Origin: Chiloscyllium plagiosum
Taxonomy: Eukaryota
DNA length: 64,000 bases
Reading direction: 5' to 3'
Assembly (NCBI RefSeq): GCF_004010195.1
Contig: NC_057756.1
Coordinates: 970,265 to 1,034,264 of the forward strand
Shown: positions 1 through 64,000 of the stretch, one piece after another
Numbering within the stretch: the stretch's first letter is position 1
How the letters are laid out: each line of letters begins with the position of its first letter
Position numbers and translations under genes: made by a program
The notes under the pieces: model-generated
Seen by the model: the letters and a program-made list of their open reading frames with translations, nothing else
What the model was told of the DNA's origin: nothing
The model's database searches: none

Positions 1-77
1 AGAAAAGCTCTTTCATTAATGCAACTTTGCTTCAGAGGATTCACAATAACATTTAAGTTCAATTTGTGGAATTGTAG

Positions 78-98
78 TAAAGGATTTGCCTGATGAAG
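78..98 (+). CDS. Candidate 21-nt phase-1 microexon (xKDLPDE) of the B30.2 gene
   Basis: ttgtag|taaaggatttgcctgatgaag|gtcggt; in frame with the next exon; acceptor has a weak pyrimidine tract. Confidence 0.4.
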
Positions 99-240
99 GT
101 CGGTAAATTCTAATGTTTTGCGAACTGTACTAAACCAGGCAATCGAGTACTATTTTACCATTTGCATTATTTATGCATTACATTTTGGCAACAGTGATTC
201 GGCCAATCAGGATGTGAAATCGTCGGCAGACAATAACAAT

Positions 241-352
241 GGGTAAATGTAGGGGAATGGGTCTGGGTGGGTTGTGCTTCGGCGGGTCGGTGTGGACTTG
301 TTGGGCCGAAGGGCCTGTTTCCACGCTGTAAGTAATCTAATCGAAAAAAAAA
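241..352 (+). mobile_element. 3' part of HE1-like SINE
   Basis: gggccgaagggcctgtttccacgctgtaagtaatctaatc + A tail; same tail as the full copy at 36753-37068. Confidence 0.8.
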
Positions 353-469
353 GTGACACGTGTTGACGCTATATCCACATGTACTGACAATAAGATTACT
401 TAGAACCCAGGCACCAGTTATCTTAAAAGTTAACAGCTCCAGCACGCAAATGCCAATACCGAAAGAGAA

Positions 470-508
470 CTTTCTTTCTCTCTCTCTCTCTCTGTGAGTG
501 TGTGTGTC
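470..508. repeat. (CT)n(GT)n microsatellite
   Basis: direct reading. Confidence 0.85.
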
Positions 509-669
509 TTCTCTGCCTCTCCCTATCTATCGGTCTCTTCCTTAGGTTGGATCTGCCCACTGCCCAGCACCTGTGCTGCAACATTTTAGAATTTCGACTG
601 ACATAAATGAATTTTAAGATCTTGAAAATCCCGCTAAGTTAAAGGGTTCTTTCTTTTATTTCATAACAG

Positions 670-696
670 AAGAAAAGCTGATTAAAAATGACAAAG
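670..696 (+). CDS. 27-nt phase-1 microexon (EEKLIKNDK) of the B30.2 gene
   Basis: strong acceptor ttctttctttttatttcataacag, donor GTAAGC, open frame. Confidence 0.7.
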
Positions 697-1442
697 GTAA
701 GCACTGTTATGAATACAGTCTGGTCAACGTTTTGACATTTATATTTTTTAATTGTCCATTGGGTGCATTAATCAACGAAACTAATGTTTTGATTCTAGTT
801 ATGAGAAGCCCCTGCGTTTTGATGTTGTAAACTATTTGGTTTCTAGTAATGAGAAATATCTCCTTTTGATTTTGCAAAATGCTTTGTATTAATGAAGTTG
901 TGAAATAAGCATTTTGTCTCCCGGTCATATATTTCACAAATACCTTAAACTGAAGTTGAAATCGAGCAGTGTATTCAATAGATAACCTAACTGTTGCTGT
1001 GACTTGCGTGATCCCTATCTCAGATGGGTGCTAACCTTTCTGTGAACTTTTGCAACCTTTGTAATGAATCATAAATTATCATCACATTTAGGAATTTCAA
1101 AACAATTACAACTCCCTTAGTAGAGGAATTATCTCTTGTCTCAGTTCTACACGATTACCTTTAATTCCAAAATTATGCCTCCTGTTTCTGGAAACTTCTT
1201 GCTGTAAACATTAAAGAAGATTGTGACAATTGAAGAATTATAATTCTTCAGAGGCTGAGACAAGGGAAAGTACAAAACAGAATAAGAGTACCTGTGGGGG
1301 AATTTGAAAATAAATCTTGTGTAGAACTTCAATCTACAAATTGTATACAGTGCTATAAGATAAAGCAAGGAAAGCGAAAAAGCTGTTTATAGCAGATAAA
1401 ATTTCCAAATCTTAACTCATAAAAGTCTGATATTTTTGAAAG

Positions 1443-1725
1443 CATCCTACAGTGTGCCTAAAAGGCTATTCATGTTAACACGTCCACAGCGACTCTCAAA
1501 AGAGCATTCCCCCAACCCGGCCTCGTCTGCCTACTGTAGCCCTGCAACTCCGCATTTACCATAACCAATACCGAACCTGCACATCTTTCGAATGAGGTTG
1601 ATCCAGATGAAATCCACACAGACATGGAGGGAATGTGCAAGCTCTACATAGTCGCCTTAGGCTGGAAATAACCCAAGTCCCTGGCATTATCAGGTAGCAC
1701 TGCTAACCACTGATCCACCGCACCA
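1443..1725 (-). mobile_element. Degenerate tRNA-derived SINE
   Basis: similar to 36753-37068 (gcactgctaaccactg..ccacc, acctgcacatcttt). Confidence 0.65.
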
Positions 1726-2642
1726 TTTTGGTCACTGTCCAATTATTTTCAGAAAAATAAAATATGAGTGGACATTTCTGGTTTGGACAGAAATCCCAAT
1801 CAATTATTGACTTTGAAAAATGTGGTAGTGAGATCTGAGCAATGACAGAGACTCCACTTTTTCTTTTTAATGAGTGAAAGTCAGGAACGTCTGTAGTTCC
1901 ATTCAGAATGCTGTGCGGCTTGGAGAGGTACTTTCTTATGGTCGTGCCCCATGCTTCTGCTGGTCTTGTCCTTCGAGGTGGTATAGGGCACAGATTTGGT
2001 TAAGGAATCATGGTGGTTTCACTTCTTGTTAATGTTGGATGTTTACCCACATCACAAGGATAGCTGCGTCTCAATGTGACATCTCACTACTATGTCAATA
2101 TCGAGAAGCGAGAAGCAGCATGCAATTGGCTAGCCACTGACACCTGCATTCCACACATTAATGAAGCAATTTGCCAGACAGTTTACATGATTGTCCAAAT
2201 GTTGCAAATGAAGAAACACAAATAGAGAAACTCAAGAGCTCTCTGCCACGATCACCTTTAATAGTGTTTACTATTTTATTCGTTACTATAGTTGCGCCCC
2301 ATATCCTCAGTGTGCAATTATCATCTTTTGGGAAATAAAAGCGACAGCAACAAATACATGGGGAAATATTTCCTTTGAGCTATTGACATACAAAGCACGA
2401 GAGTACTCTGCTTCAAAATTGGCTGGAAAAATCTTGAAAAATGGTCAAGATGTCGACAGGGTAAAATGCTCCAGTTGGCTCTCCTCTGCTTGCCATTTCC
2501 TGTTCCTTTTTTCTTCTTGCAATATTTTTTTCGGCAGTCCACCACAACTTTTCATTATGCCGACCCGGAGAATGAAATCAGGGAGACGAGTCACGACTGG
2601 AGACTGGGCGGGAGCTGAACACTTGGGCCCTTCCCTGCAGTG

Positions 2643-2944
2643 GCAGCAGAGTGAGCAAGGTCCAAGTTGCAGAGTGCCGGACTGATCTATTTGCGGTGTG
2701 ATGGTAGAAGGTGAATCCTGTGTCTTGGAGCGACACTCAGTGAAGTGAATCTAGTTAAAGTGCGGCTTACTTGTTGCTGCTGAATTCCAGTGAGCAGCAG
2801 AGTGAGCAAGGTCCAAGTTGCAGAGTGCCGGACTGATCTATTTGCGGTGTGATGGTAGAAGGTGAATCCTGTGTCTTGGAGCGACACTCAGTGAAGTGAA
2901 TCTAGTTAAAGTGTGGCTTACTTGTTGCTGCTGAATTCCAGTGA
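2643..2944 (+). repeat. 151-bp tandem duplication (2 copies)
   Basis: 2643-2793 and 2794-2944 identical apart from one C/T at a CpG. Confidence 0.95.
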
Positions 2945-5900
2945 AGAGCGGTCTGGAGGCTGGAGTAATGCGGGAAAGTTTGTTGGAGTCGGGCCTAGCG
3001 CCATGTGCTGAGCTGCTGCAGTTTGGAATTCTTTATGGACTGTAATGTAAATATTTTTTCGGAATGTTATAAGTACCTGATTTCTAACTCATTCTCAGAC
3101 ATTGTAAGCAATGCTACTGTTGTCCTTTTAATACTCTTTTGTATAACAACACCTTTTTTTTAACTCTGTAAGATTTGCACCCAAGTATGTTTACCTAAGA
3201 TGGCGCTTTTAAAAGTCAACCATTGCAAAACCTTTCCACCTCTATACTGGAGTACAAGTGACAATAAATTATATTAAATTCAATTCAATGTTCGATTCAA
3301 TTCAATTGATACTTTTGTCCAGAAATAAATATATCGATAAATACAATTCTACAAAATGATTTCAAACTACCTAAGGTCACAGGCTGTTCATTAAGTCAAT
3401 GGTTCGCAATAAAAAGAACACAATTCTGAGAAATTTTCAAGGCCCATATTTAAACAGATAAAGAGTCCAGGTATCGAAATTGATTGTGTCATCTTCTCAG
3501 AATAGCTTAATGCCCGTAAACAAATAATGCAGGTCGTTCCCAAAGAAAGAAACATGGGTTATGGTGGACTTAAAGTAACTGCAAAGGGCAGGAAAATGTC
3601 ATTTTGTTTTAGAGATTGTCAATGTGCAACAAGACCGAGCAACTAATGGAGATTGTGAAAGACGCATATACTGCGTAATTCATCTTGTTGGGGCTGTCAG
3701 CGCTGGAGTTACATGGGAATGTTTGCATTCAATGTCGGACCGCAGAATGAAAAAAGTGAAATGACTGAACGAGGCAGAAAAGGTATTTGAAGAACCAATA
3801 TTTACTGACGATACATTTGCCTGCAAAATTCTGATGGAAGTGAATATTATTATGAAAAATGAGAATCAACACCCTCCACAAAATTCTCCACCCCCAAACA
3901 TGTTGGTTACCATCAGCAAAATGCCTACAATTCATCCGAGGCCGTATAAATAGGTTTATGAACGCCATTGTGCTCTTAATGTCCTGAACGAGAAGACTGT
4001 ATTTTACAAGCGTGTGACCTATAAATGACAGATGATGAACAATAACTGTAATACCGTTGACAAGACTCGTTGACAGATTATTTTAATATATTTGAATACC
4101 TATTACAACATTTTATTTCCACCTAGATCTCATAAACAAGATAGTATCTTTTTAACAATATTCTGTGTTTCAATTCTGTGCATTTGCAGTTAATGTGTAA
4201 TGCAATCGAAATAAATCCCTTATTGACTCTAACGATAAATTGAAACAAGTTAAACTTGCTAGTGACATTCTTTAGCATATTGTAATTCACTCGGATTTTA
4301 TATGCACTAATGATGCAAGCTGCAACTTTTGTGTAATTTGAAACTTGCAATCTACTTTTAGAATTGAAAGACCTCAAAGCAAAGTGCAGTAAGTAATGAG
4401 TAGGATATTGTGAAAATTCATCATAGAATGGGAACAGAGAAACTGGTAGACGTACATGGGACGCAGCTGGAGCTGCTGTAAAATATTCTGAGCCCTTTGT
4501 TTTAGTATGGAAGAAGTAACCTTCTAGACAGCGCACTGCTTTATATCAGCGTGACAGTTGATTTCAGACAATCGAAGTACAGGCACGGATTAAACACACT
4601 GGCCTTACTTTCCATCAAAATTTACTAGGTGGTTTGAGTGATATTTTGAAACATATAAAGAACGTTTTACTCAGAGAGTAGTAAGGGCATGGTACGCCCA
4701 GCTTGCGACAATGGTCAGCTCACCAAACTTACGGGTACTTAAATGTTAATTACATAATGCAATGGTGTCTAAGACACTATGCTGCCATTCAACAAGTTAC
4801 TGAATGGTCTTATTGTGAGGTGAGATTTACCTATCATAAACAAACGGGCCGTTGTTGCATCAGATGTCTGTGCAGCTGATATTCAACATGATTAACTACA
4901 GCAATATGTGTACTTCAGATGTACTTCATGTGTTGTAGATTCTGGCAATTGCTGCAAAGGATTTGCTTTGAAGATGGCATTTGATTATTATCCTCTGTTA
5001 ATGCAGCCTCTATCATTCAGGATGGTAGATGTCAGACTTTTAGAAATTATCAAAAGAAAAAGAAATGGTTCTCTTTTTGCATAGTAGGCAAAAGGCATGA
5101 ATGTGGAAGCATGTGAATTTTTTTTGGAGGATAGCATACAAATTCAGCAGGCTGATAAGCTTTATAAAATTTGAAGCAAATAGCTTCGGAGTTGTTACTT
5201 ACTCTAATGCCAGCAAATGTTGGGATCCTGTCACTCTCCTGACTTTTGTACTGCGGAAATTCTGGAACATTGTCAGCTCGTTGCTGCAAAGAATTCATCT
5301 TCTTGTGTCTTCCATGCCTTATGGATGAGTCAAAATTCTAGAACAGTATTCCTTTCTGATCTGTCATAAAGCTATAATTAGGAGACGGTTCCCTCTAATC
5401 CTAGAATTCCCCATGAGGGAAATAATCCTCTTAGCATGTTTTCTGTCAGGGCTTTTTGGAATCTTATTTATTTCAATGCGATCATTTTCTTTCATTCTCA
5501 ACTTCACTGAGTAGAAACAAGACCTGTTGCCTTTGCTAATAAGACATTTACTAAATACCAAACATTATCCGACTGAAACCTCTTCTGAATTGTCTCCGAT
5601 AATATTATTTCTTCCATGACATCAGAGGGCCAGAACAACTTATATTACTCCAGAAGTGATCTCAGAAGCATCTTATGCATTTGCAGCAGGACTTCACGCC
5701 TCCTTTATAACAAATCTCTTGAAATAAGAGCCAACATTCCGTTAGCCTTCCTGATTAACTGGTGCACGTGTATGCTAACTTTCTGTATGTATGGCCAAAT
5801 ATTCATGAGCCTCTCTGTGTTGCAAATTCCTGCAGTCTTTTTTCTTCTTCTTCATTTAATTAATGCTGTATTCTTTTGTTCTACCTTCCAAAACGAACAG

Positions 5901-5949
5901 CATATTGTAATACATGACTGAATGTTTATCAAAGGTAAAGATCGAAAAA

Positions 5950-7700
5950 AATGTCTTACGCAGTAGGGTGGCAAAGAGAAGAGTGTAGGTAATGAAGAAA
6001 GCTTCAGATTGTCCTGGATGTATAGTTAAAGGCTCAAACGCTAATTGTAATGATGTAGAAATTGAAGGTCAGTAGGATATGTGGATCAATGGAGAAGAAA
6101 ATTTTGGTCATTCTGGCGCGAGAAGGATCATCAGAATAAAGAAGAGACATGTTCAACATGAGGTTGTGAATATACACAAGGTTATTTAAGTTTTGGTCAG
6201 CGAGCATAGAGGGTGATTAATGAATTTGTTGCGAGTCTGAATCTGAAGCTGTCAATTTCTGGAGTAGTTTTCAATTTAGAAAGTCTAAACTAAAATAGAG
6301 CAAAGTTTACATTATCATCAAAAAGGAGTGCACTAGGGCATGCCAAGAGCAGCACCGGGCATTCCTAAACCTGCTGAAGTCACCAAACCAAAGACACACT
6401 TGCAAAACAACATAAACAACAAATGGGCAACAGAGCGTTGTGATCCCACAGAAAGACCAAACTGTTATCCCATCACATCCAGTTGTGAATGGAAACGGAA
6501 TCACTCATGCGCGGAGGGAGCTCTACAATTATCTCCAGTTTTCTTGATGGAAGAGTTCACTGCAATCGTGAAAAGGTGAGGCTGAAGTATTCAGAAGAAT
6601 GCTTGGCCCGAAGTGCCGAATCTCAGCCTCTTCCAGTGATCCCCATCTTCAGGGATGCCAGTCTTCTGCCAATTTAATTCACTCCACATTATATTAAAAA
6701 AAAACGGTTGGAGGAATTGAATTCCGTATAAGCTATGGGTCCTGACAGTATTCTGGCAATAAGGCCAAAAGCTTGTGCTTTAGAAAATGTTGCAAAAATG
6801 GCCAAATTGTTCCAACAAAGCTCCAACACTAACATTTACTTAGCAACAAACTTGACCAGGCATGCCCTGCAAAGGAAAAGAAAATCAAATCCATCATGGC
6901 CAATGACTGCCCCGTAATTCGACTCCCAATGATTAGTAAAGTAATGGAAGGTGACATCAACAGTACTATCAAGCTACACTTGCTCAACTGGAACCTGCCC
7001 ACTGACTCTCAGTTCGGCATTCAACAACACGACGCTACTCCCCACCTCATCCTGCCTTTATTGAAACATGGGACAAAGATATGAATTTCAGGGGAGACGT
7101 GAGAGTGGCAGTCCTTGATAGTTATTAGCATCACTGAATCCCTTCTTATCGGCATCCAGTGGTTACCATGGAACATAAAGTGAACTGCATTGAGCATATA
7201 AACACAATAGCTACAAGAGCACATCAGCTCCAGGCACAACTCACAAGAGTGGTGGAATATTCCCCAGTAGCCTTACTGAGAGTAAGTCAAATAACGCTCA
7301 AGAAGCTTTGCACCATCCAGGATAAATTAGTCAGCTTTATTAGCAAGACAACCTCATACATCCACTCCCAAGATTACAGACATTCGATAGCAGCAGTGAA
7401 TATGATGTACAAGGTGTATTACAGAAATTTGCCAAGGATTTTTCAGGGATATTTTCTAAACATATGACTACATCTACTTTGAAGGATAAGGGCAGCAGTT
7501 ACATTGGAATTGCAAATTCCTCTCCATCCTAAGAAATACATCATGATTCATTCGCTGTCGTTAGGGTAATTCTGCAATTACTTCCATGTAAGCATTGTGG
7601 GTCGACCATGAGCACATCTGTAGCAGGGGTTCAAGAAGGCAGTACAATATGACCTTGTCAAGGGAAACACGGGTCAGGAAATAAATAATGACCAGCTCGA
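5950..7700 (+). mobile_element. Highly decayed non-LTR retrotransposon fragments
   Basis: fragments such as KAMGPDSI, LPMISKVMEG, DSQFG; many stops. Confidence 0.5.
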
Positions 7701-7757
7701 GAATGAAGAAAAGTAAAATGAAAATTTCAGGTTTGGTGCTTAGTCCAGATTGATTTT

Positions 7758-9945
7758 ATGAACATAGAACATAGGATATACAGCACAGTACAGGCCCTTC
7801 AGCCCTCGATTTTGCACCACCCAGTGTCACAAAGCTTGCCTTTTTTTTTGTCTAAAAGCTATTCCTTGGCTCAAAGATACTCTGTCCTTGATTTTTTTAA
7901 GAGGGGTAATAAACAAGGCCGGGCTCTGATCAGTCTTGCTTGGTACAGAGATGAAAAGCATTTGAGAGGCCTTTTGTTTATATGTAAACAGATGAGACTT
8001 AAGGCCAAAGTGGTCATATTTTAGAACCGACCTATATAATGAAAGAGGAGTGATCAGCTCTCTCGACCAGCAGTTTAGTTCAGTCTTGGAGTGGCGAGGA
8101 GTTCACCAGCGAGCTGTGTGGAAATTTCCTCTCTCTCTTGGCTGCCCTTCAACTTCAACTTGGAAGCATGGGTTGCATTTATTCTGGTTTTGAAAGGGAG
8201 TTTGCTTATTGGGACTGTTGCGTGTATTCGGAACACCACAATTAAGTCTAGTTTGGATAGATTGAGTTCTGTAGGGGTTCTTTATTCTGTTTGTTATGTT
8301 TCATTGTGTAATTTTGTCAATAAATCTAGTAATCAACCTAGCTAACGTACTCCGGGTAATTTTCACTGCACGCTTACCAAAACAAATTGTAAAGTTATGG
8401 TCTGGGCTGCCTGCGTAAGAATGTTCTGAGTGTTCTGGCCTAGTGCAATCCCTAGCCCATTTAACCGACAGTGTTCCATTCTCGTGCATATGCCTATCCG
8501 ATGACCATTTAAATGACCTTAAAGTTGGCAAGTCTACAATCTATGCAAGCAGTGCGTTCCACACCCTGATACTCTCTGAGTAAAAGAACTACCTCTGATA
8601 TCTGTCTGTATCTATCACTCCTCAATTTGAAGCTCTGCTGCCTTGTGCAGCCATCACCATCCTCGGAAAAAGGCTCTAACTGTCCACGCGATCCAACCCT
8701 CTGATTATCTTATATGTCTCAAGCAAGTCACCTCTCAACCTTCTTCTCTCTAACAAAAAGAGCCAAAAGTCCCTCAACCTTTCCTCGTAAGACTTTCCCT
8801 CCATACCAAGCAACATCCTAGTAAATCTTCTCTGAACCCTTTACAAAGCTTCCACGCCTTTCCTATAATGCGGTGACCAGAACTGCACACAATACTCCAA
8901 GTGCAGTTGCACCGGAATTTTGTACAGCTGCAGCATAACCCCATGGTTCCGAAACTCGATCCCTCTACTGAGAAAAGCTAACAGTCTTCCTAGCAGTCCT
9001 ATCAACTTGAGTGGAAACTTTGAAGGATATATGCACATGAACACCAAGATCTCGCTGCTCATCTACACTACCAAGAATCTTACCATTTGCTCATGACTCA
9101 TCATTCCTGTTACTCCCTTCAAAGTGAGTCACCTCCCACCTTTCTGCATTAATCTCATTTGCCACCTCTCAGCCCATCTCTTCAGCTTATCTATATCTCT
9201 CTGTCACCTACAACATCCTTCAGCATTATCCACAACTGTAGCAATCTTAGTGCCGTCCATAAATGTACTAATCCATCCTTCTACGTCCTCAACCAGGTCG
9301 TGCATAAAAATGGCAAACAGCAGCGGACCAAAAACAGATCCTTGCGGTTCAGCACTCGTAACTGAACTCCAGGAGGAACATGTCCCATCAACCACCACCC
9401 TCTGTCTTCTTTTAGCTAACCAATATCTGATCCAAACCGTGAAATTGCCCTCAGTCTGATGGCTCTGTATTTTGCTCAATAGCCGACTGTGGGAAGCTTA
9501 TCAAACGACTTACTGAAACCCACATCCACCATATCTATTTGGCCACCTTCTCAAATAACTCAATAATGTTTGTGTGGCATGACATAACCTTCACAAAACA
9601 CTTGACCTTTTCCTAAATCAATGTATTCCTACCGAGATAATAATAAATCCTATCATTTATAACCCTTCCAACACTTTAATCACAACCAAAGGAAGGCTCA
9701 AACGCCTATAATTACCAGGGTTGTCTCTACTCTCCTTCTTGAACAATGGAACAATACTTGCTTTCTTCCAGTCTTCAGCTACTATTCGTGTAGACAATGA
9801 TGACATAAAAATCAAAGCCAAAGGCTCAGCAATCTCCTCCCTGGCTTCCTAGTGAATCCGGCCCAGGGAACTAATCTATTTTCACACTTTCCAGAATTTC
9901 TAACGCCTCCTCCTTGTGAACCTCAATCCCATCTAGTCTAGTTTA
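7758..9945 (-). mobile_element. 5'-truncated CR1 LINE interrupted by a solo LTR
   Basis: RT fragments (RQRVVVDG..PQGSVFGPLLF; LEYCVQFWSPHY); tail at 7758. Confidence 0.9.
7825..8447 (+). mobile_element. Solo LTR (~620 bp)
   Basis: TG...CA ends; interrupts the CR1 tail; its end resembles the reverse complement of LTR-like sequence at 16452 and 63141. Confidence 0.6.
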
Positions 9946-10199
9946 GTGAAAGGAATTTTTTGCAAATCTGCATCACGAGCAGCAGAGTTCTGGATTATGT
10001 GATACCGTAGAGCAAGTATAACCTTACTTCACGTTCAGAGGTGACAACGAAATTAATGAAATCCTTAGTCATCAGGACAAGAACTATATCTCGTATCAGC
10101 TTGAGAAATCTAAGTACATCACGAATGGTCTAGTGACCACTATGAGGGAGAAATTCTAAATACCTGTATTTTAATAAGGTAATTCTTTCTTTATTAAAG

Positions 10200-10232
10200 A
10201 TGTCAGCACTGAAGAGGACAGTGAAAATAAAG
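10200..10232 (+). CDS. 33-nt phase-1 microexon (DVSTEEDSENK)
   Basis: ttctttctttattaaag|...|GTAAGT consensus donor; open frame. Confidence 0.7.
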
Positions 10233-10900
10233 GTAAGTTCATGTATGAGCTAAGAAGTTGGAAGTGAGATTTTATTTGGTATTTTGCTTCAAATAATATG
10301 ACATTCGACTTAAAGTTTCAGTCTTCATGACTTTGAGGAAATCACATTCAATAGGCAAGCTTGACCGGAAAAAATGAGTAAATGCATTCATCTTGATAGA
10401 GCTTCTCACCAACTTTGTGGATCCCAAAATGTTTATATCTGAAAATATGTTCATAAAGTACATACTAAACTCCCACAAATAACAAGGTGTTCATGGCTAC
10501 TTGATCCATTTATGACTTGATCGTTGATGGATAACTAAGTGGAAGAGCAGCAGGAAATATCTCGATTTCACATATAATAGCAACGGTGGTAATTTGGAAC
10601 TAACCCAATAAAGCAACGTGGATGTTTGTTTACCCATCCACTAGCAACAGAGGAACAGTTTTTCGGGGTCAAATTATCCAACCTCTGTTTATGCACATTC
10701 CTACAACGGTTTAAATATTTGATTCCCCCATCATTTGTGCTAGTCCTTGTTGCAGCAGATTGTACATATTATTGGTACTGTGCTTAACCAGGTCAATATT
10801 GCATAATGGTAGACTGGTGGCCTATTCATTGAAATTGAGACATAACCAGAAAAGGAATCTTTTATGGTTAACTTAGCATTCGATGCTATTTATTTTTCAG

Positions 10901-10927
10901 AATTGGAAATACTCCGACAGAAATACA
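10901..10927 (+). CDS. 27-nt phase-1 microexon (ELEILRQKY)
   Basis: tatttatttttcag|...|GTAAAG; helical/coiled-coil-like peptide. Confidence 0.65.
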
Positions 10928-11854
10928 GTAAAGTATTTGCTTCTTTACATGCATTGACACTAATGCATTTAATTCATTGCTCCAACTGGAAAATAATTCA
11001 AATTCACAGCCTTGGATTATGCTTGAAGAACAGTTTTCCGGTGACTACATTAAGTTTATGTTCTTTCTTGACATACTGATCGGCAGCTGAGTTAAAGTGA
11101 ATCAATTCAGCTGCGTTATGGGAGGGTAATATTATTGAAGCACTCTTTCTAATGCACCCACTTAATCTTCTCACATGATGTTTTCATCTCTACACGTTAT
11201 TTTGTGACGCATTGAAAGTAGTCCCACAGGACTGTGATTGACAAAAGGGTAGAATTCAGAAAGCCACAGATTCAGGATCATTTTCTTTTAATCCAGACGT
11301 TCTGAGACATCATATGAATTTGTCCTAACTGTTGTTCTGCTGTGGAGATTACTGAGATGGTGAGGGTAACACTCATTACCGATCCCTAGTTGTGCAGAGA
11401 GCAGTTACAAATCAAGCTCGTCATTGTAGATCTAAAACCACATGGATGGCAGACTAAATAAATCACCTTCCTCTTATCTGATATTCCGTCAAAGCATTCT
11501 ACATTCTTACCATTCGTATGTGAACATGGTTCTGCTGAGTTAGCCATACTGTTGAACAATTGTTGCCTTACATTTATGCATCCTTGCTCTGGAATTCAGA
11601 ATGATTGGAAACATTTTCTGGCTATCACAACTATCGATGACCACAAGTAGTCACAAGGAATTTGTTCATCACTCTGGATTCTCTGCCTCAAAGGAATGTT
11701 CCTTTCTTTGGTTAGACTATTTGTCTTTCTGTCTTGAAAGTTCATGTTGTCAGCTTTACTGTATTCCATTGTAGGATAAAGAGAATTTCCTTCAAATAAT
11801 CGTTTTATTTAATGTTTTATGGGCTTTCATTACTGTTTTGTTTTCTGTCAACAG

Positions 11855-11878
11855 TTGAAGCCTGTGTCAAGGTTCGAG
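11855..11878 (+). CDS. 24-nt phase-1 microexon (IEACVKVR)
   Basis: tgttttgttttctgtcaacag|...|GTAGGA; open frame. Confidence 0.65.
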
Positions 11879-12130
11879 GTAGGACTGTTCCTAATCTATT
11901 CAGTTTCATGTTTTACAAAGCTTCAAAGTGTCAAAACTTTGATTCAGGCCGCATCCACAGTTTGAATGAGCTTTCTATTTAGCTCCACTCCATTGTTCAT
12001 TCTCTACGGTGATAATGCAGCCACTTATTTAACTTAATCCTCAAATATTCATGCAATTTCTCATTGTCAAGCTACAAGAATTGCGGGTATCGATTTAGTG
12101 CAACATATTCATTAATATTGTTACTTTCAG

Positions 12131-12166
12131 AATTGGAAAAAAAGCTTCAAGAGTCATGTGGGGAAG
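12131..12166 (+). CDS. 36-nt phase-1 microexon (ELEKKLQESCGE)
   Basis: ttgttactttcag|...|GTAAGA; coiled-coil-like peptide. Confidence 0.7.
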
Positions 12167-12559
12167 GTAAGATTGGAGGGTGTTTGATGGCTCTCTACAT
12201 ACTACTTACTGTGAAATAAAGATGGGTGGATAGGAGAAAGAATCAAAATGGACAAATATTTTCACCCATCGAATTAGATAATATCTCAATTATATCTAAA
12301 CCCCACTAATTTTGAGAACATTACTTCATTGGTTCTCCTACTAACTATCTGTGTTGCTTTTAAAATATTCAGAAGTAAAGAAAAGAAACATGCGCAGCAC
12401 TTGAATTTGTTTCTGTTACTGTCTATCTGCCATGTAATACCGCATTCATTCAAACGCATTTTTAAAAGCATTAATTTGTTCATGCTTTTGTGTGTATTTC
12501 ATTTTTCTCACGGCTAGTAGCAAAAGGGAATCCTACAATGCTACAACAGAGAATTAATC

Positions 12560-13310
12560 ATGGAACCACAGAGTTCTACAGCAGCACACAGACGCTTTGG
12601 TCCAACTCGTCCACGCGGATCAGATATCCTGAACTGATTCAGTCCCCTTTGCCAGCAGTGAGCCCATGTCCCTCTAAACCTTTCTTTTATTTATGAAACC
12701 ATCCAGATGCTTGTTAAATATTTTAATTGAACCCACCTCCACCATCTCCTCTGGCAGCTTATTCCATATAAACACAATCGTCTACATGAGAATGTTGCTC
12801 TCACATGCTTTTTAAAGTCATACTACTTTAAAAAATAAACCTATGACATTTAGTCTTGGACTGTCATACACCAGGAAAACGACTTTAGTTACTCACCCTG
12901 TCCATGCTCCTCATGAATCTGTAAACCTGGATAAGGTCACCCCTCAAACTCCAACACACTAGTGAAAAAAAGACCCAGCCTATTCAGCCTGTCCTTCGAC
13001 TTCCAATCCTGGTAACATCAGTATGATTTCTTTTTCCTGAAACCTTTCAAGTTTAACAACATATTTCGTATAGCAGGACGACCAGAATTGAACGTATTAT
13101 TCTAAAAGTAGCCTCGCTAATGTCCTGTGCAGCTAGAACATGATGTCTGAACTGCTCTACTCAATGCACTGACCAATAATGGCAAACATTCCATAGGCTT
13201 TCTTCACCATATTCCCTACCTACGACTCAATTTTCAAGGAACTATGCACCTACACCCCCAGGTTTCTTTGCTTGTTAATACTTCCCAGGGTCCTGCCATT
13301 AACTGTATGC
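12560..13310 (-). mobile_element. CR1 3' fragment
   Basis: reverse complement of the CR1 3' end seen at 44321-45010. Confidence 0.8.
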
Positions 13311-14190
13311 AGTTGCAGATACACCATGGGTGAAAAGATACAGGAAAATCAAAGAAAAGAAACACTTGCACTGCATCATCATATGCAGATGCTTGTACTC
13401 TGTTGCGTGCCAATTTCTGATAGTGATAGACATTTGAGTGACTGTACCTTTTCTATAGACAGCAAAACAAGTTAATAAAGGAATGGCAAATTCATCCTAA
13501 TACGGGGCGATAATCAGAGGGGATTAATCAATCTGTAGGTGGTAATTGTCCATCCTTTCTAAAGCAACAACTCAGGTTAATAGTGATACTAAAATGCGAG
13601 CAACAAACATTATGGACAAGATTAAAACAATGGTGAGGATGTAAAAGTTTTTTTTTGCAAGTATTTCAGGTTTTAAAACGACTGTTACGATGAGTTTGCA
13701 GAAAGGAAAAAAAAAAACACGTTGGAAATTGTCCTTGCTTGATCAAAGGGCACAGTGCCATTCGCGGTGATAACGAACAACCAAGAGGTTTCAAAGAGAG
13801 CAAAGAAATGAAACTTATTCTAATGGGAGGAGGTTCGATGCCTACGGGGCACACGTTGAAAGTGTAATGCAATAAACATCAGAGGCAAGACGGTGATGTT
13901 TTGTTTTCATATGTTCAACATGTATTCATGATTGTGTGCAACATGTTCAAAATGTTTACAAGCATGCATCGAATAAGAAGTCTCTTGGCTTATTTTCTTT
14001 TAGTGCCTTTTTTGGACCAGGCTAGAACCTCTGCAGAAATCTCTAACAGACTGAAAGTGACATTATTACACCAAGTATGTTCATAACAATCGAATTCAAT
14101 ACCTAGAAAAAACATACTCACACCTACCACTCATCACCTTTGAGTCCAACAATCTTAATCCCATACTGACTTTGCATCAGAGATCACTGA

Positions 14191-15990
14191 CGAGAGGGAC
14201 ATGATGAATGTTGAGATTAGAGATAGAAGCTTGTTTACTCTGGATCACATTGACAAAAAGAGCGAAGATGTGTTGGGTAGGCTAAAGGATATTAAGGTGG
14301 ACAAATGCCCAGTACCCGATTGGATCTATCGCAGGTTGCTGAGGGAGGCGAGAGATGAAATATCTAGGGCCCTGACAGATATCTTTGTAACATCCTTAAA
14401 CACAGGTGAAGTGCCAGAGGACTAGAGGGTAACTTATCTTGTCCCCCTGTGCAAGAAGGATAGTAGGGATATTCCAGGTAACTACAGACCAATGAGTCTG
14501 ACTTCAGTGGTGGGAAAGTTACTGGAGAAGGTACTGAGGGATAAAATCTATTTATATTTGGAAACAAATGGGCTTATCAATGGCAGGCAACATGATTTTG
14601 TGCGGGGGAAATCATGCCTTACCAAGTTAATAGAGTGCTTTGAGGAAATGACCAAGTTGATAGATGAAGGAAGGACTGTAGATGTCATATACACAGACTT
14701 TAGTAAGGCGTGTGATAAGGTTCCCCATGGTATAGTAATGGAGAAAGTGAAGTCACATGATGATCAGGGTGTTCTAGCTGGGAGGATAAAGAAATGGTTG
14801 AGCAACAGGAGATAGAGAGTAGTAGTTGAAGGGAGCTTCTGGAAATGGAGAAAGGTGCCCAGTGCTGTTCCACAGGAGTCAGTATTGGGGTCACTGTTGT
14901 TTGTGATATACATAAATGCTCTGGAAGAGGGCACTATTGGTCTGATCAGTAAGCTTGCAGATGGCACGAAAATTGATGGAGTAGCAGAAAGCATAGGGGA
15001 CCGCTGAAGAATACAGGAGAATATAGATAGACTGGAGAGTTGGGCAGAGAAATGGCAGATGGAGTTCAATCCAGGCAAATGTGAGGTGATACATTTTGGG
15101 AAGTCTAATTTTAGAGCGAAATATACTGTAAATGGAAGATGCTTGGGAAAAGTGGATGAGCAGAGAGATCTGGGAGTTCAGGTCTATTGTACCTTGAAGG
15201 TGAATGAAAGTGACATTATTACACCAAATGTGTTCATAACAATCGAATTCAATACCTTGAACAAAACATACTGACACCTACTACTCATCACCTTTGAGTC
15301 CAATAACCTTAATCCCATACTGACTTTGCATCAGAGTTCACTGAGGAGAGGAGTGGTCAAGAAGGCATATGGTATGCTTGCCTTCATCAGACGGGGTATT
15401 GAGTATAAGAGCTGGCAGGTCATGTTAAAATTTACAAGACGTTTGTGCGGTTGCATGTAGAATACTGTATACAGTTCTGGTTGCCACATTACCAAAATGA
15501 TGTGGATGCTTTCGAGAGGATGCAGAGAGGGTTTATGAGGGTGTTGCCTGGTATGGAAGGTGCTAGCTATGAAGCGAAGTTGAGTAGATTAGGATTGTCT
15601 TCATTAGGAAAAAAAAAGAGATTGAGGGGAACCTGATTCAGGTCCACAAAATCATGAATTGTATAGACAGGGTGGATAGAGATAAGATTTTTCCCAGGGT
15701 GAGGGATTCAATAACGAGAGGTCACAGGTTCAAGGTGAGAGGTGAACCGTTTAAGGGGGATACACGTGAAAAGTACTTTACACAGAGGGTGGCAGGTGAC
15801 TGGAATGCGTTGCCAGCACAGGTAGTAGAAGCAGGCACGGTAGATTCATTTAAGGTGCATCTGGACAGATGCATGAGGAGGTGGGTGACAGAGTGTTACA
15901 GATGCTTAGGAATTGGGCATGTATTTGGATTGGCTTAGGCTTGGAGCGCCGAAGTGTCTGTTCCTGGGCTGTAAATTTTCTTAGTTCTTT
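14191..15990 (+). mobile_element. 5'-truncated CR1 LINE with an internal templated insertion
   Basis: SLTSVVGKLLE, KSCLT, DVIYTDFSKA, MEFNPGKCEV; stops and frameshifts. Confidence 0.9.
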
Positions 15991-16009
15991 TGCTTTTTGA
16001 CCAAACTAG

Positions 16010-16400
16010 TACATGAAGATCAAGTCACAAGACACGACCAGTACTCTTTAATTTCCACCCACACAGACAACGACGGATATTAATTCAACTGGGACAACGT
16101 AACCATCCCAGCATAAGCTAAATAGAGATACGTGAGACAATTCCTTGAATCCTGGCACTTCAATCGGAACATAATCGATAAACACATTGAACTGGATCCC
16201 AGATACAAATCACTCAGGTACAGTACTGGAAGTACCAAAAGAGATGCATAAAAACCAGGTGGGTCAGACTACCAATAACATATCTAAGATGCACTGATGA
16301 TACCTCCTAGCGAGTCTGCCGAAAACCAGACCATCACACTGAATGAATCTATGACCTCATCTACAACCCGAGCTACAAATCTTTTCAAACACTCTAAACG
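16010..16400 (+). mobile_element. Penelope-like element 3' fragment (GIY-YIG C-terminus and terminal repeat)
   Basis: translates as LISTHTD..FNWDNVTI..RQFLESWH..IDKHIELDPRY. Confidence 0.7.
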
Positions 16401-16451
16401 CTAATCCCAAATTGGAACTATAGAATAAATCCTGCCCAGAGCCCCAATATC

Positions 16452-16565
16452 TGATGAACCAGGCCAGACCCTCTCAAAACATTGTAAAAGCTAGCCCAGA
16501 CCCTAGCTTTTATGAAGGCAGATCAAAAGTGGTTATTCCAGGAGTGATGCAGCTGGTGAAAACAT
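16452..16565 (-). mobile_element. LTR fragment
   Basis: accaggccagaccctctcaaaa similar to the start of LTR 63141. Confidence 0.5.
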
Positions 16566-16569
16566 TCAG

Positions 16570-19505
16570 TTGGTTAGGATGTTCTTTGGAAATGAGAGAG
16601 ACTCGCGGTTGGTGTGTTGCTTTCCAGGTTCCAGGGTTCATGATATCTCTGATCGTGTTTTCGGGATCCTTGAGGGGGAGGGGGGCAGCCCCCAGTCGTG
16701 GTCCACATAGGCAACAATGACATAGGTAGGAAGAGAGATGGTGATTTAAGGTATAAATTCAGGGAGCTAGGGTGAAAGCTTAGAGCGAGAACAAACGGCG
16801 TTGTTATCTCTGGTTCATTGCCCGTGCCATGTGCTAGCAAGGCGAGGAAAAGGGAGAGAAAGAGTTGATTACGTGGTTACAGGCGTGGTGCAGGAGCGAG
16901 GGCTTTGGATTCCTGGATAATTGGGCTCTTGCTGCGATCGAAAAGGTAGGGAAGACGTTTAAAAAAAGGATGGTCTTCACCTGAACCAGAAGGTACCAAT
17001 ATCAGTATCCTGTGGAGGAAGGTGGGGAGGGGGGATGTTTGCTACTGCTATTCAGGAAGGTTTAAGGTAGTTCAACAAGGAGATGAGAAATTAAACTGTA
17101 ATTCCAGTGTACAGGAGGTTGAGAGATCAGAAATAAGGTTTAAAGTTTGCAAGACACACCTGCAAGCAAGAGGTTGGTTTGAAGTGTATCTATTTCAACG
17201 CCAGGATAATCAGAATAAGGTGGGTGAACTTGCAGCATGGGTTGGTACCTGGGATTTCGATGCTGTAGCCATTTTGGAGACGTGGAGCAGGGACAGTAAC
17301 GGTTGTTGCAGGTTCAGGGGTTTGATATTTCATTAAGATCAGGGAAGGTGGTAAAAGAAGGGGAGGTGTGGCATTGTTAGTTAACGGCAGTATTGCAGTG
17401 GCAGAAAGGACGGTTGAGGACTCATCTACTGATGTAGTATGGGCTGACAATTGAACGGGAAAGGAGAGGTCACCCTACTGGGAGTTTTCTATAGACCTCC
17501 AAATAGTTCCAGAAATGTAGAGGAAATGAAAGCAAAGATGATTCTCATTAGGAGCGAGAGTGACAGGGTAGTTATTATGGGGGACTACAATTTCTCAAAT
17601 ATTGACTGGGAATATTATAGTTCAAGGACTTTAGATGGGTCAGTTTTTGTCCAATGTGGCAAGAGGGTTTCCTGAAACAGTATGTAGACAGGCCGACAAG
17701 GGGCGAGGCCACATTGCATTTAGCAGTGGGTAATAAACCTGGCCAGGTGTTCAATTTGGAATTAGGTGTGCACTTTGTTGACAGTGACCGCAATTTGGTT
17801 ATCTTTATTTTAGCCATGGAAAGGGATAGATATATAAAGCAGAGCAAGAGTTACAGCTGAGGGAAAGGTAATTATGATGTGATTAGGCAAGATTTAGAAT
17901 GTATAGGATGGGGAAAGAAAGTGCACAAGATGGGCATTATTGAAATGTGTAACTTATTAAAGGAGCAGCTACTGGGGATCCTTGATAAGGATGTACATGC
18001 TAGATAAGGATGAAATAGTCGAACGTGGGAACAGTGGTTGAATTTCATATCAAGAGGAAGAATTCTTATGTTAGGATGAGACGTGAATGCTCAGTTAGTG
18101 AGTTTGAGAGTTAAAAGTTCGCCAGGAAATACTGAAAGAGAGAGCGAAGAAGAGCCAAGGTAGGACATGAGAAGCCGTTGGCAGATGGGATCAAGGGAAA
18201 CCCTAAGGCTTTCTATATGTATATCAGGAATAAAAGAATGGTTAGAGTAAGATTGGGACCAACCAAGGATAGTAGTGTGAAGTTGTGCATAGAGTCATAG
18301 GAGATATGGGAAGCATGGAATGAATATGTATCGTTAGCATTCACACTGGATACAGACAATGTTTTCGTGGAGAATACTGACGACTACAATGGGTGGGATT
18401 GAGGTTCACAAGGAGGAGGTGTAAGTCCTTGGGCCAGATGGTATCTATCCCAGAACTCTCTGGGAAGCCAGGGAGGGGATGGTGGAGCCTTTTGCTTTGA
18501 TATTTATATTGGCATTGTTTACATGAATAGTGCTGGAACACTGAAAGACAGTCAATGTTGTTCCCTTGTTCGAGAGGGGGAGTAAAGACAACCCTCTTAA
18601 TTATAGACCAGTGAGACTTACTTCAGCTGTGGCCAAAGTGTTGGAAAAGGTTACAAGAGATGGATTTATAATCATCTAGAAAGAAATAAGTTGATGAGCG
18701 ACAGTCAATACTGTTTTGTGAAGGGTATGTCGGCCCTCACAAACCTTACTAAGTTCTTGAGAAGGTAACCAAACAGATGGATGAGACTAACGTGGTCGAT
18801 ATTGTGTATATGGATTTCAGTTATGCTTTGATAAGATTCCCATAGTAGGCTATTGCACAACATACAGATGCATGGGATTGTGGGTGAATTAGCAGTTTGG
18901 ATCAGAAATTGACTAGCTGAAGGAAGACAGAGGGTGGTGGTTGATAGGAAATGTCCATCCTGGAGTTCAGTTACTACTGGTGTACGGCGAGGATATGTTT
19001 TGGGGTCACTACTGTTTGTCATTTTTATAAAAGACTTGAGTGAGAGCGTAGAAGAATATGTTAGGAAATTTGCGGATGACACTTTGGTAGAGTTGTGGAT
19101 AGTGCCGGAGGACTTTTTACGTTACAGACGTACAGAAATAAGCTGCAGAGCTTTGCTGTGAGGTGACAAATGGAGTTTAATGTGGAAAGGTGTGAGGTGA
19201 TTCACTTTGGAAGGAGTAACAGGAATGCAGAGGATTGTGCTAGTAGTAAGATTCTTGGTAGTGCAGATACAGAACGATCTTGGTGTCCATGTATATAGAT
19301 CCCTGAAAGTTGCCACTCAAGTTGATAGGGTTGTGAAGAAGGCATATGGTGTGTTTAGTATCTATTTGTAAAGTGATTGCGTTTAATTGCGATGAGGTCA
19401 TACTGCAGCTGTACAAAACTCTGGTGCGGTCGCACTTGGGATATTGCATACAGTTCTGGTCATGTATTATAGGACGCATTTGGAAGCTTTGGAAAGGGTT
19501 CAGAA
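16570..19505 (+). mobile_element. Decayed CR1 LINE (ORF1 esterase end, endonuclease, RT)
   Basis: VVISG, DAVAILETW, GVFYRPPNS, MGDYNF, KFADDT; many stops. Confidence 0.9.
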
Positions 19506-19555
19506 GATGACAAGCGTACATCCATGAATAAATCTCTTGGTTTGTTTTCTTTTAG

Positions 19556-19576
19556 ACTCGAAGGAAAAAGAATCAG
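19556..19576 (+). CDS. 21-nt phase-1 microexon (DSKEKES)
   Basis: tttgttttcttttag|actcgaaggaaaaagaatcag|GTCAGT. Confidence 0.65.
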
Positions 19577-20554
19577 GTCAGTCCCCTGTTGAATTAATGG
19601 AGAGGGAAGATGGGACAAGGGGGGATTGCATATAATTAATCTATCTCAGTGAAGTATGTTAATTGGAACTGTCTGATATAACAGTGAAATATAGCTTCAA
19701 ATTCATCTCTGGAAGGGGTACATCCACCACTGCAGTGTTTCATGGAACAGTGAAAGTAGTTTGAATGTTATTCTATCCCAGGGCTGCATTTGTTCTGAGA
19801 GTTTAATATTCATGGATCAATGTGCTATATCTCCTCCTGCAGTTTATGATAAGGGATGGGATATCATTTTGATGTTCGTCTTTGTGAATGTCAACCTTGG
19901 TGTATTTGGTAAGGAAGTGCTTGCAATTGGAGATACTTCCCTCTCGGTGTCTTGTCACCGCTTTCGACTTTGTGAGCATCTGACTGTATGAAATGTCAAA
20001 TATAGGTTTAAAAGGGAAGTTTTGGCACTGTGCTGAACTAAGGCCTTCAGAGAAGGAAAGTGATGTTTCGTTTGAATGAAGCTTCTACAAAGGCAGTATG
20101 TCCGTCGTATTGACCACAGATTTCTCTACTCGGATACAAAAGTTCAGCTCTTGCTTGAACACATAATGAGTCAGACCAAATGGTGAGAGATCACAACCGT
20201 CCAAGTATAAAGCCGCACTTCCCTAACAGTTCCGTGTTCGCTTCTACTCAACTTGCGCTCTGCCTATACACAAGAGGTATCGCTCCTCACACTGCAACTG
20301 CCGTTGAGGAAATGGAGAACACTGATCTCCCGAGGTAAGTTTTTAAACTGAACTCCTACCTTCCCTCGACCCTCTGGTGCTCGCTGTCGCTCCTCCCACT
20401 GCAACTGCTGCAGATAAAATGCGTTCCTTCTGTGTGACTTTCTTGTCATACTGCGTTTTGTTTTCACACGTGCCCATGTAGCGACGAACGCGCTACGGGC
20501 TGAAGATGACAAGCGTGCATCCACGAATAAATCTCTTGGTTTGTTTTCTTTTAG

Positions 20555-20575
20555 AGTCGCAGGAGAAAGAATCAG
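20555..20575 (+). CDS. 21-nt phase-1 microexon (ESQEKES)
   Basis: tttgttttcttttag|agtcgcaggagaaagaatcag|GTGAGT. Confidence 0.75.
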
Positions 20576-21719
20576 GTGAGTCCTCTATTGAATAATTGGA
20601 GAGGGAAGGTGGGACATGGAGGGTTGGGGATGAGGGGAGTGGGGGAGCATGTTTAAAATTAGTCTTTCCCAGCGTCGTATGTTCCTTGGATGTGCCTGAT
20701 ATAACCGTAAATAGTTTCAAATTTATCTCTCGAAGGACCACATCCGTTATTGCAATGTTTGATGGAACAGTGGATGTAGATTGAATGTTATTCAATCCTG
20801 GGACTGCATTTCTTCTGAGAGTTTAATATTCAACGATCACAGTGCTATATCTGCGCCTGCAGTTCCTGATACGTGGTAGGCTATTATTTTGATATTCGTC
20901 TTTTTGAATATCAACCTTGGTGTGTTTGGTAAGAAAACACTTGCAGTTGGAGAAACTTCCCTCTCGATGTCTCGTCTGTGTTTTGTCACCGCTGTAAGTG
21001 TTCGACTTTGAGCATCTGACTGTATGAAATGTCAAATGTATATTAAGAGGGAAGTTTTGGCACTGTGCTGAGCTAAGGCCTTCAGAGAAGGAAAATAATT
21101 TTCTTTTGAATGGATATTCTATTAAGGCAGTGTGTCCGTCGTAAAGACCCACAGAAATCTCTACTCGGATACGGAGGTTCAGCTCTTAGAGTCATAGGTC
21201 CTAGAGATGTACAGCATGGAAACAGACCCTTCGGTCCAACCTGTCCGTGCCGACCAGATATCCCAACCCAATCTAGTCCCACCTGCCAGCACCCGGCCCA
21301 TATCCCTCCAAACCCTTCCTATTCATATACCTTGCTTGGGCACAAAATGATTCAGACCGAATGGTGAGAGATCACAACCGCCCAAATATAAAGCCTCACT
21401 TACCCGTGTACGCTCCTGCTCAGCGTGCTCTAGCCTTCCCGAGGTACCGCTCCTCCCACTGCAGCTGCTGCTGAGAAAATGAAGAACGCTAACCTCCCGA
21501 GGTAGGTTGTTAAACTCTTGTAATACCTTCCCGTCAGACCTCTGGTCATCGCTGTCTCTCCTCCCACTGCAACTGCCGCCGAGAAAATCTGTTCCTTCTC
21601 TGCGATTTTCCCGCCACATTGCATTTTTTCACACGTGTACACGTAATGACGAACCTGCCACGGGCTGAAGATGACAAGCGAGCATCCATGAATAAGTCTC
21701 TTGGTTTGTTTTCTTTTAG

Positions 21720-21740
21720 ACTCGAAGGAGAAAGTTTCAG
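21720..21740 (+). CDS. 21-nt phase-1 microexon (DSKEKVS)
   Basis: tttgttttcttttag|actcgaaggagaaagtttcag|GTGAGC. Confidence 0.7.
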
Positions 21741-22699
21741 GTGAGCTAATGAAGAGGGAGGTGGGACACGGGCGCCATGTTTAAAATTAGTCTATCCAAG
21801 GGTCGTATGTTCCTTGGAACTGTTTGATATAACAGTGAAATATAGCTTCAAATTTATCTCTGAAAGGGCTACATCCACCATTGCAGTGTTTAATGAATGA
21901 GTGGAAGTAGTTTGAATGTTATTCTATCCCAGGGCTGCATGTGTTCTGAGGGTTTAATATTCATGGATCACAGTGCTATATCTGCCCCTGCAGTTTCTGA
22001 TAAGGGATGGGATATCATTTTGATGTTCGTCTTTGTGAATGTCAACCTTGGTGTATTTGGTAAGGAAGTGCTTGCAATTGGAGATACTTCCCTCTCGGTG
22101 TCTCGTCTGTGTTTTGTCTTCGCTATGAGTGTTCGACTTTGTGAGCATCTGACTGTATGAAATGTCAAATGTATATTTAAGAGCGAAGTTTTGGCACTGT
22201 GCTGAACTAAGTCCTTCAGAGAAAAAAAAAATGACGTGTTTGAATGAATCTTCTAAAAACAGTGTGTCCGACGTATTGACCCACAGAATTCTCTACTCAG
22301 ATACGAAAGTTCAGGTCTTGTTTGAACACATAATGATTCAGGTCGAATGGTGAGGCATCACAACCGCCCAAATATAACGCCTCACTTCCCCAGCAGTCCC
22401 GTGTTCGCTCCTGCTCAGGTTGCACTCTGCCTATACACGAGGTATCCCTCCTCCTAGTGGAACTGCCGTCGAGAAAATGAAAAATGCTGATCTCCCGGGG
22501 TAAATTTTTAAACTGTACTCCTACCTTCCCTCGATCCACTGGTGCTCGCTGTCGCTACTCCCATTCCAACTACTGCCGAGAAAATGCGTCCCTTCTCTGT
22601 GATTTTCCTGCCACACTGTGTTTTAATTTTCACACGTGCACATATAGTGACGTACCTGCCATGGACTGAAGATGACAAGCGTGGTTTATTTTCACTTAG

Positions 22700-22720
22700 A
22701 CTCGAAGGAGAAAGAATCAG
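22700..22720 (+). pseudogene. Inactivated 21-nt exon copy (donor GT>CT)
   Basis: ttcacttag|actcgaaggagaaagaatcag|CTGAGT, plus a deletion upstream of the acceptor. Confidence 0.7.
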
Positions 22721-23445
22721 CTGAGTCCCCTGTTGAATGAATGAAAAGGGAAAATGGGACATGGGAGTTGGGGGACATGTTTAAAATTAATCTGCCCCAG
22801 CGTCGTCTGTTGCTTGGATGTGTCTGATATAACAGTGAAATATAGCTTCAAATTTATCTTTGGAAATCCGCCATTGCAGTGTTTAATGGAACAACTTTGG
22901 TTGACTGAATGTTATTCTATCCCGGAACTGCATTTGTTCTGAGAGTTTAATATTCATGGATCTCAGCGCGAAATCTGCCCCTGCAGTTTCTGATAAGGGA
23001 TAGGATATCATTTTGACGTTCGTCTTCGTCAACGTTAACCTTGGTATACTGGTAAGAATATGTTTGGAATTTGAGAAGCGTTCCTCGCTATCTAGTCTGT
23101 TTTTTGTCACCTCTATGAGTGTTCGGCTTTGTGAGCATTTGAATGTATGAAATGTCAAATGTATATGAAGAGGGAAGTTTTGGCACTGCGCTGAACTAAG
23201 TCCTTCAGAGAAGGAAAATGACTTTTCATCTGTATGAATCTTCCGATAAGGCAGTGTGTCCGTCCTATTTCCTCACAGAATTCTCTACTCAGCTCAGCTC
23301 TCGCTTGAACACATCATGATTCAGATAAAATGAAACCACAGTGCTCAACAGGAGCAATTACTACAACTGAACTCTGATGGTCAATATTAAGCCGTACATT
23401 TATGCTTCACATCTGTTCTCTCTGCTTTCAAACAAGGCCATTCAG

Positions 23446-23472
23446 ATTGGAGGGACGTGAAGAGAAATAAAG
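23446..23472 (+). CDS. 27-nt pre-B30.2 exon (DWRDVKRNK); alternative in-frame acceptor at 23437 gives 36 nt
   Basis: ...aacaag|gccattcag|attggagg...aaag|GTGAGA; a short W-containing exon typically precedes B30.2 exons. Confidence 0.75.
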
Positions 23473-24254
23473 GTGAGAAATAAGATATTTGCCTGTCCCA
23501 CAGTTTGAATGTATTGTTAACATCTCAGAGTAATATAACATACCAGTACTCATAAGTTAAAACAACACAATGTAAAGTAGATAACTGCTAATCAATTGAA
23601 CGACCTGTTTTACAGAGGGAACTGGGTGACTCTGGAGCTGTTGATCATTTAAGAACATATTTCGTAGGGACAGGATTATGCCATTAAGCTGTTTGGATCT
23701 GCTGTGCCACTTAATGATTTTATGTTATATGTTTGACCTTGGGATCATTATTATGTAATGTCAACATCTTTCTTAAGATTTTTTTTAATTTTATACTGAG
23801 AAATATATTAGTCACTGAAGCATGCTAAATGATTGGCCCTTCTGGGATAGAGAATACCAACATTCGTCATCCTCTGAATGAAAAACTTCATCTCATTTCG
23901 TTCTTTTATGATCTGGTTCGTTATCAGAATCTGCATTCTTCTTCTCAATGCAACAGGCAGGGGTAGAGCTCTGTAAGAATTGCACATGTTTTAGTTACTT
24001 CAACTCATATTCTTCTAAGTTCCAATGAGGTTTTGAAGAGAAAGCTGAAAATTCTCAAGACGGTTAAATCAATAGAGTGGAAAGAGTTTTACCGCTTGCA
24101 GTGGGAAATGAAAATATTCGTCTACCACATACTTAGTGTTGCATTTAAATGAGTTGACCTTTTACGTGTGCTATACATTATTTCGTAAGTCTGTACACCT
24201 CCATGAACCTCATTGCGGATATATTTCAGAATTGTGTTTCTTTTTGTTTTGCAG

Positions 24255-24775
24255 TGTCAGTTTTTCTCGATGGGGAAACATCGGATCCACGATTCACTCT
24301 ATCTGAAGATCGGACCAGCCGCACGTGGGATGCAAACGCCCAACTTACACCAGAACAGAAGCAGCATAAATTAGACAGTTGGGCCATATGGGCGCGAGAT
24401 GGACTCGAGTCAGGAAAACATTACTGGGAGGTATCAGCTGGCCCAGAGACGGCGTGGACTGTGGGAGTCTCTCAGCACACAATACCCATATCCAGATTTC
24501 ACAGACCCTCGGTCAAGGTGGGGTTTTGGGTAATGATGTTGTGGAACATCAAGGGCACCCGTGTGCAAGTAAGGAAATTGGGCACAACCATGCTGTTGGC
24601 CCCATTGAACAAACTAGGAGTTTATGTGGACTTTATCGAAGGTCGAATCTCTTTCTACAACCCAGATGGTGGGGCTCATCTGCATACTTTCAACGCCGAG
24701 TTCACTGGTAAAGTTTACCCCGTCTTTCAGCTCTGGGCAAGCACCCGTCCTGATGGGACCATCTCTATTGTTTAG
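24255..24775 (+). CDS. Terminal exon encoding a B30.2 (PRY-SPRY) domain; butyrophilin/TRIM-like gene
   Basis: acceptor tttttgttttgcag; VFLDGETSDPRFTLSED, SGKHYWEV, WTVGV, GFW, KLGVYVDFIEGRISFYN, HLHTF, KVYPVF; TAG stop. Confidence 0.93.
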
Positions 24776-26399
24776 TTGGGAGACATGGAACCCAATGAAT
24801 TTGGAAGACCTCATTAAACTCAAACTGTTCTAGTTGGTGTGAAAGCCATGTTCCTCCCTACACCTAATCACACCCGCCATTTTGACGTCCTACTCTTTGT
24901 CCTTTATCTCTGTCATGTCAAATTCCCTGCTGTAATGCTTCAATAACATTTGTCTCATGCACTCTCTGAACCAGAGAGATTTTTATGTTCCACGAACCTT
25001 ACGGATGAAGAAGCATCTCCGCTTTTTCATACTGTACATCATCCTCTGTTACGTTACAAGAATTGATTCTCACTATAGTCTTCTCAACACGTTGAGCGGG
25101 CTTCTTTTCATGGGGAATGGTAGAGCAGTAATGTAGGCCACACCATGAGATGGCTGCTGCTGCCCTCAATAATTCTTGCATAAAAGTCTAGGTATTATCA
25201 ATTTTATTCCTCCCACCCCACACACAGACCACTCCCCCACCCCTCACTACCGTCCCTGTGGAAACCGTTTTTCTCATACTTCTTGCATTTATCTTTCTTT
25301 CTTGTTTGCAAATCTATATTCGTTCATCACCAAATAGACAATTTAGTTTATTAAAATAACTTACGCTAATGAAACCACCCAATTTATATCATAGCTGTTG
25401 TATCTCTCCTCACGCATCACTTGGATTCTTGGAAAGGAATTAAATAAAGAACTGATCTCTCAAATGGCCTTGAGTTCATACATAGAAAAGAAGTGACAAT
25501 TATATTAGACAGAAGAGACATGAATGTTAAAGATTGGTTCGAGATTAAAACAAAAACAAGCCAAAGCTAAAGGCCGATTGCACTAGAGATTATTAGAGAA
25601 AATAAATTCTTCATTCCAGCTTATTTTAGTTAATGAATAGATTGCAGAAAGCATCTGGTCAACATCACATTGAAAACTTTGAAGAAAAATTACAACAGTC
25701 ATGCTCATGTTGGCCCTAAACATGAGCTATTCTGTTAACCATTTCCAACTAAGCCCTTACATGTTAATGTTCAACTACTGTGCTAATGGGCAGTATTTAT
25801 TTTCCAAAAAATATGCTTTCTTGACAGAACTTGTTAGAATACATTGTGATATGTGTCAACTCTCAAATTACAGAAGATGCAATAAAATTCAACTTATCTC
25901 AATTTGGCAGTTTCTATTCAATGATATTGCCACAGATCTATGATATATTACAGAAAACCAATACAATAAAATATTTGTGTTTACAGAGATATTAAACGGT
26001 TCTTCCATTTGCAGGTGTCAGGTCAAAATAAGAGATTGGATTCAGTGTTGACTAATTATAATTGCACGATTAGTTTGGATAATTTAGGATTGCTCTCGTT
26101 AGAGGAATGAAGAATGAGATGCAGTTTGACGGAAATGTAATACATCATTTTAGGTTCAGATAAGTTATACAAAGAAAATGAGTCCAGATTGGCAAAAAGA
26201 CCAAGAGGCACAGTTTGAAAATCTTCATAATATAATACAGGAGTTACGTGTTTTTGCATTCATAATTACAGACATAATTCTAGTTTGCAATCTTGAATCC
26301 TCTTTAATTCCACACTACAATAGAGACAATGCACATCACACTCCACTCTGTCCAACGAAACTTTCAAGGCTGTGGTGATATGGAAGGTAAATGAGGTTA

Positions 26400-26613
26400 G
26401 CGAGTTTTGAGAAGATTTGTAGCTCAGGTTGAGGTTCTGGATGTAGGTTGGTTCGCTGAGCTGAAGGGTTCATTTTCAGACGTTTCATCACCATACTAGG
26501 TAATATCTTCAGTGACTGACCGGATGAAGCTTGGTCCGGCGGCTCACTGAAGATGTTACCTAGCATGGTGCCTGAAAATGAACCTTCCAACTCAGTGAGC
26601 AAATCTACATTCA
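26400..26613. mobile_element. Palindromic Penelope-derived insertion with 13-bp TSD
   Basis: GTAAATGAGGTTA at 26387-26399 and 26614-26626; inverted arms ~26437-26515 / 26544-26613; related to the 16290-16390 terminal repeat. Confidence 0.8.
26476..26515 (-). ncRNA. Minimal type I hammerhead ribozyme motif
   Basis: minus strand TCA-CTGAAGA-T-ATTACC-tagtat-GGTGAT-GAAACGTC-TGA: core boxes, 6-bp stem II, palindromic ACGT, GUC site. Confidence 0.65.
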
Positions 26614-29600
26614 GTAAATGAGGTTAAATGAATTGCTCTAGCCAGAAATAAGGTATGCTGAAGTGGCACAATGTGTTCTTTCTGTGCCTCATTGTCTCCA
26701 GAACTCAGCAACTGTCAGGTTCAAATGAAATTATCGAAATAATGTCAACATACAGGTTTTATTGTTAAATTCGAATTTACAACCTTAAATAAGCTTTAAT
26801 GATACATTTCAATTTATAAATCTGTGGTTGGATGTGAATGGTTTGACAGAACGAGTTACACAGTTGAATGAAGAAAACACGAGTTGACAAATTCATTTTT
26901 TAAAACATTGACATGGATGATGATTACACTGGCAGATAAGCTGAGGGAGAGAGAACAGAAAGAACATTCAAAGGGTAAGAGAGATAATGAAATGCACAAT
27001 GAGAAATAGAAATGGAGGAAAACGGGGGAATGGGTGGTGTGAAAGGAGCAGAGCATAAAGGGAGACAGACAGGGCAAGAGAAGGAAATATAAATAAAGAG
27101 CGTAACTCTTGCAGAAAACAGCAATGATGGATGAAGAAAGAGAAAAGAACCCACTACTGAAATAATAGGGAAGATTAGCTTCTCAAAGCTGTTTCATTGT
27201 CATGATAAAAATGAGACTCTTGGCTGAATAAGCGAGGCATATTGATCAAGGATTCAATGTGAGGTTGCAGCTCACAGTATGGATCAAAACACAAAAAAGC
27301 AGCATGACGACAACCAAAAATTCAAAGTGCTGAATTGTATTTGATAGAACTCTGAGCGAGACCAGTAAAGATTTTAATGAGTGTCCAAGCTCTTTGCATG
27401 AAACACGTTGAAAACGTGCAAAAACACGTAACTAAATAACACGCAATATTTAGACATAAGAAAGTTCTGAGCAATGGTAAATGCTGTTGAAAATATGTTT
27501 TCAAAGGTTGACGGTGCATAAAAAGCCTTGCTCCTACAATAATGATGATGTCGCTTTTATTTTAAAGATTGGTAACTAAGAAGATCAATCACGGCTACTT
27601 TTTTTTCAACAATCCCACTTCAACAACTTATTGACGACACAACATCGACGGCCGAAGAGCCTGTAGTGTGCTGTACTGTTCTACATTCTATGCTATATGC
27701 TGGTTAAGATTAATATAATATGCAACCACACAAACAGTAATACTTACACACATACATACACACGGCTGAAGAAATTTGGTTCTCTGTTTTTATCGTATAA
27801 ATGCCACTGCTACGAAAACAAGGGATTATGTTACAAGACTAATATGAATAATGTTTAAAATTTCTGAAAATTTTAATAGCACTCAATTATACAAAGATGT
27901 TACAACAACTACAGGAGCAATAGAGTAGTTGTCCAATGCCCTGAAGGAAACAAAAAAGCCTGTTACTGCTTGCAGTTGCTGTAAGCATATCTGTTGTCAT
28001 GACAGGCTGCACTCGTCTGAATTAGAATGATAGCCATACAAAACGTTTCTTTCACAGAAAGCGGGGACCAATTCATGCATTGAATTGTTAAATAAATAAT
28101 GGATCACCTGGCCTAATCCCAACCTATAAGATTTGGTCCATATTACAGCAAGTTATATAAATTGAGTTGCGTATCCACACAGTTTCAATAAATGCATCAT
28201 TTGCATTTCTAATGTATTTTCAAGCAGTGAAGTCTAGATCCATTCACCGAGGGAAAATATATTTCCTCATCTGCACAATAAACTGCTCAGCAACTATTCT
28301 GTGCTGCGTAGTCGCTGTTCTCTGCTCAATTATGTGGGACGTACAGAATTTGCATACTGTATGCAGGCTCCTCACATTGTCGGCAGCACAATCAAATCCG
28401 CTCTCCGCCTTTTCTTTGGTCAGGAGAGAAATGTTCTTGTCTTTGAAATATTTAATCACAACTGCAGTTTGGCAGATAGTTCACATCCTTGAATTCTACG
28501 TGAAGTTCGGCACAAAGAGTGCATTACTGCTGCTATAATCCTGCAATCTTTCGCAGAAGGAGGAAAGGATAGCAAGGTGGATGCTGGGTCAACAAATTCA
28601 GTTATGTAACTAAACTCCTGTTGGATCAATTTAACATGAGGGTTCGTCTAGTTTTGCTGCAATCTTGCTTTTCAGTGCGCTCAGATACGTTCGAGCAACT
28701 TTAAGTGCAAGGTGGGGATATTGAACAAAACGTGTCTTACTTCTGAAACATCCAGGCATTTTAGCTCAAATGTTCATATTTCCCTTTTAAATAGAAAGCG
28801 TAATGATTCGTGGTATAGGTGAGTTTGTCAGGCGCAATTGATTCAATTGTTGAAAGGGCTTGGCATATTTCAGAGCTCAGGATCCTCGAAAAATCATGAA
28901 CACCAAATTAGCATTCTGAACTCTCTTCCCTGGGAAGGGATGGCACTAGATTCAGCAAACATTTATAGTACACACGTTTGGCAGCATAGCCACAAATCCC
29001 AATGGGTGCATATCTGCATTAATAAGAGACAGTTATTGATGTATAGCTTCAGAAACAACTTTATCATGGTGTGTCGTGACGAGTCACCAACCTGTTAAGC
29101 TACATCAACTGCATTGGGATTAAACCTGTTTTTGGTTATATTGCGTGGCAAATTCCAAAATCTCGCCAACAAAACTAACTATAAGAACGAGGCAATTCTA
29201 TTCTTCCGTGCAGAAACATGAAACTGATGACCAATTCCATTCACGAATGATCTTTATGCATGGAAGGCCAGACGTGAGTGTTTTACTGGTTGATACCTGG
29301 TACTACACAGTGTGGCCATTTGTTGCTTCACCATTCTTATAATATTTAACAAATTAAATAAGGGTGCGCAGAGGAGGAGAATGGTAACACAGCAAACATC
29401 TAGGACACTTTCTGAGACAACAAGGTGAGGGTGTACCAATCTATGAAGCAGATTTGCCAACAGGCACATGACAAACTTGAGACTTGGTTGCACCAAAAAG
29501 GAATAGAGCACAGAAATGGTAATGAGAAGCATGTGATGCAAATGAAGATGGGGAAAGCAGACATTTGAAGATTCTTCAACTTTGCTAGAAAGGGGAAGGA

Positions 29601-31009
29601 ATTGCCTGCCCTACTGGTAGAAGTATATTGGATTAGTCATTATTTAAAACATTTCAAGACCATTAATGGCAGTTTCAGGAACTGATGATCTAAATTGAGG
29701 CTGAGACAGGCAGTGGCCAGATGTGGAGAACATACTTTTGATGTTGGTGATGATTAGCCATTAAAAGAAGTCCTCCAGGAAAGGACTAACCCAAATATGT
29801 CTCAACAGAGATTAAGACCTTGAGGAAGGGCAATGGTCTCTCCAGTTTGAGCTTTTTAATGGTACCTGAAATACTGTTGGCAAATTAAATTACTGTTTTT
29901 GGAGACCATCGTTGTCTGCAATACAGTTCTTCAACTGATGGATACGTTGAAAACTATCACTACGGAAAAAATGATTTTATCTGAGGGACAATCCAAAGCT
30001 AAGATTCATAAATACAGTTTAGCTAACTGAATCCAAGAACTACAATCAAGAAAGCATCATCTACTGATAAAATATTTAGAACATCGAACCAAACACAGAG
30101 AATGCTACAAAAACCCTACAGGACTGGTAGCATACGCTAGGAGAAAAACAGAACTAATGAATCAAGTCATACACTTCTCTAAACCGGACGTGGAATGATA
30201 ACTCTTTTTCGTCCATCAACGGATGTTGCCAGGAATGTTCCCGTTTTAAAACAAACGGTGCTTGTTTTAAATTTCCCGCGTCCTTGTATTTTGTCTTTGT
30301 TATAATACCAAACATGTCACAACTGGAAGTGAGTGAAGTTTTTTTATTGAATGTTGTCTTTCAAAGGGATTGGAAAAGAGTACATGATAACATGGAACAA
30401 AAATTGTTTTTGAGAATCTGCAGTAGATCAAATAAATGGGGCTGGCCATGTGCCCACAAGCACACCCAGAAACAAACTGTCAAATGATTTGAGTGGAAAG
30501 TGCAAAAATCAGTCTCCACTGGAAATCCAATGTAAACAATGCCTCACTGTTGCTTGCATTTTCGGATGAACATGCACTGTGGTTCGAATTCAGTTGAGAA
30601 CAGTTTGCAAGTCAAGATAGTATTTAGGAACTACTGCAACTGGAACCATATTCCACATTGCCATCAATCGTTTTTAATGGAAATTCAATGAACAATTGAA
30701 ACCACAGGATATTTTACAGCTCTCTTGAAATGTTCTCTGAACTTCACTGAGTCACTCCATAAATAAGGGCACTTGTAAAAGAATACAAACTCAGCAACAT
30801 GCATCCAGTTATCTTGAAACATGCAAAGAATTGTTGTGATATTGACAATATGTTATTGTAATTCAAATATAAGAAATTGGTAAGATAGTTTGATCACAGA
30901 TGATAAATGGGAGTAAAACAATGGACTTTCTTCTGTTCTCCATCTTAGGGCCACTATGATTCTCTTTCTTGTTCTGACGTCTTAATTCCTTACAGATGCG
31001 ACTTGCCAT

Positions 31010-31467
31010 GAAAATAGAATGTAGAACATCACAGCACATCGAGGCCCTTCAGCCGTCAATTGTTTTTAATGTTGCCGCCAACATGCAAAGGCCTCAAACT
31101 TACACTATTCCATTATCATCCATATGTTTATCCAATGCACATTTAAATGCCCGTAAAGTTGGCGAGTCTACTACTGTTGCATGCAGGGTGTGCCACACCT
31201 TTATTACTCTCTGAATAAAGAAATTACCTCTGACCTCTATCATATATCTATCACCCCCTCAATTTAAAGTTATGTCCCCACGTGCTAGCCATCATCATCC
31301 AAGGAAAAAAGGCCCTCGCTGTCCACCCTATCTAACCCTCTGATCATTTTATATGTCTCAATTAAGTCACCTCTCGACCTTCTTCTCACTAAAAGAAAAC
31401 AGCCTAATTTCTCTCAGCCTTTCCTCACAAGATCCTACCTCCATATCATGCAACATCCTGGTAAATC
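31010..31467 (-). mobile_element. CR1 3' fragment abutting an LTR
   Basis: same subfamily tail as 7758-8830 and 34097-34550. Confidence 0.8.
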
Positions 31468-32086
31468 TGTGAAAATTCGGGAGGCCAGGAACTATTTAAA
31501 GCAAAAATTAACAACTTTATTTCTTAAATTATAGCAGAGAATAATTAACTAACAACTACTTACAATTCCTGTCTAACCTATCTTTTACCTTCCCTTTTCT
31601 AATACTAGTCTGATATACTCCGATTACAACTTACAAAACAAAACTTCCCATTTCAAAACCAGCCAACTTTCAGTTTTTTTCTGTATCCCTGTCGTTGCTT
31701 CTTCTTCTTGGGGATTCTGTTTCACAGGTTACTGATAATGGTACCTTTTCAGAGAACTATTTCTCAGGCAGTCTTTACATGCTGGTAGCTTGGCAGTTCA
31801 CCTCCCGTAGGTAAAACTTTCCCTGTTCTTATACCCCACAATTGTGTCATTGGTTTTTAAGATTTTCAATGCACCAAATTAAAACTGGATTGGAATTTGG
31901 TATTTTTCGGGGTATAATTTAAACTGATTGGTCTATTTGAATCTCTTTTGTCAGCTACCCTAGCTACCCTCGTAGCCGGAGCACATGTCACATTGTATAT
32001 TTTTTAAAGAACACTTGGTGCTCTCAGGTTGTTTTTGTGAGCTTTTAACTGTCTTAAAGGCACAGTACACTCACCTCTTCATAACA
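31468..32086 (-). mobile_element. 3' LTR of a Gypsy element (619 bp)
   Basis: TG..CA termini; polypurine tract (minus-strand gaaaggggatg) adjacent at 32087-32097. Confidence 0.8.
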
Positions 32087-34095
32087 CATCCCCTTTCAGA
32101 AAAAAAATGAACCATCATAATTAAAAAGATGGCTTCAGTTTTTGTTCTTTTCTTCTATTTTTAAATACATTACCCTAACACACAGATAAATTTAAATTTA
32201 TATATACATTAAATAAATACATATCTCATCTAAACTCCATCAGTTAAATCCACAATAATGTATCAGTGATTACATTCTTATGACCCGCAACATGTATGAT
32301 TTTTAAATTAAAAGCCTGTAACATAAGACTCCAACAAAACAGTCTCATATTCTTGTCTTTAAAGCGTTCTAAAAATGTAAGCAGATTGTAATCCATGTAC
32401 ACAACCGTCTCCAACACGTTGTTTGTGACATACACATTAAAATGTTGTGAGTTTCCTTTTGAATGTGGAGTATTTCCTCTGGTAGATGTTGATCTTCTTT
32501 GAAAAGTAATCAACTGGCAGTTCAATCCCACCCTCACCTTTTTGGAGGAATACAGCTCCAACTTCAAAGTCAGTGGCATCAATGGCAACTTTAAAAGGTA
32601 TTGAAACGTTTGGTATAACTAAATCTGGTTTGGTGGTTAATATTGATTTTCAATGATCGAATGCATCCTGGCATTGTTACATCCACCAAAACGTTGTGAT
32701 CTTCTTCAGCAAATCGGTTAATGGTGCCACTATGCTGCTGAAGTTTGGAACAAACTTCCAATAGAATGCACTGAGTCCTAAGAACCAAAGTGCCTCTTTC
32801 TTTGAGGTTGGCCATGGAATTTACTCAATGGCCTTTGCCTTTGCGTTCAATGGGGTCAACCTTCCATGACCAATGTTTTGTCGCAAGAACATCATCTCTG
32901 TTTTTGCAAATTCCGTTTTGTTTATCACCAGTTTTGCTTCTCGTAGTCATTCAAAGAGCTCTGCCAACTGTATCATGTGATCTTTCCAGGACTTACTAAA
33001 GATCATTACATCATCCAAATAGATTTCACAGTTTGTTAACCTAGCCGCAACTCTGTTCATGAGACTTTGGAATGTGGCAAGTTCATTCCAAAAGGTATCA
33101 ATTTAAACTGATATAGCACAATTGGGATTACAAAAGCAGAAATGTTTTGGCCATTTCTGATAAAGGTACCTGTCAGTAACCATGCATTAAGTCCAACCAG
33201 GTGATAACTGGCTTGTTTGACTTTCTTGATATAGTCCTCCAATCTAGGAATTAGATATGAGTCCAATTTTGTAACAGCATTGACCTTTTGATTGTCCATA
33301 AAGAATTGTTGTGTCCTGTCCAGTTTGGTAATGAGGATGATCAGCAAACTCCACTTGCTCTGGCTTGGTTCGATGATGTCCTCGTCGAGCATGGCCTCCA
33401 CCTCCATCTGGACCTGTCTGACTTTGAAAGGATTAAGTCGATAAGGGTACTGTTTTATTGGAACAGTATTCCCTACGTCTACTTCATGCACAATAGCATT
33501 AGTCCTCTCCATCTGATCTTTACATATGTCCTTATACTGCAGTAACAAATCTTTCAACTGCATTCTATGCTCCTGAGACAGATACCTTACAAACTTATCC
33601 CATTCCTCAAGGATTTCTTCATTTTTAAAATCTATTTTGAGGCACATCAAAATTCATATCATCTGGATTTGATTCCTTACTCTGTGGAGCAGTAACCTGT
33701 TTCTCCTGTTCTTTCTCTCTGGTATAATACGGTTTCAATATGTTCACATGACATACTTAATACCTTTCTTTTCTATCTCACATCTTTGTTAGATAGTTCA
33801 CCTGACTCAACTTTTTCTCAATTTGATAGCGAGCACTAAACCTGGCTTTGAAGGGATCTCCTATCACTGTTAACAGTACTAATACATCGTCCATTAGGGA
33901 AAACATCTGATTCTCAGAGCTTTTATCTGCCACCTGTTTCATTCTACACTGGGCCCTCTTTTAGGTGCTATTTAGCAAACTCACCTACACTATTTAATCT
34001 CTCCTCAACTCTGATTTAAAATCTAAGTGTGAGATCTCTGACGTTAGTCTTACAAATTTTCTTTAAGTAATTTCAAAGGGTCTCTCACTTCATGG
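32087..34095 (-). mobile_element. Gmr1-like Gypsy internal region: integrase C-terminus, RT, RNase H (disrupted)
   Basis: DPFKARFSARYQIEKKLSQVNY..VCHVNILKPYY upstream of PIKQYPYRL..IIEPSQSKW..YLIPRLED, then RNase H end WSLMLQAFNLKIIHVAGHKNVITD. Confidence 0.85.
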
Positions 34096-34096
34096 C

Positions 34097-35265
34097 ATGG
34101 AACATAGAACATAGAACATTACACTGCAATACAGGTCCTTTGGCCCTCAATGTTGCGCCAACCTGTGAAAATAATCTGATGCGCATCTAATCTGCACCAT
34201 TCCATTATTATCCATATGCACATCCAATGCCCATTTAAATGTAATGTCAACAACTCTCCTCCTATTGCAGGCAGTCCATTCCATGTCCCTATTATTCTCT
34301 GAGTGAAGAAACTACCCCAATATGTATCCTAAATCTATCAACCCTCAATTTAAAGCTATGTCCCCTCATGTTAGCCTTCATCATCCAAGGAAAAAGGCTC
34401 TCACTACCCACCCTACCCAACCCTCCAATTATATTATATGCCTCTATTAAGTCACCTCTCAATCTTCTTCTCTCCAACTAAAACAGCATCAGTTCCCTCA
34501 GCCTTTCATTGTTAGACCTTCATTTCATACCAGGCAACATCGTAGTAAATCTCGTCTGAACCCTTTCCAAAGTTTCCACATCCTTCCAATAATGTGGAGA
34601 CCTGGACTGCATGCAATACTCCAAATGCAGCTGCACCAGTGTCTTGTATGGCTGAAGCATGACCCCTAGGCAGCAAAACACAATCCCCTACCAATAAATG
34701 CCAAAACACCGTATGCTTTCTTAATAACCCAATCAACCTGGGTGTCAACTGTCAGGGATTTATGCATCAGGACACCAAAATCTCACTGTTCATCTGCAAT
34801 GCCAAGAATTTTATCATTAGCCCAGTACTCTCCATTTCTGTTACTTCTTCCAAAATGAATGACCTGAAAGTATTTTGCATTAAACTGCATTTGCCACTTC
34901 TCATCCCAGCTCCGCATCTTATCTGTGTCCCTCTGTAATCCACAACATGTTTTAGCACTATCCACAACTTTGCCTACTTTAGTGTCATCTACAGATTTAC
35001 TAACCCATCCTTCTATGCCCACACACAGATCATTTATAAATAACAACAGCAATGGCCCCAAAACAAATCCTTGCGGAACATCACTAGTGACTGAGTTCCA
35101 GGATGAACATTTCCCATCAAGCACCACCCTCTGTCATCTTTCACCTAGCCAATTTCTGATTCAAACTGCTAAATCACCTTCAATCCAAAAACTTAGTAAT
35201 TTGTGCAATAGCCCACCGTGTGGAACCTTAACAAATGCTTTACTGAAGTCCATATGCACCACGTC
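34097..35265 (-). mobile_element. CR1 3' portion
   Basis: VPQGFVLGPLL, RRLRGDLIEAY; tail at 34097. Confidence 0.9.
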
Positions 35266-35610
35266 AATCATGAAGGACATGGACAGGATAAATGGACAGT
35301 GTCTTTTCCCTGTGGAGGGGGAATCCAGAACTAGCGGGCATAGGTTTCAGGTGAGAGGGGAAAGATATAGAAGAGACCTATATCTTTCACACAGAGGCTG
35401 GTGCATGTATGGAATGGGCTGCCAGAGGAAGTGGTGGAGGCTGGTACAATAATAGCATTTAGAATTACCTGGATAGGTGTATGAATAAGAACTGTTGGGA
35501 GGGATATGGGCCAAGTGCTGGCAAATGGGATGAGATTAGGTTAGGATATCTGGTTGGCATGGATAAGTTGGACTGAAGGGTGTGTATTCATGTTATACAT
35601 CTCTATGACA
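35266..35610 (+). mobile_element. Short CR1 3' end
   Basis: MKDMDRING..GHRF; tail tacatctctatgac. Confidence 0.85.
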
Positions 35611-35661
35611 CTTAATCTTGGATTGGATGCACCAGCATAAACATAACAATTCTAAGGGACA

Positions 35662-36248
35662 GTTTTATTGACCAGACCGAACGTTCTGAAAATATATTAA
35701 GAAGGTCAGCTAGACAGTAACAGTCATTTTTTATTTTAAAGGTAAATGCAAGGTGCTGAATTCCAGATGCAATTTTATTGATCAAACTACTCGATGTTAA
35801 GCAAAACACAATTTATTCATATATTAGTTAGAATGCAACAAAAAATGAATTGGCTCAGCTGTAACTCTATCAAAATGCTTAACAAAATAACTATTATGAA
35901 TTGAATGATCCAAAAAAGTAATATCCCATTAGCATACCCTTGGCACAAGGCAAACTCAGAAAACAAATTCTTTCAAATGTAACTCCAGGAGCACAAGAGA
36001 AAAAAAAAGACTCAAAGAGAGTTCAGCAGAGAGAGGCACGCTACAGCAACAACTACTGAAAAACTAAGAAACTAAGAATCCTGGTTCTGTGAGAGTGTGA
36101 ATACACCTATGCAATTTGTTTTTTAAATGCCAGGGCCTCATAACTTTTTACGAGTTTTCAGTAATCATCTGCGATTTCTGTCTTAAAACTGTTATTGAAA
36201 ACAAAACAGGTCAAAATAACTTCTGAGTACCATAGTATTGTTGCAACA
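35662..36248 (-). mobile_element. Degenerate solo LTR related to 63141-63760
   Basis: shared blocks gaccagacc, tttaaaggta.atg, cccttggca..a.g.aaa.tcaga; ends in CA. Confidence 0.6.
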
Positions 36249-36596
36249 GTGATACGAAGGGGAGTGGGTAATGGGACACTTTGAAAAAGGGGCCATAATG
36301 TGCTCAGAGACATAAGAGGATGACCCACTTTGCAAAAGTACAGGGAAATGAATGTTAGTTTAGTGGCGACAACTTTTTTGTGGCATTAGAAAAGATTTTA
36401 AAAATCCTTTCATGATGGGAGCTACTCCTCTACACATTGTCTTTTCATGTATTGCATCCATTCTTGACTCTGAGCTAAATACTTTGGTTTCAAATCCAGA
36501 ACTTGGTGTTCAGAATCAGAAAAATAAAAGTTGAGAATTAACTTATAAAGACTTCTGATACATTGTGATAATAGTCAGCACGTATGGAAGAACCTT

Positions 36597-37740
36597 TGTG
36601 TTAGTCACATGACGGAAGGATTAGGAAACTCTGTGAAAAAATAAAACCTCCACAGAGGCCGGTATCTCATCTCCAATCACCCTTTATTCACAAGTGGAAA
36701 ATCTTTGAAATTGGTCGAGTTCCTTCTGAGCCAGTGCTCAGGGTGTCAGAATGATTAGATTACTTACAGTGTGGAAACAGGCCCTTCGGCCCAACAAGTC
36801 TACACCGACCTGCCGAAGCGCAACCCACCCAGACACTTTCCCCTACATTTAACCCTTCATTCAACACTATGGGCAATTTAGAATGGCCAATTCACATAAC
36901 CTGCACGTTTTTGGATTGTGGGAGGAAACCGAAGCAGCCGGAGGAAACCCACGCAGACACGGGGAATATGTGCAAACTCCACACAGAGAGTCGCCTGAGG
37001 TGGGAATTGAACCCGGGTCTCTGGCGCTGGGAGGCAGCAGTGCTAACCACTGTGCCACCGTGCCGCCCACATGTATGACCCTCCTCTTTTATTTCTGTCA
37101 GCCAGGGCTCTCGGATTGGACCAGCTTAACAGCCCCAACCAATTATCTCATATCCTATGAGGTCCACCTGTCTGACCTCATTACATCCACTACATCCTTC
37201 CCCCGAGTCCAAAAACAAACACTGGGCCTTTGTTTTGTAGGGCCTGTTTGACGTTTTAGCACCAGGTCAGATACCACCAGCCCTGCATCAAATATGGGTG
37301 ACATATAATGGACAATAGCTCTCCAAATGTGCCTGTAGCACCTCAGGCAAAATATTCACTTCCTTCTTCTGGTGGCATAGACATCAATGCAGCCAGATCC
37401 ACTGTGTCCATCTCAGACTCAGAGATATCTTCAGGTCAGGGAGAGCCCGTAAGTTCTGACAGCTTTTCTGATTTTCTGATCAGCAGGCATGTTTTGCTGC
37501 CTCACTGTTAGTGAGTTAACAGCTTTCAGAATTGCCATTCCTGCCTGAACTTTTAATGTTACTGGTTCTGGTCTTTTATCGACGATTTGTCTTACCCATG
37601 CAAAGTAATTTCCCTGATTCCTAAAGCAAATTTCATTCCATGTCAGAAGCTGTCTCTCTCGTTTGGCTGAGCCTGGCGTCCCCCACTAGCATTTTACCCT
37701 GCTCTCCACCCATCCTCCCCCCAACCCCCCAAAACTTGCT
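36597..37740 (-). mobile_element. Second LTR element remnant (LTR ~36597-37193 hosting a SINE, PPT, decayed internal sequence)
   Basis: TG...cactaca followed by tccttcccccg (minus-strand polypurine tract). Confidence 0.5.
36753..37068 (-). mobile_element. Full-length HE1-like tRNA-derived SINE
   Basis: minus strand GGGCGGCACGGTGGCACAGTGG (A box), GGTTCAATTCC (B box), central tgtgtggagtttgcac, LINE-derived tail. Confidence 0.92.
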
Positions 37741-37804
37741 ACCCTTCAATCCACTGGCAGATTCTCCATATATGTGGGGCATGTATGATTATTATAAGCT
37801 ATTC

Positions 37805-38335
37805 TCATGTTAGCACTACTGCCTCACAGCACCAGGGTCCCAGGTTTGATTCCAGCCTCAGGCGACTGTCAGTGTGGAGTTTGCACATTCTCCCCATGTC
37901 TGCATAGGTTTAGGGTGAGAGGGGAAAGATATAGAAGGGACCTAAGCGGCAACATTTTCACACAGAGGGTAGTGCATGTATGGAATGAGCTGCCAGAGGA
38001 AGTGGTGGAGGCTGGTACAATAATAGCATTTAGAATTACCTGGATGAGTATGAATAAGAACTGTTTAGAGGGATTTGGGCCAAGTGCTGGCAAATGGATG
38101 AGGTTAGGTTAGGATATCTGGTTGGCATGGGCAAGTTGGACTGAAGGGTGTTCCGGTTTCCTCCCACACTCCAAAGATGTTCAGGTCAGGTGAATTGGCC
38201 ATGATAAATTGCCCATAGTGTTAGGTGCATTAGTCAGAAGGAAATGGGTCTGGATGGGTTACTCTGCAGAGGGTCAGTGTGTACTGGTTGAGCCAAAGGG
38301 CCTGTTTCCACACTGTGGGGAATCTAATCTAATCT
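37805..38335 (+). mobile_element. SINE with an inserted CR1-tail segment (37902-38151)
   Basis: SINE head gttagcact..ggtttgattcc and tail aatctaatctaatc. Confidence 0.85.
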
Positions 38336-38584
38336 AAACCCATTCAGGAGTCCTTTTGGTCATCTGATTCTGCAAAATGCATCACACTCACCAAGCATGC
38401 ACACATCAGTATGGCGTGTTATAGGAAAGTTGTTGCTGTACTCCTGCATTTTCTATCCATGACATTCTGGACAATGGATGTTAAAGATTTGTAAGATGTT
38501 GACAAAGGGTCATGCTGAATTGCTGCAGTGGATGTCGTGGATTGATCATTTGAATCAGAAATACTGAGCTTTGAGAAAAGTACG

Positions 38585-39185
38585 TTAGGAGGGGAAATGA
38601 GGAAACTGGTGAAATTCACATTGATACTGTATAGTTGCAGGGTCCAAAAGTGGAAGATGAGGCATTATTCCTCTAGATGTCAGGTGGTTAGGGTTTGGCG
38701 ATGGAGGAGGCCCAGGACCTGTGCGTCCTTGATGAAGTGGGAGGGGGAGTTAAAGTGTTTGACCACGGGACGGTGGGGTTGGTTGGTGCGGGTGTCCCAG
38801 AGCTAGATCAATGTGGATTTCACCAGTTTCCTCATTTCCCCTCCTCCCACTTTATCCCAATCCCAAGCGTCCATCTCATCACCGCACTCATTACCTGCCC
38901 ATCTTCCTTCCCACCTATCTGCTCCACCCTCCTCTCTGATCTATCACCTTCCCCCTCAACCCCCCACCTTCATCTACCTATCTCCTTCTCAGTTACCTTC
39001 CCCCCAACCCAACTCCCCTCTCATTTATTTCTCAGCTCCCCTGGCCCACAACCTCATTCCTGATTAAGGGCTTATGCCCGAAACATCGATTCTCTTGCTC
39101 CTCGGATGCTGCCTGACTTGCTGTGCTATTCCAGCACCACATGTTCGACCGTGATCTCCAGCATCTGCAGTTCTCACTTTCTCCC
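38585..39185. mobile_element. Penelope-like 3' fragment with inverted 5' piece and degenerate hammerhead
   Basis: 38585-38803 and 38804-38840 overlap in opposite orientation; cctgattaagggcttatgcccgaaacatc at 39059. Confidence 0.7.
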
Positions 39186-39269
39186 TGTAGCAATTACTCT
39201 ATATGCAATATTCACAGGGTGGTTACAACTAAACTTGAGTTAGTTAAAAAGAGCAGAAATGGTCACTGA

Positions 39270-39920
39270 GTGCAATACAGTTGGTATGGTGTATGCATGG
39301 ACTTCCAGAAGATGTTCAGTGCAGTGCCAAACTTATGATACTTATCAGAAAATTTATAGTCCATTGAATAAAACAGAGATTAGCAACTTGGTTACAAATT
39401 TGCTGAGGGATAAGAAACAGATGGACCAATGATATTATTGGAACTCCAGAAAGCTTTGCAGTGGAGTTCCTAAGAAGTTGGTATTAAGCCCTTTTTGAAC
39501 CTAATGTATACAAACGATATATAATTTAGCTGGCAAGCAGGGTACAATTTAAAAGATTGTGCATGATATGAAACTTTGAAGCATTGTAAACTGTAAGGAC
39601 GGCAGTGTAGAATTTTAAAAGATCATAGACAATTTGGTGGAGTGGAAAGATAGTTGGCAGATGCAGTTCAATGCAGAGAACTTTGAGATTGTACAGTTGT
39701 TAGAAAAAAGAGTTATAGATTTCTGATAGAGACTTTTCATTTCTGTACTGGTCATAAAGCCCCTTTTTAATTCTAAGTCAATTTTCCAGCAGTTGGCCTG
39801 TACCCTTCCATGTTCTGCCAAGTGCTCACCGAAATACATGATAAATGTTTTAATGTATTCCTGTCTCTATCAACCTTTTATACAGTGAATCCCACATACC
39901 AAATCGTCTCGTTAAAACAG
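39270..39920. mobile_element. Old CR1 fragments
   Basis: WQMQFNAE-like and DFQK-like remnants. Confidence 0.55.
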
Positions 39921-40164
39921 AAGCGCATCTGATGCCACCCTTGAGCATGTGCAGTAGCAACTTAAATGCCGAAGCAATTTTTAATAATGTTATAAAACGT
40001 AAAAATGAAATTAATGAAACATAATATACCTGAACAGAAAAACGAAAGTACTTCTTAAAAATGTATCGGTTTTATATTGCTCATGTGAAGCAGCGTTAAT
40101 GAAAGAAAAAATGGAGATGAGTCCATTCAGTGCAAATTTATCATTACACTATTCATGTCAGGAG

Positions 40165-40390
40165 ATATGGAAGTGCCGTTGTGGGACTGGCGTGGACCAA
40201 GTTAAAAATTACAGTATCATGCAATTGAAACGATTTATTGAACAATTGACACTGTCATATTTTGCTTTACATTTTGTGTCCTATGATCCTGCTCCACAGT
40301 TACCAGATGAAGGAGAAGCTCTCCGAAAGCTACTTCCAAATAAACCTGTTGGAGCATAACCTGGTGTTGTGTGATTTTTAACTGTGTCAG
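40165..40390 (+). mobile_element. Short Penelope-type terminal-repeat element
   Basis: inverted gttaaaaat / atttttaac blocks; hammerhead-like gatgaaggagaagctctccgaaagcta. Confidence 0.55.
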
Positions 40391-40469
40391 GAGATACTTT
40401 AATTCTTTTTTACCTCAATCCCCTAAACATCCTACTCCTGAGCAGAGAACTGCAGTCTCTGGTTTCTGG

Positions 40470-40900
40470 GGCCTGATGTCTGATTGGATCGTCACTCCTG
40501 TCGGCCCCGCATGCATTTTCCAGCTTTCGCTTCTGATTGGTCAGTGGCCCCATGGAGCACTTTTGACGGACGTTTCATGTCGAAATACGATTGGACCGGG
40601 TTTCAAAAGGGGCTGAGGGACCGCTTTTCGTATTGATCTGACGGAGACCCACGTGGTCCATTGACAGACGGCCTGTTTGCCAATTCGATTAGTTTGCAGT
40701 TTGACAGACGGGCCATCTTTGGATTCTATTGGTCAAGATCTCACGTGAGCCGCTTGAGGGACAGTCCGTTTCACACTGGGCAGTTTGACGGACGTGTTTA
40801 TCCGACTGGTAATTGGTCAGTGTCCCACGTGGTTGAGGGGTTGGACATTTGGTGGTGCTGTCTCGGGGTCCGGTGGCTGGAACTGGGTAGAGTGGCCACG
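40470..40900 (+). promoter_or_regulatory. CpG-rich promoter/5' region of the Myb/SANT gene with CCAAT boxes, E-boxes and TTGAC(A/G)GACG repeats
   Basis: ATTGG at 40483, 40536, 40590, 40728, 40812; CACGTG at 40650, 40742, 40826; TTGACRGACG at 40563, 40661, 40701, 40785. Confidence 0.75.
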
Positions 40901-41131
40901 ATGAGGGAAGGCCGGACCCCCCGTTTCAGTGACGGCGCCGTGGAGGTACTGCTGGAGCGGGTGAGGGCCCACAGGGAGATCCTGTTTCCCTGGGAGGGCA
41001 GGAGTGTGCCCCGGGAGTTGGTGCACCAGGCCTGGATGGACGTCGCTGTGTGTGTGAACGCCAGGAGCGAGGTGCCCAAGACCTGGCTGCAGTGCAGGAA
41101 GAAGTTCAACGGCCTGACCTGGACGGCCAAG
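40901..41131 (+). CDS. Exon 1 of a Harbinger-type Myb/SANT-like DNA-binding protein
   Basis: gccacgATG; RTPRFSDGAVEVLLERV..AWMDVA..VNA..KTWLQCRKKFNGL (Myb_DNA-bind_5-like); donor AAG|GTAAAC, phase 0. Confidence 0.88.
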
Positions 41132-41189
41132 GTAAACAGAAACCCCCGGGTTCTCCTACATGCCGGTGTTATCAAGTATCTCTGTGATT

Positions 41190-41500
41190 CCGGACAGTGC
41201 CAGTTTCCTCTGTGGTACCAAACTACTCTGATTCCCGGTTGTGACGCCTTGTTGTAGGTGTTCCCTGTGGTGTCCCGCTGTGCCAGCTCCTTCTGCACTA
41301 CCAGTCTCCTGTACTGAACCAATATTCTCTCTGGTACCAGTCCTGTCTTGTGCCTTTTTCCTCTGCAGTACCAGTTCCCTGTGCTATATCCCTACTGTAC
41401 CAGTTCCCTCTGTGGTACCAGTCCTGTGTGGTGCCACTCACCTGTGCATTGTGCCAGACCTCAGTGGTGCCCTGCTGTGCCAGTCCCTTTCCCGATGTAT
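41190..41500 (+). repeat. Degenerate minisatellite (gt[a/g]ccagt[t]ccctgt)
   Basis: recurrent accagt/gccagt..cct..g motif at the start of intron 1. Confidence 0.6.
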
Positions 41501-41576
41501 TGGGCTGTCTGCGTGGTCCCCTGTTGTGTCAGTTCACTCCATGTGCTGGTTCCCTATGCCGTGTCCTTACTTTACC

Positions 41577-42765
41577 TTAGAACCATAAAACCACAAAGTG
41601 ATACAGCACAAAAGGGGCCATTTGGTCCCTGTTGTTCATGCCATCCTAGACACTCAAATGCCCATTTTAATCACAACTTGCACGCAGTCTGTAGCCCTGC
41701 AGCTTACAGTATGTATAGTGCAGATCCAGGTACGTTTAAAATGACTTAAGGGGCTCTGCCTCCACCACCTTACGGGGCAGTGAATTCCAGTCACTCACAA
41801 CTCTTTGCATAAAAATGTTTGTCCTCGTGCCCCCTCAAATCATTCTGCCAGTTAGGTTCAATCTCTGATCCCTGGTTTTTGAATTCTGTGCCATGGGAAA
41901 CTGGTTCCTGTAATCTATCTTTACCCCTCTCCATTTTGTATACCTCAGTTATGTAACCTTCTCTGTTGCAAAGAACACAACCCCAACCCCTCCAATTTCT
42001 CCTTAGTCACAGTTCTGACAACATTCTAGTGTATCTTCTCTGCACACACTGCAGAGAAATGTGACTAGAATTGTACATAAACTGCAGTTGTGGTCTCATA
42101 TATCATAAGCATTTCATCGATATTCCCTAATTATGTATTCTATTACTCTGTTCGTGATGGAGATCATTCTGTCTGCCTTTTTTTGAAGCCTTACCTACCT
42201 GTAGAGCCACATTTAGAGACCTGTGCACTTGCACACCAAGATCTCTCACTTTGTCCTCATCTCTTTAAGATATTCCTGCTTTTTGTGCATTCTGTTTTAA
42301 AAGTTTAACGTGGTTAAGTGCATCACCTCATGCTTGTCCAAGTTGCTGCTTTCCTGCGGCAGGTTTTTCTCAAACCTGTCCACATCATTTTTGAGCTTCC
42401 AGCTATCCTCTACCAGTATCCACTATGCAACCAATTTTTGTGTCATCTGCAAATTTCCCAGTTGTGCCCCCACACTCAAGTCCAAGTTGTCATTGTATAA
42501 AACAAATAACCGGGGACCCAACACTAAGACTTGTGGTACAACATTTGAGGCACCTTTCCATTTGGAAAGGAGCCATTGACGATTGTTTGTTTCTTTGTTT
42601 ACCATTTGTTTCCTGTCACTAAACCAACTTTGATCCAATTCAGCATAATGCCTTGTATCCCGTGAACTTTTACTTTTTTGTCCAGTTTTTTCCATTTAGG
42701 ACCTTGTCAAATGCTGCACTGTATATAGAGAACATCCACTGCACCACCCTCATTGATTCTTGTGC
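41577..42765 (-). mobile_element. Old CR1 3' portion
   Basis: VPQVLVLGPRLFVLYND; tail remnant. Confidence 0.75.
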
Positions 42766-42770
42766 TTTCT

Positions 42771-45700
42771 TAGAGTCATAGAGATATAGAGCATGGAAAC
42801 AGCCCCTTCGGTCCAACTCGTCCATGCCGCACAGATGTCTGTACCTAATCTAGTCCCATTTGCCAGCATTTTAAACCATATCCCTCTAAGCCCTTCCTAT
42901 TTAAAAACCCATCCAGATGCCTCTTATATGCTGTAATTGTACCAGTCTCCACCACTTCCTGTCACAGGTCATTCCATACATAAACCACCCGATGTGTAAA
43001 AAAGTTGCCTCTTAGGTCCGTTATATGTCTTTCCCCTCTCACCCTGAAACTATGCCCTCTAGTTCTTGATTCTCCCATCCCAGGGGAAATACCTTGTCTG
43101 TTTATTCTATCCATGCCCTCTTGATTTTATAAACCTCTATCAGGTCACGTCTCAGCCTCCGACGCTCCAGGGAAAACAGCGCCAGCCTATTCAGCCGCTC
43201 CCTATGCTCAAATCATCCAACTCTAGCAACATGCTTGTAAATATTTTCTGAATCCTTTCAGGTTTCACAACATCCTTCCGATAAGAAGGAGAGCAGAATT
43301 GCACGCTATGTTCCAAAAGCGGCCTAACCAACGTCCTGTACAACTGCAACATTACCTCCTAAAACCTATACTCAATGCTCTGACCAATAAAGGAAAGCAT
43401 ACGAAATGCCACCGCCTTCACTATTCTATCTGCCTGCAACTCTACCTCGATGAGCTCTGAGCCTGCACTCCAAGGTCTGTCTTCAGCAGCACTCCCCAGG
43501 ACCTTATCATTAAGTATATAAGTCCTGCTATGATTTGCTTTTCCAAAATTCGGCACCTCAAATTTATCTAAATTAAGCTTCATCTGCCGCTCCTCGGCCC
43601 ATTGGCCCATTTGATCAAGATCCCATTGTAATCTGAGGCAACCTTCTTCGCTGTCCACAACATCTCCAATTTTGGTGTCTTCTGCAAACTTAGTGACTAT
43701 ACTTTATATTCACATCCAAATCCTTTGTATAAATGACAAAAAGCAGTGGACCGAGTACTGATACTTTTGGTATACCTCTGGTCACAGGCCTCCAGTCTGA
43801 AAAACAACCCTCCACTACCTTTGAGCCAGTTTTGTATCCATATTCATAGTTCTCCCTGTATTCCTTGAGATCTTATCTTGCTAACCAGTCTCCCATGCAG
43901 AACCTTTTGAACGCCTTACTGAGATCCATATAGATTACATCTACTGCTTTGCCCTCATCAATCCTATTTGCTACTTCAAAAAACTCAATCAAGTTCATGA
44001 GACATGAACTCTCTCGCACAAAGCCATGCTGACTATCCTTAATCAGTCCTTGCCTTTCCAAATACATGTGAATCCCCCTAACCCTAACCCTATCCCTCCA
44101 GCAACTTGCCCACCACCAATATGAGGCTCGCCGGTCTATAGTTCCTTGGCTTTTCCTTACCAATCTTAAATAGTGGCTCCATGTTTGTCACCCTCCAGGC
44201 TTCCAGCACCTTATCTCTAACTATTGATGATACAAATATCTCAGCAAGAGGTCCAGCAGTCACTTCCCAATCTCCCACAGAGTTCTCGGGTACACCTGAT
44301 CAGGTCCTGAGGATTTATACTTGGAGTGCAAGTTCATAGCTCCTTGAAAGTGGAGTTGCAAGTAGATAGGATAGTGAAGAAAGCGTTTGGTATGCTTTCC
44401 TTTATTGGTCAGAGTATTGAGTACAGGAGTTGGGAGGTCAAGTTGCAGCTTTACAGGACATTGGTTAGGCCACTGTTGGAATATTGCGTTCAGTTCTGGT
44501 CTCCTTCCTATCAGAAAGATGTTGTGAAACTTGAAAGGGTTCAGAAAAGATTTACAAGGATGTTGCCAGGGTTGGAGGATTTGAGCTATAGGGAGAGGTT
44601 GAACAGGCTAGGGCTGTTTTCCCTAGCGTGTCAGAGGCTGAGGAGTGACCTTATAAAATTATGAGGGGTATGGATAGGATAAATAGACAAAGTCTTTTCC
44701 CTGGGGTCGGGGAGTCCAGAACTAGAGGGCATAGGCTGAGGGTTAGAGGGGAAAGATATAAAAGAGACCTAAGGGACAGCGTTTTCACGCAGAGGGTGGT
44801 ACGTGTATGGAATGAGCTGCCAGAGGAAGTGGTGGAGGCTGGTATAGTTGCAACATTTAAGAGGCATTTGGATGGGTATATGAATAGGAAGGGTTTGGAG
44901 GGATACGGGCCGGGTGCTGGCAGGTGGGACTAGATTTGGTTGGGATATCTGGTCGACATGGACAGGTTGAACTAAAGGGTCTGTTCCATGCTGTACATCT
45001 CTATGACTCTGTAATATGGACATTTTTCAAGATGTCACCATCTATTTATCCACATTTTATCCCTTCCATGTCTTTCTGCACAGCAAATACTGATGCAAAA
45101 TACTTGTTTAGTATCTCCCCCATCTCCTGCGGCTTTATACATAGGCTGCTTTGCTGATCTTTGAGGGGCCCTATTCTCTCCCTTTTGTCTTCATGTGGTT
45201 TCGCATTAACCCTATTTGCCAAAGCTATCTCATCTTCCCTTTTTGCTCTCCTGATTTCTTCCTTAAGTATACTCCTACTGCCTTTATACTGTTCTAAGGA
45301 TTCACTCAATCTCTTGTCTATTCCTATCATGTGCTTCCTTCTTTTTCTGAACTGAAACCTCAATTTCTCTAGTCATGCAGCATTCCTACATCTATCAGCC
45401 TTTCCTTTCACCCTAACAGGAATACGCTGTCTGTGTATTCTCATTATCTCACTTTTGAAGACTTCCCATTTTCCAGTTGTCCCTTTACCTGCGAACATCT
45501 GCCCCGAAACAGCTTTTAAAAAATCTTGCCTAATACCATCAAAATTATCCAGCCTTCAATTTAGAACGTCAGCTTTTTGATCCAGTCTATAATTTTCCAT
45601 CAATATTTTAAAGCTAATGGTCACAAAAGCATTCTAGTCGCTGGCCCCAAAGTGCTCGCCCACTGACACCCCAGTCACCTGCCCTGCCTCATTTCCCAAG

Positions 45701-46055
45701 ACTCAGTCACATTTTGCACCTTCTCTGGTTGGTACATCCACATTCTGAATCAGAAAATGTTCTTGCACACACAACAAATTCCTCAATCTAAACCCTTAAT
45801 ACTAAGGCAGTCACAGTCTATATTTGGAAAGTTAAAATCCCCTAATATAACCACCCTATTGTTCTTACAGATATCTAAAATCTCCTTATAAATTTCTTTC
45901 TCAATTTCCTGCTGACTTTTAGGGGGGCTATAATACAATCCCAATAAGGTGATCATCCCTTTCTTATTTCTCAGTTCCCCCCCAAATAACGTCCCTGTAT
46001 GTATTCCCAGAATTATCCTCCCAAAGTACAACATTGTCCCTTATCAAAAACGTTA
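42771..46055 (-). mobile_element. CR1 LINE interrupted by an opposite-strand CR1
   Basis: EN (GLYYSPP, GDFNFP) near 45800-46030, RT 43300-44300, tail at 42771. Confidence 0.9.
44321..45010 (+). mobile_element. Young 5'-truncated CR1
   Basis: LYRTLVRPLLEYCVQFWSP..; tail ctgtacatctctatgactct. Confidence 0.92.
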
Positions 46056-46144
46056 TCATTTATATTTTTAAAATTTAGTTAGGAGACAGATCTTATGGTT
46101 ATTTGGGAGTGCAAGCTTTCGGAGCGCTGCTCCTTTGTCAGGTA

Positions 46145-47330
46145 ACGTTGAATGTTTTGAGGTGATTGAAGGTAGAGCAGTGGATATTGTCTACATGGAT
46201 TTTTGTAAGGCTTTTGACAAGGTCCCTTATGGAATGCTCATCCAGAAGATTAAGATGCATGGGATACATGATGATGTGGCTGTTTTTATTCAGAATTGGT
46301 TTGCCCATAGAAGGCAGAGGGTAGTGGTGGAAGGGTGTTTTTCTGGCTGGAGGACTGTGACTTGTGGTATTCTGCTGGGATCCATTGCTAGGACCTCTGG
46401 TGTTGGTGATTTATATAAATGATTTGGATGAAACTGTAGATGGCTGGATGAGTAAGTTTGCAGACAACACAAAGATTGGTAGAGTTGTGAATAATGCCAA
46501 ACATTGTCAGGGGGTACAGCAGGAGATAGAGCAGTTGCAGATATGGGTGGGGAAATGGTAGATGGAGTTTACTTCAGCAAATTGTGAAGTGCTGCACTTT
46601 GTGCGATCAAATGTTAAGGAAATGTATACATTTAATAGCAGGACCTTAAACCACATTGATGTACAGAGGGATCTGGGCTTCAAGTCTGTAGTTCCCTGAA
46701 AGTGATCACACGAGTAGACAGGGTCGTGAAGAAAGCATATGGCATGCCTACCTTTATTGGTTGGGGAATTGAATACAGGAGTCAGTATTTCATATTGCAA
46801 TTTTATAAGACTTTGATTAGGCCACACTTAGAGTATTGTGTTCAATTCTAGTTGCTACATTGCAGGAAAGATATGGAGGCCTTTGAGACAATGCTGAAAG
46901 TGTTAATGAGGATGCTGCCTGGATTTGAGGTTATGAGCTATAAGGAGAGGCTGGAAGAACTTGGCCTGTTTTCTCTGGAGTGGCAGAGACTGTGGGGAGA
47001 CTTGATAGAAGTCTATAAATTTCTGAGATATGCAGATAGGATTGATGGTCAGAATCATTTTTTCCAGAATTGAAATGTCTCGTACTCGGAGGCATGCATT
47101 TAAGATGATAGCGGGAAAGTTCAAAGGAGATGTGAGAGGCAAGTTTTTCTCAGAGTGATAGGAGTCTGGAGTGTGCTGCGGTGGTGAGACAGATAATCTG
47201 GGTGTTAAAGCGACTTTTAGCTAAGCACGTGAATATGGAAAAAGTAGCGGGATCTGAACCAAGGGCAGGTAAAAGAGATTGTTTAATTTGGCATCATGTT
47301 CGACACATCTTGTGCTGTACTGTTCTATGT
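46145..47330 (+). mobile_element. CR1 3' portion
   Basis: AVDIVYMDFCKAFDKVP, SKFADNTK. Confidence 0.9.
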
Positions 47331-47701
47331 ACTTGATCCCTATACTTTCTATTTTCCTCCAGGCTATCTGCAATATTGAGTTTTTTTGTGACTATCATAG
47401 CTTTATTTTTGTGTTTAATCCTCCTCAGTAGTTTTGTAGACAAGCATGGATGTGTAGATTTGGTGATGTCATTCTTATATTTGAAGGTCACGTTTCTACT
47501 TGTAACCAAAGTATCTCACTTTTTGGAGCCCCCCACTAATTTACCACTGATTTATCCTTCAGCGCTCCTGTTCCTCAACCCAAATCTCAGCAGTTTTGTA
47601 AAAGTTGCTTCCTTTTGTTCAAAATCTTTTTCAACTGATTTATTTCTGTCCTTTTCCATAATAATATTAAATCTAACTGAATTGTGGTTATTATCCCCAG
47701 T

Positions 47702-49913
47702 ATAGAGCCATAGAGATGTACAGAATGGAAACAGACCCTTTGGTCTAACTCGCCCATGCTGACCAGATACCCTCAGTGATTCTAGACCCATTTGTCAGCA
47801 TTTGGCCCATATCCTTCCAAACGCTTCCTTTTTACATTCCCATCCAGATGCCTTTTAAATGTTGTAATTGTACCAGCCCCCACCACTTCCTCTGGCATTT
47901 CATTCCTTACACGCACTACTCTCTGCACGAAAAGGTTGCCCCTTAGGTCACCAATAAATCTTTCCCCTCTCACCTTAAACCTATGCCCTCTAAGTTTGGA
48001 CTCCCCTACCCTGTGAGAAAGACCGTGACTGTTCACCTTATCTATACCCCTCAGGTTACTCTTCAGCTTCTGATGCTTCAGAGAAAATAGCCCCAGGCTA
48101 TTCAGCTTCTTGCTATAGCTCAAACCCTCTAACCCTGGCAATATCTTTGTAAATATTTGCTGAAGCTTTTTAAGTTGGACAACATCTTTCCGATAACAGT
48201 GAGACCAGAATTGAATGTAGTATTTCAATAGTGGCCTAACCAATGTCCTGTACAGCCACAACATGACCTCCCAACTTCTTTACTCAATGCACTGACAAAT
48301 AAAGGAACGCATTCCAAAAACCACCTTCACTATCCTACCTACCTGCGACTCCACTTTCAAAGAACTATGAACCTGCACTCCAAGATACCTTTGTTTGGCA
48401 ACTCTCCCCAGGACCTTAACATTAAGTGTATAAGTCCTCCCCTGATTTAGCATTCCAAAATGTACCACCTCACATTTATCTGGATTAAGCTCCATATGCC
48501 GCTCCTTGGCCTATTGAGCCATCAGATTAATGTTCAACTGTACTGTGAGGTAATCTTCTTTGCTGTCCGTTGCACCACCAATTTTGGGGTTATCTGCAAA
48601 TTTACTAACCATACCTCCAAATTTGCATCAAAATCATTGATATAAATTACAAAAAGCAGTGGATGGAACATTGATTGCTGTGGCACACCGCTGGTGACAG
48701 GCCTCCAGTCCGAAAAGCGACCATCCTCACCCATCCACTGTTTCCAACCTTGCCATCAATCTTGTATCCATTGGCTAGTTCTGCCTGTATTCTGTGTGAT
48801 CTAATGTTGCTAGCCAGTCTACTATGCGGAACCTTATTGAATGCCTTACTGAAGCCCATGTAGGTAATGTCCACCGCCCTGCCCTCATCAATCCCTCTTC
48901 GCCACTTCTTCAAATAAAAACAATCAGGTTAATGAGACAAGATTTCTCATGCACAAAACCATGCTGACTATCCCTAGTCAGTCTTTGCCTTTCCAAATAC
49001 ATGTAAATCCTGTCCCTCAGAATCCCTCCAACCATGTGCCTACCACTGATGTCAGGCTCACTGGTTTATAGTTCCATGGCTTTTCTTTACCACTTTACTT
49101 AAATAGTGGCGCCAAGTTAGCCAACCTCAAGTCTTCTGGAACCTCACCCGTGGCTATTACTGATAAAAAATATCTCAGCGAAAGGGCCAAGCAATCTCTT
49201 CACTGGTTTCCCGCAAACTGCTAGGATACACCTGTTCTGAGGATTTATCCATCTTTATGGGTTTTAAATCATTTTGCAATACTTCTTCTGTAATATTGAC
49301 ACTTCTCAAGATAACACTATTTATTTCCCCAAGTTCAGTAGCTTCCGTCTCCTGTTTCACAGTAAACACTGATGCAAAATACTTGTTTAGTGTCTCCCCC
49401 AGCTCCTGTGGTTCCCCACGTTGGCATCCTTAAGGGGCCATATTCCCCCTCAGCTATTCCTTTGTCCTCAGTGTATTGTAGAAACTGTTTGGATTCCCCT
49501 TTACTCTGTTTTTCAAAGCTATGTCATGTCTCTTTTTTTTATGTCCTCCTGATCCTCCTGTTAAGCACACTTCCATGATACTTATAGTCCTTGGGCTTCA
49601 AAGGATCCTTACTGCCTATACCCGACATATTCTTCCTTTTTCTTGACCAGAACCTCAATTTCTCCAGCCATCCAGTATTTCCGACATCTACCAGTGTTGC
49701 CTTTCACCATAATGGAGCCATATCCACCAATTTATGAAGGCAAAGTTTGACAGTATTTGGCAAGATCTTTCAAAAGTTTGATGTCGATATTTGCCGTTAA
49801 GGAGATGGCTAGAAAATGTGAAGCCTTCAAAAACGAGGTACTGAGTGTCCAGGGACAGTATGTCCCAATTAAGATGATGGGCAACGCTGGTAGATGGAGA
49901 GAATGCTGGATGA
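47702..49913 (-). mobile_element. CR1 with inverted 5' segment (49729-49913)
   Basis: RT/3' ORF fragments on the minus strand; adjoining ORF2 segment on the plus strand. Confidence 0.85.
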
Positions 49914-49949
49914 TTGGAGAAATGGTCCCTCACTGTCACTTTACCCACT

Positions 49950-51230
49950 CACTCCTCATCTTTTTCTAAAACTAAATCTGGAATTGCTTATCCTCTCATT
50001 GTACTTGTTGTTTAAAATAAAATTCCTGTGCACATTTCATCAATTTTTCACCCAGTTGATGTTAGGATAGTTAAAGTCTCAGACTATTATTGTCCTCATA
50101 TTTTGATAGGTGCAAATTTGCTGACATACATGTTCGCCTATGTCCTTCTCACTATTTGAGGATTTGTAGTGTATTCTGAGCAGTGTAACTGCCCTTATTT
50201 TTATTCCTAAACTCAATCCATAAAGCCTCATTTGTTTACCTGTTTAATATATTATCATGTCTTGCAAGCATAATTGATTCCAATACTGCTGCTCTCCACC
50301 CTGCGCCACCCTTTTTTGTCAGCCACTCTCTCCTGTCTAAAAGCAATACATCCAGGTTTATTGAGCTGCCACTTCTAAGCCTTTACTTTGGTTCTGATCC
50401 CCCTGCCCATAATAGTTTAAAATCTTCCCAACAGAACTGGCAAAAGTCCTTGAGGTTATTTGTCCAGCTCTGTCCAGGTGCAATTAGACTTATAGGTCGC
50501 ACCTTCCCCAGAAATGGTCCCAATGTCTGAAGAATCTAAACCCCTCCCTGGTACACCATTTCTGAGGCCATGCAATCATCTGATCTGTCCTCTTATTCCT
50601 GGTTTTGCTGGCCCTTGGTGCTGGGAGTAATTTTAGGTGCTGCATTTTAATTTATTTCCTAACTTCCTATATTCAGCTTTCAGGCCCTCATCTCTGGTTT
50701 GTCTATGTCTTTCGTATCACAACCACTAGCTGTTCACCATCCTGCTCCTGCAACCACTCTGTGACATCTCTGATCCTGGCATCAAGGAGGCAACATACCA
50801 CTCTGGATTAACATTTGCGACAACGGAAGTGCTCCTTATTATCGAGTCACTGATCACTACAGCCCTACTGATAGTTTTCCTCCCCTGTGGTGCCATGAAC
50901 TTGACTGATGCTGCTTTCCACTGAGAGGCCATTTCTCCCAACATTATCTGAAATGGTATATCTGCTTCAGGGCAGAATGACAACAAAGAACTCCTGTAGT
51001 TCCTTCCTGAAGCTTTTCCTTTATCTGATAGCCGCCTGTTCCTTTTCTGCCCGTGTAATCCTTGCCTGCGATGTGATTGTGTTGCTAAACGTGCTCTAAA
51101 CGATTATTCTCAGCATTGCGGATGCTCCACAGTGAGTCCACTCACAGCTTCAGCTTCAAAAAGTGCCAGTAGCTGCGTCTGGTCTCTGGAAACACCATGT
51201 CTAAGGTCTCCTGTCATGACTTCTCTCCAG
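49950..51230 (-). mobile_element. Old CR1 5' region (ORF1 esterase and EN remnants)
   Basis: RAVVISDSIIR (GDS-like motif), decayed EN. Confidence 0.7.
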
Positions 51231-51236
51231 ATTAAG

Positions 51237-54200
51237 TTAGTTCGAGACATCCAGCACTTCCTCCTCTGTAATTTGGACATTTTGCAAGGAGTCACCATCT
51301 ATTTCCCCACAGTCTATATCTTCCATATTCTTTTCCACAGTAAATACTGATGCAAAATACTCCCCCATTTTCTGTGGCTCCACACAAAGGCCGCCTTGCT
51401 GATCTTTGAGGGGCCCTATTTTCTCCCTGGTTACCCTTTTGTCCTTAACGTGTTTGTAAAAACCTTTTGGATTCTCCTTAATTCTATTTGCCAAAGCTAT
51501 CTCATGTCCCCTTTTTGCCCTCCTGATTTCCCTCTTAAGTATACTCCTACTGCCTTTATACTCTTCTAAGGATTCACTCGATCTATCCTGTCTGTACCTT
51601 AAATATACTTCCTTCTTTTTCTTAACCAAACCCTAAATTTCTTTATCCTCCAGCATTCCCTATACCTACCAGCCTTTCCTTTCACCCTTACAGGAATGTA
51701 CTTTCTCTGAATTCTCGTTATCTCATTTCTGAAGGCTTCCCATTTTCTAGCCGTACCTTTACCTGTGAACATCTGCCCCCAATCAGCTTTTGGAAGTTCT
51801 TGCCTAATACTGTCAAAATTAGCCTTTATCCAATTTAGAACTTCTACTTTTAGATCTGGTCTATCCTTTTCCATCACTATTTTAAATCTAATGGAATTAT
51901 GGTCGCTGGCCTCAAAGCGCTCCCCCACTGACACCTCAGTCACCTGCCCTACCTTATTTCCCAAGAGTAGGTCAAGTTTTGCACTTTCTCACATAGATAC
52001 ATCCACATACTGAATCAGAAAATTTTCTTTGTACACACTTGACAAATTCCTCTTCATCTAAACGCTTAACACTATGGCATCCCCAGTCTATGTTTGGAAA
52101 GTTAAAATCCCCTCCCATAATCACCCTATTATTCGTACAGATAGTTGAGATCTCCTTACAAATTTGTTTCTCAATTTCCCTCTGACTATTAGGAGGTCTA
52201 TAATACAATCCCAATAAGATGATCATCCTTTTCTTATTTCTCAGTTCCACCCAAATAACTACTCTGGATATATTTCCAGGAATATCCTTCCTCAGCACAG
52301 CTGTAATGCTATCCCTAATCAAAAACGCCACTCCCCCTCCTCTCTTGCCTCCCTTTCTCTCGTTCCTGTAGCATTTGTTTCCTGGAACACTAAGCTGCCA
52401 GTCCTGCCCATCTCTGAGCCATGTTTTTATAATTGCTATGATATCCCAGTCCCATGTTCCTAACCATGCCCTGAGTTCATCTGCCTTCCCTGTTAGGCCC
52501 CTTGCATTGAAATAAATGCAATTTAATGTATTAGTCCTACCTTGTCCCTGCCTGCCCTGACTACTTGACTCGATTCTGTTCTCAACTGTATCAGTCTCAG
52601 ATTGACCTCTTTCCTCACTATCTCCTTGGGTCCCACCCCCCACCCTTACTAGTTTAAATCCTCCTGAGCAGCTCCAGCAAATTTCCCTGCCAGTATATTA
52701 GTTTCCTTCCAATTTAGGTGCAATATGTCCTTCTTGTACAGGTCACTTCTACCCCAAAAGAGATTCCAATGATCCAAAAATGTGAGAGCTTCTCCCATAC
52801 ACCAGCTCCTCAGTCATACATTCATCTGCTTTATCCTCCTATTCCTGCCCTCACTAGCTCGTAGCGCCCGGAGTAATCCAGATATTACTACTCGTGAAGA
52901 CCTGCTTTTTAAATTTCTGCCTAACTGTCTGTAATCTCCCTTCAGACTCTCAACCTTTTCCCTTCCTATGTCATTGATTCCAATGTGGACAATGACCTCT
53001 TGCTGGCCTTCTCCCCCGTGAGAACATTCTGCACCCTCTTTGAGACTTCCTTGATCCTGGCACCAGGGAAGCAACACACCATTCTGATTTTTCACTACTG
53101 CCCACAGAGACGGCTCTCTATACCTCAGACTGGAGAATCCCCCAACACAATTGATCTCTTGGAACCCGATGTACCCCTTGTGTTAGAGCCAGTCTCAATA
53201 CCAGAAACTTGGCTGTTCGTGCTACGCTTCCCGGAGAATCCATCCTCCCCCTACATTTTCCAAAACAGCATACATTTTTGGAATGGGTATAGCCACAAAA
53301 GACTCCTCCACTAGCTGCCTACCTCTCTTAGCTTTCCTGGAGTTAACCCATCTATGTGACTGTATCTGAGACTTTCCCCCCTTCCTATAACTGCCATGCA
53401 TCACATACTATTTTTGTTGCAAATTCCTCATTGCTTCTAATTGTCTCTCCAACTGATCCATTTGATCTGATAAGATTCGCAATCAACAGCATTTATGGCA
53501 GATATAATCCGCTGTAATCCTTAAACTCTCTTTAAACTCCCACATCTGACAAGAAGCATATATCGCTCTACTAAAGGCCATTTTTGCTTCATCACCATTG
53601 ACAGACCCCGAAAATAACACTGACTTATTCCTCTACAAACACTGCCCCAGGTTAAATTAATAGTTATGGCTTATATTTTAAGTTTAATCAAGAGACATCT
53701 CTCCAAAAACACATTATCAAGAAAGAACCCACTCTACTAACTACTGCAGACTTTCTGTAGATCACGCTTAAAACAACAAAACACTTATCTGCTTCTGTGC
53801 TGTGAACTTCACCCAATAGTTCCTCCAAGATCAGTCGTGAATTACACTGTTTGTTAATTTTCCCAGACACACTCTGATGTCCCCAGTACCTGATCAGGTA
53901 TACCCTATAACTCTGTGCGAAGCTAGAGAAGTGATTGCTGGGCCTCTTGCTGAAATATATGTATCATCGATAGTCAAAGGTGAGGTGCCGGAAGACTGGA
54001 GGTTGGCTAATGTAGTGCCACTGTTTAAGAAGGGTAGTAAGGACAAGCCAGGGAACTATAGACCATTGAGCCTGACGTCGGTGGTGGGCAAGTTGTTGGA
54101 GGGAATCTTGAGGGACAGGATGTACATGTATTTGGATAGGCAAGGACTGATTAGGGATAGTCAAAATGGCTTTGTGCATGGGAAATCATGTCTCACAAAC

Positions 54201-55400
54201 TTGATTGAGTTTTTTGAGGAAGTAACAAAGAGGATTGATCTATGTAGACTTCAGTAAGGCGTTCAACAAGGTTCCCCATGGGAGACTGATTAGCAAGGTT
54301 AGATCTCACAGAATACAGGGAAAACTAGCCATTTGGATACAGAACTGGCTCAAAGGTAGAAGACAGAGGGTGGTGGTGGAGGGTTGTTTTTCAGACTGGA
54401 GGCCTGTGACCAGTGGAGTGCCACAAGGATCGGTGCTGGGTCCTCTACCTCTTGTCACTTACATATTTGACTTGGATGCGAGCATAAGAGGTACAGTTAA
54501 TAAGTTTGCAGATGACACCAAAATTGGGGGTGTAGTGAACAGCGAAGAGGGTTACCTCAGATTACAACAGGATCTGGACCAGAAGGGCCAGTGGGCTGAG
54601 AAGTGGCAGATGGAGTTTAATTGAGATAAATACGAGGTGCTGGATGTTGGGAAAGGAAATCTTAGCAGGACTTACATACTTAAGGTGTAAGGTCCTCGGG
54701 AGTATTGCTGAACAAAGAGACCTTGGAGTGCAGGTTCATAGCCCCATGAAAGTGGAGTCGCAGACAGATAGGATAGCGAAGAAGGCATTTGCTATGCTTT
54801 CCTTTATTGGTCAGAGTATTGAGTACAGGAGTTGGGAGTTCATGTTGCGGCTGTACAGGACATTGGTTAGGTCGTTTGGAATATTGCGTGCAATTCTGGT
54901 CTCCTTCCTATCATAAAGATGTTGTGAAATTTGAAAGGGTTCAGAAAAGATTTACAAGGATGTTGCCAGGGTTGGAGGATTTCAGCTATAGGGAGAGGCC
55001 GAACTGGCTGGGGCTGTTTTCCCTGGAGCATTGGAGGCTGAGTGGTGACAAAATTGAAGGGCATGGATTGGTTAAATAGAAAAAGTCTTTTCCCTGGGGT
55101 CGGGGAGTCCAAAACTGGAGGGCATAAGTTAGAGTGAAAGGGGAAAAATATAAAAGAGATCTATGAGGCAACTTTTTCACACACACACAATGTATATAGA
55201 ATGAGCTGCCAGAGGAAGTGGTGGAGGCTGGTATAATTGTAACATATAAAAGGCATTTGGATGGATATGTGAATAGGTAAGATTTGGAGGGATATGGGCC
55301 AGGTGCTGGCAGGTGGGACTAGATTAGGTTGGGATATCTGGTCGGCATGGATGGGTTGGACTGAAGGGTCTGTTTCCATGCTGTACATCTCTATGACTCT
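51237..55400 (+). mobile_element. Near full-length CR1 with 5' half inverted (51237-53876 minus; 53877-55400 plus)
   Basis: 5'UTR, ORF1 (VHIGIND, RVVISGLL) and EN (YFNARGL, YRPPNS, GDFNFP) on minus; RT and tail on plus. Confidence 0.92.
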
Positions 55401-56499
55401 GCTCACTCTAAGAAAACCTCATTAAGCTCTGGACCTTCCTTCATTTCAAGCACTTCAATTTTGATCAAAAGTGCCTACCTTTTATTTAAGCTAATGTTAT
55501 CATTACAAACTGTGAGAAAATACTCTGCAGTTATCACTTTGGAGTTGTCTGTTTCCCTTGGGAACATGTCACTTTCTGAACTGCCCCGCCTGAGACTGAG
55601 TCCTGAATTCAGTCTTTCAGCTGCACCTACTCGCCGTTTTCACCCAAGCCCAAAGCATTCTTAATTATCTATGCAGCACTTCTTCTGCTGGCCCACTGTG
55701 CCACTTCCCTTCCTGCTATGCCTGTTCTGTGTTGCCCACCTTTGTCAGTCCCTCCCTGATGCTCCTTTCTGGCAGTCCCTCCATAGTGCCTCTCTCTGCC
55801 AGTCCAGTCTGTGGTTCCCTGCTGTCTCACCCCACCACCATACTCCTCCATGTTAGTTACCTTGATGGCCACCAATGTCAGTCCCCCCTGAGGTGCCTGG
55901 CCATGCCAGACCCTTCCCATTGTTCCAGTCTACTCTGTGGCATTTTTCATCACTTCAACTTCCCCTGTTAATTCTTTTTCCTGATATTCTTATACATTTG
56001 ATGTAACTGCAATACTCCAACTTCTGTGAACAGCCAACATTTTATTAAGCAAATACAGCACAAGCTTTATCATGGTTGCAAAGTATGTTGGGAGGTCTCC
56101 GAATAAAGGAATAGCTCTTCCTTTTAGACAAAATCTTTACATCCCGGTCAGTAATGCCCACAAGACAATCCCCATAGTCACATGCCCCTCAAGACACAAT
56201 GCAGTGACCTTATCATTTCCTGGAACAATATAATTTAAATCATCCGTTAATGGCCGTTCGTGTTGTGTATCTTTTTTTTCACTGCAGGGAATAGTCAAAA
56301 TTCCAACTGTAATTGATTTTTGAATAGGATGATGTTGCAAATTATCTTTGAATAATAGGAGATGGCCATGTAAATGGCTCTGAATGAAAGGAATTTACAT
56401 TGTTATCCCTTGCCAATCTACCTGTAAGTCAGAGGCATCCCATCCTAGCTTTGGGGCATACAATTTCCTGCAGGTCACCAGAGCAAATTAACTCTTTAA

Positions 56500-56965
56500 T
56501 ATCTCACCCCTCCCACTCTGCCAATGTCATATCAGTCCTGGGCCACCTCCTCCGCCAAATCCAAGCCGCTCGACGACTGGAGGAAGAAGACCTCATCTTC
56601 CACCTTGGGACCCTCCAACCAGATGGCATCAATGTTGATTTTACCAGTTTCCTCATCTCCCCTACCCCGCCTTATCCCAGACCCACCCTCCAACTCAGTA
56701 CTGACCTCTTGAATTCTCCTACCTGTCCATCTTCCTTCCCACCTATTTGCTCCACCCTTTACTCCGATATATCACCATCATCCCGACCTTCATCCAACGA
56801 TCATATTCCTAGCTACCTGCCCCATCCCCAGCCCCAACCACCTCCCATTTATCTCTCGGTCCCTTTGTGCCCCCCACCCCCAACACATTTCTGATAAACT
56901 TGTACTCAAAACATTGACTTTCCTGCTCCTCTGATGCTGTGCTTTTCAAGCGCTACACTTCTTGA
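56500..56965 (+). mobile_element. Penelope-like 3' fragment
   Basis: RRLEEEDLIFHLGTLQPDGINVDF; homologous to 38585-39185. Confidence 0.75.
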
Positions 56966-57399
56966 CACCATCCTTTGTGGTGTCACTAGGTTTCTCAGTA
57001 TGCCAGCCCTCTTCTGCTGTCAGCTGCCCCCACAATAGAGCATCCTACATAATATTATTGACTCATTTCCACACTTGGTAGTTAGAAATGGGCATTACAA
57101 ACTGACTTAGCTTGTAATGCCAATGGCCCTGAATGGATTTTGAAAAACATTCTCGTATCGATTACATTTCGAAAAGAGTAATGACCTGCGATGCTGTGTA
57201 TTGTGGTTTGAGGTCATGAATGGCGCTATGCTTGGTTTCAGGTGTCACCCAGTACATGACTGTTATATCCCACTCAGGCCTACTTTGTAAATTTGCCTCA
57301 TGCTTTCACAATTAGACCTGCAATGAAAAAACAGTCATCCACTGCAGTCCCATTTCAAGGTAAATTGGACCTTTTTTGCTGATCATGTCACTGCTGCCT

Positions 57400-58228
57400 C
57401 TCAGAATGTGCCTCAGGACTTTACGCTATTTTCCTATAATTCCCTGTAATCTTGCGCATTGTCTCTTTTGAATAATCATCGAACTCCCTCTTGAATGTCT
57501 GCAGTGATCCTGCCTTCACCACTTGTGCGGATATTGCATTCTGTACTGGGATTACTGATTGTGCAAAATGGTATTGCTTCACATGTTACATTTGTGTCTT
57601 TTTCAATTTACCTTAAAGCTGTACCCCCTCATTCTTAATATTTTTATAAATGCCAGTGTAGTTTATCCCCATCTACACTTCCAGATCTTTGCTGATTTAG
57701 AAAGCTTCTTTGGAATCTCCTCTTCAGCTCTTCCTCTCCAAGGGAAGCCATCCCAACTACTCCAATCCATACCCATAACTGAAGTTTCTCATCCATGGAC
57801 CCATTGTTGTAAGTCTCTTCTGCAGTTTTCCAGTGCTTTCCCATCCTGTATATAGTGTGTAGATTTGTACTCATTACTTCACATGAGATTTAACAAGTAT
57901 CTTATGCAAGTTCAGCAAAGCTTGTTTGCTCTTGTACTTTGTGCCCACATTAATCGAGCCTCCGTGAAGATCAAAAGTGTACTCTATTAGCTTCTGCCAC
58001 TTTAATGGTTTACGCATATATACATCTGCCATCCTGTTAGCCAACGCCCCCTTTCGAATAATACCTTTTTTTTAAACTATATCTTCATGTTCTTTCTATT
58101 AAACTATATCACCTCACCCTTCTCCTTTTGAAATTCTACACAATCTTCCTCACAGCTTATAATGCTTCAGATATTTTTGTTGCCTGCAAAGTCCAGAGTT
58201 ACTCCATTGCACTAAGATTTTGAAAATC
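57400..58228 (-). mobile_element. Old CR1 fragment
   Basis: decayed similarity to the CR1 3' region. Confidence 0.55.
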
Positions 58229-59810
58229 TTAGTGCAAGGGACCTGGGTTCGATTCCCGCCTCGGGCTACTGTCTGTGTGGAGTCTTCCCGTGTCTGCATG
58301 GGTTTCCTTCCAGGTGGTCCAGTTTCCTTCCACGATCCAAAGATATATTTGGAATAGCAAAGAATGATTATGGATAGTCAACCTGGCTTTGAGCGTTGGA
58401 AATCGTGTCTCATGAGCTTGATTGTTTCTTAAAAAAACCTCCGGATTCATGAGGACAGAGCGGTAGATGTAATCTGTGTGAACTTCAGTAAGGCATTCAA
58501 TAATGTTCTCTGTGGGAGACTGGTTAGCAAGGTTAGATCTCATGAAATACAGGGAGAACCCTGTATTTCATGAGATTGGATACAGAACTGGCTTGAAGGT
58601 AGAAGACAGAGGGTGGTGGTGGAGGGTTGTTTTTCAGACTGGAGGGCCTGTGATCAGGGGAATGCCACAAGGATCGGTGTTGGGTCCACCACTTTTCATC
58701 TATGTGAATGATTTGGATGTGAGCATAAGAGGTATAGTTAGTAAGTTTGCAGATGACACCAAAATTGGACAGCGAAGAAAATTACCTCTGATTACAACAG
58801 GATCTTGACCATATGGGCCAATGGGCTGAGGAGTGGCAGATGGAGTAATTTCGATAAATGCGAGGTGCTACATTTTGGGAAAGCAAATCTTAGCAGGACT
58901 TATACACTTGAATGGTAAGGTCCTGAAGAGTGTCACTGTAAAAAGAGACCTTGGAGTGCAGGTTCATAGCTCATTGAAAGTAGATAGGATAGTGAAGAAG
59001 GCATTTGTATGCTTTCCTTAATTGGTTACAGTATTGGTTGCAGGGTTTGGGAGTTCATGTTACGGCTGCACAGGACATTGGTTAGGCCACGCTTAGAATA
59101 TTATGTGCAGTTCTGGTCTCCTTCCTATCGGAAGGATGTTGGTGAAACTTGAAAGGGTTCAGAAAAGATTTCCAAGGATATGCCAAGGTAGGAAGATTTG
59201 AGATTTAGGGAGAGGTTGAATAGGCTGGGCTGTTTTCCCTGGAGCGTCAGAGGCTGAGGGGTGGCCTTAGAAATATTTATAAAATCATGACAAAAATAGA
59301 CAAATCTTTTCCCTGGAGTGGGGGAGTCCAGAACTGGAGGGCATAGGTTTAGGGTGAGAAGGGAAAGATATGAGACCTTGGGTCTCTTCACACAGCGAGT
59401 GGTATGTCTATGGAATTAGCTGGCAGAGGAAGTGGTGGAGGCTAGTACAATTGCAACTTTTAAAACCCATCTGTATGGGTATTTGAATGGGAAGGGTTTG
59501 GAGGAATATGGGCTGGGTGCTGGCAAGTGGGACTAGTTTAGGTTGGGATATTTGGTCGGCACGGGCGAGTTGGACCGAAGGGTCTGTTTCTGGGTTGCAC
59601 ATCTCTGTGACTCTCTGACTCTGTGCAGGTTAGGTGAATTGGCCGTGCTAAATTGCAAATGCTGTTCAGGGATGTGTAGGTCAGGTTCATTAGTCAGGGG
59701 TAATTGTAGAGTAATCGGGTAGGGGATTGGGTCTAGGTGGGTTACTCTTCAGAGAGTTGGTGTGGTCTTGTTGGGCCAAATTGCCTGTCTCCAGGGATTC
59801 TGTGATTCTT
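58229..59810 (+). mobile_element. SINE (58229-58340, 59620-59810) split by a CR1 insertion (58340-59620)
   Basis: B box GGTTCGATTCC; CR1 RT PQGSVLGP, KFADDTK; SINE resumes gtgcaggttaggtgaattggcc. Confidence 0.88.
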
Positions 59811-60086
59811 GATTTTATGAAATAAGGCTCCTCATGCCAAATTACTTGCCAGTGGAGGCTAGAGGTGCTGAATCGCCTATTCCAGCTCCTCGTATTATGT
59901 GGTGTGTTCCTTTGTTACCCCAGGAAATCACCTCTACCAAACTTACTCCAACCTGAAAAGAAATCCGTCAAAAATTATTCTTTTTTTTGTCACTTAGTCA
60001 ATTCTGTGTTCATGTTACTCTTGTGTGTTTAAATTAATGAGCTCTAAGTTTGCTCACAAGTCTCTTGTCTCTCCCTCCACCTGCAG

Positions 60087-60246
60087 GAGAAGCTGGCACG
60101 TCGAGCGAGAAAGAGAACCAGTACTGGGGAGCGGCCACCCTCCATTCTAGATCTCACCCACATGGAGCAGGAAGCTCTGGACATCATTGGGCCCAACAGC
60201 CGGAGGAGCATCGAGAATGGCGAGGCTGGAGGCCAAGTTTCACAGG
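60087..60246 (+). CDS. Exon 2 of the Myb/SANT gene
   Basis: acceptor ctccctccacctgcag; EKLARRARKRTSTGERPPSILDLTHMEQEALDIIG matches the typical post-Myb 'TGGG...LT..E....IG' segment; phase 0/1. Confidence 0.85.
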
Positions 60247-60387
60247 GTGTCCTCCGCATTCCCATAGCTGCTTGCGTTTCACCAAGGCGTCGCACCAGGA
60301 GCGCGGTCAACAAGGGGAGGGCTGCTCCATGCTTCCCCCACCTCCCTAGTGCTCGCTGACCCTTCTCCCCTCTCCCTTTTCCTCCAG

Positions 60388-61220
60388 GTCTCTCGCATTA
60401 CTTGGGCTTTGCTGGGCATGAAATCGAGGAGCACCACCTGATGGAAGAGGCTCCGTCCTTTCAGTACCACAGCACAGAAATTGGCGTGTCTGACGGGAGC
60501 GAGGGCGAACTCCATGAGTCCTCACGAGGTGAATTATTCAGCAGTAGTGAGCAGGAGCTGAACATACTGGAAAGGACAGTGCAGGAGACGGGCGGCCACA
60601 GGGCCAACCCAATTCCCAGCTATGCTGAAGAGGACAAAGATGCTGATTTCAGCGGCCCGGCCTTTAAAAGAAAGATCTTCCATGAGCACCACCAATTGCT
60701 CGAGGCTTTAGACAGCTTGCCCAGGAGCTGCCTCACCCTGTCTGAGAGTATGGAGGAGTCTGCTTCTATACTGTGTGGTGTTGTGGCACAAGGGATCACC
60801 AGCCTGCAGTCCACCATGGAGCACATGGTTAGCTCAGTGGAAGCAGCAGTGAGGCCCCCCATCCCAGAGCCCGTGCCGCCAGCCTTGGCCTCATTGATCG
60901 AAGCTCAGACCAGTGCCATCCAGGCCCTGGCCTGCACCATCTCCTCAGGCTTGGAAAGGTTGGGGGCGCGCATCGACCAGGGCTTCGGTCGCCTCACTGG
61001 TCTCCTGGAGTCTGCCTTGCCGTCGGCCAGCGGGGGCACCGTTGAGGCCCGGGACGAGGGCAGTGTGACGTGTACGGCACGATGCCACACTGCTCAGGAT
61101 GCCAACGCATCCACACCCTCGCTGCATCCCCGACCATCCACTGCCCTGGAGGCAGCGGCGGTAGCTCCACCCGAAGTCAGGTCCCCTCGCGCAAGAGCTC
61201 TTCGAGATCGCCGACCATAA
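60388..61220 (+). CDS. Exon 3 (terminal) of the Myb/SANT gene
   Basis: acceptor ctcccttttcctccag, phase matches exon 2; 833 nt open; acidic region then predicted helical region; TAA. Confidence 0.85.
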
Positions 61221-61324
61221 GCACCTCGTGGGATGGGATTAACACATTGAAGCAGGAGTGGGAGGCCTTGTAGGAGCACAAGTGTAGGAAAGAGAACACT
61301 GCGGATAGGCGGGGTGGGGATAGC

Positions 61325-61377
61325 AATAAAGTCTGCGTTATTGTGTTATTTCATATGATTTGTATAAAATCAATAAA
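61325..61377 (+). terminator. Polyadenylation signals
   Basis: AATAAA at 61325 and 61372, GT/T-rich sequence downstream. Confidence 0.65.
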
Positions 61378-62391
61378 ATGTGACCCGTTTTGCAATTTTG
61401 ACTTTATTTTACTGGTGCTGGGTGGGTTATTGCTTGCAAAGTTAAAATGGCATTTTTCCCAGTGAGTGCCTTGATGGGTCTTTAGCATTGTGAGGTGTGC
61501 CCTATGTTGCAGTTTTGCGGCATCAACTTTGTACCAATTACCCCCAATAACTTCGATGAGGGGCGCAAAAGGAAATGGCTAAAGTGGCCAGCAACAGGAG
61601 GACAGGAGATTTGTCTCTTCGCCCCCCTCCCCAAAAAAAAAGCCCACAATTTAAACAAAGACAGAAGTACACTGGAGGCAGATCCAAACTGTTTACAAAT
61701 TTGCACCTAGACTGGATTGTCTCTTGAAGATTGTTCGGGCAGACTGGGTTTTTTTCAAATGTAGTTTTAGAAAGCAATACTGATTCAATTGATGTTTGTA
61801 AAACCCTTGAGTGGCCTCAACAAGGCTGATGAGAAAAGGTGATTTCTTTTATGGATCAGTCCAGAGATGAGGGGCATTGTTCTAAATTTCGGGGTCATCC
61901 TGTCAGGAGACATAGTAGAATTCTTGTTTCCTTTCAGAGGGTAATTTTACTTAGAATTCTCTGCCTGAACACACTGAAAACAGCATCATTGAATATTTTT
62001 AAGACCATTGAAGATTGATTTGCGATTGGCAGGAAAATCAAAGGTGAATAGACGGCAGTGGGAAATTCAAAACCTAAACAGATCAGGCATGATGGAGCAA
62101 AGTTGAGTGATCATTTCAGTGCTTATAGTTGTTTATTGTTATGTTAAATTCATGGGGTATGGCTATTGCCAGTTAGGCTAACATTTATTGCCAATTGCTA
62201 ACTTTCCTTCAGAAAGTGGTGGTGCTCTGTCTCATTGCTGCAGTCGGTATGAAATAGGTACACCAACAGTGATGTAAGGAAGAGAGTTTGAGGATTTTAT
62301 ACATCAGTGTTCAAGGTATCTATTATTTTCTCACACTATTCAGAGCATGATGTACCTCTGGTTGCTAGTGGGAAGAAATTAGAACTTCAGA

Positions 62392-62700
62392 TCATAGAGT
62401 CATAGAGATGTATAGTATGGAACAAACCCTTCATTCCAACCCATCCATGCCGACCAGATATCCCAACCCAATCTAGTCCCACCTGCCAGCACCCGGCTCA
62501 TATCCCTTCAAACCCTTCCTATTCATATACCCATTCAAATGCCTTTTAAGTGTTGTAATTGTACTAGCCTCCACCACTTCCTCTGGCAGTTCATTCCATA
62601 CATGTACCACCCTCTGTGTGGAAAAAGTTGCCCCTTAGGTCCCTTTTATATCTTTTCCCTCTCACCCTAAACCTATGCCCTCTAGTTCTGGAATCCCTGA
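62392..62700 (-). mobile_element. CR1 3' end
   Basis: reverse complement of the CR1 tail. Confidence 0.9.
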
Positions 62701-63140
62701 AACCAGAGAAGATTTAGTAGGACATTGCCCAAACCGAATAACATTAGGTCTCTGATAAGTTAAGCCTGCTCTCTCACAGAAAGCTGAGCGGATTGTATGC
62801 ATTATACAAAACCAAGAGAGGTTGAGATATAGTTAATAGGAAAGTCCTTTTCCCCTTGGTTGAGAGCTCCTTTACGAGCGATGTAGGTTTACTGGGGATA
62901 TGAAGGAAATTATTGCCACCCAGGAGTTGGCGCATTATCAGAGGGGCTCATTTCCTGGAAGTGTGCTGAAGCCAGCATGGAATCAAACAGCAAGGAAACA
63001 AACCCAACGGTCCAAGTGTTCCATGACAAACCAAATTTTCCAGATTATTCCCACTTTTCTGCATTTGGCCCATATTACTACAAAGCCTTTTGTGATTTGG
63101 ATCAGTACTTGAATACTTGTAACTGTTCTATCTACCCATA

Positions 63141-64000
63141 TGTTATGGACCAGACCAGACACCCTCAAAATTCTTTCAGAAGATAGCTTAGATCTTAACC
63201 TTTTCTTACTTTAAAGGTAGATGTGAAGTAGGTGTTCCAGTTGTGATGCAACAGGCCAAACCACTCAATGGTAAACAAAACATTATTTATTTAAGTACTA
63301 TAGTTAAAATACAAAAGAAAGAGGAATTTAGATTAACAACTATTGGAGCACTTAACTGAAAAATAGATACAGTACCTCTTAGGAATTAACTGTTCCTATA
63401 TACTAACAATATAGTAAACACACCCCTTGGAAAAATGTAAATTCAGATGCATTATTTCATGTCGTTCATCATCCAGAGAGCTTTCAGAAAAAGTCAGTTA
63501 TTAAACATTTACTGAAGCCTGTAAGCCTTTCAAACAACTTGCAACTACTACAGCTTAAAAAAAAGGTAGAAAGCCTGGTCTGGGAGAATTGGCCGCTCCC
63601 CTTCCATTGTTCCAAACACTTTTTTAAAAAAAAACCTAAAGGCTCTTAACCTATTGACCTAGGCTGGCCCCTGGCGCCATTTCAACGCTTCTGCCTTTAC
63701 AACCTCTCTTCAAAAAAAAAGCCCAGGTCAAAACTTTTTTAAAGTCACCACATCATCACACCTCCTCTCTCTTTTAAAAAAAGAACCATCAAAATGCAAA
63801 GATGGCTTCATTTTAAAACCCTTTGTCTTATTCTGTTAGTGCACTGCAATACATATATGTTACATTGACTCTATGCTTGCAAGCATTCATTACGTTCTGT
63901 TGCAGTCTGTTCATTCCTGTCACGAAAAGCCTTTGTCTGTCTTAATCCAAGTTGCGACAATGTGTCGGCAATTGTTTTCTCATTGTCCCACTTGTATCAT
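63141..64000 (-). mobile_element. Gypsy 3' LTR (63141-63760), PPT and RNase H end, running off the window
   Basis: TG..CA, 620 bp; adjacent cctcctctctc; gaaccatc..aaagatggcttca shared with 32109-32137; minus strand IADTLSQL. Confidence 0.8.

Follow-up and report, generated by a model that had tools for sequence, protein, structure and literature searches.

Microexons and the B30.2 exon of the window

The window, the whole stretch of 64,000 nucleotides of the Chiloscyllium plagiosum genome analysed here, carries on its forward strand a row of short phase-1 exons that leads into a terminal B30.2 exon (Table 1). A sequence-only reading had picked out ten AG/GT-bounded segments, multiples of 3 in length and of phase 1, ending in B30.2; all ten are present with the places and lengths given, and splicing them together in phase 1 creates no stop. 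They are confirmed as true microexons at genuine splice signals, beyond chance. The list was nevertheless incomplete, having missed a fourth copy of the tandem exon (22700-22720), predicted to be dead, and an eleventh microexon (4362-4388), which shares 23 of 27 nt with its counterpart in paralogue A at C47:4550294 and is also matched by a genome pattern search. The window probably contains the final eleven microexons, together with the B30.2 exon, of a larger predicted gene.

Table 1. Predicted features of the window (positions counted from its first nucleotide)
Feature	Position	Strand	Evidence
Microexon candidate, 21 nt, phase 1	78..98	+	AG/GT present; acceptor poor (score -3.1)
Microexon, 27 nt (common 9-residue class)	670..696	+	strong splice scores; positional homologue in paralogue A, 5/9 aa
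Microexon, 27 nt, overlooked earlier	4362..4388	+	positional homologue in paralogue A
Microexon, 33 nt	10200..10232	+	33-nt homologue of same rank in paralogue A; aligns with Scyliorhinus P0048
Microexon, 27 nt	10901..10927	+	donor poor (-1.9); 7/9 aa identical in paralogue A; Scyliorhinus P0048 match
Microexon, 24 nt	11855..11878	+	24-nt homologue in paralogues A and B; P0048 match
Microexon, 36 nt	12131..12166	+	8/12 aa identical in paralogue A
Four ~1-kb tandem units, one 21-nt exon copy apiece	19503..23269	+	start-to-start 980-1165 nt
Microexon, 21 nt, tandem unit 1	19556..19576	+	good splice scores; one 21-nt exon here in paralogue A
Microexon, 21 nt, tandem unit 2	20555..20575	+	splice scores, tandem repeat
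Microexon, 21 nt, tandem unit 3	21720..21740	+	splice scores, tandem repeat
Fourth 21-nt exon copy, predicted dead exon	22700..22720	+	donor CT, not GT
Trp-bearing 27-nt exon directly 5' of B30.2 exon	23446..23472	+	acceptor poor (-2.6)
Terminal B30.2 exon (PRY-SPRY fold), intact, including stop	24255..24775	+	Pfam SPRY 1.7e-16
Presumed 3' UTR	24776..25970	+	motifs only: AATAAA at 25601, 25881, 25965

Least certain among the segments is 78-98, because its acceptor is weak, paralogue A offers no clear homologue of it, and candidates as weak as this turn up 36 times in 525 kb of antisense DNA. For each of the poor-signal exons 10901-10927 and 23446-23472, paralogue A and annotated proteins provide homologues, those of the second lying in paralogue A (C47:4576590), paralogue B and Leucoraja P0188. 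The B30.2 exon is itself visible as an open reading frame; its family profile finds the B30.2 domain of BTN3A1 as the best solved-structure hit (2.3e-32), and a structure model of its product matches PRYSPRY structures.

The predicted chain beyond the window

On the same strand, the chain extends to about 141 predicted phase-1 microexons, mostly of 27 and 36 nt, spread across 524 kb, with 23 of the 141 catalogue exons added or corrected by hand. A gap of 2,249 N lies immediately before the window. Its 4.2 kb of coding content predicts a coiled coil of about 1,390 residues (1,386) followed by B30.2; the long modular linker proposed from the sequence would have this extent and not about 90 residues. 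When candidates of 15-40 nt are called by splice score only, 79 of 111 over the gene span are multiples of 3 on the sense strand against 20 of 64 on the antisense strand, while upstream DNA gives 11 of 32. Of the 79, phase 1 is open in 76, phase 0 in 28 and phase 2 in 45. Candidates of 27 and 36 nt number 56 sense and 6 antisense, while the window by itself, with its small counts, gives multiples of 3 in 6/7 sense and 2/5 antisense cases. An exon model trained on the other two paralogues recovers 120 exons sense versus 4 antisense in this gene, and the same cross-trained test gives 74 versus 6 in paralogue A and 68 versus 3 in paralogue B.

The genome holds at least five paralogues, and relatives extend from chimaera to rays. 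Eight non-repeat matches link this gene to paralogue A at E < 0.01; seven of them coincide with microexons and their splice sites, six of these catalogued and one newly seen, and the eighth is low-complexity DNA. Further, paralogue E matches the Scyliorhinus RefSeq protein P0221 over 20 microexons (150/196 residues identical), with 18 of 19 steps in order and 12 abutting exactly. Whole-rod alignment is better than exon-shuffled controls for P0048 and P0221 and no better than these for P0188, P0194 and P0190.

The hydrophobic 3.5-residue periodicity of the predicted rod is 0.86 in the genomic exon order, compared with 0.40 +/- 0.07 (maximum 0.50) over 30 shuffles of that order, and the 945-residue Scyliorhinus protein also reaches 0.86. 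This register, held along the whole exon order, bears on whether the chain is one gene. It could be split, such that the B30.2 exon and the last few dozen microexons are transcribed from an internal promoter and the exons upstream of them are used in other transcripts or are in part dead duplicates, as the short annotated homologues (mostly 200-380 aa), the dead exon copy in the window and a stop formed where the first two catalogue exons join would allow. Besides the register, however, paralogue A shows the upstream exons conserved in collinear order, no second terminal exon was seen inside the chain, one annotated member has 945 aa, and the paralogue D chain extends beyond the annotated Narcine start, which suggests that the short annotated models are truncated; we regard a split chain as improbable. 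No annotated protein of more than 358 aa was found in this gene's sub-clade, nor were long annotated orthologues. Atlas clusters of 1,277 and 1,579 aa, nearest to P0221 (scores 0.93 and 0.91) and carrying SPRY/PRY but neither an Ig nor a RING family, may be long relatives, and are offered as a lead only.

The claim that any exon can be skipped in frame stands in so far as 137 of 139 single-exon skips in the catalogue make no stop. They would nonetheless shift the coiled-coil register, because only 7 of the 141 exons span a whole number of heptads; exons of 21 nt are likewise 7 of 141. Joint skipping of a 12- and 9-residue pair preserves the register. In annotated homologues, isoforms are distinguished by internal blocks of 6, 7 and 9 residues.

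Domain searches, B30.2 lineage and the 5' end

The gene had been taken for a butyrophilin-like receptor, the proposed check being whether Ig and transmembrane or RING and B-box exons lie upstream. Neither set was found by tblastn with shark butyrophilin and TRIM queries in about 700 kb upstream (C47:270-994 kb), and Pfam detected no Ig, RING or B-box family in 65 open reading frames of at least 72 aa at C47:420-470 kb; a TRIM identity was rejected on the same searches. In the B30.2 tree, moreover, 12 chondrichthyan rows form their own clade (support 100/100, stem 1.16), apart from the butyrophilin and TRIM rows, which are intermixed outside it, so that no one group stands out as sister to the clade. 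A butyrophilin- or BG-type membrane receptor with a huge cytoplasmic tail, its Ig and transmembrane exons beyond the DNA read, in a gap or too divergent, would agree with the BTN3A1 match, with the location of two family members on C37, a contig rich in butyrophilin/TRIM B30.2 exons, with the small N gaps and the start of the upstream search at C47:270 kb, and with the 21-nt phase-1 exons of BG tails and the terminal B30.2 of butyrophilins described in excerpts of PMC5938342. Yet the same queries found no match in the 210 kb before the chain, in the DNA flanking A and B, or in the 120 kb before the paralogue D chain; no V-set match lay near the gene among 150 scored of 1,319 candidates; and the annotated members, five rod-bearing and one B30.2-only, have SPRY as their sole Pfam family, with no Ig, and fall in the separate B30.2 clade. 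A receptor is thus very improbable.

With its B30.2 in the divergent chondrichthyan clade and its rod of 9- and 12-residue modules in phase-1 microexons, this gene is, judging by sequence, a member of an unnamed chondrichthyan rod-B30.2 family, unstudied though annotated.

Whether the product is secreted depends on the 5' end of the gene. The same giant protein could carry a signal peptide encoded by an unseen upstream exon, and the rods, cross-linked through cysteines at core positions, could assemble into an extracellular fibre or matrix. In keeping with this, the predicted rod contains 47 Cys, the closest annotated homologue, Leucoraja P0188, has a hydrophobic N-terminus, and one hydrophobic ATG exon candidate lies upstream of paralogue D. 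However, searches of C47:429-480 kb and of the DNA 5' of A and B turned up no convincing signal-peptide exon, nor one that this gene and A share; the hydrophobic start of P0188 closes with what resembles an intron acceptor, and its cluster-mate P0043 has another hydrophobic start immediately ahead of B30.2, so that we infer intron read-in for both starts. The rod has five N-glycosylation sequons, about as many as composition predicts. Secretion appears unlikely, although less so than a split chain or a receptor.

No convincing start-exon candidate was found upstream of the chain. A short ATG exon at C47:461325 was dropped as it looks repeat-derived by eye, and candidates at 457015 and 438347 were unconvincing. 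A chimaera N-terminal motif matches an exon at 469875, its first two residues also matching an intron acceptor; as a start this exon was rejected, its pattern being at chance genome-wide (65 matches versus 73 in the control) and its junction with the next exon running through a stop. Three exon-class patterns have 17 matches in this gene and none in C47 below 483 kb, a distribution that favours, short of proof, a gene start near 470 kb. An upstream GPCR gene does not set a firm limit to the chain, because the paralogue B chain includes an 84-kb break containing zinc-finger-like open reading frames. Read runs on 9800-25900 gave no RNA-run exon coverage (about 2% of one run was sampled, another gave no alignments, and a third behaves as DNA), and four presumed-RNA contig sets yielded a single 40-nt piece; neither reads nor contigs fell on the exons.

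The predicted rod and its known counterparts

We favour, with a probability of about 0.6, a gene for a soluble, probably cytosolic adaptor in which a predicted coiled-coil rod is joined to B30.2 and its length is tunable by splicing. The highest 19-residue hydropathy in the rod is 0.22, and no transmembrane helix was found ahead of the heptads, either in the rod by hydropathy or as a credible exon in the 5' flank. A pair of 36-nt and 27-nt exons would encode 21 residues, or three heptads; two chains might pair in parallel as a coiled coil some 200 nm long (1,386 x 0.15 nm in the predicted geometry), presenting two B30.2 heads at one end, which may bind a protein partner while the rod serves as tether or spacer. 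Over evolutionary time the rod would grow by exon duplication, of which the ~1-kb tandem units of the window may be a recent case, while alternative splicing would remove about 3 nm of its length per exon pair and a single-exon skip would break the register of the coil.

It is tempting, if rather speculative, to extend this to an undescribed family of cartilaginous fish, with genes of half a megabase to a megabase, building tethers of at least 200 nm from more than 100 interchangeable three-heptad exon pairs, with splicing as a length ruler, single skips as hinges and a B30.2 lineage of its own as the binding head. No description of a chondrichthyan rod-B30.2 family was found in the open-licence literature searched. 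If expressed as predicted, the gene would be an extreme example of a protein domain assembled from microexons and a test case for growth by exon duplication and for coiled-coil length set by splicing; it would also mean that annotation truncates family members and misnames them TRIMs, and that sharks have a third B30.2 architecture beside butyrophilins and TRIMs, with no added butyrophilin receptor.

The nearest counterparts are annotated chondrichthyan coiled-coil and SPRY proteins under automatic stand-in names: Leucoraja XP_055510696 ('TRIM69-like'), Scyliorhinus XP_038668997 ('TRIM39-like') and P0221 ('A33-like', 945 aa), Callorhinchus XP_042191566-8 ('TRIM58'), Narcine XP_069775384-90 and Cetorhinus XP_078422387. 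They share the B30.2 clade and the 9/12-residue modules, with SPRY the only Pfam family in annotated members, but their models are mostly far shorter than the chain predicted here. Like TRIM proteins with B30.2 (TRIM39, TRIM21, A33/nuclear factor 7 type), the product would combine a coiled coil with B30.2; unlike them, no RING or B-box was found, and the coil comes from microexons and would exceed the length of an entire TRIM protein several-fold. A heptad stretch before a terminal B30.2 exon is also found in butyrophilins (BTN/BTNL), those of sharks among them, according to excerpts of PMC12841164, whereas here IgV, IgC and transmembrane exons were not found, the predicted heptads number about 200 instead of a few, and the B30.2 sits on a separate long branch.

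The likeness in exon logic to chicken BG tails, and the assignment to a shark, had been recognised correctly from the sequence. In excerpts of PMC5938342 and PMC4046983, BG genes combine signal, IgV and transmembrane exons with a long coiled coil from many phase-1 mini-exons, mostly of 21 nt (27-38 repeats, variable in number and alternatively spliced), their long tails are contrasted with the B30.2-ended tails of butyrophilins, and a BG-derived zipper protein, a soluble BG tail, acts on actin-myosin. Both systems divide a predicted coiled coil among many phase-1 mini-exons, but the present gene has 27/36-nt pairs, about 140 exons and a B30.2 domain, with no Ig or transmembrane exon found.

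In architecture, the closest model for how such a protein might work is enterophilin-1. This protein is a soluble, long heptad (leucine-zipper) rod with a C-terminal B30.2 and no known Ig or RING domain. It is a partner of SNX1 and lowers surface EGFR, as cited in excerpts of PMC13749957 and PMC9205943. Enterophilin-1 differs from the gene described here in being mammalian and much shorter, and the likeness between the two likely arose through convergence.

Extent of the microexon chain

It is evident that the microexon chain is not due to chance. When candidates were taken by splice score only, 79 of the 111 on the sense strand were multiples of 3 in length, and 76 of these 79 were open in phase 1, whereas multiples of 3 made up 20 of 64 antisense candidates and 11 of 32 in upstream DNA; a peptide model with the two remaining paralogues as its training set gave 120 exons in sense vs 4 in antisense. 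Within the window, the ten segments noticed in the sequence-only reading hold in coordinates and length, each with AG before and GT after, and their phase-1 joining onto the terminal exon is borne out by the sequence. Three of the 21-nt exons of that reading lie within tandem units, the fourth unit's copy having a CT donor, and paralogue A, another member on the same contig, carries one copy only.

Over the 700 kb covered before the window (C47:970265-1034264) on contig C47 (NC_057756.1; from C47:270 kb), the chain runs upstream as far as ~C47:470 kb and then ends, no chain microexons being found in C47:270-450 kb. The catalogue counts 141 exons, an approximate figure because at least one further exon exists: 71 of 27 nt, 53 of 36 nt, seven each of 15 and 21 nt, two of 24 nt and one of 33 nt. 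Of these, 118 came from the cross-trained model and 23 are manual additions or corrections; two of the model's hits were discarded or given new boundaries. Together they make 4,158 nt within 524 kb, or 1,386 predicted residues. The first junction, at the 5' end, creates a stop, and a start exon was sought in the fetched upstream C47 DNA and not found. Division of the chain among several shorter transcripts is considered improbable.

Features in the window (plain numbers) and in upstream DNA (C47; L, fetched piece)
Feature	Position	Strand	Remark
N gap, 2,249	C47:968016-970264		abuts window start; may hide exons
Microexon	78-98		weakest in window
Direct duplication, ~142 nt	2654-2940		intronic
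Microexon, 27 nt	4362-4388		overlooked in sequence-only reading
Decayed LINE copies	within 14300-19450, 32200-33700, 43000-55000		intronic and downstream
Four ~1-kb tandem units	19503-23269		one 21-nt exon copy each
Terminal exon	24255-24775		intact B30.2; Pfam SPRY 1.7e-16
Gypsy-like fragment	~33057-33653		by eye, without Pfam hit
Myb/SANT-like ORF	40637-41257	+	PF13873, 1.4e-10; possibly Harbinger-type transposon gene
LINE endonuclease and RT matches	51972-52697, 53841-54257
286-aa ORF	60360-61220	+	no family matched; possibly Harbinger-type transposon gene
LY6/uPAR-like exons	L122:666-953, L123:7223-7465 (C47:367-371 kb)		weak Pfam matches
Rhodopsin-family GPCR gene, two exons	L117:7555-8487, L119:7407-7673 (C47:427.8 and 407.7 kb)	that of the chain	upstream; 7tm_1 5.4e-18

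Family membership

The genome holds five mapped members, three on C47 and two on contig C37. Paralogues A and B, on C47, have chains like that of the window gene, and pattern hits suggest that these would extend to at least the 3.10-Mb and 1.90-Mb positions, respectively. Seven window exons share 4 to 8 identical residues each with paralogue A exons of equal rank and length, the pre-B30.2 exon is matched there too, and 7 of 8 non-repeat matches (E < 0.01) in the 5' comparison are microexons with splice sites. Other genes are tolerated within the paralogue B chain: an 84-kb break (C47:1594-1678 kb; L142-L151) contains, by eye, zinc-finger-like ORFs on both strands, probably nested genes. Retrovirus-like gag/pol fragments were seen by eye upstream of and inside paralogue D on C37 (L189, L203, L207-L208; C37:22.34-22.45 Mb). 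Further family-like pattern hits occur at C37:21591639 (-), which may mark another chain, and at C46:3824571 and 3879816 (+).

Microexons of paralogue E, also on C37, are collinear with the annotated 945-aa Scyliorhinus RefSeq protein (150 of 196 residues identical), with neighbours abutting exactly in 12 of 19 cases. Window exons at 10200-12166 align to a second Scyliorhinus homologue, P0048, with a score of 111 vs a shuffled maximum of 94; whole-rod alignments to three other homologues were no better than shuffles. In Narcine and Callorhinchus, the differences between annotated isoform models are blocks of 6, 7 and 9 residues inside the protein, consistent with microexon skipping. Annotated N-termini of the homologues are unreliable, because the paralogue D chain reaches beyond the Narcine start.

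The butyrophilin-like label of the sequence-only reading has to be given up. Butyrophilin and TRIM queries over the fetched DNA matched the B30.2 exon alone, plus retroelement junk in two queries; Pfam searches of 65 ORFs at C47:420-470 kb and three others gave no Ig, RING or B-box, and 120 kb ahead of the paralogue D chain likewise yielded no butyrophilin/TRIM-type exons. The family profile (six sequences) matches human BTN3A1 B30.2 at 2.3e-32, and a B30.2 structure model of moderate confidence (pLDDT 68) matches PRYSPRY structures at ~1e-7. In a 51-row B30.2 tree, a 100/100 branch of length 1.16 separates the 12 family rows from all others, among which the butyrophilin and TRIM rows are intermingled. 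B30.2 exons of butyrophilin/TRIM type form a very large cluster at C37:27.5-34.4 Mb, and many of them are intact.

The predicted rod

The predicted rod is rich in Lys (20%), Glu (19%) and Leu (14%). Its 12-residue exons are hydrophobic at positions 2, 5, 9 and 12 in 92, 92, 89 and 64%, its 9-residue exons at position 4 in 69%, and a 12+9 pair makes three heptads. A periodicity of 3.5 residues scores 0.86 with the exons in their genomic order and 0.40 +/- 0.07 once that order is shuffled, which ties exon order to heptad register. We favour, with a probability of about 60%, a soluble, parallel coiled-coil dimer of ~200 nm bearing two B30.2 heads, in which the rods would serve as tether or spacer of an adaptor protein. 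No transmembrane stretch was found in the rod, and a membrane receptor is highly improbable. A secreted, cross-linked rod appears less likely, a probably cytosolic protein being preferred because no signal exon was detected in the upstream DNA covered and B30.2 domains are usually cytosolic.

Such a rod could grow by duplication of symmetric exons, as in the window's tandem units, and shorten by splicing them out. The earlier proposal that any exon can be skipped in frame stands insofar as 137 of 139 single skips introduce no stop; but just 7 of 141 exons span a whole number of heptads, and exon pairs would therefore be the neutral unit for skipping.

Comparison with known systems

The feature is real, and the predicted gene is a new version of the heptad-exon plus B30.2 design. 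No published account of the rod-B30.2 family was found in the open-licence literature; its closest analogue is enterophilin-1. Butyrophilins are already known in sharks, according to PMC12841164. BG tails, as described in PMC5938342 and PMC4046983, are built from 21-nt phase-1 exons in 27-38 repeats downstream of IgV and transmembrane exons, and zipper protein is a soluble BG tail.

Follow-up and report, generated by a model that had tools for sequence, protein, structure and literature searches.

The window analysed here, a 64,000-nucleotide (nt) stretch of Chiloscyllium plagiosum DNA (contig NC_057756.1, positions 970,265 to 1,034,264), carries part of a gene that continues upstream of it, and all features described below lie on the + strand. 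Splice sites were scored with home-made matrices built on approximate frequencies, and the predicted chain comprises 11 exons, all in phase 1, with 263 codons open through the stop codon of a B30.2 exon. Micro-exons were predicted at 670..696 (27 nt, coiled-coil part), 4362..4388 (27 nt, coiled coil; matching skate protein P0188 with an ungapped score of 30, fourth among 96 candidates), 10200..10232 (33 nt, colinear with catshark protein P0048), 10901..10927 (27 nt, with a weak donor and 7/8 residues identical to P0048), 11855..11878 (24 nt), and 12131..12166 (36 nt), the last being the final coiled-coil exon before a linker. The four exons in 10200-12166 share 16 of 39 residues with P0048 in an ungapped comparison (score 84), a value reached by none of 2000 shuffles. 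After the linker exons, which are in frame, the penultimate exon is predicted at 23437..23472 (36 nt, or 27 nt via an alternative acceptor at 23446) and matches skate P0188 just N-terminal of its B30.2 domain (ungapped score 35). The terminal coding exon at 24255..24775 encodes a divergent B30.2 (SPRY) domain up to the stop codon (Pfam SPRY, E 1.7e-16) and is 98% identical to Chiloscyllium punctatum chiPu_0007878. This exon alone gave a close database match, and no annotated full-length protein with the linker exons was found.

In two trees, the B30.2 domain of the host gene fell inside a cartilaginous-fish clade (support 100/100), which is separated from the Ig-bearing butyrophilins by a long branch (100/100), its sister group being unsettled under midpoint rooting. 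The clade includes XP_055510696 of Leucoraja, XP_038668997 of Scyliorhinus, XP_042191566-8 and XP_042192744 of Callorhinchus, XP_069775384-90 of Narcine, and XP_078422387 of Cetorhinus; their database names are automatic (TRIM39-like, TRIM69-like, A33-like, and nuclear-pore anchor-like). SPRY was the only Pfam family above the curated cut-off in 10/10 clade sequences scanned, and none of them, including the 1697-residue chimaera protein P0089, contained an Ig, RING, or B-box domain. Thus, as judged from these relatives' sequences, the host gene probably belongs to neither the BG/butyrophilin nor the TRIM group. Colinear coiled-coil segments upstream of B30.2 are shared by the host gene and catshark P0048, but B30.2 identity to the clade relatives is only 33-50%, and the relatives may be paralogues rather than orthologues. 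The catshark, Narcine, and short chimaera models lack a hydrophobic stretch (KD19 at most 0.51), and N-terminal hydrophobic stretches occur in skate P0188 (1.48) and chimaera P0089 (1.59). Among solved structures, the clade profile matched BTN3A1 best (E 8e-38); searching with a profile of the clade alignment brought up two proteins only, both known before, and the ESM Atlas yielded generic SPRY clusters only.

The initial annotation had described four tandem units of about 1 kb just before the B30.2 exon, all containing an acceptor and a 21-nt exon, with GT donors in units 1 to 3 and, in unit 4, CTGAGT and a deletion upstream of the acceptor. All of these features were borne out, the 21-nt exons being in phase 1, and the SPRY exon ends the predicted chain in frame. 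The units start at 19503, 20502, 21667, and 22668 (periods of 999, 1165, and 1001 bp), which lie beyond the reach of Tandem Repeats Finder, a program blind to periods of >500. In self-BLAST (E about 0), alignments of as many as 1692 columns showed 76-81% identity between them, and identity in a four-way alignment was 82-87% with gaps excluded. Unit 1 (19503..20501) adjoins a LINE-like fragment on its 5′ side. Unit 2 (20502..21666) owes its extra length mainly to the end of a very high-copy repeat, an insertion of 146 alignment columns at about 21184-21331. Unit 3 (21667..22667) is followed by a partial unit 4 (22668..23332). Since a tail upstream of the acceptor is present in units 2 to 4 and absent from unit 1, and unit 4 is partial, the duplicated block really consists of tail, acceptor, exon, and downstream intron. 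An older, degenerate look-alike of the acceptor region lies at 13958..14003 (E 2e-7 to 8e-6, 80-83% identity over 46 nt); it is not followed by a counterpart of the 21-nt exon. No Rfam family matched 19400-23500 at E values up to 1, and a snoRNA-like reading of the units was therefore dropped. A second exon in the unit tail was also rejected as a candidate: near its strong donor at 20335, which has weaker equivalents, unit 1 offers no acceptor scoring >1.5 within 250 nt, and those available in unit 2 do not preserve the reading frame.

The four exon copies lie at 19556..19576 (DSKEKES, donor GTCAGT), 20555..20575 (ESQEKES, GTGAGT), 21720..21740 (DSKEKVS, GTGAGC), and 22700..22720 (DSKEKES, CTGAGT), spaced by 999, 1165, and 980 nt. 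Contigs of sequencing run X1 contain copy 2 intact, and copy 3 is identical in the X1 contig spanning 21559-22171. The donor of copy 2 received the top score among the 3540 GT sites of the window; among GT sites, the donors of copies 1 to 3 belong to the best-scoring 1%, and among AG sites, the acceptors belong to the best-scoring 2%. When the + strand of the whole window was scanned for in-frame exons of up to 60 nt with strong sites, three of the five matches were the unit exons, and no match fell beyond 26000.

Unit 4 is the broken copy. In the four-way alignment, 21 nt are missing upstream of its acceptor, which is weakened rather than destroyed (score 1.7 versus 4.8): it retains the AG, a run of pyrimidines, and, at −25, a branch-like ATGAC. 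Its exon equals the four-unit consensus, no cryptic donor scoring >0 was found within 200 nt of it, and read-through reaches an in-frame stop after 13 codons. Assembly errors are unlikely because a run X4 contig over 22148-22850 carries the same state, its only differences from the window being those at 22464 and 22222. A micro-exon that lacks a donor is, in general, unlikely to be recognised by exon definition, and copy 4, as its sequence reads, is likely skipped in splicing.

The peptide encoded by copies 1 to 3 was proposed to be a charged, flexible or phosphorylatable spacer rather than a hydrophobic heptad. The charged, non-heptad character is confirmed, since 13 of its 21 residues are charged, 6 are Ser, and 1 is hydrophobic, in contrast to the upstream exons, in which 7/8 a/d positions are hydrophobic. 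Phosphorylation found no support in the CK2 consensus, S/T-x-x-D/E, to which no match lies inside the units. The distance from the last EL-x motif to B30.2 is 45 residues with three copies and, by subtraction, 31 with one; the same spacer has 32 residues in catshark, 26 in skate, 39 in Narcine, and 35 in chimaera. Alignment scores to the relatives do not separate zero to three copies (for P0048, 481-494 when the penultimate exon is taken as 36 nt).

The units diverge from each other by 13-18% (JC 0.15-0.21). Among informative sites, 10 group U1 with U3 and U2 with U4, versus 4 and 3 for the two alternatives, which points to a single-then-doublet history in which one unit would have become two and the pair U1U2 would then have been duplicated into U3U4. 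The longest identical tract between units, 106 nt in units 1 and 3, was reached in 0/2000 permutations and is likely a product of gene conversion, so that patchy conversion between U1 and U3 may have followed the duplications. As to the starting point, DKAEEES, a 7-residue segment directly after the last coiled-coil stretch, is the sole difference between two chimaera models, which belong to different annotation releases. This segment is identical to copies 1 and 4 at 4/7 positions (score 20), a score reached by 2 of 560 7-mers from N-terminal parts of the clade, DKAEEES itself being one; the catshark 7-mer matches the linker copies only with a one-residue shift. The relatives resemble the host in having colinear segments of micro-exon size and differ from it in that none carries the linker segment three or four times. 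The single chimaera segment at the same place suggests that an ancestor had one such linker exon, probably quadrupled by two successive doublings. The clade shows tandem repeats elsewhere too: in chimaera P0089, an 8-residue charged repeat has 12 matches, and a longer one is present in three copies.

We reasoned that splice sites under selection should be better conserved than the surrounding unit sequence, as the initial annotation had expected. This holds only in part. In units 1 to 3, 4/53 columns are variable in the acceptor region (−53..−1) versus 209/879 in the intron (one-sided Fisher test, p=0.003; six regions tested), whereas neither the exons (5/21 variable columns, p=0.62) nor the whole splice unit from −40 to +6 (11/67, p=0.11) differ significantly from the intron. 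Among units 1 to 3, 4/5 exon changes alter a residue, and 15/16 AG/GT positions survive, about what divergence alone would leave without selection. Gene conversion could be another source of the acceptor conservation.

Taken together, we consider it probable, on the strength of the sequence, that the array consists of four diverged exon-plus-intron copies of about 1 kb, likely derived from one ancestral 7-codon linker exon, of which the three with intact splice sites would add 14 residues to a charged linker and the fourth is likely skipped. Extra copies would be tolerated and keep the frame because the exon is symmetric and encodes a linker rather than the coiled-coil core; selection, if any, would be weak and act on the acceptor regions, not the peptide.

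The most serious alternative, which we regard as rather unlikely, is that the copies serve as alternative cassettes, either skipped one at a time or excluding each other, such that most transcripts would carry about one copy at the ancestral linker length and variation would come from splicing rather than from copy number. Steric exclusion between adjacent exons needs short introns, and those between the copies (978 and 1144 nt) are, at about 1 kb, too long for it. Any combination of copies keeps the frame, and inverted repeats that could form docker/selector elements were limited to short, imperfect pairs (at most 28 nt, 71-100%; no null computed). On the other hand, the one-copy spacer comes close to that of catshark, annotated isoforms of the relatives differ by 6-, 7-, and 9-residue segments, tandem exon duplications are associated with mutually exclusive choice in the account of PMC9013439, and macaque BTN3A transcripts without a heptad exon are on record (PMC6790196).

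That the extra copies are pseudo-exons in neutral decay within an intron, unit 4 having decayed first, or that the gene is barely expressed, is improbable. Exon divergence equal to intron divergence, the mostly nonsynonymous exon changes, and the absence of the linker exons from annotated proteins agree with such decay; the conserved acceptor regions, the high rank of donors and acceptors, and an open B30.2 frame, in which the three listed X1/X4 variants are two silent changes and one Thr-to-Ala replacement, argue against it. In single-cell RNA run X5, 557 reads fell on 19480-25600, nearly all of them within the high-copy repeat insertion; none was listed on the exons, B30.2, or 3′ UTR at about 2% of the run, too little to judge expression. 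Run X6, from the same sample, gave 0 reads in this region.

The initial annotation had read the array as an accordion-like length control. Exon birth by duplication of exon plus intron and donor loss in one copy stand, but active length control does not: with 13-18% divergence and at most 106 identical bases, the array seems to date from long ago and does not resemble a repeat in the course of expansion. Ongoing unequal crossover, with copy number varying under selection in 7-residue steps as in chicken BG1 tails, is thus very improbable. Other haplotypes differ from the window by <1% (8/1479 and 12/1443 letters in the longest contigs), and pieces unique to each of units 1, 2, 3, and 4 were found in short-read contigs of both X1 and X4, with no piece spanning the array. 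The pedigree rate reported for the epaulette shark is 7e-10 per generation, with an upper limit of 14.1e-10 (PMC10587355). At this rate, the divergence corresponds to roughly 5e7-1.5e8 generations, far older than standing variation. A weaker point is that no clean unit-length skip occurs among the 15 joints listed of at least 51. Joints in unit tails were seen, e.g., one that leads from 21565 to 20371 through 19 other letters, and contig depth is raised there; we infer look-alikes elsewhere in the genome rather than copy-number junctions. Hardly credible, finally, is a role of unit 4 as a poison or terminal exon whose acceptor is used, with read-through yielding either an NMD target or a product that lacks B30.2: the retained AG, pyrimidine run, and branch-like motif, the stop after 13 codons, and the consensus exon fit this role, whereas the drop in acceptor score, the lack of a cryptic donor, and the poor definition of a donor-less micro-exon do not. 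Truncation of BG tails by intron read-through would offer it a parallel (PMC5938342).

Chicken BG genes, especially BG1, are described as having tails built from strings of split-codon 21-nt exons whose number shifts by duplication, with exon skipping and intron read-through in transcripts (PMC5043582, PMC5938342, PMC4046983). The proposed likeness to BG tails stands for this mechanism, split-codon 21-nt exons multiplied by duplication, and not beyond it: no Ig domain was found in the relatives scanned. BG proteins, as described there, combine an Ig-V domain and a transmembrane region without B30.2, whereas the shark chain ends in an in-frame SPRY exon. The fourth and last codons of BG 21-nt exons are mostly hydrophobic (PMC5938342), whereas the shark copies have Glu and Ser there. 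BG1 copy number varies between alleles, in contrast to the diverged shark units. Butyrophilins such as BTN3A share several very short exons followed by a terminal B30.2 exon (PMC6790196, PMC8813856, PMC12841164), and the predicted shark exons show this arrangement of short phase-1 exons as well. Heptad number in butyrophilins is described as varying between species. Butyrophilins combine IgV, IgC, and an internal transmembrane region; they differ in that the relatives scanned lack IgV or IgC and the duplicated exon is not a hydrophobic heptad. In TRIM proteins (RBCC-B30.2), RING and B-box precede the coiled coil, and both are absent from the relatives scanned. Tandem exon duplication in general likewise copies an exon with flanking intron, the copies being kept, alternated, or lost (PMC9013439, PMC9741552, PMC8373072), but what was duplicated in the shark is a micro-exon of 21 nt, and homology between the introns can still be traced along the entire unit.

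Given the direct precedent in chicken BG genes, the duplication mechanism will not surprise a specialist. The value of the case lies in steps that are still readable, from one to two to four units, with a conversion tract and a dead donor, and in its setting in an apparently undescribed cartilaginous-fish family that annotation has mostly missed; we found no paper on this coiled-coil plus B30.2 family in the open-access literature. The array illustrates how the micro-exon arrays of the family can grow. By analogy, B30.2 could be a ligand-binding head carried at the tip of a dimeric rod, and the linker would determine how far it reaches. An extension of this idea, which we put forward as unlikely, is a shark-specific family of very long coiled-coil B30.2 proteins in which a splicing-tuned hinge of zero to three 7-residue steps would set the reach of B30.2 and unit 4 would act as a read-through switch to a headless rod. 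If true, such a hinge would amount to a modular tail of the BG type that evolved on a scaffold without Ig domains, and it would offer a direct view of micro-exon array growth.

We found in the window sequence that the four tandem units, their 21-nt exons and their donors are all as the initial annotation gave them. Unit 1 starts at 19503 (exon 19556-19576), unit 2 at 20502 (exon 20555-20575) and unit 3 at 21667 (exon 21720-21740), while unit 4, running from 22668 to ~23332, carries its exon at 22700-22720, has CTGAGT at the donor position and lacks 21 nt 5' of the acceptor. In a splice scan using approximate matrices, the donors of units 1-3 scored among the best 1% of the 3540 GT sites, and their acceptors among the best 2% of the 4015 AG sites. 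Contigs of sequencing run X4 contained unit 4 in the same state (CTGAGT and deletion), those of run X1 showed units 2 and 3 with undamaged exons and donors, and none of the contig pieces listed covered the unit-1 exon. Unit 2 bears a 146-column insertion, which is the end of a very high-copy repeat. Unit 1 is without the tail that stands before the acceptor in units 2-4 and, as a comparison with three further LINE-like copies from the window shows, abuts a LINE-like fragment at a short common motif; we infer a deletion at this motif.

The unit tails (20280-20421, 22445-22586 and the matching part of unit 2) contain a direct repeat of 35 nt with a spacing of 107 nt as well as an orphan strong donor at 20335, and their contig depth of ~5-10x single copy indicated that the genome holds similar sequence in other places. 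A stretch at 13958-14003 resembles the unit acceptor region (80-83% over 46 nt) but is older and degenerate, and no matching exon goes with it; behind it lies a LINE-like insertion between the two copies of a 150-bp direct repeat (14049-14197 and 15202-15351). Among other elements, a 206-codon open stretch at 40637-41254 (+) encodes a Myb/SANT-like domain (PF13873, E 1.4e-10), a type of domain found in Harbinger-type transposons. The open stretches at 33060-33653 (-) and 32247-32618 (-) resemble, by eye, a decayed LTR-retrotransposon pol, and the former gave no Pfam match. An imperfect palindrome of ~180 bp with 73% self-match (26437-26614) is possibly a small inverted-repeat element.

Unit pairs differ by 13.3-18.3% (JC 0.15-0.21), and the informative sites group U1U3|U2U4 at 10 positions, U1U4|U2U3 at 4 and U1U2|U3U4 at 3. 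This pattern fits two rounds of duplication: one unit would have become two, and the pair would then have been copied to give four. Units 1 and 3 share a 106-base identical run (0/2000 permutations; all other pairs <=35), which is best read as a conversion patch. At the epaulette shark pedigree rate (PMC10587355), the unit divergence corresponds to 5e7-1.5e8 generations, a rough figure, as rates from pedigrees cannot stand in for long-term ones. Compared with the window, the longest contig of X1 has 8 differing letters in 1479 and that of X4 has 12 in 1443, and the array predates standing variation by far. Units so diverged are poor substrates for unequal crossover, and for this reason the live accordion proposed earlier, in which unequal crossover keeps changing the copy number, is unlikely.

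Selection on the units was examined by comparing variation among units 1-3 in six regions. Of the 53 columns preceding the exon, 4 vary, versus 209 of 879 elsewhere (one-sided Fisher p=0.003), and none of 695 sliding windows is as low in variation; the signal at -40..-1 is weaker (p=0.027). No excess conservation was detected in the exon (5/21 columns variable, p=0.62; 4 of the 5 changes non-synonymous) or in the donor (2/6 columns), nor was the whole splice unit significantly conserved (p=0.11). Thus, the expectation that splice sites are more conserved than the surrounding unit sequence held for one half only, since the acceptor regions, low in variation, look constrained but the peptide does not. 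The three 7-residue peptides contain 13 charged residues, 6 serines and 1 hydrophobic residue among 21, in comparison with hydrophobic residues at 7 of 8 a/d positions in the upstream exons (best of seven registers). These data agree with a charged, Ser-rich spacer lacking a hydrophobic heptad, and the 21-nt exons likely encode a charged segment that links the rod to the head; the suggestion that the spacer is phosphorylatable gains no support from the CK2 consensus, which has no match within the 21 residues.

The host gene continues upstream of the window; its predicted tail within the window (670-24775) is a series of phase-1 micro-exons (27, 27, 33, 27, 24, 36, 21x3 and 36 nt) over 24 kb. 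The six predicted upstream of the units (27, 27, 33, 27, 24 and 36 nt) form with units 1-3 an open chain of 263 codons through to the stop, the predicted penultimate exon lying at 23437-23472 (36 nt; alternative acceptor 23446) and the terminal exon, with the SPRY domain, at 24255-24775. This domain shares 98% identity with Chiloscyllium punctatum chiPu_0007878, whose model comprises the B30.2 part only, and the match places the window in a bamboo shark. Four upstream micro-exons align ungapped with catshark protein P0048 at 16 of 39 positions (score 84, 0/2000 shuffles). The near-identical opening bases of the micro-exons at 4362, 10901 and 12131 are a trace of older exon duplications. Within a gene intron, two tandem 151-bp copies (2638-2944) are 98% identical. 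The 21-nt exons occurred in no database protein found, and two single-cell RNA runs placed 0 reads on the gene's exons, which is no test of expression.

Three other readings of the copies were weighed: they may be cassette or mutually exclusive exons, they may be pseudo-exons, or unit 4 may be a read-through exon, reaching a stop after 13 codons. All turn on inclusion of the copies in mRNA. Overall, the earlier interpretation is partly right: the array probably goes back to a linker micro-exon that was multiplied in tandem long ago and of which one copy is disabled, so that exon copying and the disabled copy are retained and the live accordion is set aside as unlikely.

We noticed that two chimaera models differ solely by a 7-residue segment, DKAEEES, directly after the last coiled-coil stretch. 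It is identical to copies 1 and 4 at 4 of 7 residues, and among 560 background 7-mers two score as high, DKAEEES itself being one of them. Between the last EL-x motif and B30.2 lie 45 residues in the window, counting three copies; catshark has 32, skate 26, Narcine 39 and chimaera 35. This segment and these distances point to one ancestral linker exon that was multiplied in the bamboo-shark line. However, the relatives may be paralogues and are known from proteins without exon borders, the two chimaera models stem from different annotation releases, the catshark 7-mer matches only after a one-residue shift, and alignment scores do not discriminate among 0-3 copies.

In a search of 1.84 billion representatives, the closest single-domain relatives came from among skate, catshark, chimaera, electric ray and basking shark proteins. 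They group with the window in a single clade (100/100) that excludes Ig-bearing butyrophilin-like and TRIM sequences, in a midpoint-rooted tree that leaves the sister group unsettled. The relatives scanned, including the chimaera (Callorhinchus) protein P0089 (1697 aa), revealed no Ig, RING or B-box, SPRY being the only Pfam family above its cut-off. In P0089 and the skate (Leucoraja) protein P0188 the N-terminus is a short hydrophobic stretch (KD19 1.59 and 1.48, respectively), which may be a signal or signal anchor, and in mid-rod P0089 matches an 8-residue charged repeat 12 times.

Tandem exon duplication is described as common (PMC9013439). According to PMC5938342, chicken BG tails comprise 27-37 exons, mostly of 21 nt with hydrophobic fourth and last codons, one line has a 4-exon insertion, and intron read-through occurs. 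Exon turnover in the window works as it does in BG, but the host gene cannot be placed in that family, since it has B30.2 and its 21-nt exons lack the hydrophobic heptad. Butyrophilins carry several very short heptad exons before B30.2, one reportedly skipped, according to PMC6790196, PMC7348870, PMC8813856 and PMC12841164, and fish TRIMs with lost domains appear in PMC3137616, whose accessible portion does not show the clade of the window among them. Nor do these comparisons identify the host gene as a butyrophilin or TRIM proper. A search of the open-access literature found no paper on this shark family of coiled-coil plus B30.2 proteins, and we consider this surrounding gene family more interesting than the exon duplication event itself.

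Follow-up and report, generated by a model that had tools for sequence, protein, structure and literature searches.

A probable Harbinger-derived Myb-like gene of sharks and rays, partly homogenised with a linked paralogue

The 64,000-nt window of the Chiloscyllium plagiosum genome analyzed here contains a three-exon gene (LOC122544156, hereafter gene A), which we read, with a probability of about 0.78, as an expressed elasmobranch host gene that arose by domestication of a Harbinger Myb-like ORF, was duplicated to give paralogues A, B, and C, and acts as a DNA-binding adaptor. This kind of gene is not new, since Harbinger Myb domestication is already known and recurrent. The gene A family itself was not found in the literature (six LOC identifiers, no matches), and subscription papers or supplements could list such genes.

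Gene structure, transcripts, and intron content

The three coding exons proposed in an earlier sequence-only reading of this DNA join in phase to 407 codons and a TAA stop (Table 1), and the product is the same as RefSeq protein XP_043539121.1 at 407 of 407 residues. The start codon lies in the context GCCACGATGA, and each intron has GT..AG ends and an acceptor rich in pyrimidines. Three public contig runs (X15, X16, and X2), which are not on record as RNA, bear on splicing. The predicted 41131 to 60087 junction is present in two of these, X15 and X16, which come from separate studies: the loose end of their contigs before 60085 equals the final 30 letters of exon 1 (41100–41129), a sequence occurring once in the window, whereas no X2 contig extends to this boundary. 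The 60246 to 60388 junction is seen in X2, one of the three runs, at a depth of 50 spliced vs 56 retained. The polyadenylation signals read earlier are also borne out, with contigs ending directly past the second AATAAA in X15 (61389) and X16 (61393), and at 61333 in X2. The 6% of single-cell run X22 that was scanned yielded 0 reads, too small a sample to weigh on expression.

Table 1. Features of gene A and its surroundings in the window.
Feature	Position	Strand	Evidence
Probable promoter and 5' UTR, richer in GC and CpG	40480..40900	+	Motif counts, contigs
Coding exon 1 (231 nt), aa 1–77, Myb/SANT trihelix DNA-binding domain	40901..41131	+	PF13873, predicted helices
Internal in-frame 5' splice donor CGG/GTGAGG after codon 20, candidate in C. 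plagiosum	40961..40966	+	
Intron 1 (18,955 nt), decayed CR1-type LINEs in both orientations	41132..60086	+	Absent from X15/X16 contigs
Coding exon 2 (160 nt), aa 78–130, basic patch RRARKR and short predicted helix 102–111	60087..60246	+	
Intron 2 (141 nt), weak donor AGG/GTGTCC, often retained	60247..60387	+	Contigs
Coding exon 3 (833 nt with stop), aa 131–407: acidic disordered linker, long predicted helices 221–284 and 295–340, basic C-terminal tip	60388..61220	+	
3' UTR, AATAAA at 61325 and 61372	61221..61393	+	Sequence; contig ends

Because intron 2 is retained in all three runs, the gene may make the complete protein as its less abundant product; with retention the reading frame stops at codon 168, for a predicted 167-aa Myb-only product. 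The internal donor in exon 1, one of only two donor-like GTs there by a crude consensus count, would if used delete the Myb domain, and residue 20 is joined to exon 2 in 11 recorded isoforms of A and B, spread over eight species. Upstream, the probable promoter contains six ATTGG/CCAAT, three CACGTG, and five TGAC[AG]GA[CG] motifs, counts reached by 2, 0, and 0 of 2000 shuffles, respectively, for motifs chosen post hoc. Contig sizes fit transcripts reaching ~40839–40886, the sequence seen being that of the last 30 loose letters only. Assignment of exon 1 to an upstream B30.2 gene was rejected, as the B30.2 exon is closed by a stop codon near 24775.

Intron 1 is indeed packed with retroelements, as first described: 57.6% of it self-matches within the window, vs 29.6% for the DNA upstream and 0% for exon sequence, and 3 of the 12 intron-1 frames scanned (out of 25) match a LINE endonuclease or reverse transcriptase. 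Another of the 12 matches an esterase weakly (E 0.008) and is presumably a CR1-type ORF1, and none of the three tandem-repeat rows found lies in an exon of gene A. The sequence-only reading had taken an ORF left intact beside such an intron as a sign of purifying selection. While orthologue conservation does support selection, the intron argument is weak because, according to the accessible part of a whale shark study (10.1101/443036), more than 88% of genes in that species have CR1-like LINEs in their introns; a long intron is ordinary for sharks.

Conservation and likely Harbinger origin

One A orthologue was identified in each of the 17 shark and ray species examined, orthologue sequences of A, B, and C being gene models throughout. 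Among the 16 with a full model, the Myb domain is 77–100% identical to that of the window gene (95–100% in galeomorph sharks, 77–86% in other sharks and rays), and exon 2 is 75–100% identical across all 17, whereas identity over residues 346–407 is 30–66% outside bamboo sharks. This contrast between Myb domain and tail suggests that gene A is under purifying selection. All 31 matches of an exon-3 search are from elasmobranchs, as are all 15 named matches among the 18 at E ≤ 1e-30, with no bony-vertebrate protein among these 15; the remaining three align as B or C isoforms. Chimaera is missing from the named matches, 125 of the 146 new matches being without a name. The proposal of a cartilaginous-fish-specific gene is thus upheld insofar as named matches are confined to cartilaginous fish, with a range seen that covers elasmobranchs and lacks chimaera.

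Exon 1 matches PF13873 (E 2.6e-11, 43.7 bits for a cut-off of 21.7), and no Pfam family matched exons 2 and 3. In a FastTree phylogeny of 135 out of 158 rows (23 lacked a full Myb match), A, B, and C form one clade (0.995) nested in shark-type Myb ORFs (0.876). Their nearest relatives are dispersed, damaged shark Myb ORFs with homology over the full length (369 columns, hhalign 100%), which are 40–76% identical to one another and sit on separate contigs, and two of which occur as fusions within otherwise unrelated gene models (SAMD1-WH and vigilin KH). This placement and these fusions look like those of dispersed transposon copies. A copy search for the dispersed family yielded eight proteins in two species; none of 34 long matches carries a DDE domain, and no relative was linked to a transposase or TIRs. 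Given that the closest relatives of gene A are dispersed and damaged ORFs with full-length homology, a Harbinger origin is likely, and the whale shark genome does contain PIF-Harbinger (PMC8455134).

The same full-length homology would be expected if gene A were a mobile or recently immobilized non-autonomous Harbinger copy, its ORF intact by chance. However, sharks and rays have one A per species in a tree near the species grouping, the gene has a 19-kb intron, none of 126 stop-free frames of at least 48 aa (~35.5–42.8 kb and 59.6–64 kb, with mid-intron 1 only sampled) matches a transposase, and the only two inverted matches between 36000–40900 and 61221–64000 are both in LINE 3' ends. These observations effectively refute a mobile copy and bear out the earlier statements that TIRs and transposase are absent nearby and that the gene is conserved and immobilized. 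With one orthologue per species, a conserved Myb domain, and no TIR or transposase nearby, gene A is, as judged from its sequence, a host gene. None of the three observations that the sequence-only reading named as fatal to it turned up, the one on MSANTD orthology being judged indirectly.

We consider it improbable that this host gene is instead a duplicate, since rapidly diverged, of a more ancient cellular Myb/SANT gene of the NAIF1, MSANTD3/4, MYPOP, or TSNARE1 type. The shared Pfam family, the "MYPOP-like" label given by NCBI to some orthologues, the NAIF1 label of the related conserved family D in white shark, and an Atlas NAIF1 cluster scoring 0.89 (a lead only) would fit such a descent, and NAIF1, MSANTD1–4, and TSNARE1 were not present under those names in the tree. 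Yet the closest outgroups resemble dispersed, damaged copies, and the E ≤ 1e-30 matches comprise elasmobranch proteins and B- or C-like isoforms. True MYPOP, which the accessible part of PMC9392472 includes among genes putatively derived from Harbinger, shares the PF13873 domain and is the source of the automatic label, but its match is limited to the Myb domain (32% identity over 78 columns, E ~1e-7) with no C-terminal counterpart, and it falls in a distant clade of its own, so that MYPOP orthology was rejected. The nearest Atlas clusters are unnamed PF13873 chordate clusters, the first of which is possibly that of the gene A protein itself.

The following comparisons draw on the accessible parts of PMC9392472 and PMC9710019. 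NAIF1 and MSANTD1–4 are genes of vertebrates that stem from Harbinger Myb-like ORFs, come from a survey that started from human proteins, and go back to the base of either jawed vertebrates or sarcopterygians (PMC9392472). Gene A resembles them in its single Myb-like trihelix, about three exons, size (275–560 aa for the group), conservation, and absence of transposon ends, but its family is seen in elasmobranchs only, has three paralogues with partial concerted evolution, and matches shark-type ORFs only over its C-terminal two-thirds. The Myb-like ORF2 product of Harbinger3_DR binds to a subterminal motif of 9 bp and mediates transposase import (PMC9710019, PMC9392472). The gene A protein shares with PIF/Harbinger ORF2 proteins the 300–400 aa size class and an N-terminal Myb/SANT/trihelix domain; unlike those elements, gene A has no transposase, TIR, or mobility, and its orthologues have been fixed since the shark–ray split. 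APM2/APM2b (a tandem duplicate with 57% identity), HDP2, and ALP2 are PIF Myb/MADF genes domesticated in insects or plants, each together with a gene for a transposase (PMC9710019). Domestication is lineage-restricted in these cases, as it would be for gene A, whereas no transposase partner was seen within the few kb flanking gene A.

Paralogues and the mosaic third exon

Contrary to the single-copy expectation, gene A is one of three paralogues and is partly homogenized with its linked neighbor B, which is not within the window; C is unlinked. Among protein records, each species has a single A and a single B (unannotated copies would escape). The longest contig is of the same size for both in all 15 of the 15 species for which it is known (Mustelus 0.63 Mb, Heptranchias 1.26 Mb), and their accessions are close neighbors in Chiloscyllium. 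In a tree of residues 1–130, A, B, and C each form one clade (100/99, 99/98, and 100/98, respectively); the A and B clades each hold sharks and rays, C was found in rays too, and the A-clade tree is close to the species grouping.

Exons 1–2 and residues ~212–271 group by paralogue, whereas the rest of exon 3 in sharks groups by species. For the whole of exon 3 (20 rows, without segment choice), a topology with all A together was rejected (p-AU 6e-10). A per-site scan of seven sharks identified 28 paralogue-diagnostic sites (24 in residues 1–114 and 4 in 230–264) and 101 species-shared sites, all within residues 127–211 and 272–407, vs 60 and 2 sites, respectively, in four rays. Homogenized blocks at residues ~127–211 and 272–407 hence surround a spared block at 212–271 in sharks. 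This sorting by paralogue in some segments and by species in others indicates, at the level of sequence comparison, partial gene conversion between A and B in sharks that has stopped in rays. Collapsed reads from neighboring paralogues could mimic this mosaic by assembly or annotation artefact, and a 58-nt patch of the X15 contig (60845–60902, 13 differences), which encodes paralogue-B residues, illustrates that A/B mixing can happen in short-read contigs. Such an artefact is nevertheless very unlikely, as both blocks are homogenized in independent assemblies of at least five shark lineages with the protected block between them inside one exon, and A/B identity over residues 271–345 is graded in sharks (88–100%), the pattern being missing from six of six ray pairs (67–69%).

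Predicted function and significance

The predicted model of the gene A protein places helices of the exon-1 domain at residues 11–23, 38–55, and 62–86 (pLDDT 82–96 over residues 11–80), and the two long C-terminal helices are of low confidence (pLDDT 45–70; pTM 0.31 for the whole model). The top Foldseek fold matches are Zeste and telomere-Myb domains, all at E > 0.1, with none of 110 matches at E ≤ 0.001, and a PDB sequence search gave two matches at E ≥ 0.23. Complex prediction for the C-terminal helices of A and B, without alignments, scored 0.06 twice and speaks neither for nor against their pairing.

Most likely, a PIF/Harbinger element's Myb-like ORF, the one that does not encode the transposase, was domesticated before the shark–ray split (~286 Mya) and the resulting gene then duplicated to give A, the linked B, and the unlinked C. 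The gene A protein would be a nuclear, sequence-specific DNA-binding adaptor whose trihelix binds DNA, whose basic patches drive import to the nucleus, and whose two long C-terminal helices may bind partner proteins, as the ancestor protein bound its transposase. Because 20 differences are fixed between A and B in residues 1–130, including helix 3 (G71/W74 in A vs D/R in B), along with three residues in 230–264, the two proteins probably read separate targets through differing DNA-binding ends, and conversion would hold the other exon-3 parts alike in sharks. The Myb-less form from the internal donor and the Myb-only form from intron-2 retention may tune activity. A broader, tentative reading, which we regard as possible but doubtful, is that Harbinger Myb domestications radiated separately in sharks and rays (at least A/B/C, the conserved D family P0078, and the E family P0083/P0117) missed by human-centered surveys. 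A and B would then work as a regulatory pair whose protein-binding halves evolve jointly while their DNA-reading heads stay separate, with conserved isoforms, Myb-less or Myb-only, acting as the switch. The pair might recognize subterminal motifs left over from Harbinger elements, for example the repeated TGAC[AG]GA[CG] boxes in the gene A promoter.

The presence of Harbinger in cartilaginous fish beyond elephant shark had been left open (PMC9179366). The A family offers a concrete elasmobranch case, roughly 286 My old, for testing Harbinger Myb domestication. The converted, protected, and again converted pattern of exon 3, lost in rays, flags residues that selection would hold apart in A vs B, and the residues kept different between the two are direct targets for binding assays.

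Gene structure, transcripts and surroundings

The three exons of gene A join in phase to 407 codons across two GT..AG introns (18,955 and 141 nt), with two AATAAA signals at the 3' end, confirming the exon positions of the sequence-only reading. Exon 1 corresponds to a PF13873 Myb/SANT domain, and the product is identical to XP_043539121.1 (RefSeq, LOC122544156, Chiloscyllium plagiosum), labelled uncharacterized. Gene A is a genuine host gene, already annotated but without a function, and no published description of it was found in the literature searched, supplements and subscription papers lying outside the search.

Four public sequencing runs (X15, X16, X2 and X22), not on record as RNA, were compared with positions 59800-61500. 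Contigs of X15 and X16, from two studies, depart from the window sequence at 60085 and run on into the 30-nt end of exon 1, which occurs once in the window; the predicted 19-kb junction between exons 1 and 2 is thus observed. Because this joint falls exactly at GT..AG, X16 depth is 27-50 in the exon vs 5 at the intron end, and the contigs end just past the poly(A) signal, these contigs point to an mRNA source. The predicted exon 2-exon 3 junction was found spliced in X2 (depth 50, vs 56 for the form retaining intron 2), whereas X15 and X16 carry this region solely with intron 2 retained. Since contigs lose rare variants, this shows retention rather than a lack of splicing. The retained transcript has a predicted stop at codon 168. 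The 6% of X22 that was examined yielded zero reads. In 11 isoform records, from 8 species, of A and its linked paralogue B, splicing from a donor inside exon 1, after codon 20, removes the Myb domain in frame; in P0062, a Logan skate record of B, exons 1 and 2 are joined and other sequence begins at the end of exon 2, resembling intron-2 retention. The Myb-less and intron-2-retained forms could represent regulatory isoforms or tolerated mis-splicing.

Intron 1 is indeed packed with retroelements, with 57.6% under self-matches and fragments of LINE endonuclease and reverse transcriptase, but this is ordinary for sharks, as CR1-like LINEs are reported in introns of >88% of whale-shark genes (10.1101/443036). 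Consistent with the earlier statement, neither TIR nor transposase was found in the flanks of gene A. The segment at 40480-40830 is promoter-like, with near-periodic CCAAT boxes, CACGTG palindromes at 40650, 40742 and 40826, and five TGAC[AG]GA[CG] boxes, and can be read as a normal NF-Y/E-box promoter or as subterminal repeats left over from a transposon. Elsewhere in the window, the B30.2 gene is presumably TRIM- or butyrophilin-like, and the pol fragments are ones we take to be Gypsy-like. One copy of the ~1-kb unit is broken by a ~145-nt LINE 3' end at 21184-21331, and the array gave no Pfam match in 3 scanned frames.

Features of the window other than gene A
Feature	Position	Strand	Evidence
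Tandem pair of nearly identical 151-nt units	2638-2944		98% matches
Head-to-tail array of about four diverged ~1-kb units	19503-23332		76-81% identity
3'-terminal exon of a distinct B30.2 (PRY/SPRY) gene	24256-24775	+	SPRY E 1.7e-16, stop-terminated
Decayed LTR-retrotransposon-like pol fragments	32247-33653	-	RT_RNaseH E 0.0024, under cut-off

Distribution and origin of the gene family

All exon-3 matches (31/31) and all matches to aa 1-130 (23/23) came from sharks and rays. A tree of aa 1-130, built from 33 rows with 8 partial models excluded, resolves the homologues into three clades, A, B and C, so that gene A, expected to be single-copy, has two paralogues. A occurs once per species in 17 species of the trees. 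Among 16 full models (that of Cetorhinus has no exon 1), Myb-domain identity reaches 95-100% within the galeomorph sharks and 77-86% for the remaining sharks and rays, whereas over aa 346-407 it is only 30-66% beyond bamboo sharks. The shark-skate split is put at ~286 Mya (PMC10115646). In all 15 species for which lengths are available, A and B have longest contigs of equal size, the smallest being 0.63 Mb, and their Chiloscyllium accessions are near-consecutive; C was placed on separate contigs. Searching 1.84 billion representatives with a profile returned 330 matches. Of the 18 at E<=1e-30, 15 are named and the remaining 3 match isoforms of B or C in alignment. The proposed restriction to cartilaginous fishes agrees with these named matches, all elasmobranch; chimaera is absent among the named rows listed, with 125 of 146 new rows unnamed and 180 further matches outside the listing.

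In a FastTree phylogeny of the Myb domain and linker (135 rows, a set without named NAIF1, MSANTD or TSNARE1 sequences), A, B and C group in a single clade (0.995) that falls within the shark-type Myb ORFs (0.876), the dispersed, damaged ORFs that are their closest relatives. MYPOP forms a distant clade in the same tree, and a MYPOP identity was rejected. The shark-type ORFs are homologous to A over its full length (369 columns), diverge by 40-76% among themselves and are spread over different Heptranchias contigs, with two fused into SAMD1 and vigilin gene models; they appear, from their annotation, to be decayed dispersed transposon copies. The second gene of PIF/Harbinger is described as a Myb ORF of 300-400 aa (PMC9710019), and such elements are reported in whale shark (PMC8455134) and as not detected in elephant shark (PMC9179366). 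Weighing against a transposon source, a transposase domain was found in 0/34 long matches, and a search for further copies of the dispersed family returned 8 proteins from 2 species. From these sequence comparisons, we estimate the probability of a fresh Harbinger origin of A, B and C at roughly 80%.

Further relatives were observed. Family D (P0078, P0214-P0224) is another conserved Myb gene of elasmobranchs, homologous to A across aa 2-333 (29%). At 90% clustering, about ten sharks contribute 11 members to its cluster, and there is an additional skate cluster; it bears the name NAIF1, a putative label, in white shark only. Another Myb ORF clade (0.947; P0083, P0117, P0089, P0114-P0116, P0088, P0075), whose named sequences come from Heterodontus, Scyliorhinus and Narcine, is possibly another domestication. 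In Pristiophorus, some genes carry as many as three Myb repeats of this type in tandem (P0068, P0072, P0077, P0234-P0236), which may be a young lineage-specific expansion.

Predicted protein and exon-3 mosaic

The structure model of A has a trihelix (confident up to residue 86) and a short helix at 102-111, then an acidic linker predicted to be disordered and two low-confidence long helices (221-284 and 295-340), the second with a clear hydrophobic heptad; the C-terminal tip is basic with near-invariant arginines. Harbinger3_DR Myb-like and NAIF1 are described as binding DNA and importing a transposase partner (PMC9392472, PMC9710019). By analogy with these proteins, A would most likely act as a nuclear DNA-binding adaptor. 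In helix 3, A has G71 and W74 at positions occupied by D and R in B, C and most relatives; its preferred DNA sequence is therefore probably different, or its binding weaker.

For every species with full models of both genes, the Myb domains of A and B share 60-68% identity, whereas over aa 271-345 the two proteins reach 88-100% in 10 shark pairs vs 67-69% in 6 ray pairs. On whole exon 3 (20 rows, no segment choice), A of Heptranchias, Pristiophorus, Heterodontus, Cetorhinus and Mustelus each pairs with B of the same species, the carpet sharks pair at the level of the order, and a tree constraining A together is rejected (p-AU 6e-10); segments for separate trees were picked after viewing the alignment. 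A per-site scan delimits the mosaic: the 7 sharks have 28 paralogue-diagnostic sites, located in aa 1-114 and 230-264, and 101 species-shared sites, which are confined to aa 127-211 and 272-407, vs 60 and 2 such sites, respectively, in 4 rays. Three differences are fixed in all 11 species (E230, P242 and A264 in A vs V, S and P in B). The simplest reading is that this mosaic would reflect recurrent gene conversion between the linked copies, while selection shields the DNA-binding end and the beginning of the first long helix from it. In rays, A and B cluster with each other on exon 3 (83/86), suggesting early conversion that later ceased. An X15 contig differs at 13 of 58 nt (60845-60902), yielding paralogue-B residues in A, and this patch reflects either a chimeric contig or an allele that underwent conversion.

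Exon 3 of A and B is a clean case of partial concerted evolution. Gene A itself may be a further case of a known kind of Harbinger Myb domestication, with hints of other domestications specific to sharks.
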